Shown one piece after another: positions 1-64,000 of a DNA stretch of 64,000 bases. The stretch spans positions 32,539,073 to 32,603,072 of the forward strand of contig NC_081375.1 of NCBI RefSeq assembly GCF_030684315.1. The letters run 5' to 3'. The notes under the pieces were generated by a model. That model ran no database searches. It saw nothing but the letters and a program-made list of their open reading frames with translations, and was not told the origin of the DNA. Positions within the stretch are counted from its first letter, which is position 1. Each line of letters begins with the position of its first letter. The translations under genes were made by a program, and so were the position numbers. This DNA is from Stegostoma tigrinum (Eukaryota).

Positions 1-1110
1 GTCTGCTCCACCATCTAATCATGGCTAATAAGTTCCTCAATCCCATTCTCCCACTTTCTCCCCTTAACCCTTGATCCCCTTGATAATCAAGAACCTATCT
101 ATCTCAGCCTTAAATGTATTCAATGACCTGGTCCCCACAGTCTTCTGTGGCAGTGAATTCCATAGATTCACCACTCTCTGGTTGAAGAAGTTACTCCTTA
201 TCTCTGTTCTAACAGGTCTTCCCTTTTACTCTAAGACTGTGTCCTCAGATCCTATTCTCTCCTACCAATGAAAGCATCTTCCCAACATCCACTCTTTCCA
301 GGCCATTCAGTATTCTGTAAGTTTCAATTAGATCCCCCCTCATCCTTCTAAACTTCAATGAGTATAGTCCCAGAGTCCTCAAATATTCCTTTTTTGTTAA
401 GCTTCTCTTTCCTGGGACCATTCTTGTGAACCTCCTCTGAGCCCGCTCCAAGTCCAATACATCCTTTCTGAGATATCGGGCCCAAAACTGCACACAATCT
501 TCCAAACCTGGCCTGACTAGAGCCTTATAATGCCTCAGTAGTGCATCCCTGCTTTTATATTCATGTCCCCTCAAAATAAATACCAACATTGCAATTGCCT
601 ACCTGACTACTGACTCAACCTGCAAGTTTACCTTGACAGAATCCTGGACTACAGCTCCCAAGTCTCTTTGCACGTCAGATTTCCGAATTTTCTCCACATT
701 TAGAAAATAGTCCATGCTTTTATTCTTCTTACCAAAGTTCATGACTTCACACTTTCCCACTTTGTACTCCATCTGCCACTTCTTTGCCCACTCTCCTAAC
801 CTGTCCAAATCCTTCTGCAGCCTTCCCACCTCCTCAATACTACCTGTCTGTCCACGAATCTTTGTATCATTTGCTAACTTGGCCAGAATGCTCTCAGTTC
901 CTTCGTCTAGATCATTAATATATTTTGTGAAACGTTATGGCCCCAACACCGACCCTTGTAGAGCAGCACTTGTCACCATCTGACATCCTGAGAAAGACCC
1001 CTTTGTCCCCACTCTCTGCTTTCTGCCAGATAGCCAATCTTCTGTCCATTCTAGCACTTTGCCTGTAACACCATAGGCCCTTATCTTACTCAGCAGCCTC
1101 CTGTGCAGCA
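1..1110 (-). mobile_element. CR1-clade LINE, degenerate 3' part of ORF2 (reverse transcriptase C-terminal region) plus start of 3' UTR
   Basis: ORF pieces 935..1120, 599..829 and 245..589 read as CR1 RT motifs (WTEDWLSGRKQRV, LQGSVLGP, LQKDLDRLGEWAKKWQM, YKALVRPGLEDCVQFW, RRMRGDLIETYRIL), broken by stops and frameshifts. Confidence 0.9.
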
Positions 1111-1450
1111 CAGGAAGCACAGCTTCTCTGAAAGCTCATAATTTTTTTTAATGCTGTGTGTAATGCCAACTAACAACACTCTTGTATTTGATTCATGTGT
1201 TTCTAGGTTCAAGTCCTATGCTGGACTCGAGTGCCCAAGTCAAATAAGACAAACCAGTTTAGCAAGTGACGTATTGTCAAAAGTGCCAAATAGCACATGA
1301 GCTATTTACCAAGGAGCCATCTCCCTGTTTAGATAGTCAATTAGTATTAGATAGAGATAGTGGGAACTGTAGATGCTGGAGAATCCAAGATAATAAAATG
1401 TGAGGCTGGATGAACACAGCACGCCAAGCAGCATCTCAGGAGCACAAAAG

Positions 1451-1480
1451 CTGATGTTTCGGTCCTAGACCCTTCATCAG
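1451..1480 (-). ncRNA. Minimal hammerhead ribozyme motif (PLE-associated, variant)
   Basis: Minus strand CTGATGA-A-GGGTCTAGGACC-GAAACATCAG; one stem II mismatch and a CpG-type change. Confidence 0.55.
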
Positions 1481-2307
1481 AGAGGGGGATGGGGTGAGGG
1501 TTCTGGAATAAATAGGGAGAGAGGGGGAGGCGGACCGAAGATGGAGAGAAAAGAAGATAGGTGGAGAGAGTATAGGTGGGGAGGTAGGGAGGGGATAGGT
1601 CAGTCCAGGGAAGACGGACAGGTCAAGGAGGTGGGATGAGGTTAGTAGGTAGATGGGGGTGCGGCTTGGGGTGGGAGGGAGGGATGGGTGAGAGGAAGAA
1701 CAGGTTGGGGAGGCAGAGACAGGTTGGACTGGTTTTGGGATGCAGTGGGTGGAGGGGAAGAGCTGGGCTGGTTGTGTGGTGCAGTGGGGGGAGGGGACGA
1801 ACTGGGCTGGTTTAGGGACGCGGTGGGGGAAGGGGAGATTTTGAAACTGGTGAAGTCCACATTGATACCATTAGGCTGCAGGGTTCCCAGGCGGAATATG
1901 AGTTGCTGTTCCTGCAACCTTCGGGTGGCATCATTGTGGCACTGCAGGAGGCCCATGATGGACATGTCATCTAAAGAATGGGAGGGGGAGTGGAAATGGT
2001 TTGCGACTGGGAGGTGCAGTTGTTTGTTGCGAACTGAGCGGAGGTGTTCTGCAAAGCGGTCCCCAAGCCTCCGCTTGGTTTCCCCAATGTAGAGGAACTG
2101 TTCCTGCAACCTTCGGGTGGCATCACTGTGGCACTGCAGGAGGCCCATGATGGACATGTCATCTAAAGAATGGGAGGGGGAGTGGAAATGGTTTGCGACT
2201 GGGACCTCCCCACCTATACTCTCTCACCTATCTTCATTTCTCTCCATCTTCGGTCCGCCTCCCCCTCTCTCCCTATTTATTCCAGAACCCTCACCCCATC
2301 CCCCTCT

Positions 2308-2337
2308 CTGATGAAGGGTCTAGGCCTGAAACGTCAG
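2308..2337 (+). ncRNA. Minimal hammerhead ribozyme motif (PLE-associated)
   Basis: CTGATGA-A-GGGTCTAGGCCT-GAAACGTCAG. Confidence 0.65.
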
Positions 2338-3409
2338 CTTTTGTGCTCCTGAGATGCTGCTTGGCCTGCTGTCTTCATCCAGCCTCACATTTTATTATCT
2401 AGTATTAGATAGCATCAGCTTGAAGAAAAGCCAATGGATTATTCCTGATGTGCTAGTCTATGTTTATTTCTCAATCAACATTGCACAAATAGATCATTAT
2501 CACTTCATTGTACGTTTGTGTCGGCTGCTCATAAAATAGCTGCTATTTGCTATATAGCCAATAAAGTATTGTCATTGTTATAAGAGAAATGCAAGTCTTT
2601 CTTTGAAAGCCAAGCAGAGTATCCAGTACCATCTGTGGTACAGCAGGCCCGATCCAAAATGAAGCAATAATCAGATCAATGAAAGCAACATCCGTCAGCT
2701 GTTTATTTACATCATACAGGCACAGTAAGTGAGAGGCTCACCAGTAGTAGCAGAATTGGCATCAAGTGAGTGATTTTACAAGTCTTGGAGTTTGGTGTGC
2801 TGACAGATAATCGATTATAGATTTACAATTCCAGGTGCATTCTTGCAGATTGACATACATTTGTTTTGTTCTTAATGTATAATCTAGCAAATTGTTCTTT
2901 TTAAAATTTTAGAACTTTCTTCTCTGAAAATTTATTTGCAAGGTATACATACTTCTGTTTTGATTCCAAGACAAGGATTTGATATTGTGTGTAAGCGCAT
3001 GTATTTTATACATACACTATGTCAAACATCCACTAAGGATGAACTATGATTATCTCTTCAGTTCTCAATTTTTTTTACAGACTGTTAAAGTAGTTCTAAT
3101 TCACATGCTATTTTCAAGTGGACTCATGAAGTATGCCATCAGTTAAGGTGAAATTTGGTATTGACATCAAGGACGAACTCCAAGCTGCTCATGATTGGAG
3201 GCAGTCATAGATTTGTCTATGACTAACCTTTCTAAATCAGGAAAGTAACGATCTGACGTTGGAGTAGAGTTGTAAAGTACAGTCATATGGCTTCAGTATC
3301 AGTGTCCTCTGCTGACTGAGTGTAATTGTTGCAGAGTTGCAAATCATTGAAGTTCAGAAAAATTAGTCACAATCATTCATGCTAACAAGTTAAGAAGGCT
3401 GCTAAAAAG

Positions 3410-3995
3410 ACAAATCCTTAGTTTTTTTTATAAAGAGATTAAAACACTGGTTAGATTCCAACTCGAGTATTGTGACTAATTCTGGATACCACATTTTACG
3501 AAGAGTATCAATATGAGAGGGTGCACAGAAGATTTACTAGAATTGTTCCAAGGATGCAGACTTCAATTATATGCAGAGATTGGAGAAGAGAGAATAATAA
3601 TTTTTTGAGTGAACGTTAAATGTAAACTTGAAAGAAATGTATAAAATTGGGAATGATTTTGAGACAGGCAAAAATAAGAGAAGGATTTCCTACATTGGAA
3701 AGATTAGTAACCAAACAATACAGATTTGTGCTCATTTGTATAAAAACTAGGTGCAATTAAGGAGTAACAAAAAAAGTGCTAAGAGATATTAGATCCAGTG
3801 AGAACTGGAATAAACTCTGCTAAATAGTGGTGGAATGAGAGTCAGGAATAATAATTCAGAAAATTGAACAAGCACTTAAAAGGAAAATTTGGAATTCAAT
3901 GGGGAAAAGAGAAAGGGATTGGGTTAATTGTAAAGTTTTTCAAAAGAGTCTGCACAAGCAAGACAGTGCAAATGACCTTCTGCAGTGTATCATTC
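3410..3995 (+). mobile_element. Old CR1 LINE 3' fragment
   Basis: Degenerate KTLVRxQLEYC-like coding remnant and CR1-type tail ending ...gtgtatcattctat. Confidence 0.7.
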
Positions 3996-4112
3996 TATAT
4001 TGTATGGGGTCAGGCAAATAACTTCTCAAATCCCTGATGGATGCTGAAACTGTTCTAATTGCTAAACGATCTCCAGGGAGAAACGATATCTATTTTGGAA
4101 CCTCTGTGAAGA

Positions 4113-4435
4113 CTCATAGAATCCCTACAGTGTGAAAACAGGCCTTTTGGCCCAACAAGTCCGTACCAACCTTCAGAGCATTCCACCCAGAACCATCCCC
4201 CTATAACCCACTTCATCTACACATCCCTGAACACAACAGGCAATTTACCATGGCCAATCCACCTAGCGTGCACATCTTTGGACTGTGGGAAGAAACCAGA
4301 GCACCTGGAGGAAACCCATGCAGACATGAGGAGAATGTGCAAACTCCACACAGACAGTTGTCCAAGGCAGGAATTGAACCTGGGTCCCTGGCACTGTGAG
4401 GCAGCAGTGCTAACCACTGAGCTACCGTGCTGCCT
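4113..4435 (-). mobile_element. V-domain tRNA-derived SINE (HE1-like)
   Basis: Minus strand: tRNA-like head GGTAGCTCAGTGGTTAGCAC...GGTTCAATTCC, V-domain TGTGTGGAGTTTGCACATTCTC...CCCACAGTCCAAAGATGTG, CR1-like tail CTGTAGGGATTCTATGA. Confidence 0.9.
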
Positions 4436-4715
4436 GTAGTTAGTCTGGTGGACTTTCCACAACAGGCTTTGTCAGCAATTCTCTAGAGAATGACTTAGAG
4501 GAACCAAATTACTGTGACCCTTAATTGACTAACTTAGCTGATAACTTCTTCTGAATAACCTGAACTTTGCTTCTATGGTATTATTCAAAAAATTAATGTG
4601 AAGTAATTGATCATGGCTGTCCAAATTTCAAAATGAAGTCTTGCATCCTTACAAACACAGGAGGCCACAATTGCTGAAGTTGGAAAAATCTTTGTCAACC
4701 TGAATTCCTTCAACT

Positions 4716-4809
4716 TGTGCTCCTGAGATGCTGCTTAGCCTGCTGTGTTCATCCAGCCTCACATTTTATTATCTTGGAATTCTCCAGCATCTGCAGTTCC
4801 CATTATCTC
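4716..4809 (+). mobile_element. Very short PLE 3'-end insertion
   Basis: Matches the last ~95 nt of the PLE family; TSD TTCCTTCAACT at 4705-4715 and 4810-4820. Confidence 0.85.
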
Positions 4810-5087
4810 TTCCTTCAACTCCTGATGGTTAACTTAAACCTTTGACTCAACCTAATAATATTTTCAGCAATTATTTTGTGATAGATATATAATTTATAAA
4901 TTATGTGTCTTTTAATACAATTGCAAAATAGTTTTCAATTGTTATTTCTTTCAATTTTACCAGCTGATGAAAAAATCCGTTTATTGAAGCTTCACTACCA
5001 ATGTAGGTTATTTCCCATGGTGTCCAAATTAAGTCATATTGTCATCACCTCCTCAACTCACATTAATAATATTTAGGATGATTATCA

Positions 5088-5513
5088 CAGTGCTTCCCAA
5101 TTTTTTTTTGCTGTGGCCCATTTTAATTACAAATTTTGCATTACCTGGAGTGAACAATTGGAATTTGCGAGGTGTGAAAGCTGTTGAATTGGGGAAGTGA
5201 GGGGGTGTGGTGAATCAGCAACTCAGTGAGAAGGAGGTGAGATTCAGTTGCTGAGTGCTAGCAGCATCATTCAGGTGTGGAGTGAGGGGTGAGGGCGAGA
5301 CTGAGCATACTGGCAAGTATTTAATTGGCAGTATTCTTTTTAAAAAATGCCCACCCTATCTCAGCCTCTGTTGGATCAAACTCAACATCAAGAAAAAAAT
5401 CATAAGGGGTCAAAGAGGTTTTGCAGATGCTAAACTCAGCCTTCAGTTTGGTAGGCATTCAGACCTCACAACCCTTAAATCTTATCTCGCAACACCCAGT
5501 TTGGGAAGTCCTG
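5088..5513. mobile_element. Possible hAT/Charlie-type non-autonomous DNA transposon
   Basis: Imperfect terminal inverted repeats CAGTGCTTCCCAA ... TTGGGAAGTCCTG; no clean 8-bp TSD. Confidence 0.45.
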
Positions 5514-5678
5514 ATTTCAAAACTATTTGGTGCTTCAGGGTCCAATGGTTATTCTGAAAATTAGGCTAATTTAACTCTGCATTTGCCATTTTCCGATTTT
5601 ATCCTCCAGTTCATTGTGTGATTGTTGTCTCAAGACGTCATCCTTCAGTTAATGAAGTTGGCTTATACATTCCCATTA

Positions 5679-5795
5679 GGGTTCTTGTAGTGCAAAGATG
5701 GTATTCCTACCTTTGAGAAAGGTAACCTGAGGTCAAGTCCCATCATGGCCCCAGAAGTGTGTAATAATATCTCTGAGCAAGTTGATTAAAAAATG
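5679..5795 (+). mobile_element. Short (~120 bp) tRNA-derived SINE
   Basis: Similar to copies at ~31969-33215 (split by a PLE), 33258-33360 and 55027-55160; degenerate A/B-box head followed by CCAGAAGTGTGTAATAA. Confidence 0.6.
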
Positions 5796-6850
5796 TATGA
5801 ATTCCTATTCCCAGCATCACTTGAGGATTATACACCAACCGATGAGCATCATAAAATGGGATCCCAACTGTTCGCTCACCTAGAAGCACTAGATGAAGAA
5901 CTGAGAACAAGACAAATGCAAATGTCGTGAAGTTGTGATTCGGATTAATAGGTAGAGATTCCAATGTTCAGTTGCTGTAGCTACCAGGCCATGTGATACA
6001 CTTATATCGTTCTCCAAAATATACATCACTAAAAAGTTCAATCAAGCAAACAAATTAGTTCAATAACACACTTCATCGCATTCCAATTTTGAACATAGAG
6101 GGAAACAGCAGAAAATGTTAAGTGTATGAAAATGACATTTTTCACTCTGTTTTAAGTATTTTAAAATGTACCAGCTGTCTAAAATTAAAACAATGCAAAA
6201 ATTTTCAAACTGTAAAGGCTGCAGATACATTTTCATTTGCAGCATTTTAATTTAAGCCTGAGCAGTCAGAATCTGTTTATTGTGGTTGTGCTGACAAAGA
6301 TGAAGAAATCTGCATTTTCCTTGGGGGAATCTAATGTCCATTGCAGTCCTTATTAAATAGCATACAGGTTCGTTATTTCAACATCGTGGTGTATAATTCC
6401 TTTGAGGGAAATTCAAACTCCTATCTTGGAACCACTTTATTATGGCATCGTGCCAATCTGTCAACACTATTTCCCAATATTCATTTTTATTGCTTTTCTA
6501 TACCCCCTACAGGCTTCTACTAATTGACAGTACTCTACCAAGCTCATACCACAGCTGTATCACTGCGAAGGTACAGTTGGATAAGCAGAAATATGCTATG
6601 CATAGTGGGATGAACTCATTTGAAATTTGCATCAACTAAGATTGCTATTAGATAGGCACACGTATTCAGCTTCTGAAAATACAATGACAGTAAAATCTAA
6701 ACACTAGAATTTGCAATTGCATCTCTGAATTGTTTGTGTTGATGTTTAAAACCAACAAACCTAAGTATTTCAATCTGGGATAGTTTTCCCACAGGATATT
6801 GCCAAGCAAGCTGGGATCTAATGCGGCCTATTGTTTGGGGGTTTAATCAT

Positions 6851-7858
6851 GGACTGAATTTTCCCTAATTCTGATGAGATTCATGGCAGACAGTCTGCAT
6901 TGGCCCATGTTGACTTCTCATGTAATCTTCTGTGGTAAGCACAAAAAAGCAAACACCTTGAAAGCATTGTAACAACCTCCTGTTCACACAAACAACCAAA
7001 TGAGAGCCATCTTTGCATATCACTGAGGCCCAACATTTCCAGTTTAGGTTGAAATCTCTAATGCCAATTCAGGTCAAACCTAAGGTTGCCATTCAAATCT
7101 GAAAGCTTTTCAGCTTGTCAGGAGATTGCCGACCAAAGCAGCACAGTGTTAACCAGCAGTCAATGCACAGAATAGTGAAGGGGATTGGTACTGAAACCAT
7201 GCCCCTCTTTTACAGCAGCAGCTGCCAAACTCTATGGTTTAGGGTTTTAAAACCACTTTAACAGCATCCATGTAGATGATAAGTGTGTAAGGTAAGTGAG
7301 GACAATGTTAATTTGATTTGATCAGTTTCTGTTCTATTAGTTTCCATTAAAATACTTTTGGTTCTGTCAGTGCCCCACTGGGGCTTGTTAAACCCATAAA
7401 AGTTTGTTATTTTAAGAGTTGGAAGATAACTGAGGGATTAAGGTGCCACATTAATGAGGTTAGTATAGAGTGCCCATTTAGTGGAGGATACTACATACTA
7501 TGTGGGTCGGTGTTATGGATTGCCAGGCGAGGTCGAGGGAGAGTGTGGAAGTAGGGAATCAGGAGGTAGAGAAAGGAGGTTTATCAGAGTTGTGGCAAGT
7601 TGACCAATTTCTGCATTGTCAGACATTCTATATGGCCCCAAGTTGCAATCTCTGTCTATCCTGTCACTATGACCACATTCCTATCAGAAAATCTGGGTAA
7701 CAAAGATGGAGATTGATTTAACTTTACCATTGCAGTAGCTTTGCCTTTTATTTTTATGTAACTGGGAGATTCACCAAGACCATAAGTAAATAAATTTTGG
7801 GATTCAAGAGCAACTCAGATGGTCATAGATAACAGCAACCTGCAAGAAAATTCTGCCT
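6851..7858. mobile_element. Possible old non-autonomous DNA transposon (Harbinger-like ends)
   Basis: Ends GGACTGAATTTTCC and AGAAAATTCTGCCT are imperfect inverted repeats; interior non-coding. Confidence 0.3.
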
Positions 7859-7988
7859 GTAAATTGCATTAGAGGTGAAGGTCAGCAAGCAGTTCTCAAA
7901 ATATGTGTTTACACCAGATACAATACCAAGTGTTGTGTTATATCACACAGATAGTATGCAGTATATATTTAAGAAACAAACTCAGGAT

Positions 7989-8115
7989 TTTCTGAAGAAG
8001 AGTCCCGACCCAAAATATCAACTTTCCTGCTCTTCTGATGCTGCCTGGCCTGCTGTGATCCTCCAGCTCCACACTGTGTTATCGCTGGCTCCAGCACCAG
8101 CAGTTCTTACGACCT
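7989..8115 (+). mobile_element. Older PLE-subfamily 3' end with decayed hammerhead motif
   Basis: CTGAAGAAGAGTCCCGACCCAAAATATCAAC followed by the GATGCTGCCTGGCCTGCTGTG tail; TSD CTCAGGAT at 7981-7988 and 8116-8123. Confidence 0.75.
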
Positions 8116-8289
8116 CTCAGGATGTCATCACTATATCATAATGTGTGACCTGACAGTATAAATGCCTCAGTGTGTGCCTTAACTAAGGCCTCTTGAAGTG
8201 TAGCACATTGATTGAAATGTGCTGGTGTGGGCAACCAAGTAGCTCAGTATTAGCCCAGCCACTGAAGTGGCTGATGAACATCATCACCC

Positions 8290-9700
8290 ATGTCAAGTTT
8301 TAATGTTATTGAAACTTTATAGGGGTAAACCTCTTGATAAGATTGACTTTGAACCTAAAAGCTCATTGGAACATACATTAATGAACTAACTATGAACAAC
8401 AACATCCTTCTTCATTGACAGGTTTCGGGCAGTGCGTGGGGCATTGTCACAGTTCTCATGTCAACATATGAATTCCATCAGTTGCACAAAATTGGAAACA
8501 TTGCTGTTTGTGATCTGTGACAAAGTGTCACAGGAACAGAAACAACTTGAAGTATCATTGAGTGAAACAACTAATCCCCAGTGGTATTAAGCACAGTTAC
8601 CGTACCATGAAAATGGAACACTTCCACTCTATGATGACCATGAGTAAGTCAACAATGCAATCATTCTAGTCAAGTATCCACTTGCTACAATTCGAGAACT
8701 CTCAGCATATTTTTATGAATCCACAGTCTTTATCAAGCTCAAGATACAATGGAACTATATTCAGATACCGTTAGTGAAGTAAAGCCAATATCTTATAACT
8801 AACGTTACTCGTGAACATGTTTTAGTACTACAGAATGCTCTATGGATAAAGTTCAGCACCTAGATTTTATTTAGGCTTATCAGATGTGGAAAGGACTTTC
8901 AATCTATTCAACAACAGCATTTTCTATGAACATGACGAACTAGAACAAAGTTAACAGTTCTCAATGGTGCTCACTCAACTAACACAATACAATTTGACAC
9001 TCATCATGGACAAATGCAAATATGTATTGCGTCTTATCCATAAAGGACATCTAGGTGTTAAGATTAAACAAAAACCCAAGAAGCTGTTTGGTGGCCAGCT
9101 GCATTAGATCACCACATAGAAGAGTTAATTAGAGATTGCATAGCACGTACACTGTGCTAAACCATGTTCTGCACCTCTACAAATAACCTCAGGGCCAACA
9201 AAACCATGGCAACAACTAGATATTTTTGGCAAGCGGACACAGGCAAACAATGATTTTTTTTATTATTGTTGTTCATGTTCTGGATTGTGAATATTCAGAA
9301 TCATTATAATAAATCCCATGACCACCACTCTGGTTATTGATATTCTAGGCTAGTTCTTTACAAAATTGAATTTGCCTGACACTATCACTACAGACAGGGA
9401 TCACTGCTTATTTCTGGCCAGTTAATGAGTTTCTAGCATGCAATGGAATTTACCGTAATTATACATTACAATACAACTTGCCATTGATTGGCAGTATTTA
9501 ATGATCCAACAAGGTGGTCAAGGACAATCTGAGAGCTAGCATGTTAGAAGATAAAATGTTCAAATAATCCAGTCCTATCCAACTTTGTACATGCTAGTCC
9601 GTCCCACAGTCTCCAATTGGAAATCTCCAGCTCAATTTGTGATGGGTCAGAATTTGTAGGTGCCACATGCAATTCTTAAACCGTCACCACCATCAAACAA
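8290..9700 (+). mobile_element. Highly degenerate Gypsy-type pol (RNase H/integrase) remnant
   Basis: Short translated motifs VLRLIHKGHLGV (~9025-9060), LDHHIEELIRDCIA (~9103-9145) and LPDTITTDR (~9372) resemble the integrase zinc finger and core; many stops. Confidence 0.6.
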
Positions 9701-10962
9701 GAACATCAGAGCAAAAGCTGAAGAAACAGACAAAGTCATAAAGTGACAAGGCAATGACAAAACATATGTTGACAAGTGACTGTACACATAGAAATTGTAA
9801 TTTGAATTTGGAGACTGGGTTTGCATCAAACAAACTAACCTTGGCAACAGCCTTATATTATCTCTTATGGAGCTGCTCTCTGTGCTGTGTGGTATGTGTT
9901 AGTTAAGCCTGTGGATGTCCTTACAAAAGAAACTGAAACATGCAGCATGCCTGAGAAAGGAAACGTTTTAAAAGCATGTAATAACCTCCAGTTCACACAT
10001 AGAATCCAATGTGTCGTCTCTACATACATCTTATGCATGAAACTGTATAGGATCACTTGCATTCTTTTCTGTGTCTCACTTATTTCCCTTCTTTTATTGA
10101 TTTCTTCTTATATAATTTCCTTCCCCTTATGTTAGTTTATTTTTAGTTGTTTTTCATCAATATAAACATGATAGTTACAGCATGTAGATTTTGACAAAAT
10201 GATTACTGCATTGCTTGATAAATCAATTTCTATAGAACTATTTTTGTATCTGAGTAGAGAGTATGCACAACAGTCACATTGAATCTTTCTAACATATATC
10301 ACCAGAGTAACCTTAAATATGGATTGCTTCATATCGTTCATGCTTTCTTCCAGTCAAATTGCCTCTCACCTCACCTGACATATCATCTCATTAAGTTCTC
10401 AGACCATTATAAATGTACATTATCATTATCACCTATTCCTACGCACAAAGCGGGAATACTGATTATAAATTAGGCCATAAATGAAAGAATGGAAATGGGG
10501 AAAAACATGACTAAAATGATAATGTTATTTTGATAGCCTTTAGTGAGCCAGTACTCTCAGTGGAGCACTGAAAGCATCAGCTTTCTGTTTCCTTTCCTTG
10601 CTCTGTTTCATAAAACTGAAGAACAGTTCTTCAAATATGGTAATTCAGTACTGTATAAATTTTTTACTAGAAAAACATGATTTCCAATTGTATCATAGGT
10701 GACATGTACCATGTAAAGAGGTTGAATCAGACAATCAGCAATGTTGCATTTTCAACGAGACAAGCTGAGACGAATTCTGGCCTTTTCATAACAATCCTTT
10801 TGTGTACACTCCTTTGAACATATATAATTGCTGCCAGTACAGAATATAAATACTGCTAAAAGGGGATATGAAGTTCAAGCTTTTCATCTTGCACTCGTCA
10901 GGAATAAGCTGCAAAAAACAAACTTGCAAAATGTGACACCATGTTAGCAACAAGAAAAGCAG

Positions 10963-11880
10963 TTGCTAATCTGCTCCCACGATAAGACATTCCACTCCCG
11001 CACATCCCAGATGTCCAAGTTCTTCAAGGACCGCAACTTTCCCCCCACAGTGATCGAGAACGCCCTTGACCGCGTCTCCCGTATTTCCCGCAACACATCC
11101 CTCACACCCCGCCCCCGCCACAACCGCCCCAAGAGGATCCCCCTCGTTCTCACACACCACCCTACCAACCTCCGGATACAACGCATTATCCTCCGACACT
11201 TCCGCCATTTACAATCCGACCCCACCACCCAAGACATTTTTCCATCCCCTCCCCTGTCAGCTTTCCGGAGAGACCACTCTCTCCGTGACTCCCTTGTTCG
11301 CTCCACACTGCCCTCCAACCCCACCACACCCGGCACCTTCCCCTGCAACCGCAGGAAATGCTACACTTGTCCCCACACCTCCTCCCTCACCCCCATCCCA
11401 GGCCCCAAGATGACATTCCACATTAAGCAGATGTTCACCTGCACATCTGCCAATGTGGTATACTGCATCCACTGTACCCGGTGCGGCTTCCTCTACATTG
11501 GGGAAACCAAGCGGAGGCTTGGGGACCGCTTTGCAGAACACCTCCGCTCAGTCCGCAACAAACAACTGCACCTCCCAGTCGCAAACCATTTCCACTCCCC
11601 CTCCCATTCTCTAGAGGACATGTCCATCATGGGCCTCCTGCAGTGCCACAATGATGCCACCCGAAGGCTGCAGGAACAGCAACTCATATTCCGCCTGGGA
11701 ACCCTGCAGCCATATGGTATCAATGTGGACTTCACCAGTTTCAAAATCTCCCCTTCTCCTACTGCATCCCTAAACCAGCCCAGTTCGTCCCCTCCCCCCA
11801 CTGCACCACACAACCAGCCCAGCTCTTCCCCCCCACCCACTGCATCCCAAAACCAGTCCAACCTGTCTCTGCCTCCCTAA
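10963..11880 (+). pseudogene. 5'-truncated PLE ORF: RT C-terminal/linker region plus GIY-YIG endonuclease
   Basis: Linker CNRRKCYTC, NVVYCIHCTRCGFLYIGET (GIY-YIG with CxxC), RFAEH, VANHF, RRLQEQQLIFRLGTL..GIN; no RT core and no true ATG start. Confidence 0.9.
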
Positions 11881-12196
11881 CCGGTTCTTCCTCTCACCCA
11901 TCCCTTCCTCCCACCCCAAGCCGCACCCCCAGCTACCTACTAACCTCATCCCACCTCCTTGACCTGTCCGTCTTCCCTGGACTGACCTATCCCCTCCCTA
12001 CCTCCCCACCTACACTCTCTCCACCTATCTTCTTTACTCTCCATCTTCGGTCCGCCTCCCCCTCTCTCCCTATTTATTCCAGTTCCCTCTCCCCATCCCC
12101 CTCTCTGATGAAGGGTCTAGGCCCGAAACGTCAGCTTTTGTGCTCCTGAGATGCTGCTTGGCCTGCTGTGTTCATCCAGCCTCACATTTTATTATC
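10971..12196 (+). mobile_element. Young Penelope-like element (Neptune type), 5'-truncated
   Basis: Uninterrupted ORF remnant to the stop at 11880, pyrimidine-rich 3' UTR, HHR motif; short TSD TGCTAAT at 10964-10970 and 12197-12203. Confidence 0.93.
12105..12134 (+). ncRNA. Minimal hammerhead ribozyme motif (PLE-associated)
   Basis: CTGATGA-A-GGGTC-TA-GGCCC-GAAACGTC-AG; conserved core boxes, stem II, palindromic ACGT in place of stem III. Confidence 0.75.
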
Positions 12197-13069
12197 TGCT
12201 AATTTGTTGGGCCATCATTGGCAGATGGATGCAGCAAGGCCAGCTAACTGTCAATCTTAATTCTCAAACCAAGCAGGTAGATTCTGATTAGTCAGGATAT
12301 TGCCTCAGAATACAGCAGAAAATTGATTGTCTCTGTAACTCTACTTATATCAAAAAGGTGCACGATTATTTCTAGGAGCTTATATGTAGCCACAAAAATG
12401 GGAGGTTAGGGATTAGGTGAGTAAATTACTTCCTGCCTGCCTTTCCACCATTCATAAGTCAGAATGTGCTGAAATATTTTCCACATTCTTGGTTAACCGC
12501 AGTTCCAACAATACTTAATGAGTTTGAGACCATTCAGGACATAATAACATACTTGAATCAGACTCCATTCAACATTAAACAATTTCCCCTAATTTCACAG
12601 GTGAAATTTCTGGCTTCACTTGTCAGAACTTGGGTCTCTTAATCCAGAAGCCTCCATCTAATAGAAATAGTTTCTTCATGCCCGCTGTATCTTTTCACCT
12701 CAATATTTTGCAAATTTCTGTCAAATCTCTTTTAAACTTTTTAAATTCAAGGAAATAAAAACCTAATTTGTTTAATCTCTATGCAAGACTTAACATTTGG
12801 CGTTCAAAGCACATTTGGGTAATATATATCATGCTTCTGTTAGAGCCAACATATCCCTTCGAAGGTACAGTAACCAGGACAGCTCACAGATTTCCTGGTG
12901 TGAGCTGACTTGGGCTTTTGTATAACTGAAGAATGTCTACTTATATATTTTATTCCTTGAGATATAAAGCACATTGACAATTTTTCCTTGTTTTCTGTAC
13001 CTGAACTACAACAACTCGCCAACACTTCTTGAACAGTAATTTCCAAATTCAGAACTTCTTTCATCTGGA

Positions 13070-13312
13070 AGAACAATGGCAGGAGACATACGGCAATGCT
13101 TTCACCTTTAAATCCCCTTCCACGTCACACACACTTGTTGGAAATCTATCATTGCTGAATCAAAATCCTATTAAATAGCACTGTGCGTGCACCTATGTCC
13201 CAACAACTCCAGCAGCTCAAGGCAACTGACCATAACCTTCTTGAGGATAATTAGGGATAGGCATTAAGTGCTGGCCTCACCATCAACACCTGCACCCCAT
13301 GAAAGCATAAAT
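13070..13312 (+). mobile_element. CR1/L2-group LINE 3' end (second family), degenerate
   Basis: Tail ...CCTTCTTGAGGATAATTAGGGATAGGCATTAAGTGCTGGCC, homologous to 28240-28330 and to the minus-strand copies. Confidence 0.7.
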
Positions 13313-14970
13313 AGAATCATAGAGTCATACAGCATGGAAACAGACCTTTCATTCCAACCAATCTATGCTGAACATAATCCCAAACTAAACTAGTCCCACC
13401 TCCCAGCTCCTGGCCCACATCCCTCCAAATCTTTCCTATTCATGTGTTTATCCAAAAGTCTTTTAAAGGTTATAACTGTACCCATATCTGCCACTTCCTC
13501 TGGAAGTTCATTCCACATGCGAACCACCCTCAGGTGTACAAAATTTGCCTCTTGTCTTTTTTAAATCTCTTGCCTCTCACCTTAAAAATGTGTCTCCTAA
13601 TCTTGTAACCCTCCACCCCCCCCCCCACCTCCAAGGGAAAAGACAACTACCATCTATTCTATCTATACTTTTTCATTATTTTATAAACTTCTATCAGATC
13701 ACTTCTCAACCTCGTACGGTCCATTGAAAAAAAATTCCAGCCCATCCAGCCTTTCTTTCTAACTCAAACATTCCATACCGAGCAGAGTCCTGGTAAATCT
13801 CTTCTCAACTCTCTTCAGCTTGATAATAACCTTCTGATTACTCAGCAACCAGACTGGACATAGTATTCCAGGAAAGGCCTCACAAATCTCCTGTACAACC
13901 TCATCATAACTTCCCAACTCCTTTATTCAAAGGAATGAGCAATGAAGGCAAGTGTACCAAATGCCTTTTTTAACCACCCTGCCTCATCGTGACACAAACC
14001 TCAAAGAACAATGTAACTGAACCCCTCGGTCTGTCCTTTCTGCAAAACTACCCAAGACCCTAACATTTAATGTATAAGCCTCACCCTTGTTGGCTGTACC
14101 AAAATGCAATACCTCACATTGATCCAGATTGAAGTTCATCTGCCATTTTTCAGCCCATTTAATCATCTGTAAAGCTTAAAAAATCTTCTGCAATGTCTAT
14201 GATGCTACCAATTTTGGTGTCATCTGTAAACTCACAAGCCATACCTTCTATATTCTCATCCAAATCATTTATATAAAGACAATAAAAGACAGCAGGTCAT
14301 GGGCCTCCAGTCTAAGAAGGAATCCTCTACCATTACTCTTTGTCTCCTGCCTTTAAGCAAATTATGTATCCAATTGACAAGCTCACCCTGAATCCCAAGT
14401 GACCTAACTTTACTAATTTGTCCACCGTGCAGAACCTTGTCAAAGGCTTTACTGAAATCCAAATAAACAATGTCTACTGCTCTGTCATCATCAATCATTT
14501 TGATAACTTCCTCAAAAAATTTAATCAAGTTTGTGAGACGTGATTTTCCTCACATATAACTTTGCTGACCATCCCGAATCAATTTTTCCTCTCTAAATGT
14601 CCATAAATCGTATCTTTTATAATCATCTCAAACAATTTGCCCATAACTGAAGTCAGACTCACAGTTCTATCATTCCCCATATTTCTTTGCAATCTTTCTT
14701 AAACAAAGGTATAACATTAGCCACCCTGCAGTCATCAGGCACCTCACCTGTGGTTAGAGATGATGCAAACATTTCTGCAGGAGTCTTGTAATTTCTTCCC
14801 TTACTTCCCACAGTGTTCTGGGATACATTAGATCAGGTCCCAGAGATTTATCCACTTTTGTGTTCTCTAAGACCTCCTGAACCTCCTCTTCTGTAAGGTG
14901 AACTGTTTTTTTAAAACATCAAAGTTTATTTCTCTGCATTCTCAGCACTCCATTTCTTTCTCCACAGTAA
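13313..14970 (-). mobile_element. CR1 LINE, ORF2 RT remnant and 3' end
   Basis: ORFs 14265..14528 (AVDIVYLDFSKAFDKV...WIHNLLKGRRQRV) and 13984..14166 (WAEKWQMNFNLDQCEVLHFG); tail TATGACTCTATGATTCTAT on minus. Confidence 0.92.
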
Positions 14971-16120
14971 ATCTTTCAAAATGTTGTGTTTTGATGAGAC
15001 AGTTATACAGTTCTTACATGGAGTCAGAAGTTGTACTATATTGATAACATTTGAATGAGAAGATATCTTACAGTATTTTTTTTCTGCCTATACACATCCC
15101 TCTTCAAATAGTAAACAAGAATGGATAAAACTTGCTTGAGAAGTTTCAACAATACAGCAACATAGATTGGATTAGTTTTCTGTCGTCTGAAGTGTGGATT
15201 GTTACATTGACACTTAGCAACTGGCCAATAACTAATGGAGATCACAGGGTAAAAACAATTACAAGAAACTTAAATAAGATGCCCTGTCTTGAACAACTTT
15301 TCCAAATGGATACTGAAAAATTGATAAAATGTAGAACAGGAGTAACTGTTACAATTCAAAATGGTCTTATTTTGAATTCATTTGGAACTATGATTGGGAG
15401 CTGGGCCATGCTGGTTGAACATGCTTCATCCCAAGGCATTGTCAATAGCATTATCTTATCAGCAGTTACTACTGGTAGTGTCTGGTTATGCATTCTGCAC
15501 TCATGGTTATTCTCAGGAATTGGCTGCAGTTGTTTTGCTAGTTCAAATGATTCAAACATTAAAAAGACAGAAATATTCAAGGTTTAAATTGCCAATGTAT
15601 TAAAGCAATCTGTACAGTATTGGCAATGAAGAATAAAAGAGAGCCCAGAAGATCTTCACCAGTCTAAGCTTTCCATGGGTCAACAGATTAATTTACAATT
15701 TGTGTACATATTTCATTGAAAGGATACAACTTTGCACATAATCTGTAAACTGATATTGCAAATTAATTGCAATTGCTTATGAAGCTGAAACTGATATACT
15801 TTCAAAAGATGGAGTCGCTTTTAAGGCTTTCATGTTATCTTGTCTATTTCTCAATGTTGTAACAAGCATCACAGACTTTTGAGATATAGACACAGGATAT
15901 ATTGTGACAGGGCAATCGAATGCTTTGTTGTATTTCCAGGAACTGAGCATATGAACATCCATCATGTACGTCAATCACTTCATTTGTAACTGACTCAAAA
16001 TTCTTGTTTAGGCTGACAACTCTCCATGGATGAAATGAACATAACCACTTTGATCTCCACTTTTATCACTGTTCAATTCATAGTGCAATTTCAGATCATT
16101 CTGGAAACAAAACAAAAATG

Positions 16121-16465
16121 ACCCATCCCTTCCTCCCATCTCAAGCCGCACCTCCATTTCCTACCTACTAACCTCATCCCACCTCCTTGACCTGTCCATC
16201 TTCCCAGGACTGATCTATCCCCTCCCTACCTCCCCACATATACTCTCCTCTCCACCTATCTTCTTTTCTCTCCATCTTCGGTCCGCCTCCCCCTCTCTCC
16301 CTATTGATTCCAGAACCCTCACCCCATCCCCCTCTCTGATGAAGGGTCTAGGCCCGAAACGTCAGCTTTTGTGCTCCTGAGATGCTGCTTGGCCTGCTGT
16401 GTTCATCCAGCTTCACATTTTATTATCTTGGATTCTCCAGCATCTGCAGTTCTTGTTATCTCTGA
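16121..16465 (+). mobile_element. PLE 3' UTR fragment with hammerhead motif
   Basis: Close match to 11895-12196 plus the terminal segment. Confidence 0.9.
16336..16365 (+). ncRNA. Minimal hammerhead ribozyme motif (PLE-associated)
   Basis: CTGATGAAGGGTCTAGGCCCGAAACGTCAG. Confidence 0.75.
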
Positions 16466-16769
16466 GAGTTTACTTTTATTTGTTAACTTAAGTGTTGGAA
16501 TTAGTCCATCTGATGCAAAAGAAAATGGATATCATGAATTAGTAGGAAGAGAATTGGGAGAGCCAATTGGGGAAAGGCAAAATAGATGCTCGTGAGAAGG
16601 TGTTTTTGAAAGTGGGGAAAGGATTACAATGTTGGAGTGGGGTTATGTGAAGAATTCCTGAATGCAGCCCAAGATGAAATGATGTGTAAACCATGCATTT
16701 TTGCAAGCAATGAACAAAACAATACCCTTAGTTTGGGCAATTCTATGTGGACAAAAGTTATGGCTTATC

Positions 16770-17150
16770 AATTTCCTTATTTATTTGTCCAAGTGATGTG
16801 ATTATAGCTGGCTAGGCCAGCACTTATTGGCCATCCCTAAATGCCATAGAGATGGTATTGGTGAGCTGCCTTCTTGAACAATTACAATCCTTAGGGTGGA
16901 GGTAGACCTACAATAGCATTAGGAAGTAAGTTCCAGGATTGTGACCCAATAAAAGTGAAGGAATGACACTATATTTCCAAATCAAGATGGTGTATGTCTT
17001 GGACAGGAATTTGCAGGTGGTGGTATCCCAACGTTTCTGCTGTCTTTGTCCTTCTGAGATAGAGTGTTTGAAAGATCAAAGTGTGAGTTGATGCACTGCA
17101 TCTTGTAACCAGTACACATGGGCTGTCAATGTGCATTAGTGGCTTACTCA
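16770..17150 (-). mobile_element. CR1/L2-group LINE 3' end (second family)
   Basis: Plus strand GGCCAGCACTTATTGGCCATCCCTAA...GGTGAGCTGCCTTCTTGAAC is the reverse complement of the family tail. Confidence 0.8.
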
Positions 17151-18209
17151 TGCAGTCACTTAAAATGCTGGTAATAAAAAGTAAGAGATGGCCAGAAGTT
17201 TTGAAACTGTTACAATCTGGAAATATTTCTCAACATCACACTAAAGGGAATGGACTCTTGTGAAACACATGAACTTGCAAAACCGTTTTAAAAACAATTG
17301 GAAGCAGGGTCAATATTTAAATATAACTATGTTCCTTTTTAAATATTGAGTATAAGCAGAGGACTGGTCCTTACATCCATTTTCTTGCCCAACCTTGGAT
17401 CTAGAATCATGCAATATTTCAGAATATGAAAAGCTGCATAGCACTTAATTCTAGGCCTCTGAATGATTCCATAGAATTAGATTTTGAAAGTAGTTCATCT
17501 GCAATTTTTCTCCAAAATTCTGTAAAGTGGCATTGACCTTCATTTAATTCCTCCTTGTTATGAAAAGTCAAGAAAGGACATGACGATTTGAAAGGCTTGA
17601 AGCTGTAACCACATCAAATCAAAGTCATTTGAAAACATTTCTATCCCGAAGAAAATATGTTTTCGGCACATAGAAGACATTGAAAGGCCATGTTGCTTGC
17701 CTATCATTCATTTCCCTAAGCACATTAAGAGTCAACCGTGTATTATAGAACAATAGCTGCATTCAGGCAAAATCTGGGAGGGGTGGCCCTGTCCATGTGA
17801 AACTATCAGATTTTTATGATAATTCAAATGTGTCTATTGACATTTTAGCTTGTATTAGTCCAAAAATTGCCAGGTCAATAAATTCAATTTCCCTACTTGA
17901 TGAGACTTCATTCAGTCACATCACTACGTTAAGGAACAATGCCAGAATGCTAACTTACCATTTCAAAATTATTTTTAAAGTTCTTTTGCTTAATGGCTTG
18001 TCCTATGGAGGATCGTCATTGTGCCTTAAAGTTTAGGGCACTGAGTATTGACATATTCAACAATCAAATACTTTGCGATAATCACTAGTGTTGGAGATTT
18101 GAATCATAAATTCCGAGGTAAACAGGATAATTCTGAGAGATTGAGTAACTTGAACACATTAGCTGTGGATATTGTATTCCAAAATACATATAGCACTTCA
18201 TAACATAAC

Positions 18210-18710
18210 ATAAGAGATCAAATGAGTGACCATCTAGCCTGTTGATCCTACATTGCCATTCAATACAACCAGGCCTAACATTGGATTATAGTGCAACTTC
18301 CCAGCCTGCAGTTCAATCTCTTGATTTGCTGAAAGTCGAAAAATCTATCTGAGGCATAGACAATAATGAAGTATTAGCCATCCTTAGGTAGGAAATCCAA
18401 AGTTTCACAACATTTTGAATGAAGAAATTTCTTCTTATCTCAATTCTAAATGAGCAGCTTCTTATCTCAAAACTTTTCCAGATTCTCCAACTATGGTAAA
18501 CAACCCTTCAGTGACTATGATGTCAATCCCCTTCAGAATCTGAGATGTTTCAAAGAAACCACCTTGCACTCTTCAAAACTCATAGGAATAGACCAAGTTA
18601 TTCAGCCTCTCATCACAAAATAACTTTTTCATTCTAGGGACCAATTAATAAATGTTCATCGCCTTCAGTGCAGGCATATCCAACCCTAAATTTGAAGATC
18701 AAAACTGTAC
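18210..18710 (-). mobile_element. Old CR1 LINE 3' fragment
   Basis: Degenerate similarity to 1-500 of this window. Confidence 0.7.
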
Positions 18711-18799
18711 ATTTCAATTATAATGTTTAACAACAGGTGTTATTACATTCAGTAAATGATGGAGTTTAGTTCCATCAACACTGAAGACTTATGGTACCA

Positions 18800-19205
18800 T
18801 TCACTTAATCAACACCATATTAACTACCTTAAATATCCATAGCCACCACAATTGACACACAGTGATACCAGTGCATAGCATGTTACAAGATGCAATGCAG
18901 CAACTCACCAACGGTCCTTCTAGGGTGTTGGCCAAATCATTTAGAATGACAACAGCAGCAAATATATTGGGAATACCATCACCTAGAAATTTTCTACCAA
19001 GCCACAAACCATCCTAATGAATTGGCTTAGAACTATCTTGCCATCGTTCCCTTTCTAAGAGCATTGCGGGTGCAACAGTACCATATGGACTCCAGCAGTC
19101 CGAGATAGTAGGTCATCACCACTTTCTCAAGCACTGTTAGAAAGGGCAACAAATATTGACTTGTTCCTATGAGGCCTACACCCACCTCTAATGAAAGAAT
19201 AAAAC
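18800..19205 (+). mobile_element. CR1/L2-group LINE 3' end (second family), degenerate
   Basis: Homologous to 27960-28330. Confidence 0.7.
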
Positions 19206-19387
19206 ACAATTTATCAGTGCCATAATGTTTAAGAATTGGCTAGCTGGAAAGTGATCTAACTTTCTGGATGAAGCCAATGAACTTGTCTGTATAATGTTAT
19301 TAATATTATTGCTCTTTCTGACACAGCAGCAAAATATAGGGCTAACTTTTATCAATGCTCATTTGTAACAAACTCAGAAAATAGCTA

Positions 19388-19520
19388 CAGAAACAGAAAT
19401 TGCTGGAAAAACTCAACAGTTTCAGCAGCATCCTTAGAGAGGAATCAGAGTTAACATTTCGAGCCGAGTGATCCTTTCTTACTATTTTTGTTTCTGATTT
19501 ACAGCATCCACAGTTCTTTT
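19388..19520. mobile_element. Older PLE-family 3'-end fold-back insertion
   Basis: Minus arm (ACAGAAATTGCTGGAAAAACTC...GTTAACATTTCG) joined to plus terminal arm (TTTGTTTCTGATTTACAGCATCCACAGTTC); TSD AGAAAATAGCTA at 19376-19387 and 19521-19532. Confidence 0.7.
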
Positions 19521-19692
19521 AGAAAATAGCTAGCAAGCCTATGATCAAATATAGTCAATTTCTTCAAATCAATATTATCTTTTTTACATTATTTCTTCTT
19601 GATTAAGAAAGTAGTCGCCCATTCATATTTTCAAAAGTTTGTTCCAAAGTCTACTAAACAAGAGAAGAAATATTGTATCTTTATTAATCAAA

Positions 19693-19978
19693 GGATCCTT
19701 ACAGTGTGGAAGCAGGCCATTCACCCCATCAAGTACACAACAACCCTCTGAATAGCAACCCATCCTCTCCCTGTAACCCTGCATTTCCCATGACACATCC
19801 ATCCAGCTGGCACACCTCTGGACACTATGAGCAATTTAACATGACCAAGCAACTTAATTTGCACATCTTTGGATAGTGGGAGGAAACCCACACAGGCAGT
19901 CACCTGCAGCTGAATTGAACCCAGGCCCTTGGCAGTGTGAGGCAGCAGTGCTAACCACTGAGGCACTGTGCCACCCAT
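19693..19978 (-). mobile_element. V-domain SINE (HE1-like), internally deleted
   Basis: Same head and tail as 4113-4435. Confidence 0.85.
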
Positions 19979-22680
19979 TTTGACCTCTCTGACCTTTCAC
20001 TGTTCAGACCATTGCTCTTGAATCATGGTTTTCAATGATGTTTATATTCTACAGAACAGAGTACTCTTCAGACACAGCCAGAACCTAAAGTCTTGAAATC
20101 AGAGAGCCTGTGGCCTGTGTCCATGTGACAAAATTGGGGGATGTGACGTATTTCCATTACTGATCCTTTAAAGGGTTATAAAGGGTGACAGCTAGTAGGT
20201 AAGTGACTGAGAAGGTTGGATCTGCATTGCATGGTAAATGTGACTGATTTTGGTGGGGGAGAGGTTGTCATTTTTATATTTAGCCAACAGTTCAAGCAGG
20301 TTTCAATTCTGCTCCCTTCTCTTGGTTAAGTATTAACAAAAATAAATTTGAACTGTCTAAAATCTCCAACTCTAACTCAAACTTTGTTTTCTTCTGTGGA
20401 GGGGCCCAGATGCCATATAATCACTCATCAGAAGTTTCAGCTTTTCAGCCAATTACCGACTGTTCAGATACCAGATGTCCTGGGTTAATGTTTTTTGTTT
20501 TCACTTTCAATCTTGATGAATTGTTGAGCTTGTCACCTGACCCAATGTGCAAGTAGCCTCCGTCCATAATTGCAGGAAAGGTCAAGAGCATGGGAAAAAA
20601 GAGCTAAGAGTTTAGAACCACAACAAGCCCTGTTTCATAACATTCTTCCTCATGAAGCTGTTGGATGCACAGAGTCATGCATGTGGCGTTGAAGTGGATG
20701 AGATTGTAGCGTTTTGGTGAGGTCAATTTGCCCGAAAATCTTGCAGACTTTTGCTCTTCTGACTGTGTCAAATACCTTGGAGAGACCTATGAAAGCAAGC
20801 TGCAGAAATATAAGTTGTTTTCTACCATTCCTTTGTGTTTGGAAAAGATGATATCTACTGTTAATATGCTGGCATGGAAACTGCACTGTACATACAAGTA
20901 CATTCTATCTGCAAGTAAATGGAACCTTTTATATATGGCCTCGGTAAAGAATTTCCCCACGACATTGAGGAATGCGATTTTCTGCAGTTTTTGCAACCTG
21001 CTCTCTCATGTTTTGTTTTGTACATTGTGATGATTTTTGTGTCATGCCCCTCTGGTAGACTGCAGTTTACCCTCCAGTAGAGAAAGAGAAGATCGTAAGA
21101 GGAACTGTAATGGATGGGACTTCACATACTTGAACAGTTGACTGAGTTCCAAACTTGCTGGCTGCCTTTCAGTTCACAAGGCACTTTACAGTCTTCTTGA
21201 GCTAAAGTGATGAAGGTGCTTCAACTAACTTAGCCATGACAAGAAGCTGCAGGAGAGCATCTGTTTGAGGAATGTCTGCCTCACCAGCAGTACAACTCAC
21301 AGTCGTTTCCAGCTCAGCAGGACATCAGGTTAATGTTGTTGCTAAGTATTTCACTGTTGTCTATTGGGTGATGGCAGTGTAAGTGCCTTTTTGACGCCTC
21401 ATAGGTTTCCATTACTAAGGCAGTTTGGATTTCTTGACATATTTATGAACTATCTGTTTGAAATTTGCCATATCTGTCTTAGCTAATTTTAAGTCATGCA
21501 GTGTTTTAGCTCTTGAGTTTTATACTGTAGGCTTGTTTTTCTTTTCCATCAACGGCAGATAGCACGTCGTCTAATTAAATCTCAGGACCAGCCTCGTAAC
21601 CTAGTAATTTCCCAAGTCATTGATACTAGCATCAGTATTTCCCAGTTAATCTTTGAAAAGTACTAGCGTTTGATGCTATTACTTGTGTAAGAAAATTTAA
21701 TGTGTGGTGGGCCACTTTGTCTAAAAATGAAAATTTCAGGGGTGCACCCTCAGTCAGTTGGTGACAAAAGAGCCCTCAGGATCACAATCTGCACTGTGCC
21801 TAGTGTGGTTCTCAACAACATTAGGCATGATCACATTTTGTCATGATGACCAGGTTTAGTTGATGCCAATGTGTAAACTTTGGGGAAGACTACTCTGAAA
21901 GCTACTAGTTCATTCAGAACAAAATGCGCAAGAAGGTGTCATGGACCTTAACCACCACATGATGACTGGCATATTGTTCATCGAGCACTTTCTGCTGTGA
22001 CATGTGCAGTAAAGCCAACTGGGATGACTAGTTCCTTGACATTTTAGTTTTTTTTCTCAAAATATCGTATAGGGAGTAACAACAATGCTCCATTGCAATG
22101 TGGTTGCATTTGTGACAATACTTCGGCATTAAGAGGTGTATTTTGTCCTTTTTTTTATGAAGAGAGATTGAGTCAGAGGTGCTGAAAGTTATACCAAATC
22201 AATAAAGTAAGAAGCTTGTGAGGCCTGTTTTTTTTTGAGTTGGGACAATAGAAGCAGCATGTAGGGTAGGGTCAAGCTCGCACAGAACCAGGGTTTTAGT
22301 TTAACTTTCAGTAGCTGAAGGGGTTTGGAAGCTGGTGTACATTTCTCCCTGCTACAGAGCTTTCTCTCTCTCTCTCTGAGTTTTCTCTTGATGTTCTTTC
22401 CTCCTCAACTGGAGAAACATTGCATGTGAAACAATCTATTTTACTGGATCTGCCTTTGCTAAGGGAGTGTTTATGAGACGTTACTATCCTGGAACAGCTA
22501 ATCAGGGGCAGTTAACATATATATTATCTTGTTAAATATTTCATTGGAGTTACAGTAAAGTTTTTTTTATTCTTACTTTGTCTGTATTTTAGCTGAAATG
22601 TAAGGATAATTTGTTTTTTGCTTCAAGCCAGGTAGTTTAACCAGTCAAATTGCTTCTGGAACACAATCCCTTATATTTGC

Positions 22681-23862
22681 AGTGATCGAGAACGTCCTTG
22701 ACCGTGTCTCCCGTATTTCCCGCAACACATCCCTCACATCCCGCCCCCGCCACAACCGCCCAAAGAGGATCCCCCTCATTCTCACACACCACCCTACCAA
22801 CCTCCGGATACAATGCATCATCCTCCGACACTTCCGCCATTTACAATCCGACCCCACCACCCAAGACATTTTTCCATCCCCACACCTGTCTGCTTTCCGG
22901 AGAGACCACTCTCTCCGTGACTCCCTTGTTCGCTCCACACTGCCCTCCAACCCCACCACACCCGGCACCTTCCCCTGCAACCGCAGGAAATGCTACACTT
23001 GCCCCCACACCTCCTCCCTCACCCCTATCCCAGGCCCCAAGATGACATTCCACATTAAGCAGAGGTTCACCTGCACATCTGCCAATGTGGTATACTGCAT
23101 CCACTGTACCCGGTGTGGCTTCCTCTACATTGGGGAAACCAAGCGGAGGCTTGGAGACCGCTTTGCAGAACACCTCCGAACAGTTCGCAACAAACAACTG
23201 CACCTCCCAGTCGCAAACCATTTCCACTCCCCCTCCCATTCTTTAGATGACATGTCCATCATGGGTCTCCTGCAGTGCCACAATGATGCCACCCGAAGGT
23301 TGCAGGAACAGCAACTCATATTCCGCCTGGGAACCCTGCAGCCTAATGGTATCAATGTGGACTTCACCAGTTTCAAAATCTCCCCATCCGCAACTGCATC
23401 CCTAAACCAGCCCAGTTCGTCCCCTCCCCCAACTGCACCACACAACCAGCCCAGCTCTTCCCCCCCACCCACTGCATCCCAAAACCAGTCCAACCTGTCT
23501 CTGCCTCCCTAACCGGTTCTTCCTCTCACCCATCCCTTCCTCCCACCCCAAGCCGCACCCCCATCTACATACTAACCTCATCCCACCTCCTTGACCTGTC
23601 CGTCTTCCCTGGACTGACCTATCCCCTCCCTACCTCCCCACCTATACTCTCCTCTCCACCTATCTTCTTTACTCTCCATCTTCGGTCCGCCTCCCCCTCT
23701 CTCCCTATTTATTCCAGTTTCCTCTCCCCATCCCCCTCTCTGATGAAGGGTCTAGGCCCGAAATGTCAGCTTTTGTGCTCCTGAGATGCTGCTGGGCCTG
23801 CTGTGTTCATCCAGCTTCACACTTTATTATCTTGGAATTCTCCAGCATCTGCAGTTCCCATT
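22681..23862 (+). mobile_element. Young Penelope-like element (Neptune type), 5'-truncated
   Basis: 276-aa GIY-YIG ORF remnant 22682..23512, nearly identical to the 10.9 kb copy; TSD ATCC(C/G)TTATATTTGC at 22666-22680 and 23863-23877. Confidence 0.93.
23740..23769 (+). ncRNA. Minimal hammerhead ribozyme motif (variant GAAATGTC)
   Basis: CTGATGAAGGGTCTAGGCCCGAAATGTCAG. Confidence 0.6.
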
Positions 23863-25249
23863 ATCCGTTATATTTGCCTTTTAAAGTAAGAAAAAGTTGG
23901 GGTTTAGGCTATCTTCTTAATATAATTTGAGGGGCTTTGGTCCGGTCCAGAACATATTGGAGCATAAGATGCTACTGCACATCGATGAGATGATAACTGC
24001 ATGAAGATGAAGGAGTCTGAAGTTGCTACTGTTGGGTGAATTGATTGTGTCAGCTCATTGTTTGCTACAAAGTCTACAACATGCTCACAATCACCCTCAG
24101 CACTTCTTCCATGCTTATAATTAATTTCTTGATCAGAGTGTGTGTCAGCAACTCTGCTTTCTTGTAGAACAGAGATAGTGGAGTGAGCAGGGAGGTGTTC
24201 AGAGTTGGTAACTGCGCAGCCAAGCCCAGTCTCCTTAACAACAGGAAGCTGGTAACAACTAAGCAGTACAGGAAGTGCATAAGGTTGAAATTTTCACTTG
24301 TATTTGTAATATTAGCCATTTATTCCAATGTTGAACCAAATTCGTTTAGCTCATGGTCAAACAGGATGTACACTTGAAGTGGAATTTAGCTCACTATTCG
24401 TAGCAAGGTACATAGTCCTCGCATTCTAGCCTCCAAATGAAAAGTTTCCTCTCTTTTCTTTCCTCTCATTCCTTTGGATTCTCTCCTGAATCTGGGAAGC
24501 AGCAAACTCAAGCTGGTCTGTTCATATGTTAACAATAACATCAAGAGTTAATGACTAAGAAAGCAAACCCAACAAAATCTGAAGCAGAGTCCGATGAAGC
24601 ATTTCATGTTTCTGTAATGTTATCCAACAACTCCTGGAATCAGTTCCTTCCCCCTTTCTACTGGCTTTCACCTTCTCTGTGGATACATTCCTGTAAGTTG
24701 AGAAGAGGGTGCAGATGCCAGGTAAGTTTAGGCCTGGCCACTTCCTGATTAAGACGCAAGCCAATAATTTCCAGGTTTACAACTCATGGTGGTGAACAGG
24801 ATAAATAATGACATTTTCAGGAAGAGTTACTTCAGCTTAACAATGAAATAAAGCTCTGCCAATTAAGTCATTAACTCAACAGCAGTGTTAACAATCACAG
24901 CGATATTACTTTTCAGAACAAAAGCATTGTTCTTCACTTCCCAAACAGTGTAAATATAGCTACATAATTACATATTTCATTAGAATCCTTGGTATGAATA
25001 TCAATTATTTATATATATATTCAGCATATTACACGTTTTAGGCTAAGTCCTAGAATAATCCAAATAATTAACCAATGGTGTCAACTGTAGTTATTACTAG
25101 GTTTATCTTGGTTGTTAGAAAACATATTCTTATGTCATTATTGTTTAATGTTATGTGCCTTTCTTCTCGTCTGATATTTATGCTGGTACTTCAGTGGATA
25201 ACACAGGGACTGCTGCACTCTCAGTGGCACTCTCTATCAGGGTGAATTT

Positions 25250-25380
25250 CTTTTATTCATTCGTGGGACGCAGACAGGCCAGTATTTATTTGCCCATCCC
25301 TAATTGCCCAGAGGTAGTTGAGAGTCTGGAGTCATATGTAGACCTGACTGGGTAAGGATGGGACACTGCTTTCCCTGAAG
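25250..25380 (-). mobile_element. Deu-domain-like SINE fragment (SacSINE1-like)
   Basis: LINE-type tail followed by CTGGAGTCATATGTAGACCTGACTGGGTAAGGATGG, resembling the Deu domain as I recall it. Confidence 0.5.
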
Positions 25381-25759
25381 GAAGAAATATTAAAAATAAA
25401 GACTTCCATCTGTTCTCTCAAATGGATATGTAAGATCTGATCAAATAAAAACAAGGAATTTCATCTTGTGACCATGACAACATTTACCTCTAATCCAACA
25501 TCTAAAAGACAGATGATTTGTAACTACTTTGTTGATTTTGCCAGCAAACAAGCTGCTCAAAATTTCACCAACACATTTTCCCTCATTTCAAAAAATGTTA
25601 GCCCTTTTAATTCTTTTGTCAAACGTGAATGTTGCGTGCAAGGAAACGATTTGTTGTCCATAACTAATTGCCTTTGAGAAGAGAGTGGTGCACTTTTTTC
25701 TTGAACATCTGAAGTCCAGAGTTAGGTATACAGAAAGAAAGTTTACTGACTCAGGATTT

Positions 25760-26290
25760 TGAACCTGCAATGGTTGAGGACCCTAATACAACTCCAGTTT
25801 AGGATGATAAGTGAATTTGAAGGAACTTGGAAGTGGTGATCTTTCACTACATTTGCTACACTATTTGTCTAAGGAGATGGAGGTCACAGTTAGGAAGGTA
25901 CGGTAGAACAGGGCTTCACAAGATGCTGCAGTGTATCCTGTTGCTTTTACTGATGCTGATAGGGATGGATTGTATGGTTAAGATGGTGGGTGGAAGTCAC
26001 TTCTTTATCCTGGATGGTATTGAGTTTCTGCAGTGTTGACAAAACTGCAGCCATCTGAACAAGTAAAGAATATTGCATTACACATGTGCTTTATGCCTTG
26101 TTGTCGGTGGATAGCACTTGAAGAGTCAACATGTGAGAGGTTTGCCACATAATTCCCATCCTCTGGTCTGTTCTTGTAGCCACAGCACTTATATGACTAG
26201 TTTGATTAAGTTTATGGTCAATAGTAATGCTGAGGGTGAGGGATTCAACAATTATAACACTGCTGAACTTCAATGGAAGATATTTTATTT
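25760..26290 (-). mobile_element. CR1/L2-group LINE RT C-terminal remnant
   Basis: ORF 26091..26402 contains ITIDHKLNQTSHISAVATRTDQRMGI. Confidence 0.75.
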
Positions 26291-26479
26291 CTGTTATTGG
26301 AGAACACCAAAAGTACTTTAGAGGTTGTAAAATGCTTTGAGATGCCCTGAAACTGCAAAAGGAGTAACATGATTGCAAGTTATTTCTTGTTGCAGTCTTC
26401 ATTTGTTTTTATATAATCAAAATATTTCAAACAAACATACTTAACAGTTTAATAAATAAAAAAAAGTGAGTTGGAAAAT

Positions 26480-28465
26480 CTTTTAGTGGAAGAAGAGGAC
26501 AAAGCTACAGTGTTAATTGAATACCTTGGATTTATCTTCACTAGATAAGAAAATTCTGGAAATGATGTGATAAAGGAGAAGGGAGCTATAATATTGCATA
26601 AGTTAAAAACAGATGAAGAAAAGCGACACTGAATGGTTACAGTATTGAACTTACAAGAGTCACTTAGACTGGATGGATTACATCTAATGTTCTGGAGGTT
26701 AAAGTTTGGGCAGCAATCTGCCAGTCTGCTTTAGATATACGGGAGATGTTAGAGCAATAGAGAGTTCAAAATGATAACTCCCAACTTTCAAGTAAGAGAA
26801 GAGGGGTAAGCCCAGAAATTGCAGGTCAATTAGTCTAACATCAGTGTATGGAAACCTATTACAGACAGTAATCTGGGACAAAATTATTTCGTGTTTGGAC
26901 AAATGTAATTTAATAAATGAAAATCAGCATAGATCTGCTCAACCCAAATTGTATATGATTAACTTTATGAGGTTAATTGATGTAATTAGTTTCAGGATTG
27001 ATTAAAATAATGCAGATAATGTTGTATATGTGGACATTCCAAGATTGTTGATAGATTAGTACACAAAAGACTTCTCCAAAATATTAAACAAGCAGTTATT
27101 TCATGGATAGGACAGAAGGCAGCAAATGCTAGTGAAATGTTATTTTCCCACCAGAAGAAAATGTACAATGGTGTTCTTCTGAATTGATATTTATTGAATT
27201 CTCCGTTTGGCATGTATGTCCTGTACTTGAGTATACAGGGTATAACTTTAAAGTTCACAGATGACTTTAAACTTCAAAGTGGTAAATAACAAAGGATATC
27301 ACAGAAATCAGAATAACCTGGACCAACCAAATGGGGAGACACCTGACAGGTGAAATATAGATCAGCAAAGTAGGAAACAATTCATTTTGGTAGAAAAAGC
27401 AAAATAAATTAAATGACATTATTGTAAAGTGATGCGGGGAGAAAGAGTCAGATAGATTCATAAGAGTTAGGGTGGAAGGATATGTTAAGAAGGTTGTTAT
27501 AATAAAAATGGAATCCTTAATTTTATTAATAAAGAAATAAAGTACAAAAGAATGGTGGAAATAGATCCAAAAGGGAATTGGATAAATAATATTATAACAG
27601 GTAACATTCAAGTCACAGAAATCACACACAATGACCATCTCCAATAAATGATAATCTAGCCACCACCCTTGACATTCAGTGATGTTACCATCACTAAATC
27701 ACACACTATCAACATCCTGGGAACTACCATTGATGAGAAACTGAACTGGACCAGCTATATAAATACAGAGGCTTCAAGAGCCGGTCAGCGGCTTAGGAGT
27801 CCTGCAGCAAGTAACTCACCTCCTGACTTCTCAAAGCCTGCCTACTGTCTATGAGGTACAAATCAGGGTTGGGACAAATACTGTCCACTTGCCTGGCTGA
27901 GTGTAGCTCCAACAACATGCGGGAAACTCAACATCATCTTGGACAAAGCAGCCCGTTTTGATTGACAACACATTCACAAATATCTGCTCCCTCCAGTACC
28001 AATGTTCAGTATCAGCAGTGTACCATTTACAACGTGCACTGTAGAATACACCAAGGCTCCTTATACTTTATGAACCTTACGGCCACTTCCATCTAAAAGG
28101 ACAAATACAGCAGATACCTGTGAACACTACATATGAAGTTCCATTCCTAGTCATTCACCATCTAGATATGGAAATATATTACCATTCCTTCAGTGTTGCT
28201 ATGTCAAAGTCCTGGAATTTCATTCACAAGCAGTTCAAGAAGGCAGCTCACCATCACCTTCTCAAGGGAAGCTAGGGGTAGGTTATAAATGATAGTCCAG
28301 CCAGTGACACTCAGATCACATGAATGAACTTTAAAAATATTGTTGAAAGAATAGATTTACATGGCAATAGGGAAAGAGCAATGGAATGGGACTGATTAAA
28401 TAGTTGTAACTGAGTTCTCGCAGACACAGTTGGCAGAATAGTCTTCTTCTGCATCATGCTAATAT
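26480..28465 (+). mobile_element. Old CR1 LINE ORF2 remnant, interrupted by a second LINE at ~27600-28335
   Basis: Degenerate KRGKPRNCRSISLTSVYGNLL and VVYVDIPR RT motifs; CR1 tail resumes at ~28340. Confidence 0.65.
27603..28335 (+). mobile_element. CR1/L2-group LINE 3' portion (second family)
   Basis: TINILGTTIDEKLNWTSYINTEASRAGQRL, then tail GGCAGCTCACCATCACCTTCTCAAGGG...ATGAATGAAC. Confidence 0.85.
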
Positions 28466-29124
28466 TGTAAGTTGAAGTAAAAAATTTATAAATTTAAAAA
28501 CAGGGATTATACTACTTCTGTGCATTCTTATTCAATTATTTCCCACTGCTTAGTCCCGCTTTAGCCAAACACCACATTTTGGAGATTGATTGAAAAAGTC
28601 AAAAGCTTTGGGTCTGTCCAAATGCCATGTCCACATCTTCAATTATAAATGTCAATATCCACATTTATAATTCAAACATGTTATGTATAGTTGTAACAAA
28701 ATAATTATACCCTTGCAACAATAGTAACACAATAGCTCATCAGGATTTATTTTAGATATATTCTTGTCCTCTATCTAACTCAACTACTAAAATTAGAAAC
28801 TTCAGAACAAAGCATGCATTCAGCTCTTACATTATCTCAAGCTTCATAATTTTACTTTAAATAATATATAAAATCATGTTTAGAATGGGGACTCAATTCT
28901 GAGCCATAGACTCTTAAAGGCCTACAATACAAAAACGGCCCTTTGGCCTAATGAGGCCATGCTGGTGAAAAATAGCGACTTAACCGTTCTAATCCCACTT
29001 AACCGTTCTAATCTGCTCCAGCACCTGACCCAAAGTCTGATTATTTGCAACTGATGTCCAATTATCCAAATACCCACTAAATTCACAGGTAAAGACCATA
29101 TTTGCTTTTGACTTCTCATGCACT

Positions 29125-29478
29125 ATAGAGTCCCTACAGTTCAGAAAGAAGTTATGTGTCCCACTGAGTCTGTGCTGGCCCTCAGAAGAGCATCCTACCC
29201 AGATGTAGTGCCCTACCCTATCCCGTTAACCCTGCATTTTCCATGAATATTACACCTCGCCTACAAATCCCTTGAATCTGGGGACAATTTAGAATAGCCT
29301 ATCCCCCTGACCTGCATATCTTTTGACATTGGTAGGAAGCCAGAGCACCAGCATAAACCCATGCAGAGACAGGGAGAATATGCTAACTCCCCACAGGCAG
29401 TCACATAAGGCTGGAATTGAACCAAGGTCCTTGTTGCATGAGGCAGCAGTGCCAACCAGTCAACCACCATGCCATCCA
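29125..29478 (-). mobile_element. V-domain SINE (HE1-like), diverged
   Basis: Homologous to 4113-4435. Confidence 0.8.
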
Positions 29479-29654
29479 AAAATTCTGCATAGCCCAGTCC
29501 ACAGCCCAGGGGCTACGCTACAGGACATTGATTAGAATGTAAAATAACAGCATGTGTCATTGAAACACAGATTTGAGTATTTTACGGGACAGGTAATTTT
29601 GAAATTAAAGCAAGTTCAATGTTCAAATACGAACTATTTCAAAATTGTGTAGCA

Positions 29655-31160
29655 GAATCATAGAGCATTGTTATAGCCAATAGAGTGTCTTTTGCACCAT
29701 TGCATCAATCTTTGAAAGAGCTGTCCAATTTAATCCCAAACACCTACTCTCTTCAAGTGTAGTCCAAATGTCTCTTGAAAAAAATATGCATTCCAGCCTA
29801 AGGAAAATTCCCTTTATTCTTCCTATTGATTAGATTAGATTTGATTCCCTTCGGTGTGGAAACAGGCCCTTTGGTCCAACAAGTCCACACCACCCCTTGG
29901 ATCATCCCACCCAGACCCATCCTCCTATAACCCACATACCCATGGTCAATGTAGTATGGCCAATCCACCTAGCCTGTACATCTTTGGACTGTGGGAGGAA
30001 ACCGGAACACCTGGAGGAAACCCATGCAGACACGGGGAGTATGTACAAACTCTGCACTGACAGTTACCTGAGGCCGGAATCGAACCCGGGTCCCTGGTGC
30101 TGTGAGGCTGCAGTGCTAACCACTGAGCTACCACACTGCCCCTAAATAACAGCATAAGTAACTGCATTTCATTTAACTTCCTGATCATTGGCTGATACTT
30201 TGCCAATTGTTTTAAATCTGTGACCTCTCAACCCACTTGCCAAAAGAATCAGCTTCTTCCCACTTGCTTTATCAAAGCTCCTTATCAGTTTGAATATTAA
30301 GTATCACTTCTATTCTAAGGAGGATGATATGATTTTCTCCCATGTCTCCACATAATTGATCAACCTCTCCTATAGTTTCTCCATGGTCTTGACATGTTTC
30401 CTAAAGTATTTTGAGCAGAATTATATGGAATATTCCAACTGGGGTCTGATGAGTGATTTTAATAGTTTTACCATAAAAGTAATTAATCCTTTGCATCACT
30501 AAGGGCAATGTATGCTTTCTTAACAATGTACCCTACTGTTCTTGCATTCCCTTTGAAATACTCCATTTAGATTATATGTCTCCAAAATGCATCACTTCAC
30601 GCTTATTCACATAAAGTTGTATCTGCCTTGCATTGATCCATTATTGTCTGTGGCTTCCTGAAATCTGCTACCATCTTATTCATTATTTACCACATTGACA
30701 AGTTTGTAATCTGCAAAACTTTTAATTGTATTTGTTATATTAAAATCAAGATCATTTAAATTTAGCAGGAAAAATACTAATCCTATAATCAATCTATTGG
30801 GGACAATGCTATATGTTTCCCTCCATGCATAAAAAACAGGTAATTTATGAGTCTTTATTTTCTAGTCCTATACCATTTACATACCCAGGTTACTACCATC
30901 CTTTTAATACTACATGCTTCTATTTGCTGAATAGGTCTATTACCCTCCATTTGATCAAATGGCTTTTGAAAGTCAACAACTCCACCATGGCACTACTTCC
31001 ATCAACTCTTTCATTTCATCAAGAAATATAATCAGATTAATTAGACATTATTTGCCCTCAACAAATCCATGCTGGTTATCTCTTATTCCCCAGGCTTCCC
31101 CAGGTGACAATTAGTTTTGTCTTTGACAACAGTGGCTAGTGATTTTCCCACCATTGACAT
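29655..31160 (-). mobile_element. Very old CR1 LINE remnant, interrupted by a SINE
   Basis: Scattered CR1-like segments (AGAATCATAGAG tail; CAAAATGCATCACTTCAC; ACAAATCCATGCTGG). Confidence 0.55.
29830..30143 (-). mobile_element. V-domain SINE (HE1-like)
   Basis: tRNA head GGGCAGTGTGGTAGCTCAGTGGTTAGC...GGTTCGATTCC and V domain on minus. Confidence 0.9.
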
Positions 31161-32042
31161 TCAGCCGATTGACAAGCAACATGTGTAATTCCTTTTAATG
31201 GAACAGGGTCTTTTTTGTTTCGATTCATTCAAGGGTTGAGTTTTTCCAAGCATTTATGCAGACCACACATTGCCCTTGATGCTGCTGAATGTGCAAATTA
31301 TATGTAAAAGACTGCCTTGAGGGTGAATGACAGGGGATAGAGGGAGGTGAGCAGAAACAGGGTCAGTTGCAGCAGCCATGGTCCTGCCTCCACGAGGAGG
31401 TGGCAGTGGGTGAGGGCAGTTGCTCCCAGTCCTAGCCACCCAGTTCCTCCATTCCCGGCCTTACCCCACTCTGGCCTCTAACCCACCCAACATGGTGATG
31501 TAATGTCACAATATGTATAATTTCCTTCCTTAAAGGACGTTAATGGATGAGATTTGTTTTTAGAACAGACTGATAGGTTCAATTACTAAGCCTAGCTGAC
31601 ATGTGCAATTCTCCCGTCTTTGCCTTCGTACCCAAATTCTCAAATTCCAGAAACGTTGTGGTGAGAGCTTCTGCCTCCCCAACCATAGATTCCTTTAGTG
31701 GATTACAGTGTATTCCATCCCAGATAACTGGTTCATCTTGAGGGCATCAACATATGCTGGAACAGATTGTAAACACTAGAGTTTGATGAGTAAGGGAGTA
31801 ACCTTTATGGGTTAATTGCTTTTGTAAAAAATATAGTATTGCTTGCAATCAGCATTTATCTTAAATTTACTGCTTAAGTTGAACGTTCTTCCAGGTTATG
31901 CAGGCTAAACAAACCCGCTGTCTGAAAGCAGGTGAAATTAGTTTATCAAATCAAAATCTAATTCTGAGAGGCTCTTGTGACACAGTGGTAGTATGCTGAC
32001 CTCTGAATTAGGAGGCCAAGCAGCATCTCAGGAGCACAAAAG

Positions 32043-32072
32043 CTGACGTTTCGGGCCTAGACCCTTCATCAG
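32043..32072 (-). ncRNA. Minimal hammerhead ribozyme motif
   Basis: Reverse complement of CTGATGAAGGGTCTAGGCCCGAAACGTCAG. Confidence 0.75.
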
Positions 32073-33017
32073 AGAGGGGGATGGGGAGAGGAAACTGGAA
32101 TAAATAGGGAGAGAGGGGGAGGCGGACCAAAGATGGAGAGTAAAGAAGATAGGTGGAGAGAGTATAGGTGGGGAGGTAGGGAGGGGATAGGTCAGCCCAG
32201 GGAAGACGGACAGGTCAAGGAGGTGGGATGAGGTTAGTAGGTAGCTGGGGGTGCGGCTTGGGGTGGGAGGAAGGGATGGGTGAGAGGAAGAACCGGTTAG
32301 GGAGGCAGAGACAGGTTGGACTGGTTTTGGGATGCAGTGGGTGGGGGGGAAGAGCTGGGCTGGTTGTGTGGTGCAGGTGGGGGGAGGGGACGAACTAGGC
32401 TGGTTTAGGGATGCAGTAGGGGAAGGGGAGATTTTGAAACTGGTGAAGTCCACATTGATACCATTAGGCTGCAGGGTTCCCTGGCGGAATATGAGCTGCT
32501 GTTCCTGCAACCTTCGGGTGGCATCATTGTGGCAGTGCAGGAGGCACCTCCTGCACTGCCACAATGATGCCACCCGAAGGTTGCAGGAACAGCAGCTCAT
32601 ATTCCGCCAGGGAACCCTGCAGCCTAATGGTATCAATGTGGACTTCACCAGTTTCAAAATCTCCCCTTCCCCTACTGCATCCCTAAACCAGCCCAGTTCG
32701 TCCCCTCCCCCCACTGCACCACACAACCAGCCCAGCTCTTCCCCCCCACCCACTGCATCCCAAAACCAGTCCAACCTGTCTCTGCCTCCCTAACCGGTTC
32801 TTCCTCTCACCCATCCCTTCCTCCCACACCAAGCCGCACCCCCATCTACCTACTAACCTCATCCCACCTCCTTGACCTGTCCGTCTTCCCTGGACTGACC
32901 TATCCCCTCCCTACCTCCCCACCTATACTCTCTCCACCTATCTTCTTTACTCTCCATCGTTGGTCCGCCTCCCCCTCTCTCCCTATTTATTCCAGCTCCC
33001 TCTCCCCATCCCCCTCT

Positions 33018-33047
33018 CTGATGAAGGGTCTAGGCCCGAAACGTCAG
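33018..33047 (+). ncRNA. Minimal hammerhead ribozyme motif
   Basis: CTGATGAAGGGTCTAGGCCCGAAACGTCAG. Confidence 0.75.
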
Positions 33048-33257
33048 CTTTTGTGCTCCTGAGATGCTGCTTGGCCTGCTGTGTTCATCCAGCCTCACAT
33101 TTTATTATCTTGGAATTCTCCAGCATCTGCAGTTCCCATTATCGCTGAATTAGGAGGCCTGGGTTTATGTCTCACCTGCTCCAGAGGTGTGTAATAACAT
33201 CACTGAGCAATTTCATTATAAAACGTACAAAAATAAATCTATTTTGGGGGGTGGGAT

Positions 33258-33360
33258 CTTGGTGTTGTGCAGTGGTTTGTCTTTAACCAAGAGGTTTGGT
33301 TTCACAACCCACCTGCTCCAGATGTGTTTCAGAACAAAGTTTTGATCAAGTTGCTTAAAA
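33258..33360 (+). mobile_element. Short tRNA-derived SINE, degenerate
   Basis: Similar to the split SINE at 31969-32017/33160-33215. Confidence 0.55.
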
Positions 33361-33989
33361 AGTTTATAATCTAGTTCTATAACTGCCAGAAAGTTCACTC
33401 AGCTAAATTTCATTAGCATATACAAGAAAGGCTGAATCGCATTTGTCATGGTGTGCAGCTGTAGCCAACTGAAATATTGAGAATTTGGTGAGCAAGGGAG
33501 TTCAGAGAGAAGGAAAGAGACATGTGCCTTTATTTCTCTAACTTCCTCAGCATGTAGGGCAGTGAGAACTGAAAAACTACATGAGGGGGAGACAAACAGC
33601 CAGTAGGGAGTCAGCTCTGTCAATCCCCATATCCCCAAAGCTACATTCAGATGAAAGTAAAAGGTGACATCATTGGGAAATGGATACCTGAGAATTTTGC
33701 TTACTTACCTTATGTCACAACATTTAAAAAGTGCTGGATTAGCATTTGAAATGTCATAAACTTAAGGTTTAGAACTAAGTGATGAAAGGGGGGACTAGTG
33801 CAGAGTGGGCGTCTTCTGTACTGTAAGGTTTTATGATTGTATGATCTTTTGAAACCCAGGAAATTTACAGATAGTTTTAAGGTTTCGTTAGTACCAGTAA
33901 TGTTTATGAGAGGTAATAAATCTTACTGGGAGCATTCGGGTGTACTGCTTACAAATTAATGACAGTAAATTGAGACACAAAGATGTCTG

Positions 33990-34837
33990 GGCAGGTGATG
34001 TGACAAGATTGCAGGATGTGAGATCCCTTGGACACCTGTGTAATCCAATGCAAACACACAGTGAGTGCCTGCAACACAGGGAACTTCAATTCAGGTTTTA
34101 TGAGCTGGAGGCTGAACAGCAGACTCATGAAGTAGCAGTAATGAAAATGCTACCAGGATTCTTTACTCCAGGTGGTTGTCACGCTCCTGATACATATGGT
34201 TTTCTAAGCTGGTCAGTTGTCAGAGACAAAAGGGTGTGAGGCAGGCATGGGCCTTAGAAGTTGGAGGGACCTCAGACTTTCCAATTGTTCAACAGTTTGA
34301 GGTACTTTGGCTTGTGTGGATGAAAGTGGAGGTTGCAGGTTGGATGGCCTAATTTACCATCATATCATGGTGAAGGAAGCCATTCAAGTGAAAAAAGAAA
34401 GAGGGAATATATTGGTGCTACAGCCAGGGCTGCTGGCATTGTTTTCTGAGCAAAGAGTGCGAGGCTGTGCTGCCCACCCTTTGTTAGAGTTTAGGGCTGG
34501 AGAGGAACTTGCAAGTGGAAGAGAAAGGATCTAGTCACTACCATGCATATAGGGAGCAATGACATAGACAGGTCAAAAACAAACAGTTTCTGCATTGGCA
34601 GTGTGAGGACCTTAATGCTTAACTATAAAGCAAAACCTTCAAGGTAATCTCTGAATCATTACCGACCCATGAGCAAATTGGTATAGGGTAAATAAAATTG
34701 GAGAAATGAATGCATGATGCAAAGACTGGTATGGCAGAAATGTGTTCTGGTTCATGAGGCACTGGTACCAGCTCTGTGGAAAGAGTGATCCATACAAGTA
34801 GGACAATCTACTCCTGAACTGACCTGGGCTTGATGTT
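33990..34837 (+). mobile_element. Degenerate CR1 ORF1 region (zinc finger/esterase-like)
   Basis: HSECLQHRELQFRFYELEAE resembles the CR1 ORF1 zinc-finger/leucine-zipper segment; downstream esterase-like remnants. Confidence 0.55.
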
Positions 34838-35160
34838 AGAATAGAATCCTTACAGTGCAGGAAAAGGCCGGTTAGCCCATGGAGTCACTGGCCCTCTGAA
34901 GAGCTTCCTTTCTGGACCCATTACCTTATCCCTATAACCCTGCAATTCCCATGGCCAATCCAGCTAGGCCACACATCCCTAACATTACAGGGCAATGAAG
35001 CTAAGCCCCCTCACCTGCACATCTTTGGAGTGTGGGAGGAAGCCGCAGCACTGGAGGAAGTCCACACAGACACAGGGAGAACATGCAAATTCCACACAGA
35101 CAGTCACCCAAGGCTGGAATTGAACCCAAGGTCCCTAGTGCTGAAGCTATCATGCCACCC
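34838..35160 (-). mobile_element. V-domain SINE (HE1-like)
   Basis: Homologous to 4113-4435, head partly deleted. Confidence 0.85.
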
Positions 35161-35502
35161 TGACACTAGTGTTTTAGTGAGTGGGGTAACTAAGAAAGTA
35201 GAGAAAGTTTTAAACTAGATAGCGAAGGCAAGGAAACAAGTTTTGAAAATGAAAGTTTGGATAGACAATCAGAAACAAAGAATAATATAGGAAATGATCA
35301 GTGATTGTGATCTCTCAGAATGAGGGTGACATCTGTTAGTCTGGATGACTCTTCAGATAACTGAGGTGCTTGATTTTGCATCTGTTAACATGGGACAAGA
35401 TAAAATGGATGGTGGCAGGAAGAGATAGAAAATTCAACTTTGAGAATAAACCACAGAAGACCAACCAATTTCAGGCTGAAATGTTGCTTCAGCAATCTCA
35501 AA

Positions 35503-35667
35503 GATAAGAGATAATGGGAACTGCAGATGCTGGACAATCCGAGATAACAAAGTGTGGAGCTGGATGAACACAGCAGGCCAAGCAGCATCTCAGGAGCACA
35601 AAAGCTGACGTTTCGGGCCTAGGCTCCTAAGATGCTGCTTGGCCTGCTGTGTTCATCCAGCGCCACA
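35503..35667. mobile_element. Short PLE fold-back insertion
   Basis: Minus arm ends inside HHR stem II (…TTTCGGGCCTAG), then a plus arm; TSD CTTCAGCAATC(T/A)CAAA at 35487-35502 and 35668-35683. Confidence 0.85.
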
Positions 35668-36299
35668 CTTCAGCAATCACAAAATCGGGTCCTGGAACCA
35701 TATGAGGAATTTTCTGCTTTTTGAGTTCTCTGCCTGAAGATCTCCATGGTGGATAGGGCAAGGTAGCATGTCCTGAGGCAACACCAACAGAAACTGGAGT
35801 CAAGCCCAATGCTGTTGACAATAATCTGATCTAAACTGGTGGTCCAGTCATCTCAATGTAACAACCTTTCATGTAATCAACTTCCTGTGGCAACATAGAC
35901 TTCCACCTACATGTTGTAGTCCTGGAACTGGGAATAGTAATGGTAGTGACTCCAATTACTCATTCATTACATGACTTACCAGGAACGTCTCCAGCTTTGA
36001 CCATCGGCCACTGGACGAATTTAGAAGTTGATACTCAATCCACTGAACCATGCAATTTTTAGGCTGAGTGTAGGTTGCAACAGAATTTATTTTTTGGAGG
36101 ACTCCTCGCCATAAGGGCTATCAGGTCTTTTTACTCTATCTTATCAAACTCATCTCATGAACTACCACCCCACTTCCAATTCTAACCTAATCTTACTGTA
36201 CATCATTCACGGAACAACTTGTCGATGCTAGGATATCTCAGAATTAGTTAGCATCTTGTGCTCCCACATCTTTTTCAAAAGACTGTTGAGCACCTGGAC

Positions 36300-36650
36300 A
36301 TCACTGCCAGTCTACGTCTGCCCTTTCCTGATCTTTGCCCTGGACATGGTGGTCAGGGGGAAAGTGGCATCCCACTTTGTGGGCACACACCTGGAGGTCC
36401 TGTTGTTTGAGATGGTACAGAGGTGAGATTTCCTCTTACCTTAGGGCCACCAGGGCCACCAGTGGAGGTCATGACACCCACCCTGCCAGCCTGGTATGAT
36501 GCTGCCAGCCAGGTTACAGCAGATTCAGCCAACTGGGGGAATGCACATCGCTGTAGAAAGGACAAGGTCCTTCTCCATTCTTCTAGAATAAGTTCCACCA
36601 TCTTTTCTTTGATTCCTCACATTTATATTACTCTATCACCACTACTGTAA
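36300..36650 (+). mobile_element. Possible Harbinger-type Myb/SANT-like ORF remnant
   Basis: PAWYDAASQVTADSANWGNAHRCRKDK resembles the AW..VA..VS.......R...QCRKK pattern of Myb/SANT-like domains. Confidence 0.4.
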
Positions 36651-36896
36651 CCATCTCCCATGTAGGACTGATGTTCTACCACTTTCACTATTACACAAAT
36701 TATTTTCCCTCACTTGCTCTCATCCACTTCAATCCTCAACTCTAGCAATGCCGCATGTCCGGCATGCTGCTAACTCACTTTCTCAGGATACCTTTCCATC
36801 TGCATCAAAAATAACAACTGCGCCACACACCTTTATTGATCATTATCCCTGCCTCTCCCATTCTAGGAGGCAAACAGGTTTCAATTGGCACTGGGG

Positions 36897-37056
36897 AAAT
36901 AAGATTGGAGAAATGAATGCATGACTTAAAGGCTAGTATGGCAGAAGTGAGTTCTGGTTCATGGGTCACTGGTCCCAGTACTAGGAAAACTGAGATCCAT
37001 ACGGTAGGACAATCTACTCCTGAGCTGCCCTGGGCTTGATGTTAGAATAGAATCCT
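36897..37056 (+). repeat. Diverged local duplicate of 34690-34850
   Basis: Colinear match including the CR1/SINE junction GGGCTTGATGTTAGAATAGAATCCT. Confidence 0.85.
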
Positions 37057-37289
37057 AGAGACATTGATCTAGGAGTCATGTCAAATCTATAGGCAGTATT
37101 TTGAAATGTGAATGTGTAGCCTTGGAGATCATAGCCTTGCTGTGCTCTGCATTATAATTTTGGCAGGATTTTACAAAGAAAGTCCAAAATTTCAATAATG
37201 CTGGAACAGTCAAGTTGGGTGATGGGCTGCCTGCAATTCAGCTCATCACCCCTTATGTAGAGAGAATCCTAAAGCTTACTGCCCAGGAT

Positions 37290-37629
37290 CATCCCACCTC
37301 CTTGACCTGTCCGTCCTCATCCCACCTCCTTGACCTGTCCGTCCTCATCCCACCTCCTTGACCTGTCCGTCTTCCCTGGACTGACCTATCCCCTCCCTAC
37401 CTCCCCACCTACACCCTCTCCACCTATCTTCTTTGCTCTCCATCTTCGGTCCGCCTCCCCCTCTCTCCCTATTTATTCCAGTTCCCTCTTCCCATCCCCC
37501 TCTCTGATGAAGGGTCTAGGCCCGAAACGTCAGCTTTTGTGCTCCTGAGATGCTGCTTGGCCTGCTGTGTTCATCCAGCCTCACATTTTATCATCTTGGA
37601 ATCTCCAGCATCTGCAGTTTCCATTATCT
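37290..37629 (+). mobile_element. PLE 3' UTR insertion with 28-bp tandem triplication at its 5' junction
   Basis: (TCATCCCACCTCCTTGACCTGTCCGTCC)x3 at 37289-37371; TSD CTGCCCAGGAT at 37279-37289 and 37630-37640. Confidence 0.9.
37504..37533 (+). ncRNA. Minimal hammerhead ribozyme motif
   Basis: CTGATGAAGGGTCTAGGCCCGAAACGTCAG. Confidence 0.75.
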
Positions 37630-38454
37630 CTGCCCAGGATTGGTTGACCATGTCCAAGCCTCTGGGCTAATATTACAAAATGCCTGTGACTTACCAAGCT
37701 GGGAACTCTAACCAAAGGCTATACCCCTTGATTTGACTGAGGCCTGATGACAATCATGACAACTTTCCTTTTATTGAGTCCACGTGATGGGATGACAAAA
37801 CCAAAATAATGAGAAAACTGTATCTTTGGCTGAGGGGGAACATATTCAAAGGCAAGGCAGCCCAGTGCAAGTTAGATAGGTAGGAGCATCCATGTAGGTT
37901 CAGAGTGAGAAAGTGCTGTGTTAGTAACAAAAAAAGGCCCGGAAATTTGGCCAGTCCATTGAATCAGGTGGGTGCATGTCTCTGAGCACAAATGTCCTTG
38001 CTGTCGTCACAGCCCACGTCACTCAGACCCCAGTATGATTCTGCATGATGTTTTTTGATCAATTAAGGAATGGAATTGGTCATAAACCCAAGGTTTCAGG
38101 CTCAGAGGTAGGGAGATTACACAAATGCCAGAAGGCCTTCCCTTTGAGAGCCCTTGAATTCAAAATTACTTCAATGAAAATAGCTGATTGTTCATTTTTA
38201 TAATGGCAAATGGGAGCGTGTCTTAATTTTCCTTTCCTTTTCCATCTCGGTTGAAAGCAAACATTGATAATTCTGTTCACCGTAAAAATCTTGTTTTATA
38301 AAAATAACTGGCCTGAATATTCACATTAGATATATCCTGAGACAAATACCAAGGTTTTATTTCAACCTTTACTGCTGAGGCAAATTTAGCAGAAATTCCA
38401 TTCAGTGTCTGGTGTCAATATCACTAGGAGCATATTTAGGGCACCCACCTTCCT

Positions 38455-38628
38455 TTTATAATTTTGTGGAATGTGGGCGTTGCTGGCTAGGCCGGCATTT
38501 ATTGCCCATCCCTAGTTGCCCATTTGAAGGTGGTGGTGAGCTGCCTTCTTGCACCACTGTAGTTTGACCCACGATGCCCTCAGGGAGAGAATTCCAGGAT
38601 TTTGACCCAGCGACAGTGAAGGAACAGA
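38455..38628 (-). mobile_element. CR1/L2-group LINE 3' end (second family)
   Basis: GGCCGGCATTTATTGCCCATCCCTAGTTGCCC...GGTGAGCTGCCTTCTTG. Confidence 0.85.
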
Positions 38629-39617
38629 GAAAGTGGTGGTGTTCCCTGGACTGATCACAAATTTACATGCAGTTCTGCAATTAAAAATCACCTGCTGAAG
38701 TGATTAAAAATTCCAGTCAAATGCTGCTGTTCCCAGTGGGATATGCAGGCCTCTGCGATCTTCCATAGAGCAAAGTTACTTCCATGGTATCTTTTGCAGA
38801 AGGCAGAGGTAAATTTAAAAAAAAAGAATTATGGCCACAGTTCTTAATTTGGACCCCTAAGCAGGCTCCACCTCCTTATGAGACTCTATGGTTCACCTCA
38901 GTGCCTCTAATTGATGCCGGGCCAACTTACGCTAAGAACCTTCAACAGTTCTTTATGAACTCATAGATTCTAAACCGGCTTCCGATCTAGTTTTGGCTTT
39001 CTGCCAAAAATTATCATGCAGAGCACAGCAAAGCTATGATCTCCAAGGCCACACTTTTCAGAGCACTGCCTGTAGATTTGACATGACTTCTAGCTCAATG
39101 TCTCTATTTCTTTTGTGCTATTGGATCTGCTGCTCCTGCGTCGTATTCCTAGTGATCAGACTAACGCTTTTGAATTACATCTTGCATCTGTCATAAATTA
39201 TGTCCAAATATTGGAAATTAGACACGTTTAAAACTGATTTTGTTTTCACATTGCTGACGCAGCATGAGACCTCATGTAATGTCTGCTACAGCAGTTACTT
39301 CCCTTCTGCAAATAGAAACAATTTCTTGCACAAGAATGAAAGACAGGTTAAAAGTAATGGGTACATTTACTACCAAGCCATTATGCCTCACGAGCCGAGT
39401 TGTTTTCTTTTACAAGAAACAGAACAGTTTGCTCCGAGGAAAATTGAAAACTGATCTTACAGCAAGGAGTGTGGAGGTGGGTGGGAGCAAGGGTTGTGGC
39501 TGTGGGGGTCACTGGTGTTTCTGATGTCATGCGAGGTTGTCCAGTGTTCATTAGCTAAAATGGATTCAGACAAGGGATTTACACAGCACAGATAGCCAGT
39601 CCCCAAAATAGGGCATA

Positions 39618-39773
39618 GCCACCTGAAAGAACTGCAGATACTGCAAATCAGGAACAAAAGCAGAAGTTGCTGGCAAAGCTTAACTGGTCTGAGCCCTGAG
39701 GAAGGGTCACCAGACCCAAAACGTTAATTCTGATTTCTTTTCTTCACAGATGCTGCCAGACCTGCTGAGCTTT
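39618..39773. mobile_element. Older PLE-family fold-back insertion with HHR variant (39696-39727)
   Basis: CTGAGGAA-GGGTC-ACCA-GACCC-AAAACGTTAA; inverted arms; degenerate TSD CCCAAAATA(G/A)GG(C/T)ATA. Confidence 0.7.
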
Positions 39774-39844
39774 CCCAAAATAAGGTATATAAAGTGGGGC
39801 TGAGGAAGAAGGGCCAATCCTTGCAGGTGACACTCCTCATCATG

Positions 39845-40051
39845 GATAACACAGTGAGGAACTGGAGGAAAACAGCAGGCCAGGCAGCAGAGGACCAGGA
39901 AAGTTGATGATTCAGATCGGGAGCTGATTTCCAAAGAAGGGTCTCGACCCGAAACGTCAGCTTTCCTGCCCTCTGATGCTGCCTGGCCTGCTGTGTTCTT
40001 CCAGTTCAACACTGTGTTAACTGTGACTCCAGCATCTGCAGTTCTTACTAT
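39845..40051. mobile_element. Older PLE-subfamily fold-back insertion with HHR variant (39931-39960)
   Basis: AAGAA-GGGTC-TC-GACCC-GAAACGTCAG; inverted arms; TSD CTCATCATG at 39836-39844 and 40052-40060. Confidence 0.75.
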
Positions 40052-41338
40052 CTCATCATGAAGCTGTCTTCTCCAAATGGATGACGGACTAAAAAAATTG
40101 AGAAGACCCTAGGAAACAGGTCTATAATAATTTGGGTGGAGAACATGATGCTGCCTTCATAACTGTAATGAAAGCACTATCTGTCTGTTCATCCACCGGT
40201 ATCAGTGAACCACCCTCAATTATCATGGTAGTATTTTTGATTTTGTTCCAGTTAACTAATGTACCATATTTAAGCTGCTGCTTCTTAACTTGAATAAACT
40301 CTCTGAAAATTCCTTAAGAATGATCAAATGCTTTTACTAGTTAACAGTATTCAGGAACCCCTAAACTTTCACACAATTGATTGAGTAAATATTGGAATAT
40401 GGGTCTTGTTGAACCCATATGGTCAGTCCAGTGTAGCGCAAGTTGTTTCTTACTCTCATCAAAGACAGGGCAACTTACCTTATCCCTATGTGTTCTCTTC
40501 CAAATTGGCACAAAGCCTGGTGACTTCTTTTTTTAAAAACAGCTGTTAAGATTAAATTTTCTTTCCAGTTTCTTTGCTCTTTTAGCTCGAGAGCATTTGA
40601 GCAAATCTAGTGTCTTTATAGATAACAGCGCAGCAAATCGGTTTTGTCGCTGTGATAAATAATGGAGTAGTGACAATTATCAATCCACAAGAAAAAGTGG
40701 CCTTCCCAGTTGCACAATTCCAAGGTGCTTTACAATGAGCCATATACAATAAATAAGTCATCAAACAGCAAGGGAAATTGCTTCTCACTTTCCATCCATT
40801 GAGGACATTAGAAATAATTATTATTGATTGTTAGACAGCTGGGAAAGAGCTTAGGTTGTCTTCAAAGACATTTGCTTGTTGTGACAAATTTGCCATTGCA
40901 CTTGAGCTGCCCACACCAGATATAATTACATTTCTGCAGCTATTTGCCAAGTTGGGTTACATGATATTGACAAAGCTGAATGATCTTGTTACATTAATTT
41001 CTAAAATCTTATCAGTTTACAACACACAATGATGCAGTCTGGCCTACAGAAACTGTACTGAAGATATCCCAAGCTAATCCTTTCCCTCTACAATTTCCCT
41101 ATAGTCCTGTAACTTTCCTCAATTCAAATACTGATCTAATTTCCCTTAAATGATGCAATGGTTTACATCTCAAATATTACCTCTCATAAAGTGTGTCATA
41201 CTGAAGCAATTCTCCAAGTAGATATATTTTCTCTGACCAGTCTTCATCAAACCCTCAATGACAATGTTAAATTGGCCTTCCCTATTTCTTCCATTACTCA
41301 TTTACGCTGGCTTTCAGTCTCTCAACATAACAATGTTC

Positions 41339-41356
41339 ACTCCTAGATGGCGCTAG
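41339..41356 (+). promoter_or_regulatory. Possible CTCF-binding motif
   Basis: CTCCTAGATGGCGCTA is close to the CCACTAGATGGCGCTA form of the CTCF core and retains a CpG in a CpG-poor context; motif match only. Confidence 0.3.
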
Positions 41357-41864
41357 AGGGGATCACTTGAAGCTTTTGACAGTCAGTGGGTACTGAAGGG
41401 ATTGGATTGCATTGTTGACAGAGGAGGAAATGTGATGATTTAATAATGACTTAGTTATGATTAGCTGCACCACCTTAAAAATTTTGTTTGAATGTTTTGT
41501 TTTTAAATTTGCTTGATGACATTTGAGCAACACACTCTCTCCTTTGTGAACACTTATAAAGAGTGGAGACACCATGGCAAGCTTAGTCAAAGATACAGTA
41601 TGGAACAAGGATAAGGGTCAATTCCTAACTTTGTCATACACCACATTTCCCAAAATGTTTTATACTTCCAAGGCCATGATTTCTAACATAATAAAACTGT
41701 TTTATTTGTATATTTCACAAAAACATAACGAAACCTACTTGTAAACTACACATTTTGTGACTTTACATACTTCAGTTAAGGATTTGACTTGAAGGCCCCA
41801 AACTCTCTGCAGTGCACTAAAATGAATTAAGTGCACAACATTCTCCTTAAAAAAATCAAATCAA

Positions 41865-42302
41865 ATATATAACAAAGTGTGGAGCTGGATGAATACAGAA
41901 GGCTAAGCAGCATCTTAGGAGCATAAAAGCTGACGTTTCAGGCCTAGACCCTTCATCAGAAAAGGGGGATGGGGAGAGGGTTCTGAAATAATTAGCGAGA
42001 GAGGAGGAGGTGAATTGAAGATGGATAGAGGAGAGGATAGGTGGAGAGGAGGCAGACAAGTGAAGGAGGCAGGGATGGAGCCAGTAGAGGTGAGTGTCGG
42101 TGGGAAAGTAGGGAGGGGATAGGTCAGTCCAGGGAGGATGGACAGGTCAAGTGGGTGGGATGAGGTTAGTAGGTAGGAGATGGGGGTCCGAAACGACAGC
42201 TTTTATGCTCCTAAGATGCTGCTTGGCCTGCTGTGTTCATTCAGCTCCACACTTTGTTATCTCAGATTCTCTAGCATCTGCAGTTCCCATTATCTCTGAT
42301 GC
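41865..42302. mobile_element. PLE fold-back insertion (diverged subfamily); HHR motif on minus at 41930-41959
   Basis: Minus arm ~41869-42187; plus arm starts in the HHR (CCGAAACGACAGC); TSD AATCAAATCAA at 41854-41864 and 42303-42313. Confidence 0.85.
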
Positions 42303-42475
42303 AATCAAATCAACCTGTTTAGAGATGTTATTGTGCACTAGTAGATGAGACTTGAATCTGAGCCTCTTAGCTCTGAGGCAGGAACAGTACCACTGTGCCA
42401 CAAGAGCTTACAAATGAAATTAAGCACATCAGATTAGGTAAAAAAAACCTTCTTGCAGTCGGGGAGAATATTACA

Positions 42476-42536
42476 GAGATAACAAAGCGTGGAGCTGCAT
42501 GAACACAGCAGGCCAAGCAGCATCTTAGGAGCACAA
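42476..42536 (-). mobile_element. Short PLE 3' fragment
   Basis: GAGATAACAAAGCGTGGAGCTGCATGAACACAGCAGGCCAAGCAGCATCTTAGGAGCACAA. Confidence 0.8.
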
Positions 42537-42787
42537 TATTACAGTCTGGGTTCTTTATATGATATTTTCTATCATGGTTCAAAAACAGTCAGATCTTGAA
42601 GGGGACCCTGAGCTTTCTATGACTGAAACAATGGGTGTGAATTCACAAGGCAATGGTGGCCCCGTGCACAGGTTAGTAAAGGAAAGTCTCATCTTTCTTG
42701 ATTCTGGAAGTGCCAACTAGATTGTTGTCAAGGCATTTTTCCCCTTTAAGGCATGAGGTCCTAAGAGCTATCAGCCATTTTTTTTTA

Positions 42788-43100
42788 TAGAATCCCTACA
42801 GTATGGAAATGGGCTATTCAGCCCAACACATCCACATCACCCCTCTGAAGAGCATCCCACCCAGACCCATTCTCCCACGTCTGTATTTCCCATTCCTAAC
42901 ACACACATCCCTGGGCACTATAGCATGGCCCATCCACCTACTCTGCACAGCTTTGGACTGTGGAAGGAAACCAGAGCACCCAGAGAAAACCCACACAGAC
43001 ACAGGAGAATGTGCAAACTCCACACTTGCCCAAGGCTGGAATTGAACCTGGGTCCCTGGTGCTGTGAGCCAGCAGTGCTAACCACTGAGCCACCGCGCCA
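42788..43100 (-). mobile_element. V-domain SINE (HE1-like)
   Basis: Head GGCGCGGTGGCTCAGTGGTTAGCAC...GGTTCAATTCC, V domain and tail on minus. Confidence 0.9.
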
Positions 43101-43991
43101 GCCCTTCCATAAATGTAAAAGCAATTCCTATTTGCTCCAAATCCACCAAGAAAACTACTCTTTGCCTGATCAGCTTTAACCACTTACATATCTGAAGGTA
43201 CTCAGTTTCTCATTTTCTGTCAAATCAATTGCACAGGTTCAATTTAAACTGATAGCCGTGCATTTCAACAAGTATCCATGGCACAATGTTAAAATTGATT
43301 CTGTTGGCAGCATGCCATTGGGAATCATGACGGCCTTTAATTTGCCACCATTTTACTTCCCAACTTTCATCCCGTCATCAGGAAGTTGGTGTTTCACATT
43401 CTGCACAATTTAGCAATCCCACCATTTTGTTTTCTAGTCAATGAGTTTCACTAGATTATGCCCAATATAGCGCTCACCTCAGAGTTAAAAGACTATGAAA
43501 ATATACAACCACTTCTAGATTTAAGCACATAATCTAGTCCAACAGTCCATTATAGCAGAGGAGCTGTCTTCGAAGATAAAGTAAGTCAAGGCATTGTCTC
43601 AAGTAACTATCAATTTAAAAATGTAATTAAACCAGGAATGTTGACAAAACTATCTCAAATTAATTAAATAATTCACAGGGAATGGGTCATTCATTTAACA
43701 GATATTAATCTGGAATTCATAAGAGGTGGAGTGGGACCTAAGATTATCCCTGCCAGTCGGTACATGCATTCCTCAGCTCCCGCCCACATTCAGCCACTCT
43801 TGTAGAGATGAAGTTGGGCTAGCAGGACATCGCTGCCACAGGGTAGGTGTCCTACAGTTTGTTACGGGCTCAATTGAGCCCAGTTCAAGGAGATCCACAG
43901 AGATGCCTCTGAGTCCATTTAGTTCTGGTCTGTCATTAATAAGGGCCTGAGCACACACTATTGGAACAGTCAGGACCTCCCCAGCGCATAC

Positions 43992-44159
43992 TTAGTCCTC
44001 CAGTTTTTGCTCTTCCTTGTGTATTTTTGGACTGTTGCCAAATCCAAGTGCATCAATAAAATCATCTCCTTCATCGTCGAAGACCAATTCATCTTTCTTC
44101 TTTGATGTGGCTACAGTCGAAACAGAAGCAGAACTGGAGGGCACATTCTCCTCTTTCAT
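43992..44159 (-). pseudogene. FBF1: Orphan exon-like fragment resembling Fas-binding factor 1 (centriolar distal appendage protein)
   Basis: Manual translation MKEENVPSSSASVSTVATSKKKDELVFDDEGDDFIDALGFGNSPKIHKEEQKLED* matches my recollection of FBF1 (KKEELLFDDGDDIMATLGFGDSPK); followed by donor-like GTATGC; no polypyrimidine acceptor; in-frame TAA. Confidence 0.75.
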
Positions 44160-44830
44160 TATCTGTCCCTAGTTACCCTTGAGATGGTGGTGGTGAGCTG
44201 CCTTCTTGAATCACTGCGGTCCTCATACGTAGTTTAACCCACAGTGTTATTAGGGAGGAGCTTTCAGGATTGTAACCCAGTGGCAGTGAAGGAATGGGGA
44301 TGTATTTCTAAGTCAGGATGGCGAGTGCCTTGGAGAGGAACTTGCAGCTGGTGTTCCCATGTATCTCCTGCCCTTGTCCTTTGTAATGGAAGTGGTCATG
44401 GGTTTGGAAAGTGCTGTCTAAGGATGTCTGGTGAATTTCTGCTCTGCATCTTGTAGGTAGTAGACACTGCTGCTACTGAGCATCAATGGTGGAGGGAGTG
44501 GATGCTTGCGGATGTGGTGCCAATCAAGCGGGCTGCCTCGTCCTGGATAGGGTCAAGCTTCATGAATGTTGTTGGAGCTGTACTACCCAGGCAAGTGAGG
44601 AGTATTCCGTCACACTCCTGATATGTGCCTTGTAGGCATTGGACAGATTTTGGGGAATCAGGAGGCGAGTTACTCAATGTATCATTCCTAGCTTATGACC
44701 TGATCTTGCAGCCTCTGTGCTTATGAAGTGCGTCCAGCTGATTTTTCTGGTCAATGGTAACCCCAAGGATATTGATAGTGGAGGTTTCAGTGATGTTAAC
44801 ATCTAACAGTGGTTAGATTGCCTCTTTAGT
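44160..44830 (-). mobile_element. CR1/L2-group LINE 3' portion (second family)
   Basis: ORF 44483..44677 APTTFMKLDPIQDEAARLIG; family tail truncated at the FBF1-like junction. Confidence 0.88.
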
Positions 44831-45214
44831 GGAAGGTCAGCAGCTCCCAGTCCCAGCATTGTCAACAGGAGCAACAGCCATTGCTAGGACTGCAACTAAT
44901 CAGGACCAAACATGTCTTTCATCCATTGAGAGAATCCAGAGCTCAGGTACCTCACTGAAAATCTGAAGTAAGCCAGTTAAATCAAATCCATTTTGCGCAG
45001 CATTTTATCAGCTCCTATATAATGGGAATTCAGAAACGTCGGTCTGGTAAAATTGGAGGGAACAATGTTAGGACAGATCCGCAATGCAATCCCATTGCTG
45101 GGAGGATTTACCATGCTAGGATGCAATGCACATTGTCTCTCTGCCCCATGGAGGTAGGCAGCTACTTCCATTATTTAACACCACCGACATTTTCACACAA
45201 TCACAAAAAACTGT

Positions 45215-45665
45215 TAAGAGTGCAGAAAGAGGCCACTTGACCAATTTGTCTGTGCAGTTCAAATGAGTCTCTCACTGAGTTGAATTCTCTGGTCTTCTCC
45301 CTATAACCTTACACATTGTACCTTTCTGAATACTTGTCTAATTCCCTTTCAAAAGCCTTGATTAAAAGTGCCTCCACCACATTCTCAGGCAGTGAAATCC
45401 AAAACCTAACATTTGCAGTGTTAAAAAAAATTCCTCGCATCATTTTTGTTTCTCTTACTATTTTTTTTCAATCTATGCCCTCTCATTCTCCATCTTTCAT
45501 AAGTGGGAATATTTTCTCCCTATTTACTCAGTCCAGAGCTCTGACATTAAATTTTGAAAAATTCTATCAAATCTCCACTAAGCTTTTCCCTCTCCAAGGA
45601 AAACAGTCTCAACTTCCTCAATCTATCCACATAACTCATTCTTCATCATGGAGCCATTCTTGTTC
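45215..45665 (-). mobile_element. Old CR1 LINE 3' fragment
   Basis: TGCCTCCACCACATTCTCAGGCAGTGAAATCCA and related CR1 3'-region similarity. Confidence 0.65.
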
Positions 45666-45769
45666 AGTTGTGGATTGTAGCCACAATATATTTTAACATG
45701 GCAAGCTGAGCCTGCAGCTTCCTAATCTTATTCACTACACTCCATGTATTGAAACACATGCTCTGTATA

Positions 45770-46133
45770 GAATAGAACCAGAGAATCCCTGGAGTTTGGA
45801 ATGAGGCCATTCAGCGTAGTGAGCCCCCGCACTGACCCTCAGAGAATCTCACTCAGACCCAGGCCCCTACTTATCCCCATAACCCTGCATTTCCCATGGC
45901 TAAATCTCTTGAGACTGCACATCCCAGGACACACAGGACAATTTAGCATGGCCAATCCACCTAACCTGCACATGTTTGGACTGTGTTAGGTAATTGGAGC
46001 ACCCGGAGAAAACCCAAGCAGACACGGGGTAGAATGTGCAAACTCCACACAAACAAGTATCCAAGACTGGAAGAAAACCCAGGTCCCTGGCACTGTGAAG
46101 CAGCAGTGCTAATTAATGTGCGGTCATGCTCTG
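45770..46133 (-). mobile_element. V-domain SINE (HE1-like)
   Basis: Homologous to 4113-4435. Confidence 0.85.
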
Positions 46134-46559
46134 CTCATGTGCTCAGCTGCAGAGTAACCATACTTATAAGCGTGTTATCAGCGTGGGTCTCAGAGCGTTT
46201 CAATACAGTGCATTGACACCAGCTTTTGCTTAAACTCAAAGAAACCCAGAAACAATCCACTGTCACTGATGAAGCTTCCAGTACAACTGGTTATCCAGGT
46301 CACTGAAAGCACTGGGAATCCTCACATAGCACAGCAAGTGCGCTCTCAAGAATGGAGCAACCTAGTCAATCTGCTTCTGTTAACTAGTGATCTTGTTACC
46401 ATTAGTAAAATTTACTCCAGCTGTTAAAATGTTATCAGTACCAGTAATGTTTTCCCAAAACCAATAATAATAAATACTAACAATAAAATTTAAAAATACC
46501 GATCATCTGATACAAAAACACAAGACAAGACTCAACCACTACTGACTATCTGAGGTCAC

Positions 46560-47375
46560 AAAGTGATCTTGATCAATTGGTTCAATGGGCTGAGGAGTAG
46601 CAGATGGAGTTGTATTAAATAAATGCGAGGTGTTGCATTTTGCCAAGATGAACAATGGCGTGACTTACACTGTTAATGGTAGGGCCCTAGGTAATGTCAT
46701 CAAACAGGGAGGCCTAGGGGTTCAGGTACATAATTCCTTGAAAGTTGTGTCACAGGTAGACAGGATGGTCAATAAGGTGTTTGGCGTTCTTGCCTTTAAG
46801 CATTGAGTACTGGATTTGAGACCTCATGTTGTGGCTGTACAGGACGTTGGTGAGGCCACTTTTGGAGGATTGTGTACAGTTCTGGCCATCCTACAATAGG
46901 ATGGATATTATTAAATTGGACATAGTGCAGAAAAGATTTTCAAGAATGCTACTGGGACTGGAGGGTTTGAGTTCTGAGGAGAGGCTGGATAGGCTGGGAC
47001 TTTTTTACTGCAGCGTTGGAGGTCGAGGGATGACCTTGTAGAGGTTTCTAAAATCATGAGGGGGACAGAGGAAGTGAAGAGCAAAGGTCTTTTTCCCTGT
47101 GGGTAAGGGAATTCAAAACCAGAAGGTGTATTTTTAAAGTGGGAAGGGAAAGGGTTAAAAGGGACCTGAGGGGCAACCTTTTCACACTGTCGGAGGTTTG
47201 TACATTGAATGAACTGCTAGAGGCAGAGTTAGATGCAAGTACAGTTACAACATTAAAAGATATTTGGACAAGAATATGGGCCAAATGCAGGCAAATGGAA
47301 CAAGATCAGTTTGGAAAACCCGGTCAGCATGGACTGGTTGGACCAAAGAGCCTGTTTCCGAGCTATATGACTCTT
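46560..47375 (+). mobile_element. CR1 LINE 3' fragment
   Basis: MLWLYRTLVRPLLEDCVQFW, KRDLRGNLFT; tail CTATATGACTCT. Confidence 0.9.
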
Positions 47376-47777
47376 TGACATGTTATTATCTTTTGTGCGT
47401 TTGTTTTCAAACTCCCAGTTATTTAGCATCAGCTCCTGCGCAGCGATACTCACCAAGCAATCATCTTCACATGTTAATTAACAATAGTATTAATCAATAA
47501 ACATTCAAAAATCTATTAACCAATTTACGTGAAATAGGTTAATTATTTGCAATTAATAAACACTCTGCCTCCCAATAACCTCAATTGTTACTGCAAATAA
47601 GACTTACAACTTATAAAACATTATAATTCCTAATAATGTTCAAGAATTTTGAAGATTAATGTGTAAAATATTCAGCCACCAGTTGCTTAATTGTTTTCCT
47701 GTTAGGAGACACAGAAGTTTTAACAACACGGGTCAGTCCCCTACCGCATCATAGAGGTGGCCTTTCCCTTTAGAGAC

Positions 47778-49670
47778 TGTAGTAACTCCACAGAGGCCAA
47801 TATCCCATCACCAAGTCACACTTTATTTACACATGGAGATTCCTTGACGCTGATCCAGCTTCCTCAGACCCAGCTCTCAGAGTGAAAAGAGCCTCTAAAA
47901 TTCCGTTCATTTATTAAAGCCCAAGAGAATTTAATACAATATGTAGAGAGGTATTCAGAATGTGGTATGATCTCACGTCTCATCCGTTCCCAGTCAGTTC
48001 ATGCCTCCAAAGATCACATGAAGCTCAGTGAGTCAATAATTCCTGACTCATGAGCATTCTGCTCTATATCACCTTGATGCCCACTCCCCACCCCAGGTGC
48101 TGATGCGCTTCTTCCAGCCGTGAGTCCACTTGGTGGTCTTTAGTTGGTATTCGGTGCCAGGTTTCTTCATCCAGATCCATACTTGGCTCAAAGGGAAAAG
48201 CTGGGAGTTCAGGCCACCAGTCTCTGGCTGCCTCGCCAGTGGGCTCAGGGTCAGGAAACCATTGGGTCATGACAGGAGGGAGCTGCAGAACTTGCACAGA
48301 CTGGAGCTCAATGGGACAAACAGGGGCCAAGCACTTTTCCAGCTCCCACCTGCAGCTCGGCAGCACTGCCCTCATAAATCTCATTCCTGCATTCTGACAT
48401 TCTTGTTTGTATATGTCAGCCAGGGCTCAATGGATGGACCAGATTAACAGCCCCAGTCAGGGAACTCATATTCTGTGTGGTCCATCTCGCTGACCTTGTT
48501 AGAACCGCTACACTCTCCCCTTCCAAGTCTGAGGACTTAGGCTGGTTCTTTCTTTTTGTAGCTCCTTTTGGAGCATTTTAGCACTGAGTCAGGTTCCTCC
48601 AACTCTGCCTGAGATACAGGCAGAGTGTAATGCAGAGTAGCTCACCCCTTACACCTGAAGCATCTCAGAAGAAATTCACTCTCTTCTTCAGACAGCAAGG
48701 GCATCACTGTGTCCATTTCAGATTCTGGGGTATCTTCAATGCTTGAAGGACTGGAAGAGTCTGGAATAGTCAGAAATGAGGAGGCCTATGTTTTGCTCCT
48801 ACACTGTTCGTGAGTTTGAGCTTTCATGTGGCCCAAGTGCTTGTTCATGACTATCAAACTTTATACATCACTGGACCTGACCTTGCATCAACAATGCCTC
48901 TTACCCATTGAGGGGCATTCCCATAGCTCCTACACCAAACTTTATCCTCTGCAGTAAACTGTCTCTCTTGTTTCACAGAGACCTGTGCCCAGCATTGGCA
49001 TTTCTTATGCTGTTTCACGCTTCCTACACCCTCCAGGACTGGAAGATCAGGTTTAAGTTGGTACGGAGTCTTTTCCCCATTAGCAACTCTGCTAGAATTA
49101 TCCATTGCACGAGGAGTTGTCCTATAATCAAGTAGGAGGCATGACAATTTTTTTACCTAGTGAAGCTGTAGGCTGTTTTTTTTAGGCCTGCCTTCAAAGT
49201 TTGGACTGTTCTTTCTGCCAGACCACTGGATGATGAATGATATGGAGTTGTCATTATATGTCACTCAACTTTAGGAAATACTCAAATTCCATGCTGGTAA
49301 ATGATGGCCTTTTATCTGTGACCAACACTTCTGGGCATCTGTGTATTGCAAAAAGATGTGCGCAGGTTTTTTGTTGTCATGCCCATGTTTGATGAATGAA
49401 TTCTATGCAAGTTCAGCCACTTTGAGTGGGTGTCCACAATGACAAAGAACATTGAGATCATGAAAGGACCAGCATAGTCAACATGTAGCTGAGTCCAGGG
49501 TGTACCTGGTCATTCCCGTGGATGTGTGGGAACTGCTAGCATCAATTTTTATCCTTGTTAGCACTCTGGGCACTGCCTCACCAACCCAGCTCTGTCTGCA
49601 TCCAATCCTAGCCACCAGACACAACTTCTCATCAACATCTTCATTTTGGAAACCCCTGGATGACCCTCTG
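47778..49670 (-). mobile_element. Gypsy-type LTR retrotransposon remnant: integrase, polypurine tract and interrupted 3' LTR
   Basis: Minus-strand PWTQLHVDYAGPF..MFFVIVDTHSKW and SSGLAERTVQTLK; PPT GGAAGGGGAGAG (48524-48513) directly before LTR TG at 48512; LTR ends CA at 47778, with an insertion at ~47905-48385. Confidence 0.85.
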
Positions 49671-50786
49671 ATTGGGCTGTAAACAGTCATTGATGCAAAT
49701 TCAATTCAGAAATGTATCATAAAGATAGGCATTGACTGAGAAACTATCTATACCAAAGAATAATGAGATAATGCATGATCGTGTAATTAGGAGGTAAATA
49801 AAAGAGCCTATTATATATTAAACAGTGTGTTGCCATTCCCTATATATTGTCATTTGCATGAAGGAGCAAAAGGGCTCACAAGTTAATTTCTAATGGCTGG
49901 TTTTATTGACTTAACTCTATTCCCTTTCTAATTGCTCAACGGCAACTATAGTTGACTCTTAAGAATTCTTTTTGACATTAATTTTATTTGAGTACTGTAG
50001 TTCTTCTTCCTGTAGCTCTCCTGCTAAGTTATTTCAGCTATTTTTAGTACTAGGATATAATCTATCACTTCTGTTTTTAGTTGTTGTTTTGTACTACCTA
50101 CAAAGTCAGGCCAAGTTCCAGGCAGATCAGCATATAGAGCCATGCTCTTCTCAGCACACTCATACTGACAACTACAGAAAGCTGGAGCACTCAGTTCCAC
50201 ATAATTTCTTTTTAAATTATCAACAATGCACTTAGCTCCAGCTGTCACAGCTTAAGTCTGTGTGACACCTTAAATGCATATTCCAGGTTTCAATCAGATC
50301 TTTAAAACTTAAAAACAGTGAACATTTATTTCATTTATATGCCAAGAAATGGCCGAGTATAATTTTTCAGCATATTCTGACACTACAATTCAAATAATTG
50401 TCCATATTTCCACACTCATACTTGTCAAAGATTTCAGGTTGGACTTGGGCAGCCATCAAGTGCCCCCAAACATTAGGGGCAGCGTCAGTCTGGTGATATT
50501 GGGAATACATATTCTGTTACTCTGGGAAAGGCGTGTTGATCCATGCAGAAGTCATTTTTCACTGTGAAGAACCATAGAACATTTCTGTACGTTAAATATT
50601 GTTGCGAATATCTGTTGCATAGGCTGATCCATAGGCTAAACAATTGATTGCCACCTATTTATCAGTATACACTGTCAGCCTTAATGTACTAATTCCCTGT
50701 TGTTAACCTTGCTGGAGATAACAGGATTATGTTATTAAATTGAGGCAGTTGTCTACAACATTGGCAACTAAGTTCACCAAGTATCA

Positions 50787-50979
50787 CACATTTGGCAGCA
50801 TTTGTGAAGAAAAATTAGAGTTAACATTTCAGGTCCACTGTTCCTTCCTCAGAAGGTCACCGGACCCGAAACATTAACTCTGACTTTTTTTTAATAATGC
50901 TGTCAAACCTGCTGAGCTTTTTGAACAATTTCTGTCTTTATTCCCGATTTACAGCATCTGCAGTTCTTTTGGTTTTTAT
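50787..50979. mobile_element. Older PLE-family fold-back insertion centred on the HHR
   Basis: AGAGTTAACATTTCAGGTCC...GGACCCGAAACATTAACTCT inverted arms; TSD ACCAAGTATCA at 50776-50786 and 50980-50990. Confidence 0.8.
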
Positions 50980-52444
50980 ACCAAGTATCATGGTTGCTGT
51001 CCAAGATTATGTGAACAGGACAATTTCCAAAAGAGGCACATAACGGGCTGTCTCAGGAGGGAGAAGTGGTCGATATGGGTCTGCTCCGATATTGCCAGGT
51101 AGCTTTGCTGGTCATCTCACAACATGATCAACTCGTTCATAATCACCTGGGAGCTTGACTCTTGAGTGCGTCTATCATTCTTACATCCACCTAAATTCTA
51201 AAACATAGATTGATAACAAATGTTGACAAGGTCCAAAATTATGTCCATTCTGAGCAGTTAGCAGCTGAGATGAAAAGCTGGTAGGGAGCAACAGCGATGT
51301 TTTGGTTATAAATCTGTGCAGAATGAATCGTGGTTTTCAAACCAGCAGCAAACCACAGAGACCATAATAATTATAAAAGCAATAGTGCAGAAGAAGTAGT
51401 GAAAAATAATCTTCTTAAACCAGGTCAGACTGAGCTGTTAGAATGGACATGTTATTAAACAATATTTGCTTTAAAAAGAGAATCTGCACACCAAGAATAC
51501 ACCAATGGGAAAGGGAATTGAATGTGGTACATATTTAAATATATTTACATACATTTAACAACTATAATGAGGCCTACTTGCTCGTTTTAATGCAATACAC
51601 ACAAAAGAGCAAGGAGCAATTCCATGAGTTTGATATCATGGAATTAGCTTTTAATGATTATATTTACCATTAGTAACGTAGATTTTCCCAGTGCAGAATT
51701 AATTTAGATTATCATCAAAAGGTAAATGTAAATTAAACCACCATACCTTCTCTCTTTATTACAACCGTTTTCTATCTAATTCTATCAAGTAGTTGGTTTT
51801 CAACTGCTCCCACAAGCTATCAATGCAAGACATCTGGAACTGAAAGATCAAAGAACTGAATCCAACTGACTCCAGCAATACAAAGGTAAATCCTAGAATG
51901 AGACCTGCTTTTGTGTCGATAATTAGCAAAGAAGACAGGAGCTTCTCTGTACTCCTTAAGTTCCATTAATGTTGCTTTATTATTGTTTTGCAGGTCTGAA
52001 TAGGAAACCCAGGTAGTGAAGGAATACAACGGCAAGCTGACAAAGAACAGATAAAACATTTGGCTGATGTAGTAGAAAGAAAAAAACTAACTAAAAAGTT
52101 TCCCTACAGAGATGGATAAGGTAGATTCTAGAAGGTTTGGTATGCCACCCTAATAAATTGTAAATGAGATGCACAATCAGAAGCTCATCAATTTCTTGTG
52201 ATTTGCATTTCTAGTTAAGTTAATGCAGTCGGATTTAAACAACAATCCTCCAAGAAATAATGTGGCTAAGAGGAGTCAAAGGGTCTGACGTAGGGATGTG
52301 GGTGTAGCGACAGTGGCAAGGGAGTCAAAAAAAATTTCATGAAAAGTTTGATTCTAGGAAACTAAGAGATAAAGACAAAATATCAGGAATGATTCAGCTG
52401 CAGGTAAGCAAACAGAGGCAGAAAGATCAAACAATGCTGGAAGA

Positions 52445-53290
52445 ACAAATGACTGCAGATGCTGGAATCCGTACTGAAAACAAAAAAAGTTGGAAATCAC
52501 AGTAGGTCAGGCGGCATTGGTAGAGAGGCAGCAAGCTAAGGATTCAGAAGCAGTCGAGGACTCTGTCAACTACAGTGAGCCATAACTGTAGGTTCCCACC
52601 CACAGTGATTGACAGGGCCCTCAACCACATCCAAACTATCACCTGTGCTTCCGCCCTAGCCCCTTCCCACCACTCACAACAGCGTGATTGGGTCTCACAT
52701 GTCCCCACCAGCCTCCGCATCCAAAAGATCATCATTTCGGACAACTCCAGCAATTCGCCACCACCAGATGCATTCACCCCACTTTTCTGTCTGTGTTTTG
52801 CAGGGACTATTCCCTCTGGGAGCCCCCCCTCCACCCCCGCCAGTCCATTGCTTAATGACCATCAATACCACCAATACTTCTTCTGAAGAAGCGTCCTGAC
52901 CCGAAACGTCAACTTTCCTGCTCCTCTGATGCTGCCTGGCCTACTGTGTTCCTCCAGCTCCACACTGTGTCATCTCTCCTTCAGACGAGGCACTTTATAA
53001 CTTTTTGGACTTAACACTGAGTTCAACACCTTTGTATTGTGAACTCACTCCCTCTTCTCTCCTATCTTTTTGGTTTATTCACTGCATTTTCCGTCACCAT
53101 CGCACTATCATCACTTCTCTCCCCCAGCATTCCAATACCACCCCCCAAGCCATGATTACATAAATGCTACTTCCTCCACACTTCACATCAGTTCTGGTGA
53201 TGAGTAATCTGGGCTCAAAACATTAACTTGCTCTCTCTCCATGGATGCTATCTGTCCCATTGTGATTGCCATCTTTATTTTTGTTACAAT
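52445..53290. mobile_element. Composite of old PLE fragments (ORF remnant, inverted arm, two HHR-bearing 3' ends)
   Basis: FPPTVIDRALNHI resembles FPPTVIENALDRV of the young family; HHR variants at 52883-52912 and ~53194-53227. Confidence 0.75.
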
Positions 53291-53404
53291 ATTGGAATCT
53301 CGGTTCATTATAGGGAAAATAAGATTCTGCTCAAAGTATATTGCAAGAGATGAACATTTCATTAGGCTGCTCTCTCCGCTGGCCCTTTTCTATTCTCTTC
53401 GGGT

Positions 53405-54032
53405 TGTAACAATACTATGGCATTAAGAAGTGTACTTTGACGTTTTTTTTTAAAATGAAGAAAAGTGCTGAGTAGTCTGCTCCAATGTCAATAAACTAAA
53501 CAGCTTGTGAGGTCATAGGGACTTTTTTTAAAAAGTTGGAATAAGAGAAGCAGCCTGAATAAGTCGGATCAAGGTTCCATGGAACCAGGAGTTTTAGTTT
53601 TAGGTTTTCAGTAGCAGTCACTGCTGGGGTCTTAAAGCTGGATGTAGAAGTTGTTTTTCTTCTCTCTGTTACAGCTAAAAGCTGGGGTTTCTCTTCCTCC
53701 TGCTATAATCACATGTGAGGCTATCTGTTTTACTGTATTTGCCTTTGCCAAGGATGTGTTTATGGGATGTTGCTATATTGGAACAGTTGCAGTTTAGTAG
53801 TTAAATAATCCATTGTTTTGTTAAGTTTTCCATTAGAGTTAAGTAATTCTTTCTTTTGTTGTATTTTAACTAAAGTGTTGGAATAAAGTATGTTTTGCTT
53901 CAAGACTGTTAGTCTGGCCAATCAAATTGCATCTGGAATGCAATGCCTGGCACTTGCCATTAAAATAAGAAAAAGTTAGGGTCCAGGCTATCCTCCCAAT
54001 ATTTTGTGAGGGGGCTTGGTCTGGTCCTCTCA
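53405..54032 (+). mobile_element. Solo LTR (628 bp)
   Basis: TG...CA ends; perfect 4-bp TSD GGGT at 53401-53404 and 54033-54036; internal AATAAA (53882); homologous to 22111-23954. Confidence 0.9.
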
Positions 54033-55026
54033 GGGTGGTATAAATAAAGTTGGTCCAAAGCTGTGAGTCTATGTTATGCAGTTTTCTCAATGTATTATTT
54101 GGCAAAAGGGGTAAACTTTTTTTTTGTGTTACATTTGAGAAATTAAGGACTATAACAAATGTCTGGAGCTTCTTAAATTGTTATGCGTGTACTTAAACAA
54201 TTTGAAAGACTTCTTGATGTTTGCATGTCATATTCAAGTATACAGTGAGTCAGCATGGTAGGCCATTGAAGAAATTGGCACGGAAGGTATATTTGGGGTG
54301 AATGGGGGAATTAAACCCTAACCCTAACTAAAAGGTTTCATGTTGGGCTGAAACCAAATAAAGTAGGAAATAAGGACAAAATGGATGTTTTTCTCACCTT
54401 GATTGGGCCAACTGCTTTGAGGTAGCGTCAAATCAATGTTGGCCTCAAGATCCCAATGTCTAAAATTGCCGAGATTGACATTAGGTAATGGCACCTAACT
54501 GCATTGACAGAGCCAGTGCAGGCAAGCTGGGCTGAATTTCCTACTTCCTCACCAGAATAGCTCTGTTATTCAGAGTTCAGAAATTCTGGTAAAAACACTA
54601 TGGTAATGAGGAGGTGCATGAGTTTGAAGTTGTAAAGAGATTTGGTGCATTCACGTGAATATTGAAGATTGAACAGAGACTCCATCAGTACTATGTTGGT
54701 CATTTGCTTGAAAGAGGACATCTAGCAAAGGAAGAGCAGACAAAATCTCCTATAATTCAAAGCCTTCGCCCAACACATAGTGAAAGAGAGAAAGAAACTG
54801 AAAGTAGCAAAGATCCTGAAAGTTTTCTGGCATTGCAGAATCCAAAACTAATTAGGAAAAATCAATGTCACAGTCATAACCTTTAAATGGAGTTCAAGGT
54901 TCAGGCTTGACACATTCAGAGATATTGAGAGAGCAGAGTCGAGCTGACGGAAATGGAAGGACACATCCAAACAGAAAGAGAAAGAGGTCAGATAAGCTAA
55001 TTGAAAGTGTATACATTGCAAGAATT

Positions 55027-55160
55027 AGGGCTTTGTAGTGCAGTGAGTAACATCCCTGCCTCTGAGTTAGCAGCTCCGGGTTCAAGCCCCATTCTAGAAC
55101 TTGATGGATAAGGAACATGTACTCATGATGTGGCCAGACAGATTTGAGTATCTGCCTGCA
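55027..55160 (+). mobile_element. Short tRNA-derived SINE
   Basis: GGGCTTTGTAGTGCAGTG...CCGGGTTCAAGCCCC A/B-box-like head. Confidence 0.65.
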
Positions 55161-56824
55161 ATTCAATCCAACACATCAAAATGGCATGTAGTAAGAACAG
55201 AAGAGGTTCTTTCCTTCTCAGGAATTTGATGGGACAGATATTAGCATCTCTATTGTCGCTGTCTGGGCTTCATATTATAACATGCATGCTTGCATAGAAG
55301 TTCAGACTCCCTGGATTAACTGTAACATACTGCCAACAGGAAGGAAGATTAATGCGTTGCTCTTTTAACTATTTCTTTTCAAATGATGATATTTTGTAAA
55401 ACATATTCTGCTGTGAAGTAAAATCATTTTAGCTTTTGCATGTAAATTATTCTCATAATTGTTTTTGAGTTTTCTGTCCAAATGCAGGTCACAGATTGTA
55501 ACCTAGGTCAGTGTTGCATTAAGTGAAACAGGATTCTGTGCAATGTAGAAAACAGTTCAATGATTTTTGCCATTCTGCAAAGCCACCATCTTCTTTCAGC
55601 TGCATCACATTCATAGGGCCATCACTCACTCCAACTCTTCCACTGCACATGCTTCTCACTAAGACTGATGGAGCTTCCTACTAATGCATGCCACATGTCC
55701 ACTCAATAATCTGAGCCACCTCAACCTCCCAAACCGCAAACTTGTCCTGCCCTCTGTCCCGCTGTGCTTCCTACTCATTCACTGGGAGCGCCTCATTACC
55801 TCCATTAACTATTCTTGCATCATCTTTCATTACATTCAATGCCTTCTTTTGCCTCATTGGATGAAAAACTAGCAAATCCCTCAGGCTGATGCCTCCAAGT
55901 AACTTGACTGACTTAACTGGAATCTTGAGACTGGTCGCACTTTACCTGCAGGGCTGACCATGTTCTAACCACTGCACTATAAGGGCTTCTATCCCTGGTA
56001 TCTTCTGGTTGGACCAAGTGCCTAACTGACCGTGGTCAACCATCTGGATTAGACTAGGACAAGCCCATTGACTCACTGTGACATTAACATAATTCCCCTT
56101 CACCCCAATAATGCTGCTCCCTTCAACATTCACACATGACCATTTGTTTGAAATGCAGGCAAAGTTTTTGCCATGTCAATTCCTAGCACATACTGCAGGC
56201 ATGAATTTGACTGAGCAGGGTGCCACACAGTGACATGTCCACCCCCTTGACTTTTGTGCTCTTCATCATGAAAAGCTGCCTGCTTCTCCCTCTGCACAGG
56301 CCCGCAATGTAAATCACAGAAGACAGCAGCATCTAACTGGGCACCACTGCGCTAAGAAAACATGAGACGTAGACAGAAGCTGGCAGCCTCCGAGCAGATG
56401 TTAAGTGAGTGAGCACTACTAGAGCAAGCTAAGAACCTTAAGATGCATCCTATGCAGGCGGATAATGCATAGGTATCTCTTCCTGCAGTGACCTAACAGA
56501 ATCATGCATGCCATACATGCTCCTGAGCTCCAAGATAAAGTATTGAAGTGGAGTGTGAGTTAGTGAAGAGCAGGCATGATGATATGATGCAGTTGGTGGT
56601 GGTTTGTCAAAGGTGACTTGTGTAGGTGATGGGTCGAAAAGGATGGCAGCATGAAGAATGTAGTTTGTTTTTGTAGGATGGCCAAGACTGAAATTCAGTG
56701 ACCTGCAGCTGCCAAGTAGTCAGCCTGTGACACATATAGAGTTCGCATTGTGTAGTTTCTTGGGAAAGGTGAAAATGGAAGTGACATGTAATCAAGGTGA
56801 GTCGGGACTTTAAATAGATTTAAA

Positions 56825-56948
56825 TGATGAGTCATCTAGACTCAAAATGTTAGCGCACTCCCTCTGCATGGATGCTGCCTGGCCTGCTGCGATCTCCAGC
56901 ATCTGTCGAATTTAGTACAGATTCCAGCATCTGCAGTAATTTGCTCCT
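56825..56948 (+). mobile_element. Older PLE-family 3' end with decayed HHR variant
   Basis: TGAT-GAGTC-ATCTA-GACTC-AAAATGTTAG followed by GATGCTGCCTGGCCTGCTG...TTCCAGCATCTGCAGT. Confidence 0.75.
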
Positions 56949-58341
56949 AAATGCATGCAAGTAAGGTAGATACCACTTAATGGTGAGATTCTAAAGTCAC
57001 CATTTAAGATTTGCTGGGAAAATTGAGAAAAAACCTCAACATTGGAGATTCTGATGTTTTCCTTCTCTCTGTATTTTTCCACCTGAACTGCCAATTGTCA
57101 CCCCACACTAGGTGGGGGAAAATTCCACCCAATGAGTTTTTCTCAGTGCAGTTTTCAACATGAAGAAAGAGAAAGACAAAATGCCAGGAATGATTCAGAT
57201 ACAAGTTAACAAAATTATAAATGAACATCAGAAAACAGTATTTATTTATGTGAATTAGAGGAAACGAAGGATTCTATTGCAATGAATGAGAAGACACATC
57301 CTAAAGAAGCATTTAAAAGTTATTGAAAATAATGCTTCAACAGATAATAGATTTTAAATTTTAAAATTAAACAGTCTATAAAAACTGCAGGGAAAGCTAT
57401 GGGTAACTGCATTATATCACAGTTTAAAACATAATTAAGATAAATAACTCTGTGCATGACCTGGTTTTCAGTTGTAAATGCTAAGTACAACGGTGTGCAG
57501 AGAAACATGCACTTATACATCCTTGAAAGTATACTGATCTTTTTTCAAGAAGGGATCAGCCTCAGACATGTCAAACAGATTTTCAAAATCTCTCAGTGAT
57601 GTAATTTTTTTCCTAGGCCAATGATCAGGCTGATTTTCTGGAATTGGTGTAAAAATCAACAGGTCTAATTCACTGTAAACATTTCACTGCGATCAGATTA
57701 AGTCCACCCTCACATTTTACTCTGCCTTGGTGCATTGCCATGTGCTCTCTAGTCTAGTTTGTGCCTATTTCTGAGACCTCATGAAAGTTGCAGAAGCTGA
57801 CAGGAAATAATACTGTAAGATTTGGTAAGCTGGGGAAATTTAAAGAAATGTACCTTTTTTGTTAAATAATTTCAGAAATTTAAATAAAGCAACTAAAACA
57901 CTTAAAAGTTATGCCAAATTTCCAAGACAAGAAAAATTACATTTAGATATATGATTAATCACAATAAATTGAAACATATCTACCTAGCAACAAAGTTAAA
58001 GCAATTATTGGCCATACCACTAATTTTCCCAAATGCATGGGAAAGCAACAGTATTCTTTGAAGCACAGGCTGTATATACACTAACCATGGAAACAGCCTG
58101 ATTACTTTGTAAGAATTATTATTGATAACAACAGGTACAAACACCGTGCAAAACTGAAGAAATCACACAAAGTATTTATTCAAGCATTTTTGCAGCAATT
58201 CATCAACTTCATGCTATGAAATAAAACAAAAGGTGCATTTATTTGTGCTTAATGTAAAACTTTGACCACATTAAAGCCTGATGTTAACTGCATCAGATTG
58301 CTCTAAACTCCAAGACACAGAATAGGCTGATCTGAGCTGGT

Positions 58342-58488
58342 AATAAAATGTGAGGCTGGATGAACACAGCAGGCCAAGCAGCATCTCAGGAGCTTTTGTG
58401 CTCCTGAGATGCTGCTTGGCCTGCTGTGTTCATCCAGCCTCACATTTTATTATCTTGGAATCTCCAGCATCTGCAGTTCCCATTATCT
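58342..58488. mobile_element. Minimal PLE hairpin insertion
   Basis: Perfect 53-bp inverted repeat 58341-58393 / 58400-58452 with loop TTTTGT; TSD CTGATCTGAGCTGGT at 58327-58341 and 58489-58503. Confidence 0.93.
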
Positions 58489-59449
58489 CTGATCTGAGCT
58501 GGTTGCAACTTTTCAGGTCCAGGCAACCAACAGCAAATATTCAAATTACCACACCCTGGCAATTTGGCATGCAGGCATGATAAAAGTAAAGCAGTGAGCA
58601 GATATTTATCCCAGCGGACTTTCACACTGCAGAACACATTGAAAGCCTAGGATTTGTTATTTACTCGATCATTCTTTCACATCCACCTGTTGTTCCAATC
58701 AAATTGTGCGCAGTGTAACAATGAGTGGATAATACTCTCACATTAAATGTAACAGAAAATCTTTGCCTCTATCTTAAAATGATGCTGCTGGGCCAAGAAT
58801 AGTGCTTTTTTTTTGTATAGTTTGCTTGCACCTCCTATGCCGACATTATTGCTTTTATTTTCAGGAGGCAATTTGAAAACAACGCACATTGAATGTTCTG
58901 CACTTAACAGTTTCAACCCTTCCATGCAATCAGCTGTCGGAATTTTGTAATGTACAGTATACTACTTTCATATCCTGCATGAGCAATACTTTAGTATTTT
59001 CATGGTGAGATTGTAATTTCTATCATTGAACTTGCTGGTTATTATATTTTGATTAATGTTACCATTGCAAAGGAAATTAAAGAATATTTTCCAATGTCAG
59101 GTGACTACAATGTTTCAAATACAAAGTTTATAACATTGTTATGTTCTGGGACAACAATTTCCGGTAAAATAGAGGAATGAAAAGGCAACTCCTATAAATT
59201 CTACCCTCCAACAATCTTGGGTGGTTGATTTTAAAGGTTAAAGGGTGAACAGGAGGCTGACAAATGGGAAATATGTGACACCTGGTTTAAAACTTAGAGC
59301 CGCTAGCAGCTTGACTGTTAAACATAATGAATTACATGAATAATCTAATTAAGAAGTAGCAAGTCAGGGGAGAGAGTAAATTGGGGAGATGATGTAATTA
59401 AGGAACCAGCTTGTCAAATAAACATCCGGAATTACGTACATTGACTGCT

Positions 59450-60200
59450 TAAACATTGTATAGGAGCAAGAATGTCTTGCTACAGTTATACAGAACTTTG
59501 GTGAGGCCACACCTCAAGTAGTTTTGGTTTCCTTATGTGAGGAAGGATGTTCTTACTATGGAAGGAGTATAGCAAAGTTTTATCAGACTGATTCCTCAGA
59601 CGGCAGGACTGGCATATGAGGAGATGTTGAATTGGTTAGGATTATATTTGCTGTAGTTCAGAAAAATAAAGGGGGGGGGAATCTCATGTAAACGATTAAA
59701 CATCTAACAAGACTACACAGGGTAGATGCAAGTAGGTTGTTCCCAATTACAGCAGAGTCCAAAACCACAGGTCACAGTCTAAGCATATGATGTAAACTAT
59801 TTAGGACTGAGATGAGGACCAATTTCTTCACCCAGAGTGATGAGCCGCAGAATTTATATAACTGAAAGCAGTAGAGGCCAAAACGTTGTATGATTTCAAC
59901 AGGGAGTTGCATAAAGCACTCAGAGCTAAAGGAACAAAAGGATATGGGAGAAAAGTGGGGTAACAAAGTGTGAAGCTGGATGAACGCAGCAGTCCAAGCA
60001 GCATCTCAGGAGCACAAAAGCTGACGTTTCAGGCCCTTCATCAGTGAGGGGGATGGGAAGATGGTTCTGAAATAAATAGGGAGAGGGGGGGAGGCGGAGA
60101 AAAGTCTGGGAACAGGTTATTGAGTGATCAGTCATGATCATAATGAATAGCGAACCGGGCTCAAAAAGTAAAACAGCCTACTCCTGCTCCTATTTTCTCA
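59450..60200 (+). mobile_element. CR1 LINE 3' fragment, interrupted by a PLE piece
   Basis: LLQLYRTLVRPHL motif; tail CCTACTCCTGCTCCTATTTTCT. Confidence 0.85.
59960..60095 (-). mobile_element. PLE 3' UTR fragment with stem-II-deleted HHR (60021-60044)
   Basis: Minus strand CTGATGAAGGGCCTGAAACGTCAG; TSD GGAGAAAAGT at 59947-59956 and 60096-60105. Confidence 0.85.
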
Positions 60201-60409
60201 GTACTGTAGAACCCCAATGATCATTTGAAAAATTGGACCTCTCCTTGTATTTGAATAAAAATTGTTCATTTTGATCAAGACAACTTACTCCTAAGGCATT
60301 ACTTGGTATTGGGTGATCACTCACCCTTTTCAAAGGGATCACTGTTGTTTTACTGGGAAGAGATTCAGATTGTTCACACCTATGGTCAATGGCAAAAGTA
60401 TCAGTGGCT

Positions 60410-60615
60410 CTGGGCTGGAATTTGTTCCCCAAATCCCAAAAAGAAACTAGCAAACTACAGTCAAGTTAGCCTAATGGCTGTCATTGTGAAAATGCTGGAG
60501 CGCATTATTAAGGAAGAAATGGCAGGGCATTGACGAAAGCTTAATGCAATAAAACATAATCAACAAGATTTTGTTACAGGGAAATCACGTTTGACAAATT
60601 TGCTGGAGTATGTCC
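60410..60615 (+). mobile_element. CR1 RT fragment
   Basis: ANYSQVSLMAVIVKMLERII...QQDFVTGKSRLTNLLE. Confidence 0.8.
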
Positions 60616-63600
60616 AGGTTCTTTTAATTTTTTCAGAGATGGATAGCAGTAAATAGGTTAATGTAATGGCACTTGACATAAAGCTACATTTACCTTCAGA
60701 TTTGCTACCTAATTGTCTAATGCCAAAAGGTGAGTCTCCCACTCTCTTGCCTGTAAGCTGTCCGCCAAAGGAGGTCATTATAAAACAGAGGGTGAAGAAT
60801 CCAATTCCAGCCACAAATAACCTAGAATCAAGCAGAGAGCATATCAGACTAACGTACAAGTTTTTGCTTTATAGTTAGCTAGTATATGAGAATACTAGAA
60901 ATATAATGTGTTCTATATTGTATACTTGATTACACGTATACTGTTGTCAATTTACAATTTTACTTTATTCACTTGTACACTTTGACTGTTTGCTTAAAAG
61001 TATGACCATACTTCATTCTAACTTAGTAACTCATAATTGGATTCAACAGCATGGTGGTACTATGTGACCTGCTGAACGGCATAATGTAGTAAGAACAATA
61101 GATGTACTTCTGCTGTCCATGCACATATACTAAATCTTAAAAATTGGCATAATGCTTCTGAGGTGGCAACTTATTTCTAACATATTTTAAGAAAACACAT
61201 TTTATGTTTGATACTAAGCAATAAATGAACAGTACCATTTATTTAATCAATGTTTAGGCTTAGATTCATTCTAGGCTAGCCCTACATTTAATTGTTGGCT
61301 TTCAGGCAGGAGATGAAGTAGGTGAGCAATTTAAAAAATGAGAGGGATTGTGTAGCAGCACATCCCCAAATTATTTATTCTGACATATGTCTGCTTCTAT
61401 GCCTACCCTAGAAGGACTCTGGTATAACGGTGATCCTATTACTTTTGTCACTGTACCACATGTTGACAATGAAATTAGATCAAGTCCAGCTCCTGAAGAA
61501 TATGTAGGTATTAAGTACGTGAGGCTGAAAGTCATCAAAAGGTACAGGAACATTCTCTTATTTATGTATTTTGTTTCCCAGAAGTACTTTCCCTAAAAGC
61601 AGTGAATTCCTGCCTCTACAATTTTAAATTTCTGGCAATAATAATTAGGTCAACTTCTGCATTTTCTTTTAAATATGAAATACACATCTTTTTCTCTATC
61701 ATTTGGATATTGTTAAACAGGTCCTCTTAAATTTCAGATCAACACACAGAAACAGAAATGTCTGTTCAACAATAACAATAACACTCTAGAGCATCCTTTT
61801 TGAATATGTTCCTAGCTGTATGCGGTGAATTTGCAACACAAGATTAATCAATTGCTTCACAAAGTTCATCAATTGAAGAAAGCATTCTTGTTTTGCCATG
61901 CAAATTACTGTAATTAATATCAATGTAATTACGACCAATATTTTAAAATGTACCCTTTCTGAAATTCAGTTTTAATGATTTTGCAAGATTATCAGTTTAC
62001 ATATTTACGTAACATTTCATACACTGATATTTTATAGATTTGTATTTTTAACTGTTACTGAACAAACGTCAAGCTCCATCCCCTCCCCCGGCCCTAGCTA
62101 TATCCTTGAACATGTACTTAACACCATGACCCCATGGAAATAGCATGGAGAAACAAGATCAATCACACCAGGATGTATTCTGAAACACATGTGGCATCTC
62201 ATAGTGGGAAGGTGAGTGATTTCAATGTGACTAGCCGTCTCCTGGTGCCCGCACCCATCAGCCACAACTCCACACCTTACCCTCTATGTTTTAAATGTAA
62301 CTTTCCACGAATGAAAAACAGAGAATATGGTATTGTCTGCCTCTCATAGATTCATCTCAAACTCAATTGCTACATTGAATAGAAAGCATCATTTGAATTA
62401 GGGTGGTCCCAGAGCATTGCAAACGTAAATACTGTAAGTGTTGCCAGCATGGAAAGCTGTCTTTATACTGAAATGACAAACATTAACTGAGATTCATAAC
62501 CATATAATCTAGACCAGCAGCAGTTACAATGAGATTAAAGTGTAAGTTTTGCTTGACACAAGCATTGATCACAAGTGTTCCACACAAGTCATATCAATCA
62601 TCAATACTAAATTATTTTATATGTGTAATTGAAAACAAAACTTGAAGGTAAACTTACCTGAAAGGCCTTAAGGTTACAAGAAACCTTCTCACCATTATTT
62701 TACCATCTGAATTTGTAGAATTTTTTGAAAGCAAAAACATCTTTCTGTCAGTGAAACATAAATATTATCTAATATAAACTTGATTAATTTGAAGATATTT
62801 AATTAATCAATATTTAATATTGTCCTTAGAACCGAATTAATAGGCATCAGGTGATTTTTTTTCAGGTCAGACCAAATAAAATCCATTCACAACTTTTGAT
62901 TTGCTGATTTAAAACAAATCTGCCAGGTTTCCTATCTCCAGAGTGAGTCCTTATTCAAGCTGAAGTGATGCTGCTCCTAGCTCTATGTTGACTTTTTCAG
63001 GAAGTAGTGATGAATACAAGATGCCGAAGATAATCCAAAATTAACAGTTAAACAAGAATCAAGGAGACTGCAGGTGAAAAAAAGCACATTAGTTGCTTGA
63101 AGATTTCCTCCTCTCATGATCAGAGCTTGCTGTTATTCACAGCCACATGACTATTGCATTGACACACTTAGGCAGGGCATCCTCATAGTCCCTCGGGTGA
63201 GATTCATACTGATTTTTGCTCAACCGCCAGATCTAGTACAAGCAGCCACCAACAACCTCGGCATTCAACCCCTTGGACAAGTGAATAGGGTTGGGGATAA
63301 AAGGCTGACTGACAGATCACAATCCAACCAGGATAGCTGGAATACATCAGCCTCTCTATCATAGCTGCTTTATTTCCTTTACAAAGCATGAGATGTTACA
63401 TTATCCTGATGCAACAACAGTGCTAGAGCATCACCTAGTGTTCTGGGGATAGTTTGTTCCTACATTAATTACTTTGTATTTTAGCTGAATAGATTCTTAC
63501 CTAAACAGGTGCTGTGTGTTTTCTACATTACGAGTAGTGCTAAGATTCTGTAAAAGACAAGAAAACAGGAAGCCATAAATGTTCACGGCAGCAATTTTAA

Positions 63601-64000
63601 GACAAGAAAAAATCTGAAATTGCCATTAATATTATCTTTTATATATTCATAATCTCAAATATAGTAATGATTCAGTCATAAATATCTTCTCATAATAGAA
63701 AACAAAGCAAATTTTTGAAATTTTTAAGGAATAATCCACCATACATGAATTTCATCTTATTTGGAATCATGTATCTTACTCACCCTCATGCTGTCTCAAT
63801 GGTGATCTGGCTTGAAGTTAGGAAAGAGCAAATGATCCTTCAGATATTTGTTCACACTCCACAATAGCATAATCATGGGTCTACTGGTATGGTAGACTCG
63901 GTAGCTAGCCTATTGTATTTAGAATTATGTTGTCAATTGTCAATGATTCTGAGAAAACTGCAGGTGGCAGTAATGTTCAGCCGTTGAATTTCTGTGCTTG

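Follow-up and report, generated by a model that had tools for sequence, protein, structure and literature searches.

Does a ribozyme motif of only 30 nucleotides, scattered through the 3' parts of Penelope-like elements (PLEs) in a 64,000-nucleotide stretch of Stegostoma tigrinum DNA (hereafter, the window), cut RNA in living cells? A preliminary description had placed the motif at ten coordinates in the window, and we find it at all ten. Five copies are exact (12105..12134, 16336..16365, 33018..33047 and 37504..37533 on the + strand, 32043..32072 on the - strand), three carry one substitution (2308..2337(+); 23740..23769(+), with CpG decay in its ACGU; and 41930..41959(-), of an older subfamily with a UU/AG helix I), one carries two (1451..1480(-)), and the decayed copy at 60021..60044(-) has lost most of stem II through a 6-nt deletion. 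Genome-wide, the exact 30-mer occurs 90,316 times, against 0 for a reversed-pattern control, and a structure-aware scan (core, extra nucleotide, paired stem II, GAAA-YRT-H) yielded 137 matches in 1.29 Mb of partly selected loci against 1 in the reversed sequence. The ten were real but had omitted truncated arms at 4715-4810, 35504-35670, 42185-42300 and 58341-58493, as well as related families at 7992, 39931 and 52883 (family B, the motif at 39931..39960(+) being decayed), at 39696 (a family C motif with its downstream part, 39696..39780(+)) and at 50852(-), a further C pair lying near 50790-50925.

Judged by its sequence, the motif of the main family (family A) is a minimal type I hammerhead of the published PLE kind. 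We number from C17 as position 0, the first base after the predicted cut being +1. In the exact reference copy, identified by sequence match at 12105..12134(+), the core CUGAUGA occupies 12105-12111, the extra A 12112, stem II 12113-12124, GAAA 12125-12128, the palindromic ACGU 12128-12131 and C17 12132; the predicted cut falls before 12133, and helix I would pair 12103-12104 with 12133-12134. The CUGANGA core, the GAAA flanking helix II and NUH at the cut are all present, and the proposed PLE identity, minimal type I fold, palindromic ACGU and cut after GUC each agree with the family described in the accessible portions of PMC4209133, where, as here, the motifs lie in the pLTR and the copies are mostly dispersed and truncated, with pairs on opposite strands. 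The same portions list an unpaired nucleotide between 9 and 10.1 as a defining feature of the minimal motif, so that the extra A after CUGAUGA, earlier seen as an oddity, is nothing of the kind: in family A, 181 of 184 copies have A there. The G10.1-C11.1 pair, also shared with the metazoan PLE motifs, is G-C in 164 of these copies and G-T in 17. The palindromic 15.2-16.2 segment, which in both cases lacks a helix III loop, reads CGTC in 126/184, most of the others being CpG decays, and in each of the four motif families of this genome (A-D) the palindrome most often takes the form ACGU. The caution over a ~2-bp stem I stands as to its length, which differs from the 4-5 bp usual for PLE minimal hammerheads, but D. 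virilis offers a 2-bp precedent in the same source (PMC4209133). A stem II of 5 bp with a 2-nt loop, on the other hand, was not accepted by ViennaRNA, 4 bp closed by a CUAG loop being more realistic.

Helix I measures 2 bp in families A and B, 4 in C and 3 in D, and the families differ by compensatory changes: the U-A of pair 1 in A-C is replaced by A-U in D, while pair 2 is C-G, U-G, U-A and C-G in A, B, C and D, respectively. The helix I and helix II pairs covary across the four families, which points to selection on the fold. The core is identical at 13/13 positions across families against 4-16/20 in ungapped flanks, although the search itself accounts for part of this contrast; among family A copies, conservation of the core does not exceed that of its flanks, which is expected for neutral decay after insertion and is uninformative. 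The covariance-model check proposed earlier gave no hammerhead among 12 Rfam matches at E<=5; matches to mir-3150 and isrG were rejected as RNA genes, being head-to-head junctions of the element. For the monomer, the best predicted fold pairs CUGAUG with CGUCAG (-11.4 kcal/mol, against -3.6 for a hammerhead-like fold), and the best RNAcofold dimer is a stem II duplex rather than a hammerhead. Contigs of two other organisms carry family B-like variants.

The motifs sit in the pLTR of a young PLE with reverse transcriptase (RT), zinc linker and GIY-YIG, which on its protein features is an EN+ PLE with a single ORF joining RT to a C-terminal GIY-YIG. At locus L086, a 1,054-aa open frame contains DKG and YIDD motifs and matches RVT_1 (E 2.6e-5) and GIY-YIG (E 0.004), both under the Pfam curated cut-offs; its residues 877-885 form a CX2-5CxxC linker between RT and EN, a feature common to the Neptune and Nematis clades (PMC8557442) and one by which the element fits Neptune (or Nematis). 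From 1,014 kb of unselected sequence we estimate 280,000-330,000 family A arms in the genome. Locus L087 comprises an inverted copy followed by pLTR, ORF and pLTR, its motifs at 5622 and 2045 flanking the ORF 3,577 nt apart; in tandem copies the motif therefore also lies upstream of the ORF, an arrangement that the preliminary description had not seen. As in EN+ PLEs, some insertions are partial tandem or inverted ones, and one end bears a tail of 30-40 nt. A tandem-repeat scan of the window showed no array of the motif, and neither the window nor L087 holds a tandem array of non-coding hammerhead units as in a non-LTR retrozyme.

The 3' ends of the copies suggest how insertion may begin. The motif had been described as always lying at the same position near the element's 3' end, and its position is indeed constant: the ends fall into two classes, ~+65 (+58..72, 36/88) and ~+101 (+94..108, 42/88) from the predicted cut, while the copy bearing 32043(-) departs from both by ending early at +31. 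The reference motif belongs to a 5'-truncated copy (11022..12197(+)) that consists of a pLTR-like 3' part and an ORF remnant (open frame 10948-11880) that bears the zinc linker and GIY-YIG, and whose last stretch, 12133..12197, spans +1 to +65, the first 3'-end class and putative internal RT start site 1. Long tails close the copies at 16121-16465 (+102) and 37343-37632 (+101), and the 23740 motif lies in a copy with a GIY-YIG remnant (22682-23865). The long-tail arm 1353-2204, which carries 1451(-) and ends at +100, is paired with the short-tail arm 2204-2400, which carries the 2308 motif and ends at +65; the left arm 32014-32545 of 32043(-) is paired with 32547-33148, which carries 33018 and ends at +102; and the 41930(-) arm (41869-42190) stands head-to-head with 42185-42300(+). 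Among 123 inverted pairs, 104 of the 108 that could be classified join one short-tail to one long-tail arm. This pairing matches the Poseidon element PAc of Anolis carolinensis, in which a tail of 30-40 nt past the hammerhead lies between two internal RT start sites and both strands are extended (Frangieh et al., 2024, PMC11167929). Target-site duplications were found for 64/123 pairs, with lengths inflated by included element bases; by eye, those in the window are ~9-14 bp.

At the other end of the copies, we counted starts at -31, -1, 0, +1 and +2 by exact matching across the whole genome, including a copy when the three bases ahead of its start did not match the element. At the predicted cut the counts rise sharply, from 162 at -1 and 449 at 0 to 3,043 at +1, before falling to 394 at +2, and in 30 loci per class the starts were real junctions rather than internal mutations in 28 (-1), 24 (0), 29 (+1) and 29 (+2) cases. 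Of the 100 +1 rows listed, 63 are palindromic joins, ambiguous because such a join arises from any symmetric break from +1 to +5, and 10 more have 3-nt microhomology; a hand tally leaves 27 without palindrome- or microhomology-favoured prefixes, or ~820 by extrapolation. In the 88 arms of the unselected 1,014 kb, 36 start at -36..-15, none at -14..0 and 11 at +1..+12, with three arms (two loci) at +1 and two (one locus) at -31; 73/88 run through the cut. In contigs of DNA run X10, which may be the source of the assembly itself, five of the 11 rows listed, with 86 more beyond these, land on +1 and three on -31. Within the window, the coreless head-to-head mini-insertion at 58341..58493, flanked by a direct repeat of ~9-12 bp, has a + arm that may start at +1 (58391, with 3-nt microhomology) and ends at +103, its - arm running from +10 to +62; the similar insertion at 35504..35670 has arms of -15..+103 (-) and +10..+57 (+), and a coreless solo mini-copy at 4715..4810(+) covers +6..+100 between flanks with a ~9-bp direct repeat. 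Taken together, copies truncated at the predicted cut point to probable cutting by the motif in vivo. A splice-acceptor reading of the same bases (branch-like CTCTGAT, CAG at 0..+2) was rejected, as there is no pyrimidine tract between the two, earlier AGs exist and the junctions share no common upstream exon.

The most serious alternative, which we nevertheless consider unlikely, is that the hammerhead is a genuine PLE relic that is never cleaved in vivo, the +1 peak reflecting RT stalling at the alternative hairpin together with microhomology joining at AGCT. The CUGAUG/CGUCAG hairpin, which spans -27 to +2 and is the predicted monomer fold, could itself stall RT, and 73 of the 100 listed +1 rows are of the favoured kinds. 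In addition, PAc inserts independently of its ribozyme (PMC11167929), and 5' ends at +1 are absent from the older families C (0/45) and D (0/15), whose copies are diverged and have fuzzy ends; what looks like a D peak at -53 stems from the use of a truncated exemplar, and the end map of B is contaminated by A, the B pattern having been too loose in one scan. Control palindromes, however, have far fewer such joins: AGCT at +1 is used at 727 loci, while the equally long ACGT at -4, 5 nt upstream, has 53 (14-fold fewer) and the downstream GGCC at +28 has 24 (30-fold fewer). The unambiguous +1 starts moreover outnumber all starts at +2, no arm starts at +3..+5 among the 88 unselected or 71 bystander arms (overlapping sets), tandem joins also land on +1, and the covariation among families speaks for a fold under selection.

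A second and larger 5'-end peak, of 7,002 copies by the same exact count, lies at -31, which corresponds to 12101(+) in the reference copy, 4 nt before the core and within a pyrimidine run; the reference copy itself runs through 12101, the start being deduced from other copies of the family. An extra G precedes this start in 83/100 of the matches listed, in 46/63 after removal of partner-explainable prefixes, in 8/11 purely genomic junctions and in all three X10 rows that land there. In L1, such a G at the 5' junctions of full-length copies is a trace of the cap, according to the accessible part of PMC11702581. We thus regard -31 as the likely capped transcription start. It is quite improbable, in our estimate, that the peak instead marks RT stalling at a C-rich tract with untemplated addition, transcription starting elsewhere. 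The spread of 5' ends across -36..-15 would suit such stalling, as would family C, where the signature was not replicated (G before the equivalent start in 41/100 listed and 24/83 after removal of partner-explainable prefixes). Yet the G is specific to one position, as by hand tally -31 accounts for 22 of the 52 arms with starts at -30..-34 and 20 of these 22 carry the G, against 4/8 at -30 and 3/9 at -32; it is mostly lacking at +1 (7/27; Fisher p=5e-5 against -31); and in families B and C, too, 5' ends gather a few bases ahead of the core, the B map being subject to the contamination noted above. Least probable is the model of Cervera and de la Pena, in which two tandem motifs excise a unit RNA whose circle is the main template: tandem copies with motifs one unit apart (L087), the prevalence of ACGU in all four families and a re-ligation that restores the motif in copies running through the cut would fit it, but 0/88 unselected arms continue past +115 (although the same arms include one listed tandem junction from +221), short copies most commonly start at the G-marked -31 and so need a linear capped template, and tandem joins link +46..+248, rather than 0, to +1.

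The reading we favour, with somewhat better than even confidence, is that the pLTR minimal hammerhead cuts a minority of PLE RNAs in vivo after GUC, 32 nt past a likely capped start. Pol II would start at -31 inside the pLTR, leaving helix I with at most four upstream bases, which would explain its length of 2-4 bp. The PLE protein would then prime both nicked strands, RT beginning internally at ~+65 and ~+101 and running off the RNA 5' end either at the cap, adding a G, or at the ribozyme cut, adding none; trimming of up to ~15-20 nt and head-to-head joining or template jumping would follow. Because folding predictions have the free monomer misfolding, help from protein and/or dimerisation is probably required for cleavage, which itself would not be needed for insertion. 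Lunse et al. 2017 reportedly described dimer cleavage of PLE minimal hammerheads. Cutting of an upstream copy would remove the cap and the first upstream AUG, switching translation off, although cutting of a downstream copy gives the same +1 ends, so that these data do not distinguish the two. More tentatively, we propose a self-decapping switch, in which transcription by Pol II would begin on helix I's first bases and the element's protein would trigger the cut, shedding the cap with a 32-nt leader, thousands of junctions recording the event; the start 4 nt before the core could then determine how short helix I is in PLE minimal hammerheads generally.

Several known systems frame this proposal. 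Ribozyme-independent insertion has been shown for PAc, which differs from the present element in that the latter has a linker of the Neptune/Nematis type and a long ORF starting well downstream of the motif; PAc RNA-seq did not give any reads at the cut (PMC11167929), in contrast to the genomic 5' ends of the present element, which peak there. As in R2 and other LINEs with HDV-like 5' ribozymes, and in L1, genomic 5' junctions keep a record of the RNA 5' end, and snap-back and template-jump junctions occur (accessible parts of PMC11371274 and PMC11702581). Non-LTR retrozymes, reported in the one chondrichthyan sampled, also carry type I hammerheads related to PLE pLTRs, but as tandem arrays according to the available text (bioRxiv 10.64898/2026.07.22.740005), while here a coding PLE is represented by fragments that are dispersed or stand head-to-head. 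The 90,316 identical copies contrast with coelacanth and Xenopus, whose motifs are variable and number ~4,000-9,000, and the accessible text portions and two of three supplements of PMC4209133 name no shark, though the remaining supplement may list one. The R2 ribozyme frees R2 from its host co-transcript; the present element, unlike R2, probably starts a capped transcript of its own 32 nt upstream of the cut, and only a minority of its templates appear cut.

The motif itself was already known; the genomic 5'-end footprint is the new part. The portions of PMC4209133 available give no in vivo evidence, the accessible text of a 2020 account (PMC7761336) terms the activity and the role that PLE hammerheads have in vivo 'still a mystery', and our literature search, mostly without subscription journals, found no report of such a genomic cleavage footprint. 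Family A acts as a fossil primer-extension experiment, which predicts at base level where the RNA starts (-31), where it is cut (+1) and where RT begins (~+65 and ~+101), and the same junction count can be applied to any genome with a young PLE.

The motif itself is a member of an already known kind, the minimal hammerhead of Penelope-like elements (PLEs), and what is new is not the motif but a footprint in the 5'-end junctions of the element copies. All ten copies that the preliminary description had placed in the window, at 1451(-), 2308, 12105, 16336, 23740, 32043(-), 33018, 37504, 41930(-) and 60021(-), are present: five are exact, three have one substitution, one has two, and the 60021(-) copy lacks 6 nt of stem II. 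The whole genome (3.2 Gb) holds 90,316 exact copies (45,079 + 45,237) and none of the reversed motif used as a control; from 88 arms (contiguous element copies, or halves of head-to-head pairs) of the window's main family, A, in 1,014 kb of unselected sequence, we extrapolate to approximately 280,000-330,000 arms. Two exact motifs also lie 59 nt apart in direct tandem (G000:C1:2722793-2722881), a natural close dimer arrangement. The window further contains several copies of a 320-bp SINE-like repeat with no tRNA call (4114-4434, 34823-35143, 42787-43106 and others), fragments of other families, likely LINE 3' parts (16807-17053, 38482-38624, 44166-44803, 27681-28195), and a 550-bp repeat of LTR-like look that starts TGT-ACAA and is present twice, in diverged form (22110-22671, 53404-53948).

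Element remnants in the window encode a GIY-YIG domain, and longer copies were reached through the genome search. One of these (L086) has an open frame of 1,054 aa with RVT_1 and GIY-YIG matches, both weak, together with DKG, YIDD and a CX4CxxC linker, a type that marks Neptune and Nematis (PMC8557442). The nearest named homologues are Chiloscyllium punctatum proteins (77% and 74%), which makes a shark the likely host. A second copy (L087) has the textbook PLE arrangement of inverted truncated copy, upstream pseudo-LTR (pLTR), ORF and downstream pLTR, with two motifs 3,577 nt apart.

PLE minimal hammerheads are recognised by their core, by one nucleotide lying between positions 9 and 10.1, by the pair G10.1-C11.1, by a palindrome that spans 15.2-16.2 and by the shortness of helix I, which is 2 bp in D. 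virilis (PMC4209133); the motif here shares these features, except that its helix I lies at the short extreme. The DNA examined yielded four motif families. Helix I is CU/AG in family A (pair 1 in 81/81 copies with the family upstream sequence, pair 2 C-G in 76); B has either UU/AG or UU/AA, C has AGUU/AACU and D has UCA/UGA. Both bases of pair 1 differ in D from those of A-C, and pair 2 appears as C-G, U-G and U-A; stem II of family D retains its pairing despite a different sequence and length. Stem II (12113-12124) is near-palindromic, perfectly so in some family B copies and not as a conserved feature in C, and RNAcofold joins two monomers through it, a possible second dimerisation site. 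The 13 core positions agree in 6/6 family pairs, versus 4-14/20 upstream and 4-16/20 downstream positions (ungapped), a comparison that is partly circular because the families were themselves found through the core. A less circular test examined the 700 nt downstream of endonuclease matches below 82% identity and located the core in 9/15 (control 1%); roughly five of these nine are damaged family A copies. Motifs of families B and C follow their own diverged endonucleases (L136, L201); the tie of D to PLEs is weaker (L074, L059). The proposed check against Rfam covariance models turned out negative, with no hammerhead among 12 matches at E<=5, and the active form is not the one that predicted folding of the monomer favours: in the best fold CUGAUG pairs with CGUCAG (-11.4 kcal/mol vs -3.6 kcal/mol for a hammerhead-like fold).

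Counting C17 of GUC as 0, the next A (12133) as +1 and the C of CUGA as -27, cleavage is predicted between 0 and +1. Genome-wide, requiring three mismatched bases before the start and a common downstream anchor, 5' starts number 162 at -1, 449 at 0, 3,043 at +1 and 394 at +2; the 30 loci inspected per start class were mostly genuine junctions, and in 8/30 of the 0 class the C could derive from the inverted partner. Of the 88 unselected arms, 37 begin before -36 and 36 within -36..-15; the stretch -14..0 contains no start, and three arms begin at +1, eight at +2..+12 and four beyond. This profile has two edges, each trailing downstream. Among 100 matches listed for +1, 63 form a perfect palindrome around AGCT, so that the break could lie anywhere from +1 to +5, 10 have 3-nt microhomology and 27 are unambiguous. 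Palindromic joins occur at AGCT in 727 loci, versus 53 at a control ACGT 5 nt upstream (CpG decay allowed) and 24 at a second control, GGCC at +28. Tandem joins also fall on +1, in selected loci and in 5/11 matches listed from contigs of a sequencing run that may be a source of the assembly and thus is not independent evidence. The main rival explanation, that reverse transcriptase (RT) stalls at the alternative CUGAUG/CGUCAG hairpin and the ends are joined by microhomology, expects ends at +3, and none occur in two overlapping samples of 88 and 71 arms. In the older families C (0/45) and D (0/15), no start fell at +1. Our literature searches, incomplete in coverage, found no published account of such a footprint. 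Five loci (L128, L130, L131, L156, L158) carry head-to-tail joins that connect a point within +46..+248 of one copy with +1 (or 0) of its neighbour. These look like products of template jumping by an RT that has run off, and new pLTRs may arise in this way. Both arms share a 5'-end class in 18/24 inverted pairs from unselected loci, which would fit copying from a single RNA or from RNAs processed together.

The second edge, at -31, comprises 7,002 copies genome-wide. By hand tallies from the matches listed, G directly precedes it in 83/100, and in 46/63 without a prefix that the inverted partner could supply, versus 7/27 before +1 (p=5e-5); at genomic junctions among 30 loci the count is 8/11, and of 52 arms starting at -30..-34, 22 start at -31, 20 with G. 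Starts also cluster a few bases before the core in families B and C (15/45 of C at -36..-31), and the extra G was not replicated in C (41/100; 24/83 after filtering). The -31 position sits within a pyrimidine run that fits the TCT initiator. This initiator motif has been described (PMC8461331), as has an internal promoter within the pLTR of D. virilis Penelope (PMC2377424), and the extra G at full-length L1 junctions reflects the mRNA cap (PMC11702581). Downstream of -31 in L087, the AUG at -24, which falls within the core, opens a frame of 13 aa, the one at +19 a frame of 27 aa and the one at +139 a frame of 95 aa; the last continues into sequence like the L086 N-terminus in a different frame, hence this copy is frameshifted there.

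The 3' ends likewise fall into two classes, +58..72 (36/88 unselected arms) and +94..108 (42/88), and 104 of 108 classifiable head-to-head pairs (n=123) have one arm of each. This matches PAc, the Poseidon PLE of Anolis carolinensis, whose RT initiates at two internal sites, one on each side of the tail, and extends both strands (PMC11167929), and we infer that ~+65 and ~+101 are RT start sites. Both end classes come directly after a similar, family-wide ATTATC motif (12191-12197, 33132-33141) and lie to either side of a multibranch hairpin, predicted to be closed by AGAUGCUG/CAGCAUCU; this arrangement is a candidate signal for RT to bind and start. Part of the same downstream sequence recurs in family C, and D has two 3'-end classes of its own (~+42 and ~+77).

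We propose that the element RNA most likely starts, capped, 4 nt ahead of the core, which would limit helix I of the upstream copy to 4 bp. The element protein would prime both strands, copying from ~+65 and ~+101 toward the RNA 5' end. Most templates would let it run off at the cap and a minority at the ribozyme cut; of 51 short arms, 15 have their start at or beyond +1. RT passing through an uncut downstream motif would give long arms. By analogy with the Anolis element, the cut is probably protein-assisted, and it may involve dimerisation through ACGU. A cut in the downstream copy would give identical +1 ends, and one in the upstream copy would cost the RNA its cap and first upstream AUG.

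Follow-up and report, generated by a model that had tools for sequence, protein, structure and literature searches.

A nearly spacer-free palindrome in Stegostoma tigrinum as a head-to-head Penelope-like element insertion, with a hint of arm matching near its axis

Introduction

A stretch of 64,000 nucleotides of Stegostoma tigrinum (contig NC_081375.1, positions 32,539,073 to 32,603,072; here called the window, with all coordinates below counted from its first letter) contains a 1.1-kb palindrome whose arms are nearly identical and share variants close to its axis. The locus raises two questions, namely how such a palindrome was formed and whether its arms have been matched to each other since. 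The initial annotation regarded it as one insertion of a Penelope-like element (PLE) in a tRNA SINE, with one arm copied from the other either by fold-back synthesis or by later conversion.

Structure of the insertion

The palindrome is present in the sequence as described, with arms of about 530 bp facing each other across the dinucleotide CA (32545-32546). The left, inverted arm (32010-32544, minus strand) comprises arm positions 1-534 of a PLE 3' part without the terminal tail, and its counterpart in the right arm is 32547-33080. Alignment of the arms over 531 nt found seven substitutions and one indel, i.e., eight differences (98.3% identity), which are situated 148, 167/168, 282, 299, 348, 413, 450, and 452 nt from the axis. 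The right, or main, arm extends alone for 64 nt beyond the end of the left arm, up to 33144. As a whole (32547-33144, plus strand) it is a 5'-truncated PLE 3' end, consisting of the end of a GIY-YIG ORF, a C-rich 3' region, a hammerhead motif, and a tail (33111-33144) that occurs in the main arm only. An identical 15-bp direct repeat (32003-32017 and 33145-33159, plus strand) brackets the insert, so that the target site duplication (TSD) reported around the whole unit is real. The outer end of the inverted arm overlaps the last 8 nt of the left TSD copy, with seven of the eight positions matching and five exact, a microhomology. The CA at the axis may be the decayed CpG of a palindrome without any spacer, because two of the three longer copies in the window read G directly upstream of the arm start; it may also consist of one untemplated base beside one templated base.

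The flanks of the insert are the two halves of one SINE-like repeat, which is dispersed in the window (several copies were aligned) and unbroken in three other aligned copies. The 5' half (31970-32017, plus strand), which has the left TSD copy as its end, is 76% identical to 42407-42362 and can be aligned with the 5' portion of the three unbroken copies; the 3' half (33160-33225, plus strand) was likewise recognized by alignment with other copies. The host reported as a tRNA SINE therefore stands as a split SINE-like repeat. A/B-box-like motifs make a tRNA origin possible, and ARAGORN found no tRNA genes. Of the 264 open frames in the window with at least 62 codons, 105 were compared with Pfam, and no host gene was found, although short exons would escape such a scan; it returned one reverse transcriptase (RT) fragment and one sub-threshold phage match on a PLE frame.

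Identity of the element

By its sequence features, the insert is classified as the 3' end of a Neptune-type PLE. Compared with three longer copies in the window, the right arm has 96-98% identity, and the focal insert keeps only the last ~30 codons of the GIY-YIG domain. Both long copies (10948-11877 and 22610-23509) encode CX4CxxC just upstream of a GIY-YIG-like domain; Pfam matched GIY-YIG in one of the two long frames, with an E value of 8e-4 that is below the curated cut-off. The window copies examined contain no RT of the PLE family, and the linkage to RT comes from homologues with which the ORF end aligns. Four longer homologues were found among 4090 candidates, three of them carrying the RT family PF00078, and these align as an N-terminal RT followed by a C-terminal part that matches the window copies. 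The closest homologue by identity (61% over 35% of the query) is named from bamboo shark. The RT fragment returned by the Pfam scan lies at 14268-14549 (minus strand), and its match is weak (PF00078, E 1.5e-4).

According to the available text of PMC8557442, a CX2-5CxxC linker between RT and endonuclease characterizes Neptune and Nematis, and is also found in Naiad. The C-terminal position of GIY-YIG excludes Naiad, and Neptune is preferred over Nematis because it is among the most widespread PLE groups in vertebrates, as stated in the accessible part of bioRxiv 10.64898/2026.07.22.740005. Several traits of endonuclease-positive PLEs were found together in this family, i.e., RT followed by a C-terminal GIY-YIG (through the homologues), a hammerhead motif, a one-sided tail, an inverted 5'-truncated copy, and a TSD. 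Family identity and TSD together bear out the earlier view of a single PLE insertion. A MITE or a DNA transposon was considered and rejected, as the arms consist of a retroelement ORF and 3' end. Motifs of the family were also searched as exact patterns in metagenome_contigs, where they matched no loci.

Head-to-head insertions in the window

PLE insertions have been described before as head-to-head inverted repeats. In the available text of PMC3846280, the typical form is such a repeat with a palindrome at the junction, a TSD, and in some cases a tail of 31 bp, and self-priming is proposed; the same form is described again in PMC8557442, as far as its accessible text goes. Very probably, the focal insert belongs to this known form. 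Like the endonuclease-positive PLEs of those two papers, it has an inverted 5'-truncated copy joined at the 5' end, a junction palindrome, a TSD round the unit, a tail of 30-40 nt on one end only, a hammerhead near the end, a C-terminal GIY-YIG, and the CX2-5CxxC linker. It differs from the insertions described there in that its arms are equally and heavily truncated, which results in a 531-bp near-perfect palindrome with a centre of 0-2 nt, and in an inverted arm that falls 30 nt short of the usual second end.

The form is also common locally. A census of the window, excluding a weak 34-nt match at 56871 and internal 34-nt repeat matches, counted 15 family insertions, six of which are head-to-head, all six with candidate TSDs of 9-15 bp. 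The structure is no rarity. Main arms of the head-to-head insertions end at about arm position 597, and the inverted arms of all five others end at ~556-564, where solo copies also end. The focal inverted arm ends at 534, on microhomology, as would be expected if a snap-back had been resolved by annealing or if priming had taken place internally on the same RNA. The listed loose ends of the family lie at 33110 (657 contigs in X1, 656 in X2) and 33148 (407 contigs in X1), and solo copies end at either. In the Anolis Poseidon PLE studied in vitro, both target strands are cut and extended, and two RT start sites bound the tail (PMC11167929, from the text available). The two 3' ends of the present family, at about 33110 and 33144-33148, match this pair of start sites. 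However, the Anolis element belongs to the Poseidon clade and its priming is not homology-guided, whereas the focal insertion has microhomology at both ends. The available text of PMC11167929 gives no explanation of inverted copies.

The other family insertions vary in their architecture. An older head-to-head insertion at 41854-42313 occupies the 3' end of a further copy of the SINE-like host repeat and has an inverted arm of ~320 nt and a main arm of ~115 nt. Its inverted arm reaches ~200 nt further upstream than the main arm; it is therefore not a snap-back of the main arm, and a second cDNA was needed. Two mini head-to-head insertions, at 58327-58503 and 35487-35678, have TSDs of 15 and 11 bp, and their inverted arms have a common start point in the element, next to a natural 3-bp hairpin just after the hammerhead; a junction on this hairpin, as at 58.3 kb, suits snap-back. 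A complex insertion at 1342-2412, with a 13-bp TSD, contains a 745-nt main arm and a 197-nt inverted arm, between which lies a 107-nt direct repeat (2098-2204 versus 1906-2012) from a backward template jump; these arms have subfamily alleles in common and differ at 7 of 198 sites. The solo copy at 37279-37640 (11-bp TSD) has at its 5' end a tandem repeat of a 28-nt element piece, suggesting RT slippage. At the 3' junctions at 1.35, 4.8, 8.1, 33.1, 37.6, 39.9-40.1, and 58.5 kb, the terminal CT of the element often overlaps the first TSD bases, which suggests short base-pairing at priming, in contrast to the Anolis element, whose priming in vitro is reported to be free of homology. Family-wide, tail-to-tail joints connect the two 3' ends of the family (33110 to 33143, on opposite strands) in 49 contigs of X1 and 50 of X2, and may represent tandem arrays or circle junctions of palindromic units.

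Comparable junctions are known outside PLEs. R2 cDNA forms snap-back junctions (Zhang et al. 2024, PMC11371274), and L1 twin priming occurs with internal duplication (bioRxiv 10.1101/2024.08.27.596794), both according to the portions of these texts available. As in these cases, a single insertion attaches an antisense piece to the upstream target and creates a head-to-head junction. R2 and L1 are, however, non-LTR elements with other endonucleases, so the focal insert resembles them in manner and is not a member of their group. Moreover, the arms of L1 twin priming are mostly non-overlapping, deletions being the commoner class in the text available, whereas the focal arms overlap entirely.

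Hammerhead motif and predicted RNA fold

Motif scan and folding located a minimal type-I hammerhead motif at 33018-33045 (plus strand), predicted with a CUGAUGA core, a 4-bp helix II, GAAA, CG, UC, and a 2-bp helix I, in the layout shown in the available text of PMC4209133. The same sequence is mirrored in the left arm at 32045-32072 (minus strand). According to that text, a single minimal hammerhead motif is inactive and dimers have low activity. Rfam gave no matches in the window at the gathering score. Below the threshold, 30 matches fell within 31900-33300, none of them to a hammerhead; most were to miRNA-precursor models on the hairpin and were rejected as shape matches to it.

The annotation had expected that long double-stranded RNA containing a hammerhead ribozyme could arise from either strand, which the predicted fold did not bear out in this form. 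Read-through RNA is predicted to form one ~530-bp hairpin (-1210 kcal/mol). The hammerhead sequences of the two arms are base-paired to one another within this predicted duplex, so that the ribozyme would not fold there. The centre of the palindrome is 70% GC, and high GC content slows cruciform extrusion; hairpins on single-stranded DNA at the palindrome are plausible. Nothing suggests a function for the locus. Across the family, a start at 33017, where the hammerhead has its upstream edge, is frequent (718 and 703 contigs), and a cluster of strand-switch joints occurs at 33019 (in X21, 189 and 281 raw reads).

Variants common to both arms

Three variants, 32556 C, 32595 G, and 32609 A, are present in both arms at 10, 49, and 63 nt from the axis, and are found in none of the three other window copies that cover them. 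A fourth, 32961 T, is shared at 415 nt from the axis and occurs in none of six other window copies. The private variants noted earlier are accordingly real for the three near the centre, whereas the claim that they lie near the axis does not extend to 32961.

The concern that these could be common subfamily alleles was addressed for A32609. Among the 40 rows listed of the family-wide read tables (174 more exist), 32609 is the only one of the four positions to appear. In contig depth, the other letter accounts for 98.8% in X1, 99.0% in X2, and 99.4% in X15, and in X21 it is found in 73 of 76 raw reads, so A32609 is rare in the family (other letter 96-99%). It changes a leucine to glutamine, the leucine being kept in all three distant homologues that cover the column, and such a change would be unlikely in an active source copy. 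Reverse transcription errors were also considered as the origin of the three variants. Usual RT error rates are too low for three errors in 63 nt, and this origin was rejected.

The variant 32961 T is a CpG transition, and its independent origin in both arms by double decay has a calculated probability of only ~2%. For this reason, both arms probably descend from one source over their whole length.

Arm identity and distance from the axis

Plotting differences against distance from the axis, as the annotation had proposed, found none in the inner 146 nt and eight in the outer 385 nt, which agrees with its remark that the outer parts differ at several sites. The inner zone (32398-32693) is a perfect match of 147 nt per side, although each arm differs from other copies at 6-7 sites within the inner 146 nt. 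In the outer zone, the eight differences between the arms compare with six and six for each arm to the copy at 11634-12197.

The strength of this pattern depends on how it is tested, the boundary between the zones having been set after seeing the data and the locus having been picked for showing the pattern. The probability that none of the eight differences falls in the inner 147 nt is 0.075, and that of a gap of this size anywhere in the arm is 0.62. A rank test of shared versus differing sites gave p = 0.055, or 0.13 if the central mismatch is counted, and a uniform spread of the differences was not rejected (p 0.24-0.47). Shared variants, on the other hand, cluster inward (p 0.02-0.05), and a post-hoc 2x2 table gave 0.018. 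The joint probability of no differences out of eight and three of the four shared variants inside is 0.005, with a post-hoc boundary, and in a Poisson model with tract length integrated out, the Bayes factor for later homogenisation relative to chance was 6-27. The gradient alone is borderline and not significant; taken with the shared variants, arm-to-arm copying near the axis is modestly favoured.

This modifies the earlier proposal that one arm was copied from the other. Copying near the axis keeps modest support, whereas fold-back synthesis at insertion makes the whole arms identical and therefore produces no gradient by itself; as the sole cause of the gradient it was rejected. The gradient points instead to later homogenisation, two templates, polishing, or chance.

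Chance corresponds to the same insertion without any later exchange. All four shared variants would then come from a slightly divergent source copy, possibly defective and trans-mobilised, and the clean inner zone would be fortuitous. The shared variant at 415 nt and the probabilities of 0.075 and 0.62 agree with this; so do window copies with linked subfamily alleles, e.g., those at 1.4 kb and 16 kb, and an extra step becomes unnecessary. However, the joint probability of 0.005 and the Bayes factor are against it, as is A32609, whose share in the family is 1-4% at most and which alters a conserved leucine. We regard this explanation as possible, on the doubtful side.

Two templates are also conceivable. 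Two cDNAs would be made from two RNAs, one per nick; the first would snap back for ~150 nt, and the new strand would anneal to the second cDNA, so that the left arm is copied from the main arm in its inner part and stems from another family member in its outer part. The outer arm-to-arm distance (8/385) is indeed not below the distance of each arm to another copy (6), and the left-arm alleles at 299 and 452 nt match the copies 11634-12197 and 23267-23865. The insertion at 41.9-42.3 kb cannot be a simple snap-back of its main arm, and the inverted arms of all five other head-to-head insertions end at the second 3' end of the family. However, 32961 T is common to both arms in the outer zone, the focal inverted arm does not end at the usual site, and alleles that agree at position 32845, where the family varies by indels, may be homoplasious. 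An origin from two RNAs is thus unlikely.

Polishing would be a technical cause. The insertion would be real, with the inner identity or the junction introduced by consensus or short-read polishing that transferred bases from one arm to the other; in the extreme case the palindrome itself would be a fold-back read artefact. The identical zone of 147 nt is about one short-read length, and the available text of PMC8557442 notes assembly problems at such structures. Reads and contigs of four runs were aligned to one arm plus the right flank (32517-33500), where family copies swamp the locus (266,972 records in X1), and among the 24 pieces and 15 joints listed (252,944 and 738 more exist) none confirms the axis. 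The unique right flank at 33180-33500 has no differences in X1 and X2. X15, from organism B, differs from this flank at 23 sites and two gaps, and its contig stops at 33180, which makes it uninformative on the empty site. Four runs (two samples, one study) contain 0.91-0.93 of sampled words of 29500-35000, a measure that leaves the junctions aside, and one of these runs may have been the source of the assembly. Against a technical cause, fold-back of a read would mirror the flank, and could give neither a 15-bp TSD splitting a SINE in register nor unequal arm ends nor eight arm differences; polishing has no reason to act near the axis only; and five other TSD-flanked head-to-head insertions lie in the window. 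A technical origin is therefore very unlikely.

Proposed origin and later matching of the arms

The reading we prefer, with a probability of roughly 0.45 for the whole path, is a head-to-head insertion from one source followed by later homogenisation of the inner zone. The later step is supported by the lack of differences in the inner 146 nt, by the rare A32609 hitting a conserved leucine, and by precedent for template switching. Homogenisation of inverted-repeat arms by polymerase template switching, tied to short spacers, has been reported (Abraham and Hazkani-Covo 2021, PMC8604942, in the text available). The focal palindrome resembles those repeats in that one arm would template the other across a short spacer; it differs in that they have arms of 7-16 bp in yeast, while the tract here would be 60-150 bp in a vertebrate retroelement palindrome, as deduced from one locus. 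A literature search, with most subscription papers and all supplements outside its reach, found no paper on arm-to-arm variant gradients in PLE palindromes.

From these data we infer the following order of priming and repair. The protein of a Neptune-type PLE would cut both strands of the SINE ~15-17 bp apart, and one nick would prime reverse transcription at the outer start site of the family (33144), from which the tailed main arm results. In that event the mirror arm would also be made, with the same sequence as its source: the cDNA end would snap back and copy itself, or the second nick would prime at an internal position of the same RNA, with synthesis running to the same RNA end. Its outer end would be fixed to the target by 5-8 nt of microhomology, and gap filling would produce the TSD. 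The arms would have been identical at the start, each then gaining ~1% point changes. At a later time, hairpin-templated repair, in which the polymerase switches template, probably made the inner 60-150 bp of the arms match again, so that changes in this zone were either erased or fixed in both arms.

Implications

As a single locus, the focal palindrome is an ordinary example of a known PLE insertion form and carries little weight. The matching of its arms after insertion is a modest hint and is not established by one locus. More generally, we tentatively propose that short-spacer PLE palindromes persist in this genome, and that hairpin-templated repair restores the match of their inner 100-150 bp again and again. 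Comparison of arms across insertions would allow genome data by themselves to test how the inverted arm is made during PLE integration, whether from one RNA, from two RNAs, or by snap-back. If homogenisation near the axis holds across many insertions, half-kilobase and nearly spacer-free palindromes would be tolerated and actively re-matched in a vertebrate germ line. In that case, the palindromes with varied spacers that this family constantly makes would form a genome-wide natural assay of repair tract length and its dependence on the spacer.

Follow-up and report, generated by a model that had tools for sequence, protein, structure and literature searches.

Recurrent hairpin insertions of a Neptune-type Penelope-like element in the zebra shark genome, with junctions at a predicted hammerhead cut site

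The window is the whole 64,000-nucleotide stretch of the zebra shark (Stegostoma tigrinum) genome that was analysed (NC_081375.1, forward-strand positions 32,539,073 to 32,603,072), and coordinates are given as positions within it. The focal insertion is a 162-base hairpin which consists of two back-to-back copies of the 3' end of a Penelope-like element (PLE). Element positions were numbered from the predicted hammerhead cut, +1 being the first base past GAAACGTC and -1 the base preceding it. The inverted arm (58341..58393, minus strand) covers element positions +10 to +62 with its outer end at an RT start site designated A, and the sense arm (58391..58491, plus strand) runs from +1, at the predicted cut, to +101 at a second RT start site, B. 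A sequence-only reading of this DNA had described a perfect 53-bp inverted copy within a 15-bp TSD and both were confirmed: positions 58341-58393 and 58400-58452 (53 nt each) are 100% complementary across a 6-nt loop (58394..58399, plus strand, from arm comparison and fold), and the 15-nt direct repeat (TSD) lies on the plus strand at 58327..58341 and 58489..58503, where it overlaps the inverted arm by one base and the end of the sense arm by three. The segment between sites A and B (58453..58491, plus strand) corresponds to the PLE 'tail' of PMC8557442 and PMC11167929 and is found on a single arm only.

The sequence AGCTTTTGTGCTCC had 13 matches in the window (two or fewer mismatches, 0.78 expected), and in the 12 other window copies it directly follows GAAACGTC or a one-letter variant of it. 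The earlier proposal that the sense arm starts at the first bases after the cut site agrees with these copies, but the AGC at 58391..58393 (plus strand) belongs to both arms, as +1..+3 of the sense arm and +12..+10 of the inverted arm, so from the focal locus taken singly the sense start could be anywhere in +1..+4. The hairpin has a predicted folding energy of -108.5 kcal/mol (z -21), and its sole Rfam match, mir-3150 (47 bits, cut-off 100), is attributed to the hairpin shape. A long-read fold-back artefact was considered and judged unlikely on the basis of the TSDs, the A and B ends and the short-read outer junctions: contigs from runs X6 and X8, which may represent the source sample, matched both outer junctions without differences (58150-58364 and 58468-58700), no contig covering the hairpin in full.

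Judged by its motifs, the repeat is the 3' pseudo-LTR (pLTR) end of a Neptune-type EN+ PLE carrying a putative minimal hammerhead. A longer copy contains the 3' part of the PLE ORF (10948..11877, plus strand) with a CX4CxxC linker followed by a GIY-YIG endonuclease of the CCHH type, whose two cysteines are flanked by a GIY-like motif and YIG and whose two histidines lie further on (PF01541, E 0.00077, below the curated cut-off). As in EN+ PLEs, RT motifs (DKG, YIDD) together with GIY-YIG at the C terminus were found in one frame; at loci outside the window, YIDD and the endonuclease share a frame in L279:7694-9379 and DKG was found in L272. RVT_1 (E 2e-4 and 1.5e-6) and GIY-YIG (E 8e-4 and 2e-3) matches were all below curated cut-offs, and with Pfam at E 0.001 the endonuclease in window positions 22610-23509 was missed and a second copy matched weakly. 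The tandem or inverted pLTR layout, the 30-40 nt tail and the TSD are likewise those of EN+ PLEs, and TSD length in the family has a mode of 14 nt and is mostly 12-16 nt. A CX2-5CxxC linker preceding the endonuclease defines the Neptune/Nematis clade (PMC8557442), and it is by this predicted linker motif that the element is assigned to the Neptune type. There was no full-length intact PLE copy among the loci retrieved.

The hammerhead core was numbered on an intact read-through copy (33018..33045, plus strand) with the predicted cut between 33045 and 33046. In 119 copies the non-CpG positions of the core (CUGANGA, GAAA, NUH) were 92-99% invariant, while N7 varied (T/A 73/24). PMC4209133 lists for minimal hammerheads a bulge that follows position 9, the G10.1-C11.1 pair and a helix III that is palindromic, and the element shares the core, the extra base between 9 and 10.1 (the A bulge at -21), G10.1-C11.1 (G-20 with C-9) and the palindromic 15.2-16.2 (ACGU in helix III) with those described there. 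Helix II has three pairs as a monomer and twelve as a self-dimer, the region self-pairing at 12 of 12 positions with a predicted -22.6 kcal/mol. Helix I has only two pairs, unlike the four to five of the consensus, and position -30 alternates between C and U with pairing to G+2 retained. Two pairs are also found in the Drosophila virilis Penelope variant (PMC4209133) and the element was therefore filed as an atypical variant. No hammerhead model matched in an Rfam search of the window with E up to 1. The predicted active fold is unfavoured (-2.2 kcal/mol, against -10.0 for a rival stem closing at +2) and, together with the short helix I, this means that ribozyme activity would need help, as reported for the green anole Poseidon element PAc. 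The minimal hammerheads of PMC4209133 had low activity in vitro, and its available text gives no evidence of activity in vivo.

Genome-wide counts showed that the focal junction is not a singleton, as its 24-nt sequence occurred at 340 exact sites, and nearly all of the 70 loci examined had their own TSD. The variable arm lengths that had also been predicted were not seen, with the inverted arm ending at A in 50 of the 70 and at B in 9. In a sister junction the two arms are fused through the AGCT at +1; this 34-nt palindrome pattern was found at 560 loci, while the matched 4-nt palindromes on either side, ACGT at -5 (34 loci, CpG decay allowed) and GGCC at +28 (21 loci), were 16 and 27 times rarer. 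Here and below, totals are whole-genome counts, whereas tallies by position were made by eye among the matches listed, the first 100 rows or, where a pattern is self-complementary, 50 loci; the listed matches lie on the first contigs. The expected enrichment over other fold-back points was borne out by these palindromes but is less clear upstream of the cut, where fold-backs with both arms past -2 (2942) are similarly numerous to those within the 30-nt zone downstream (3451), indicating that inverted copies can form without cleavage. Among the 50 downstream matches listed, 13 were perfect AGCT palindromes, 4 were of focal type and 3 had centres longer than 20 nt. The GGCC at -13, within the helix II quasi-palindrome, accounted for about 4 of the 50 upstream matches listed against 13 of 50 for AGCT, a gap of only about fourfold with wide intervals.

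Arms of any kind that start at +1 numbered 2741 and those starting at -3 numbered 218; among the 100 +1 matches listed, about 62 were palindromes and 6 were of focal type. After removal of both classes 3532 arms remained, and among the 100 matches listed 8 arms started at -3, none at -2, 6 at -1, 18 at +1, 2 at +2, none at +3, 9 at +4, 6 at +5, 17 at +6, 15 at +7 and 16 at +8, with 3 set aside (indels in full copies). The six rows at -1 are the number that chance extension of +1 ends would give, and a script recount of 116 fetched arms, including extra targeted loci, had the same shape as the hand tally. In the upstream set (7225 arms), 76 of the 100 matches listed fell at -22..-11 and 11 at -10..-3, with 13 set aside as indels. 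Junctions thus crowd the helix II quasi-palindrome (-22..-11) and are sparse at -10..-2, for which microhomology is the sole explanation offered. In total, +1 stands at about six times the regional baseline and far above its immediate neighbours. Without the microhomology-favoured classes the excess is only about 1.5-2 fold, roughly 640-800 arms at +1 against about 450 per position at -22..-11 and +4..+8. The set at +9..+28 (13,679 arms) gives a rough baseline only, because other subfamilies and internal deletions make up about a quarter to a third of its rows. The inverted partner lay downstream of the cut site in 19:4 of the +1 arms against 13:17 of the +4..+8 arms (p 0.005; 13:4 and p 0.036 without near-palindromes), a bias which fits expectation if both cDNAs copy one RNA, cut or uncut.

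We consider that this pile-up of cDNA ends at +1 probably reflects run-off at the 5' end of ribozyme-cut RNA, and hammerhead cleavage is here inferred from a genomic footprint. The proposal that the self-cleaved 3' product served as template gains from the position of the pile-up, although cleavage is not necessary for inverted copies. The strongest rival retains priming from both target strands and ascribes the pile-up to RT stalling at a stem formed by CUGAUG (-28..-23) and CGUCAG (-4..+2), or to another RNA end such as a transcription start, with the AGCT and AGC microhomologies amplifying +1; we regard it as rather unlikely, though to be taken seriously. The stem forms in the minimum-energy structures predicted for a 115-nt fragment and for the dimer, but in a 251-nt context its pair probability is 0.04-0.06. 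Stalling should also leave ends at +3 or +2, yet among the 100 matches listed only 0 and 2, respectively, fell there, against 18 at +1, and the rarity of the equal palindromes on either side argues against it. For a transcription start, an excess of cap-type G before +1 would be expected and was absent (A 20, G 17, T 12). In favour of this rival, junctions elsewhere follow microhomology, as at the helix II quasi-palindrome, and the +1 peak did not replicate in older subfamilies: in a noisy by-eye tally of their heterogeneous sequences (1852 arms), about 12 of the matches listed were at +1, about 10 at +2, 9 at -3, 7 at -1 and 7 at +3, with no clear peak at +1. The ribozyme was moreover dispensable for insertion in vitro in the reported PAc experiments (PMC11167929).

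Further junction types were observed beside these. Head-to-tail joints of site A or B into +1 with 1-4 added bases (L006, L079 and short-read contigs) fit template jumping that followed run-off at +1, and short A-runs directly before +1 (L144, L318, L327) may be left over from transient AGCT pairing and extension that preceded the final join.

The outer ends of the arms bear on how the inverted copy arises. In 50 of the 70 focal loci examined (of 340) the outer end was B (+95..+101) on the arm carrying the loop and A (about +57..+71) on the inverted arm, the arrangement was reversed in 9, and the other 11 were 7 B/other, 2 A/A, 1 A/other and 1 other/A. Head-to-head pairs were filtered for at least 85% identity and a position away from the locus edge, which 181 of 208 fetched pairs passed; most came from targeted junction searches, for which outer ends were not a selection criterion. 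These comprised 148 AB, 22 B/other, 5 AA, 4 A/other and 2 BB pairs. Where both ends lay at A or B, 148 of 155 pairs were A+B, compared with 49% expected from single copies (p 8e-37), which ended at B in 62 cases, at A in 47 and elsewhere in 2. Ends at A did not differ between inverted arms and single copies in position (median 62 and 63, p 0.17) or microhomology (0.5 and 1.2 nt, p 0.19; 38 and 37 ends with a called TSD). At four subfamily sites discordance between arms was 3, 2, 7 and 1, against 17.7, 28.2, 26.0 and 16.0 expected if the arms were independent, with L015 and L241 as clear exceptions whose arms are of different subfamily type. The shared alleles suggest that both arms were copied from the same RNA template; snap-back copying or later homogenisation would also produce them. 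Beside these ends, L022 and L331 run past site B (beyond +104) with the same sequence of about 25 nt, probably a template region downstream of the RT start sites.

The sequence-only reading had the inverted arm primed by snap-back, that is, a single cDNA running off at +1, folding back on AGC, synthesizing the entire inverted arm and then joining the TSD. This reproduces the focal locus base for base, the 3-bp fold on AGC is the predicted MFE structure at the cDNA end, and the common alleles of the arms would follow from it. Short snap-back inverted arms do exist, since in L238, L228 and L021 they abut the TSD directly at non-A positions, and in L316, L324 and L331 a two-base GG remnant is retained before +1; snap-back is therefore real in part. 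That it is the general route is refuted, however, because in 9 of 59 focal-type loci the inverted arm outruns its supposed template by about 35 nt, as the tail is absent from the loop arm there and self-primed copying cannot yield it. In 62 of 70 loci, moreover, the inverted arm had A or B as its end and showed low, TPRT-like microhomology, the few loci with arms of different subfamily type speak against it, and at the focal locus, which ends at +62 with a 1-nt overlap, the second strand would have to stop at A. The loop was on the B arm in 50 of 59 focal loci (50:9, p 5e-8), compared with about 31:28 in other pairs (by approximate subtraction), which suggests an ordered process, as snap-back would be, or that the B-primed cDNA finishes first. 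Snap-back after full-length cDNA synthesis has been described for R2 (PMC11371274), but as the origin of the entire inverted arm we judge it very improbable.

Also very improbable, and given marginally less credence, is a scheme in which a double-stranded hairpin cDNA forms and, ahead of integration, has one of its strands cut by the endonuclease at A ('EN-mediated resolution', an older account of the tail). It accounts for the common alleles and for a one-sided tail on either arm, and A and B both contain ATT, the motif preferred by the Poseidon endonuclease; against it, single copies likewise end at A or B, and PMC11167929 assigns the tail to two RT start sites with extension from both target strands.

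The focal junction could also be a later product: a slipped-strand deletion of 8 nt, involving the two AGC repeats in the middle of an already inserted AGCT palindrome, yields exactly the focal sequence. Perfect palindromes are unstable, and the palindrome class is the commoner one (560 against 340). Slippage should, however, strike both sides equally, whereas the loop favours the B arm 50:9, and both arms would still need to begin at +1; we hold it to be the least credible of the explanations considered.

The reading we prefer, and think probably correct, is that both target strands prime cDNA on one RNA, likely hammerhead-cut, and that the cDNA ends join through AGC. A staggered target cut leaves the TSD of about 14 nt, and the observed ends would result if, in the manner of a dimer, one strand primed at B (about +100) and the other at A (about +63) of a shared RNA. 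A run-off end ...AAAAGCT-3' could then pair with the AGC at +10..+12 of the partner cDNA to give the focal junction, either directly or after self-folding and extension by a few bases; run-off of both cDNAs would lead to AGCT pairing and the commoner perfect palindrome. Through a brief snap-back the cDNA would gain sense-strand sequence able to pair with the second cDNA, and the join could start from there; sequence cannot separate a join seeded in this way from direct AGC pairing. The fuller proposition, that the junctions, thousands in number, record germline cutting by the minimal hammerhead of a metazoan PLE and that a dimer, with one subunit per start site, reverse-transcribes the 3' cleavage product from both target strands, we hold to be evenly balanced between true and false. 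The coupling of A and B fits the in vitro results with PAc, in which both strands are nicked and extended from two start sites bounding the tail by a predicted dimer (PMC11167929). Counted against the preferred reading are the modest +1 excess, the GGCC at -13, the older subfamilies, the weak helix I and fold, and the read-through copies, about 190,000 in number (extrapolated from 14 matches in 237 kb of flanks), since most copies cross the cut site; so are the dispensability of the ribozyme in vitro and the lack of reads ending at the cut site in the available account of PMC11167929. Ribozyme-cut RNA would be a minority of templates.

Several components of the preferred reading are already known, namely inverted truncated copies with a tail, minimal hammerheads, two-site two-strand priming and R2 snap-back. 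Complex PLE insertions in which a 5'-truncated copy is inverted and a tail of 30-40 bp is present on one side were described by Craig et al. (2021; PMC8557442), who called the role of the hammerhead in EN+ PLEs unclear and ascribed the tail to endonuclease resolution. The present insertions resemble these in the inverted copy at the 5' end, the tail on one arm, the pLTR hammerhead and the TSD, and differ in the minimal size of both copies and in a junction whose position goes with the predicted cut site. In vitro, green anole Poseidon PAc nicks and extends both strands from two internal starts as a predicted dimer (Frangieh et al. 2024; PMC11167929). The two RT starts bounding the tail, the use of both strands, the little primer homology and a protein-assisted hammerhead are features in common, but PAc is a Poseidon and not a Neptune-type element, and in the available text of that study cleaved RNA is not reported to be used, nor are the two sites related to the two arms of inverted insertions. 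Snap-back 5' junctions are also described for R2 insertions templated by ribozyme-cleaved RNA (Zhang et al. 2024; PMC11371274), where the cDNA 3' end likewise self-primes after full-length synthesis and before joining; that engineered system involves one TPRT event and an HDV-type ribozyme, and no further cDNA primed by the opposite strand in the portion of the account available.

L1 twin priming is similar in that a single RNA is primed by both target strands and the resulting cDNAs are joined through microhomology. Those cDNAs cover adjacent, non-overlapping parts, whereas the PLE cDNAs here overlap fully and have two fixed starts, giving a hairpin. None of the three papers listed for twin priming treated PLEs, and in the open-access literature searched, with most subscription papers and older Penelope work outside its scope, we found no paper which ties PLE junctions to the hammerhead cut site or quantifies A+B pairing; the available text of PMC6431247 added nothing further on junctions.

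The finding overall is real, recurrent and mechanistically informative. Cleavage by PLE hammerheads in vivo and the formation of inverted copies appear as open questions in the available text of PMC8557442, PMC4209133 and PMC11167929. A one-base footprint in genomic junctions would offer a read-out of germline cleavage, and the strict A+B pairing connects insertions in a genome with the two-site, two-strand priming seen in vitro. If germline cutting and reading by a dimer were true, the role of the ribozyme in vivo and the origin of PLE inverted copies would be settled, and sharp predictions for the existing in vitro assay follow. The route has placed well over a thousand perfect 50-60 bp hairpins in one genome.

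A second recurrent centre type with CACCTG inserts (L032, L033, L036, L037, L042) resembles the product of snap-back by a cDNA that ended at +8, the loop being 4 nt. Within the window, further head-to-head PLE insertions were found at 32010-33146, 35510-35670, 41869-42294, 39847-40054 and 1349-2420. The 32010 arm in the first of these has a snap-back-like outer end at +35, where GGCC is shared as microhomology with a 15-nt TSD, and the Rfam matches isrG and AS-pc02 (32423-32668, below cut-off) fall on the fold-back centre of this insertion. Self-comparison of the window also revealed other dispersed repeats at 4114-4434, 16790-17063, 22110-22671 and 27681-28195.
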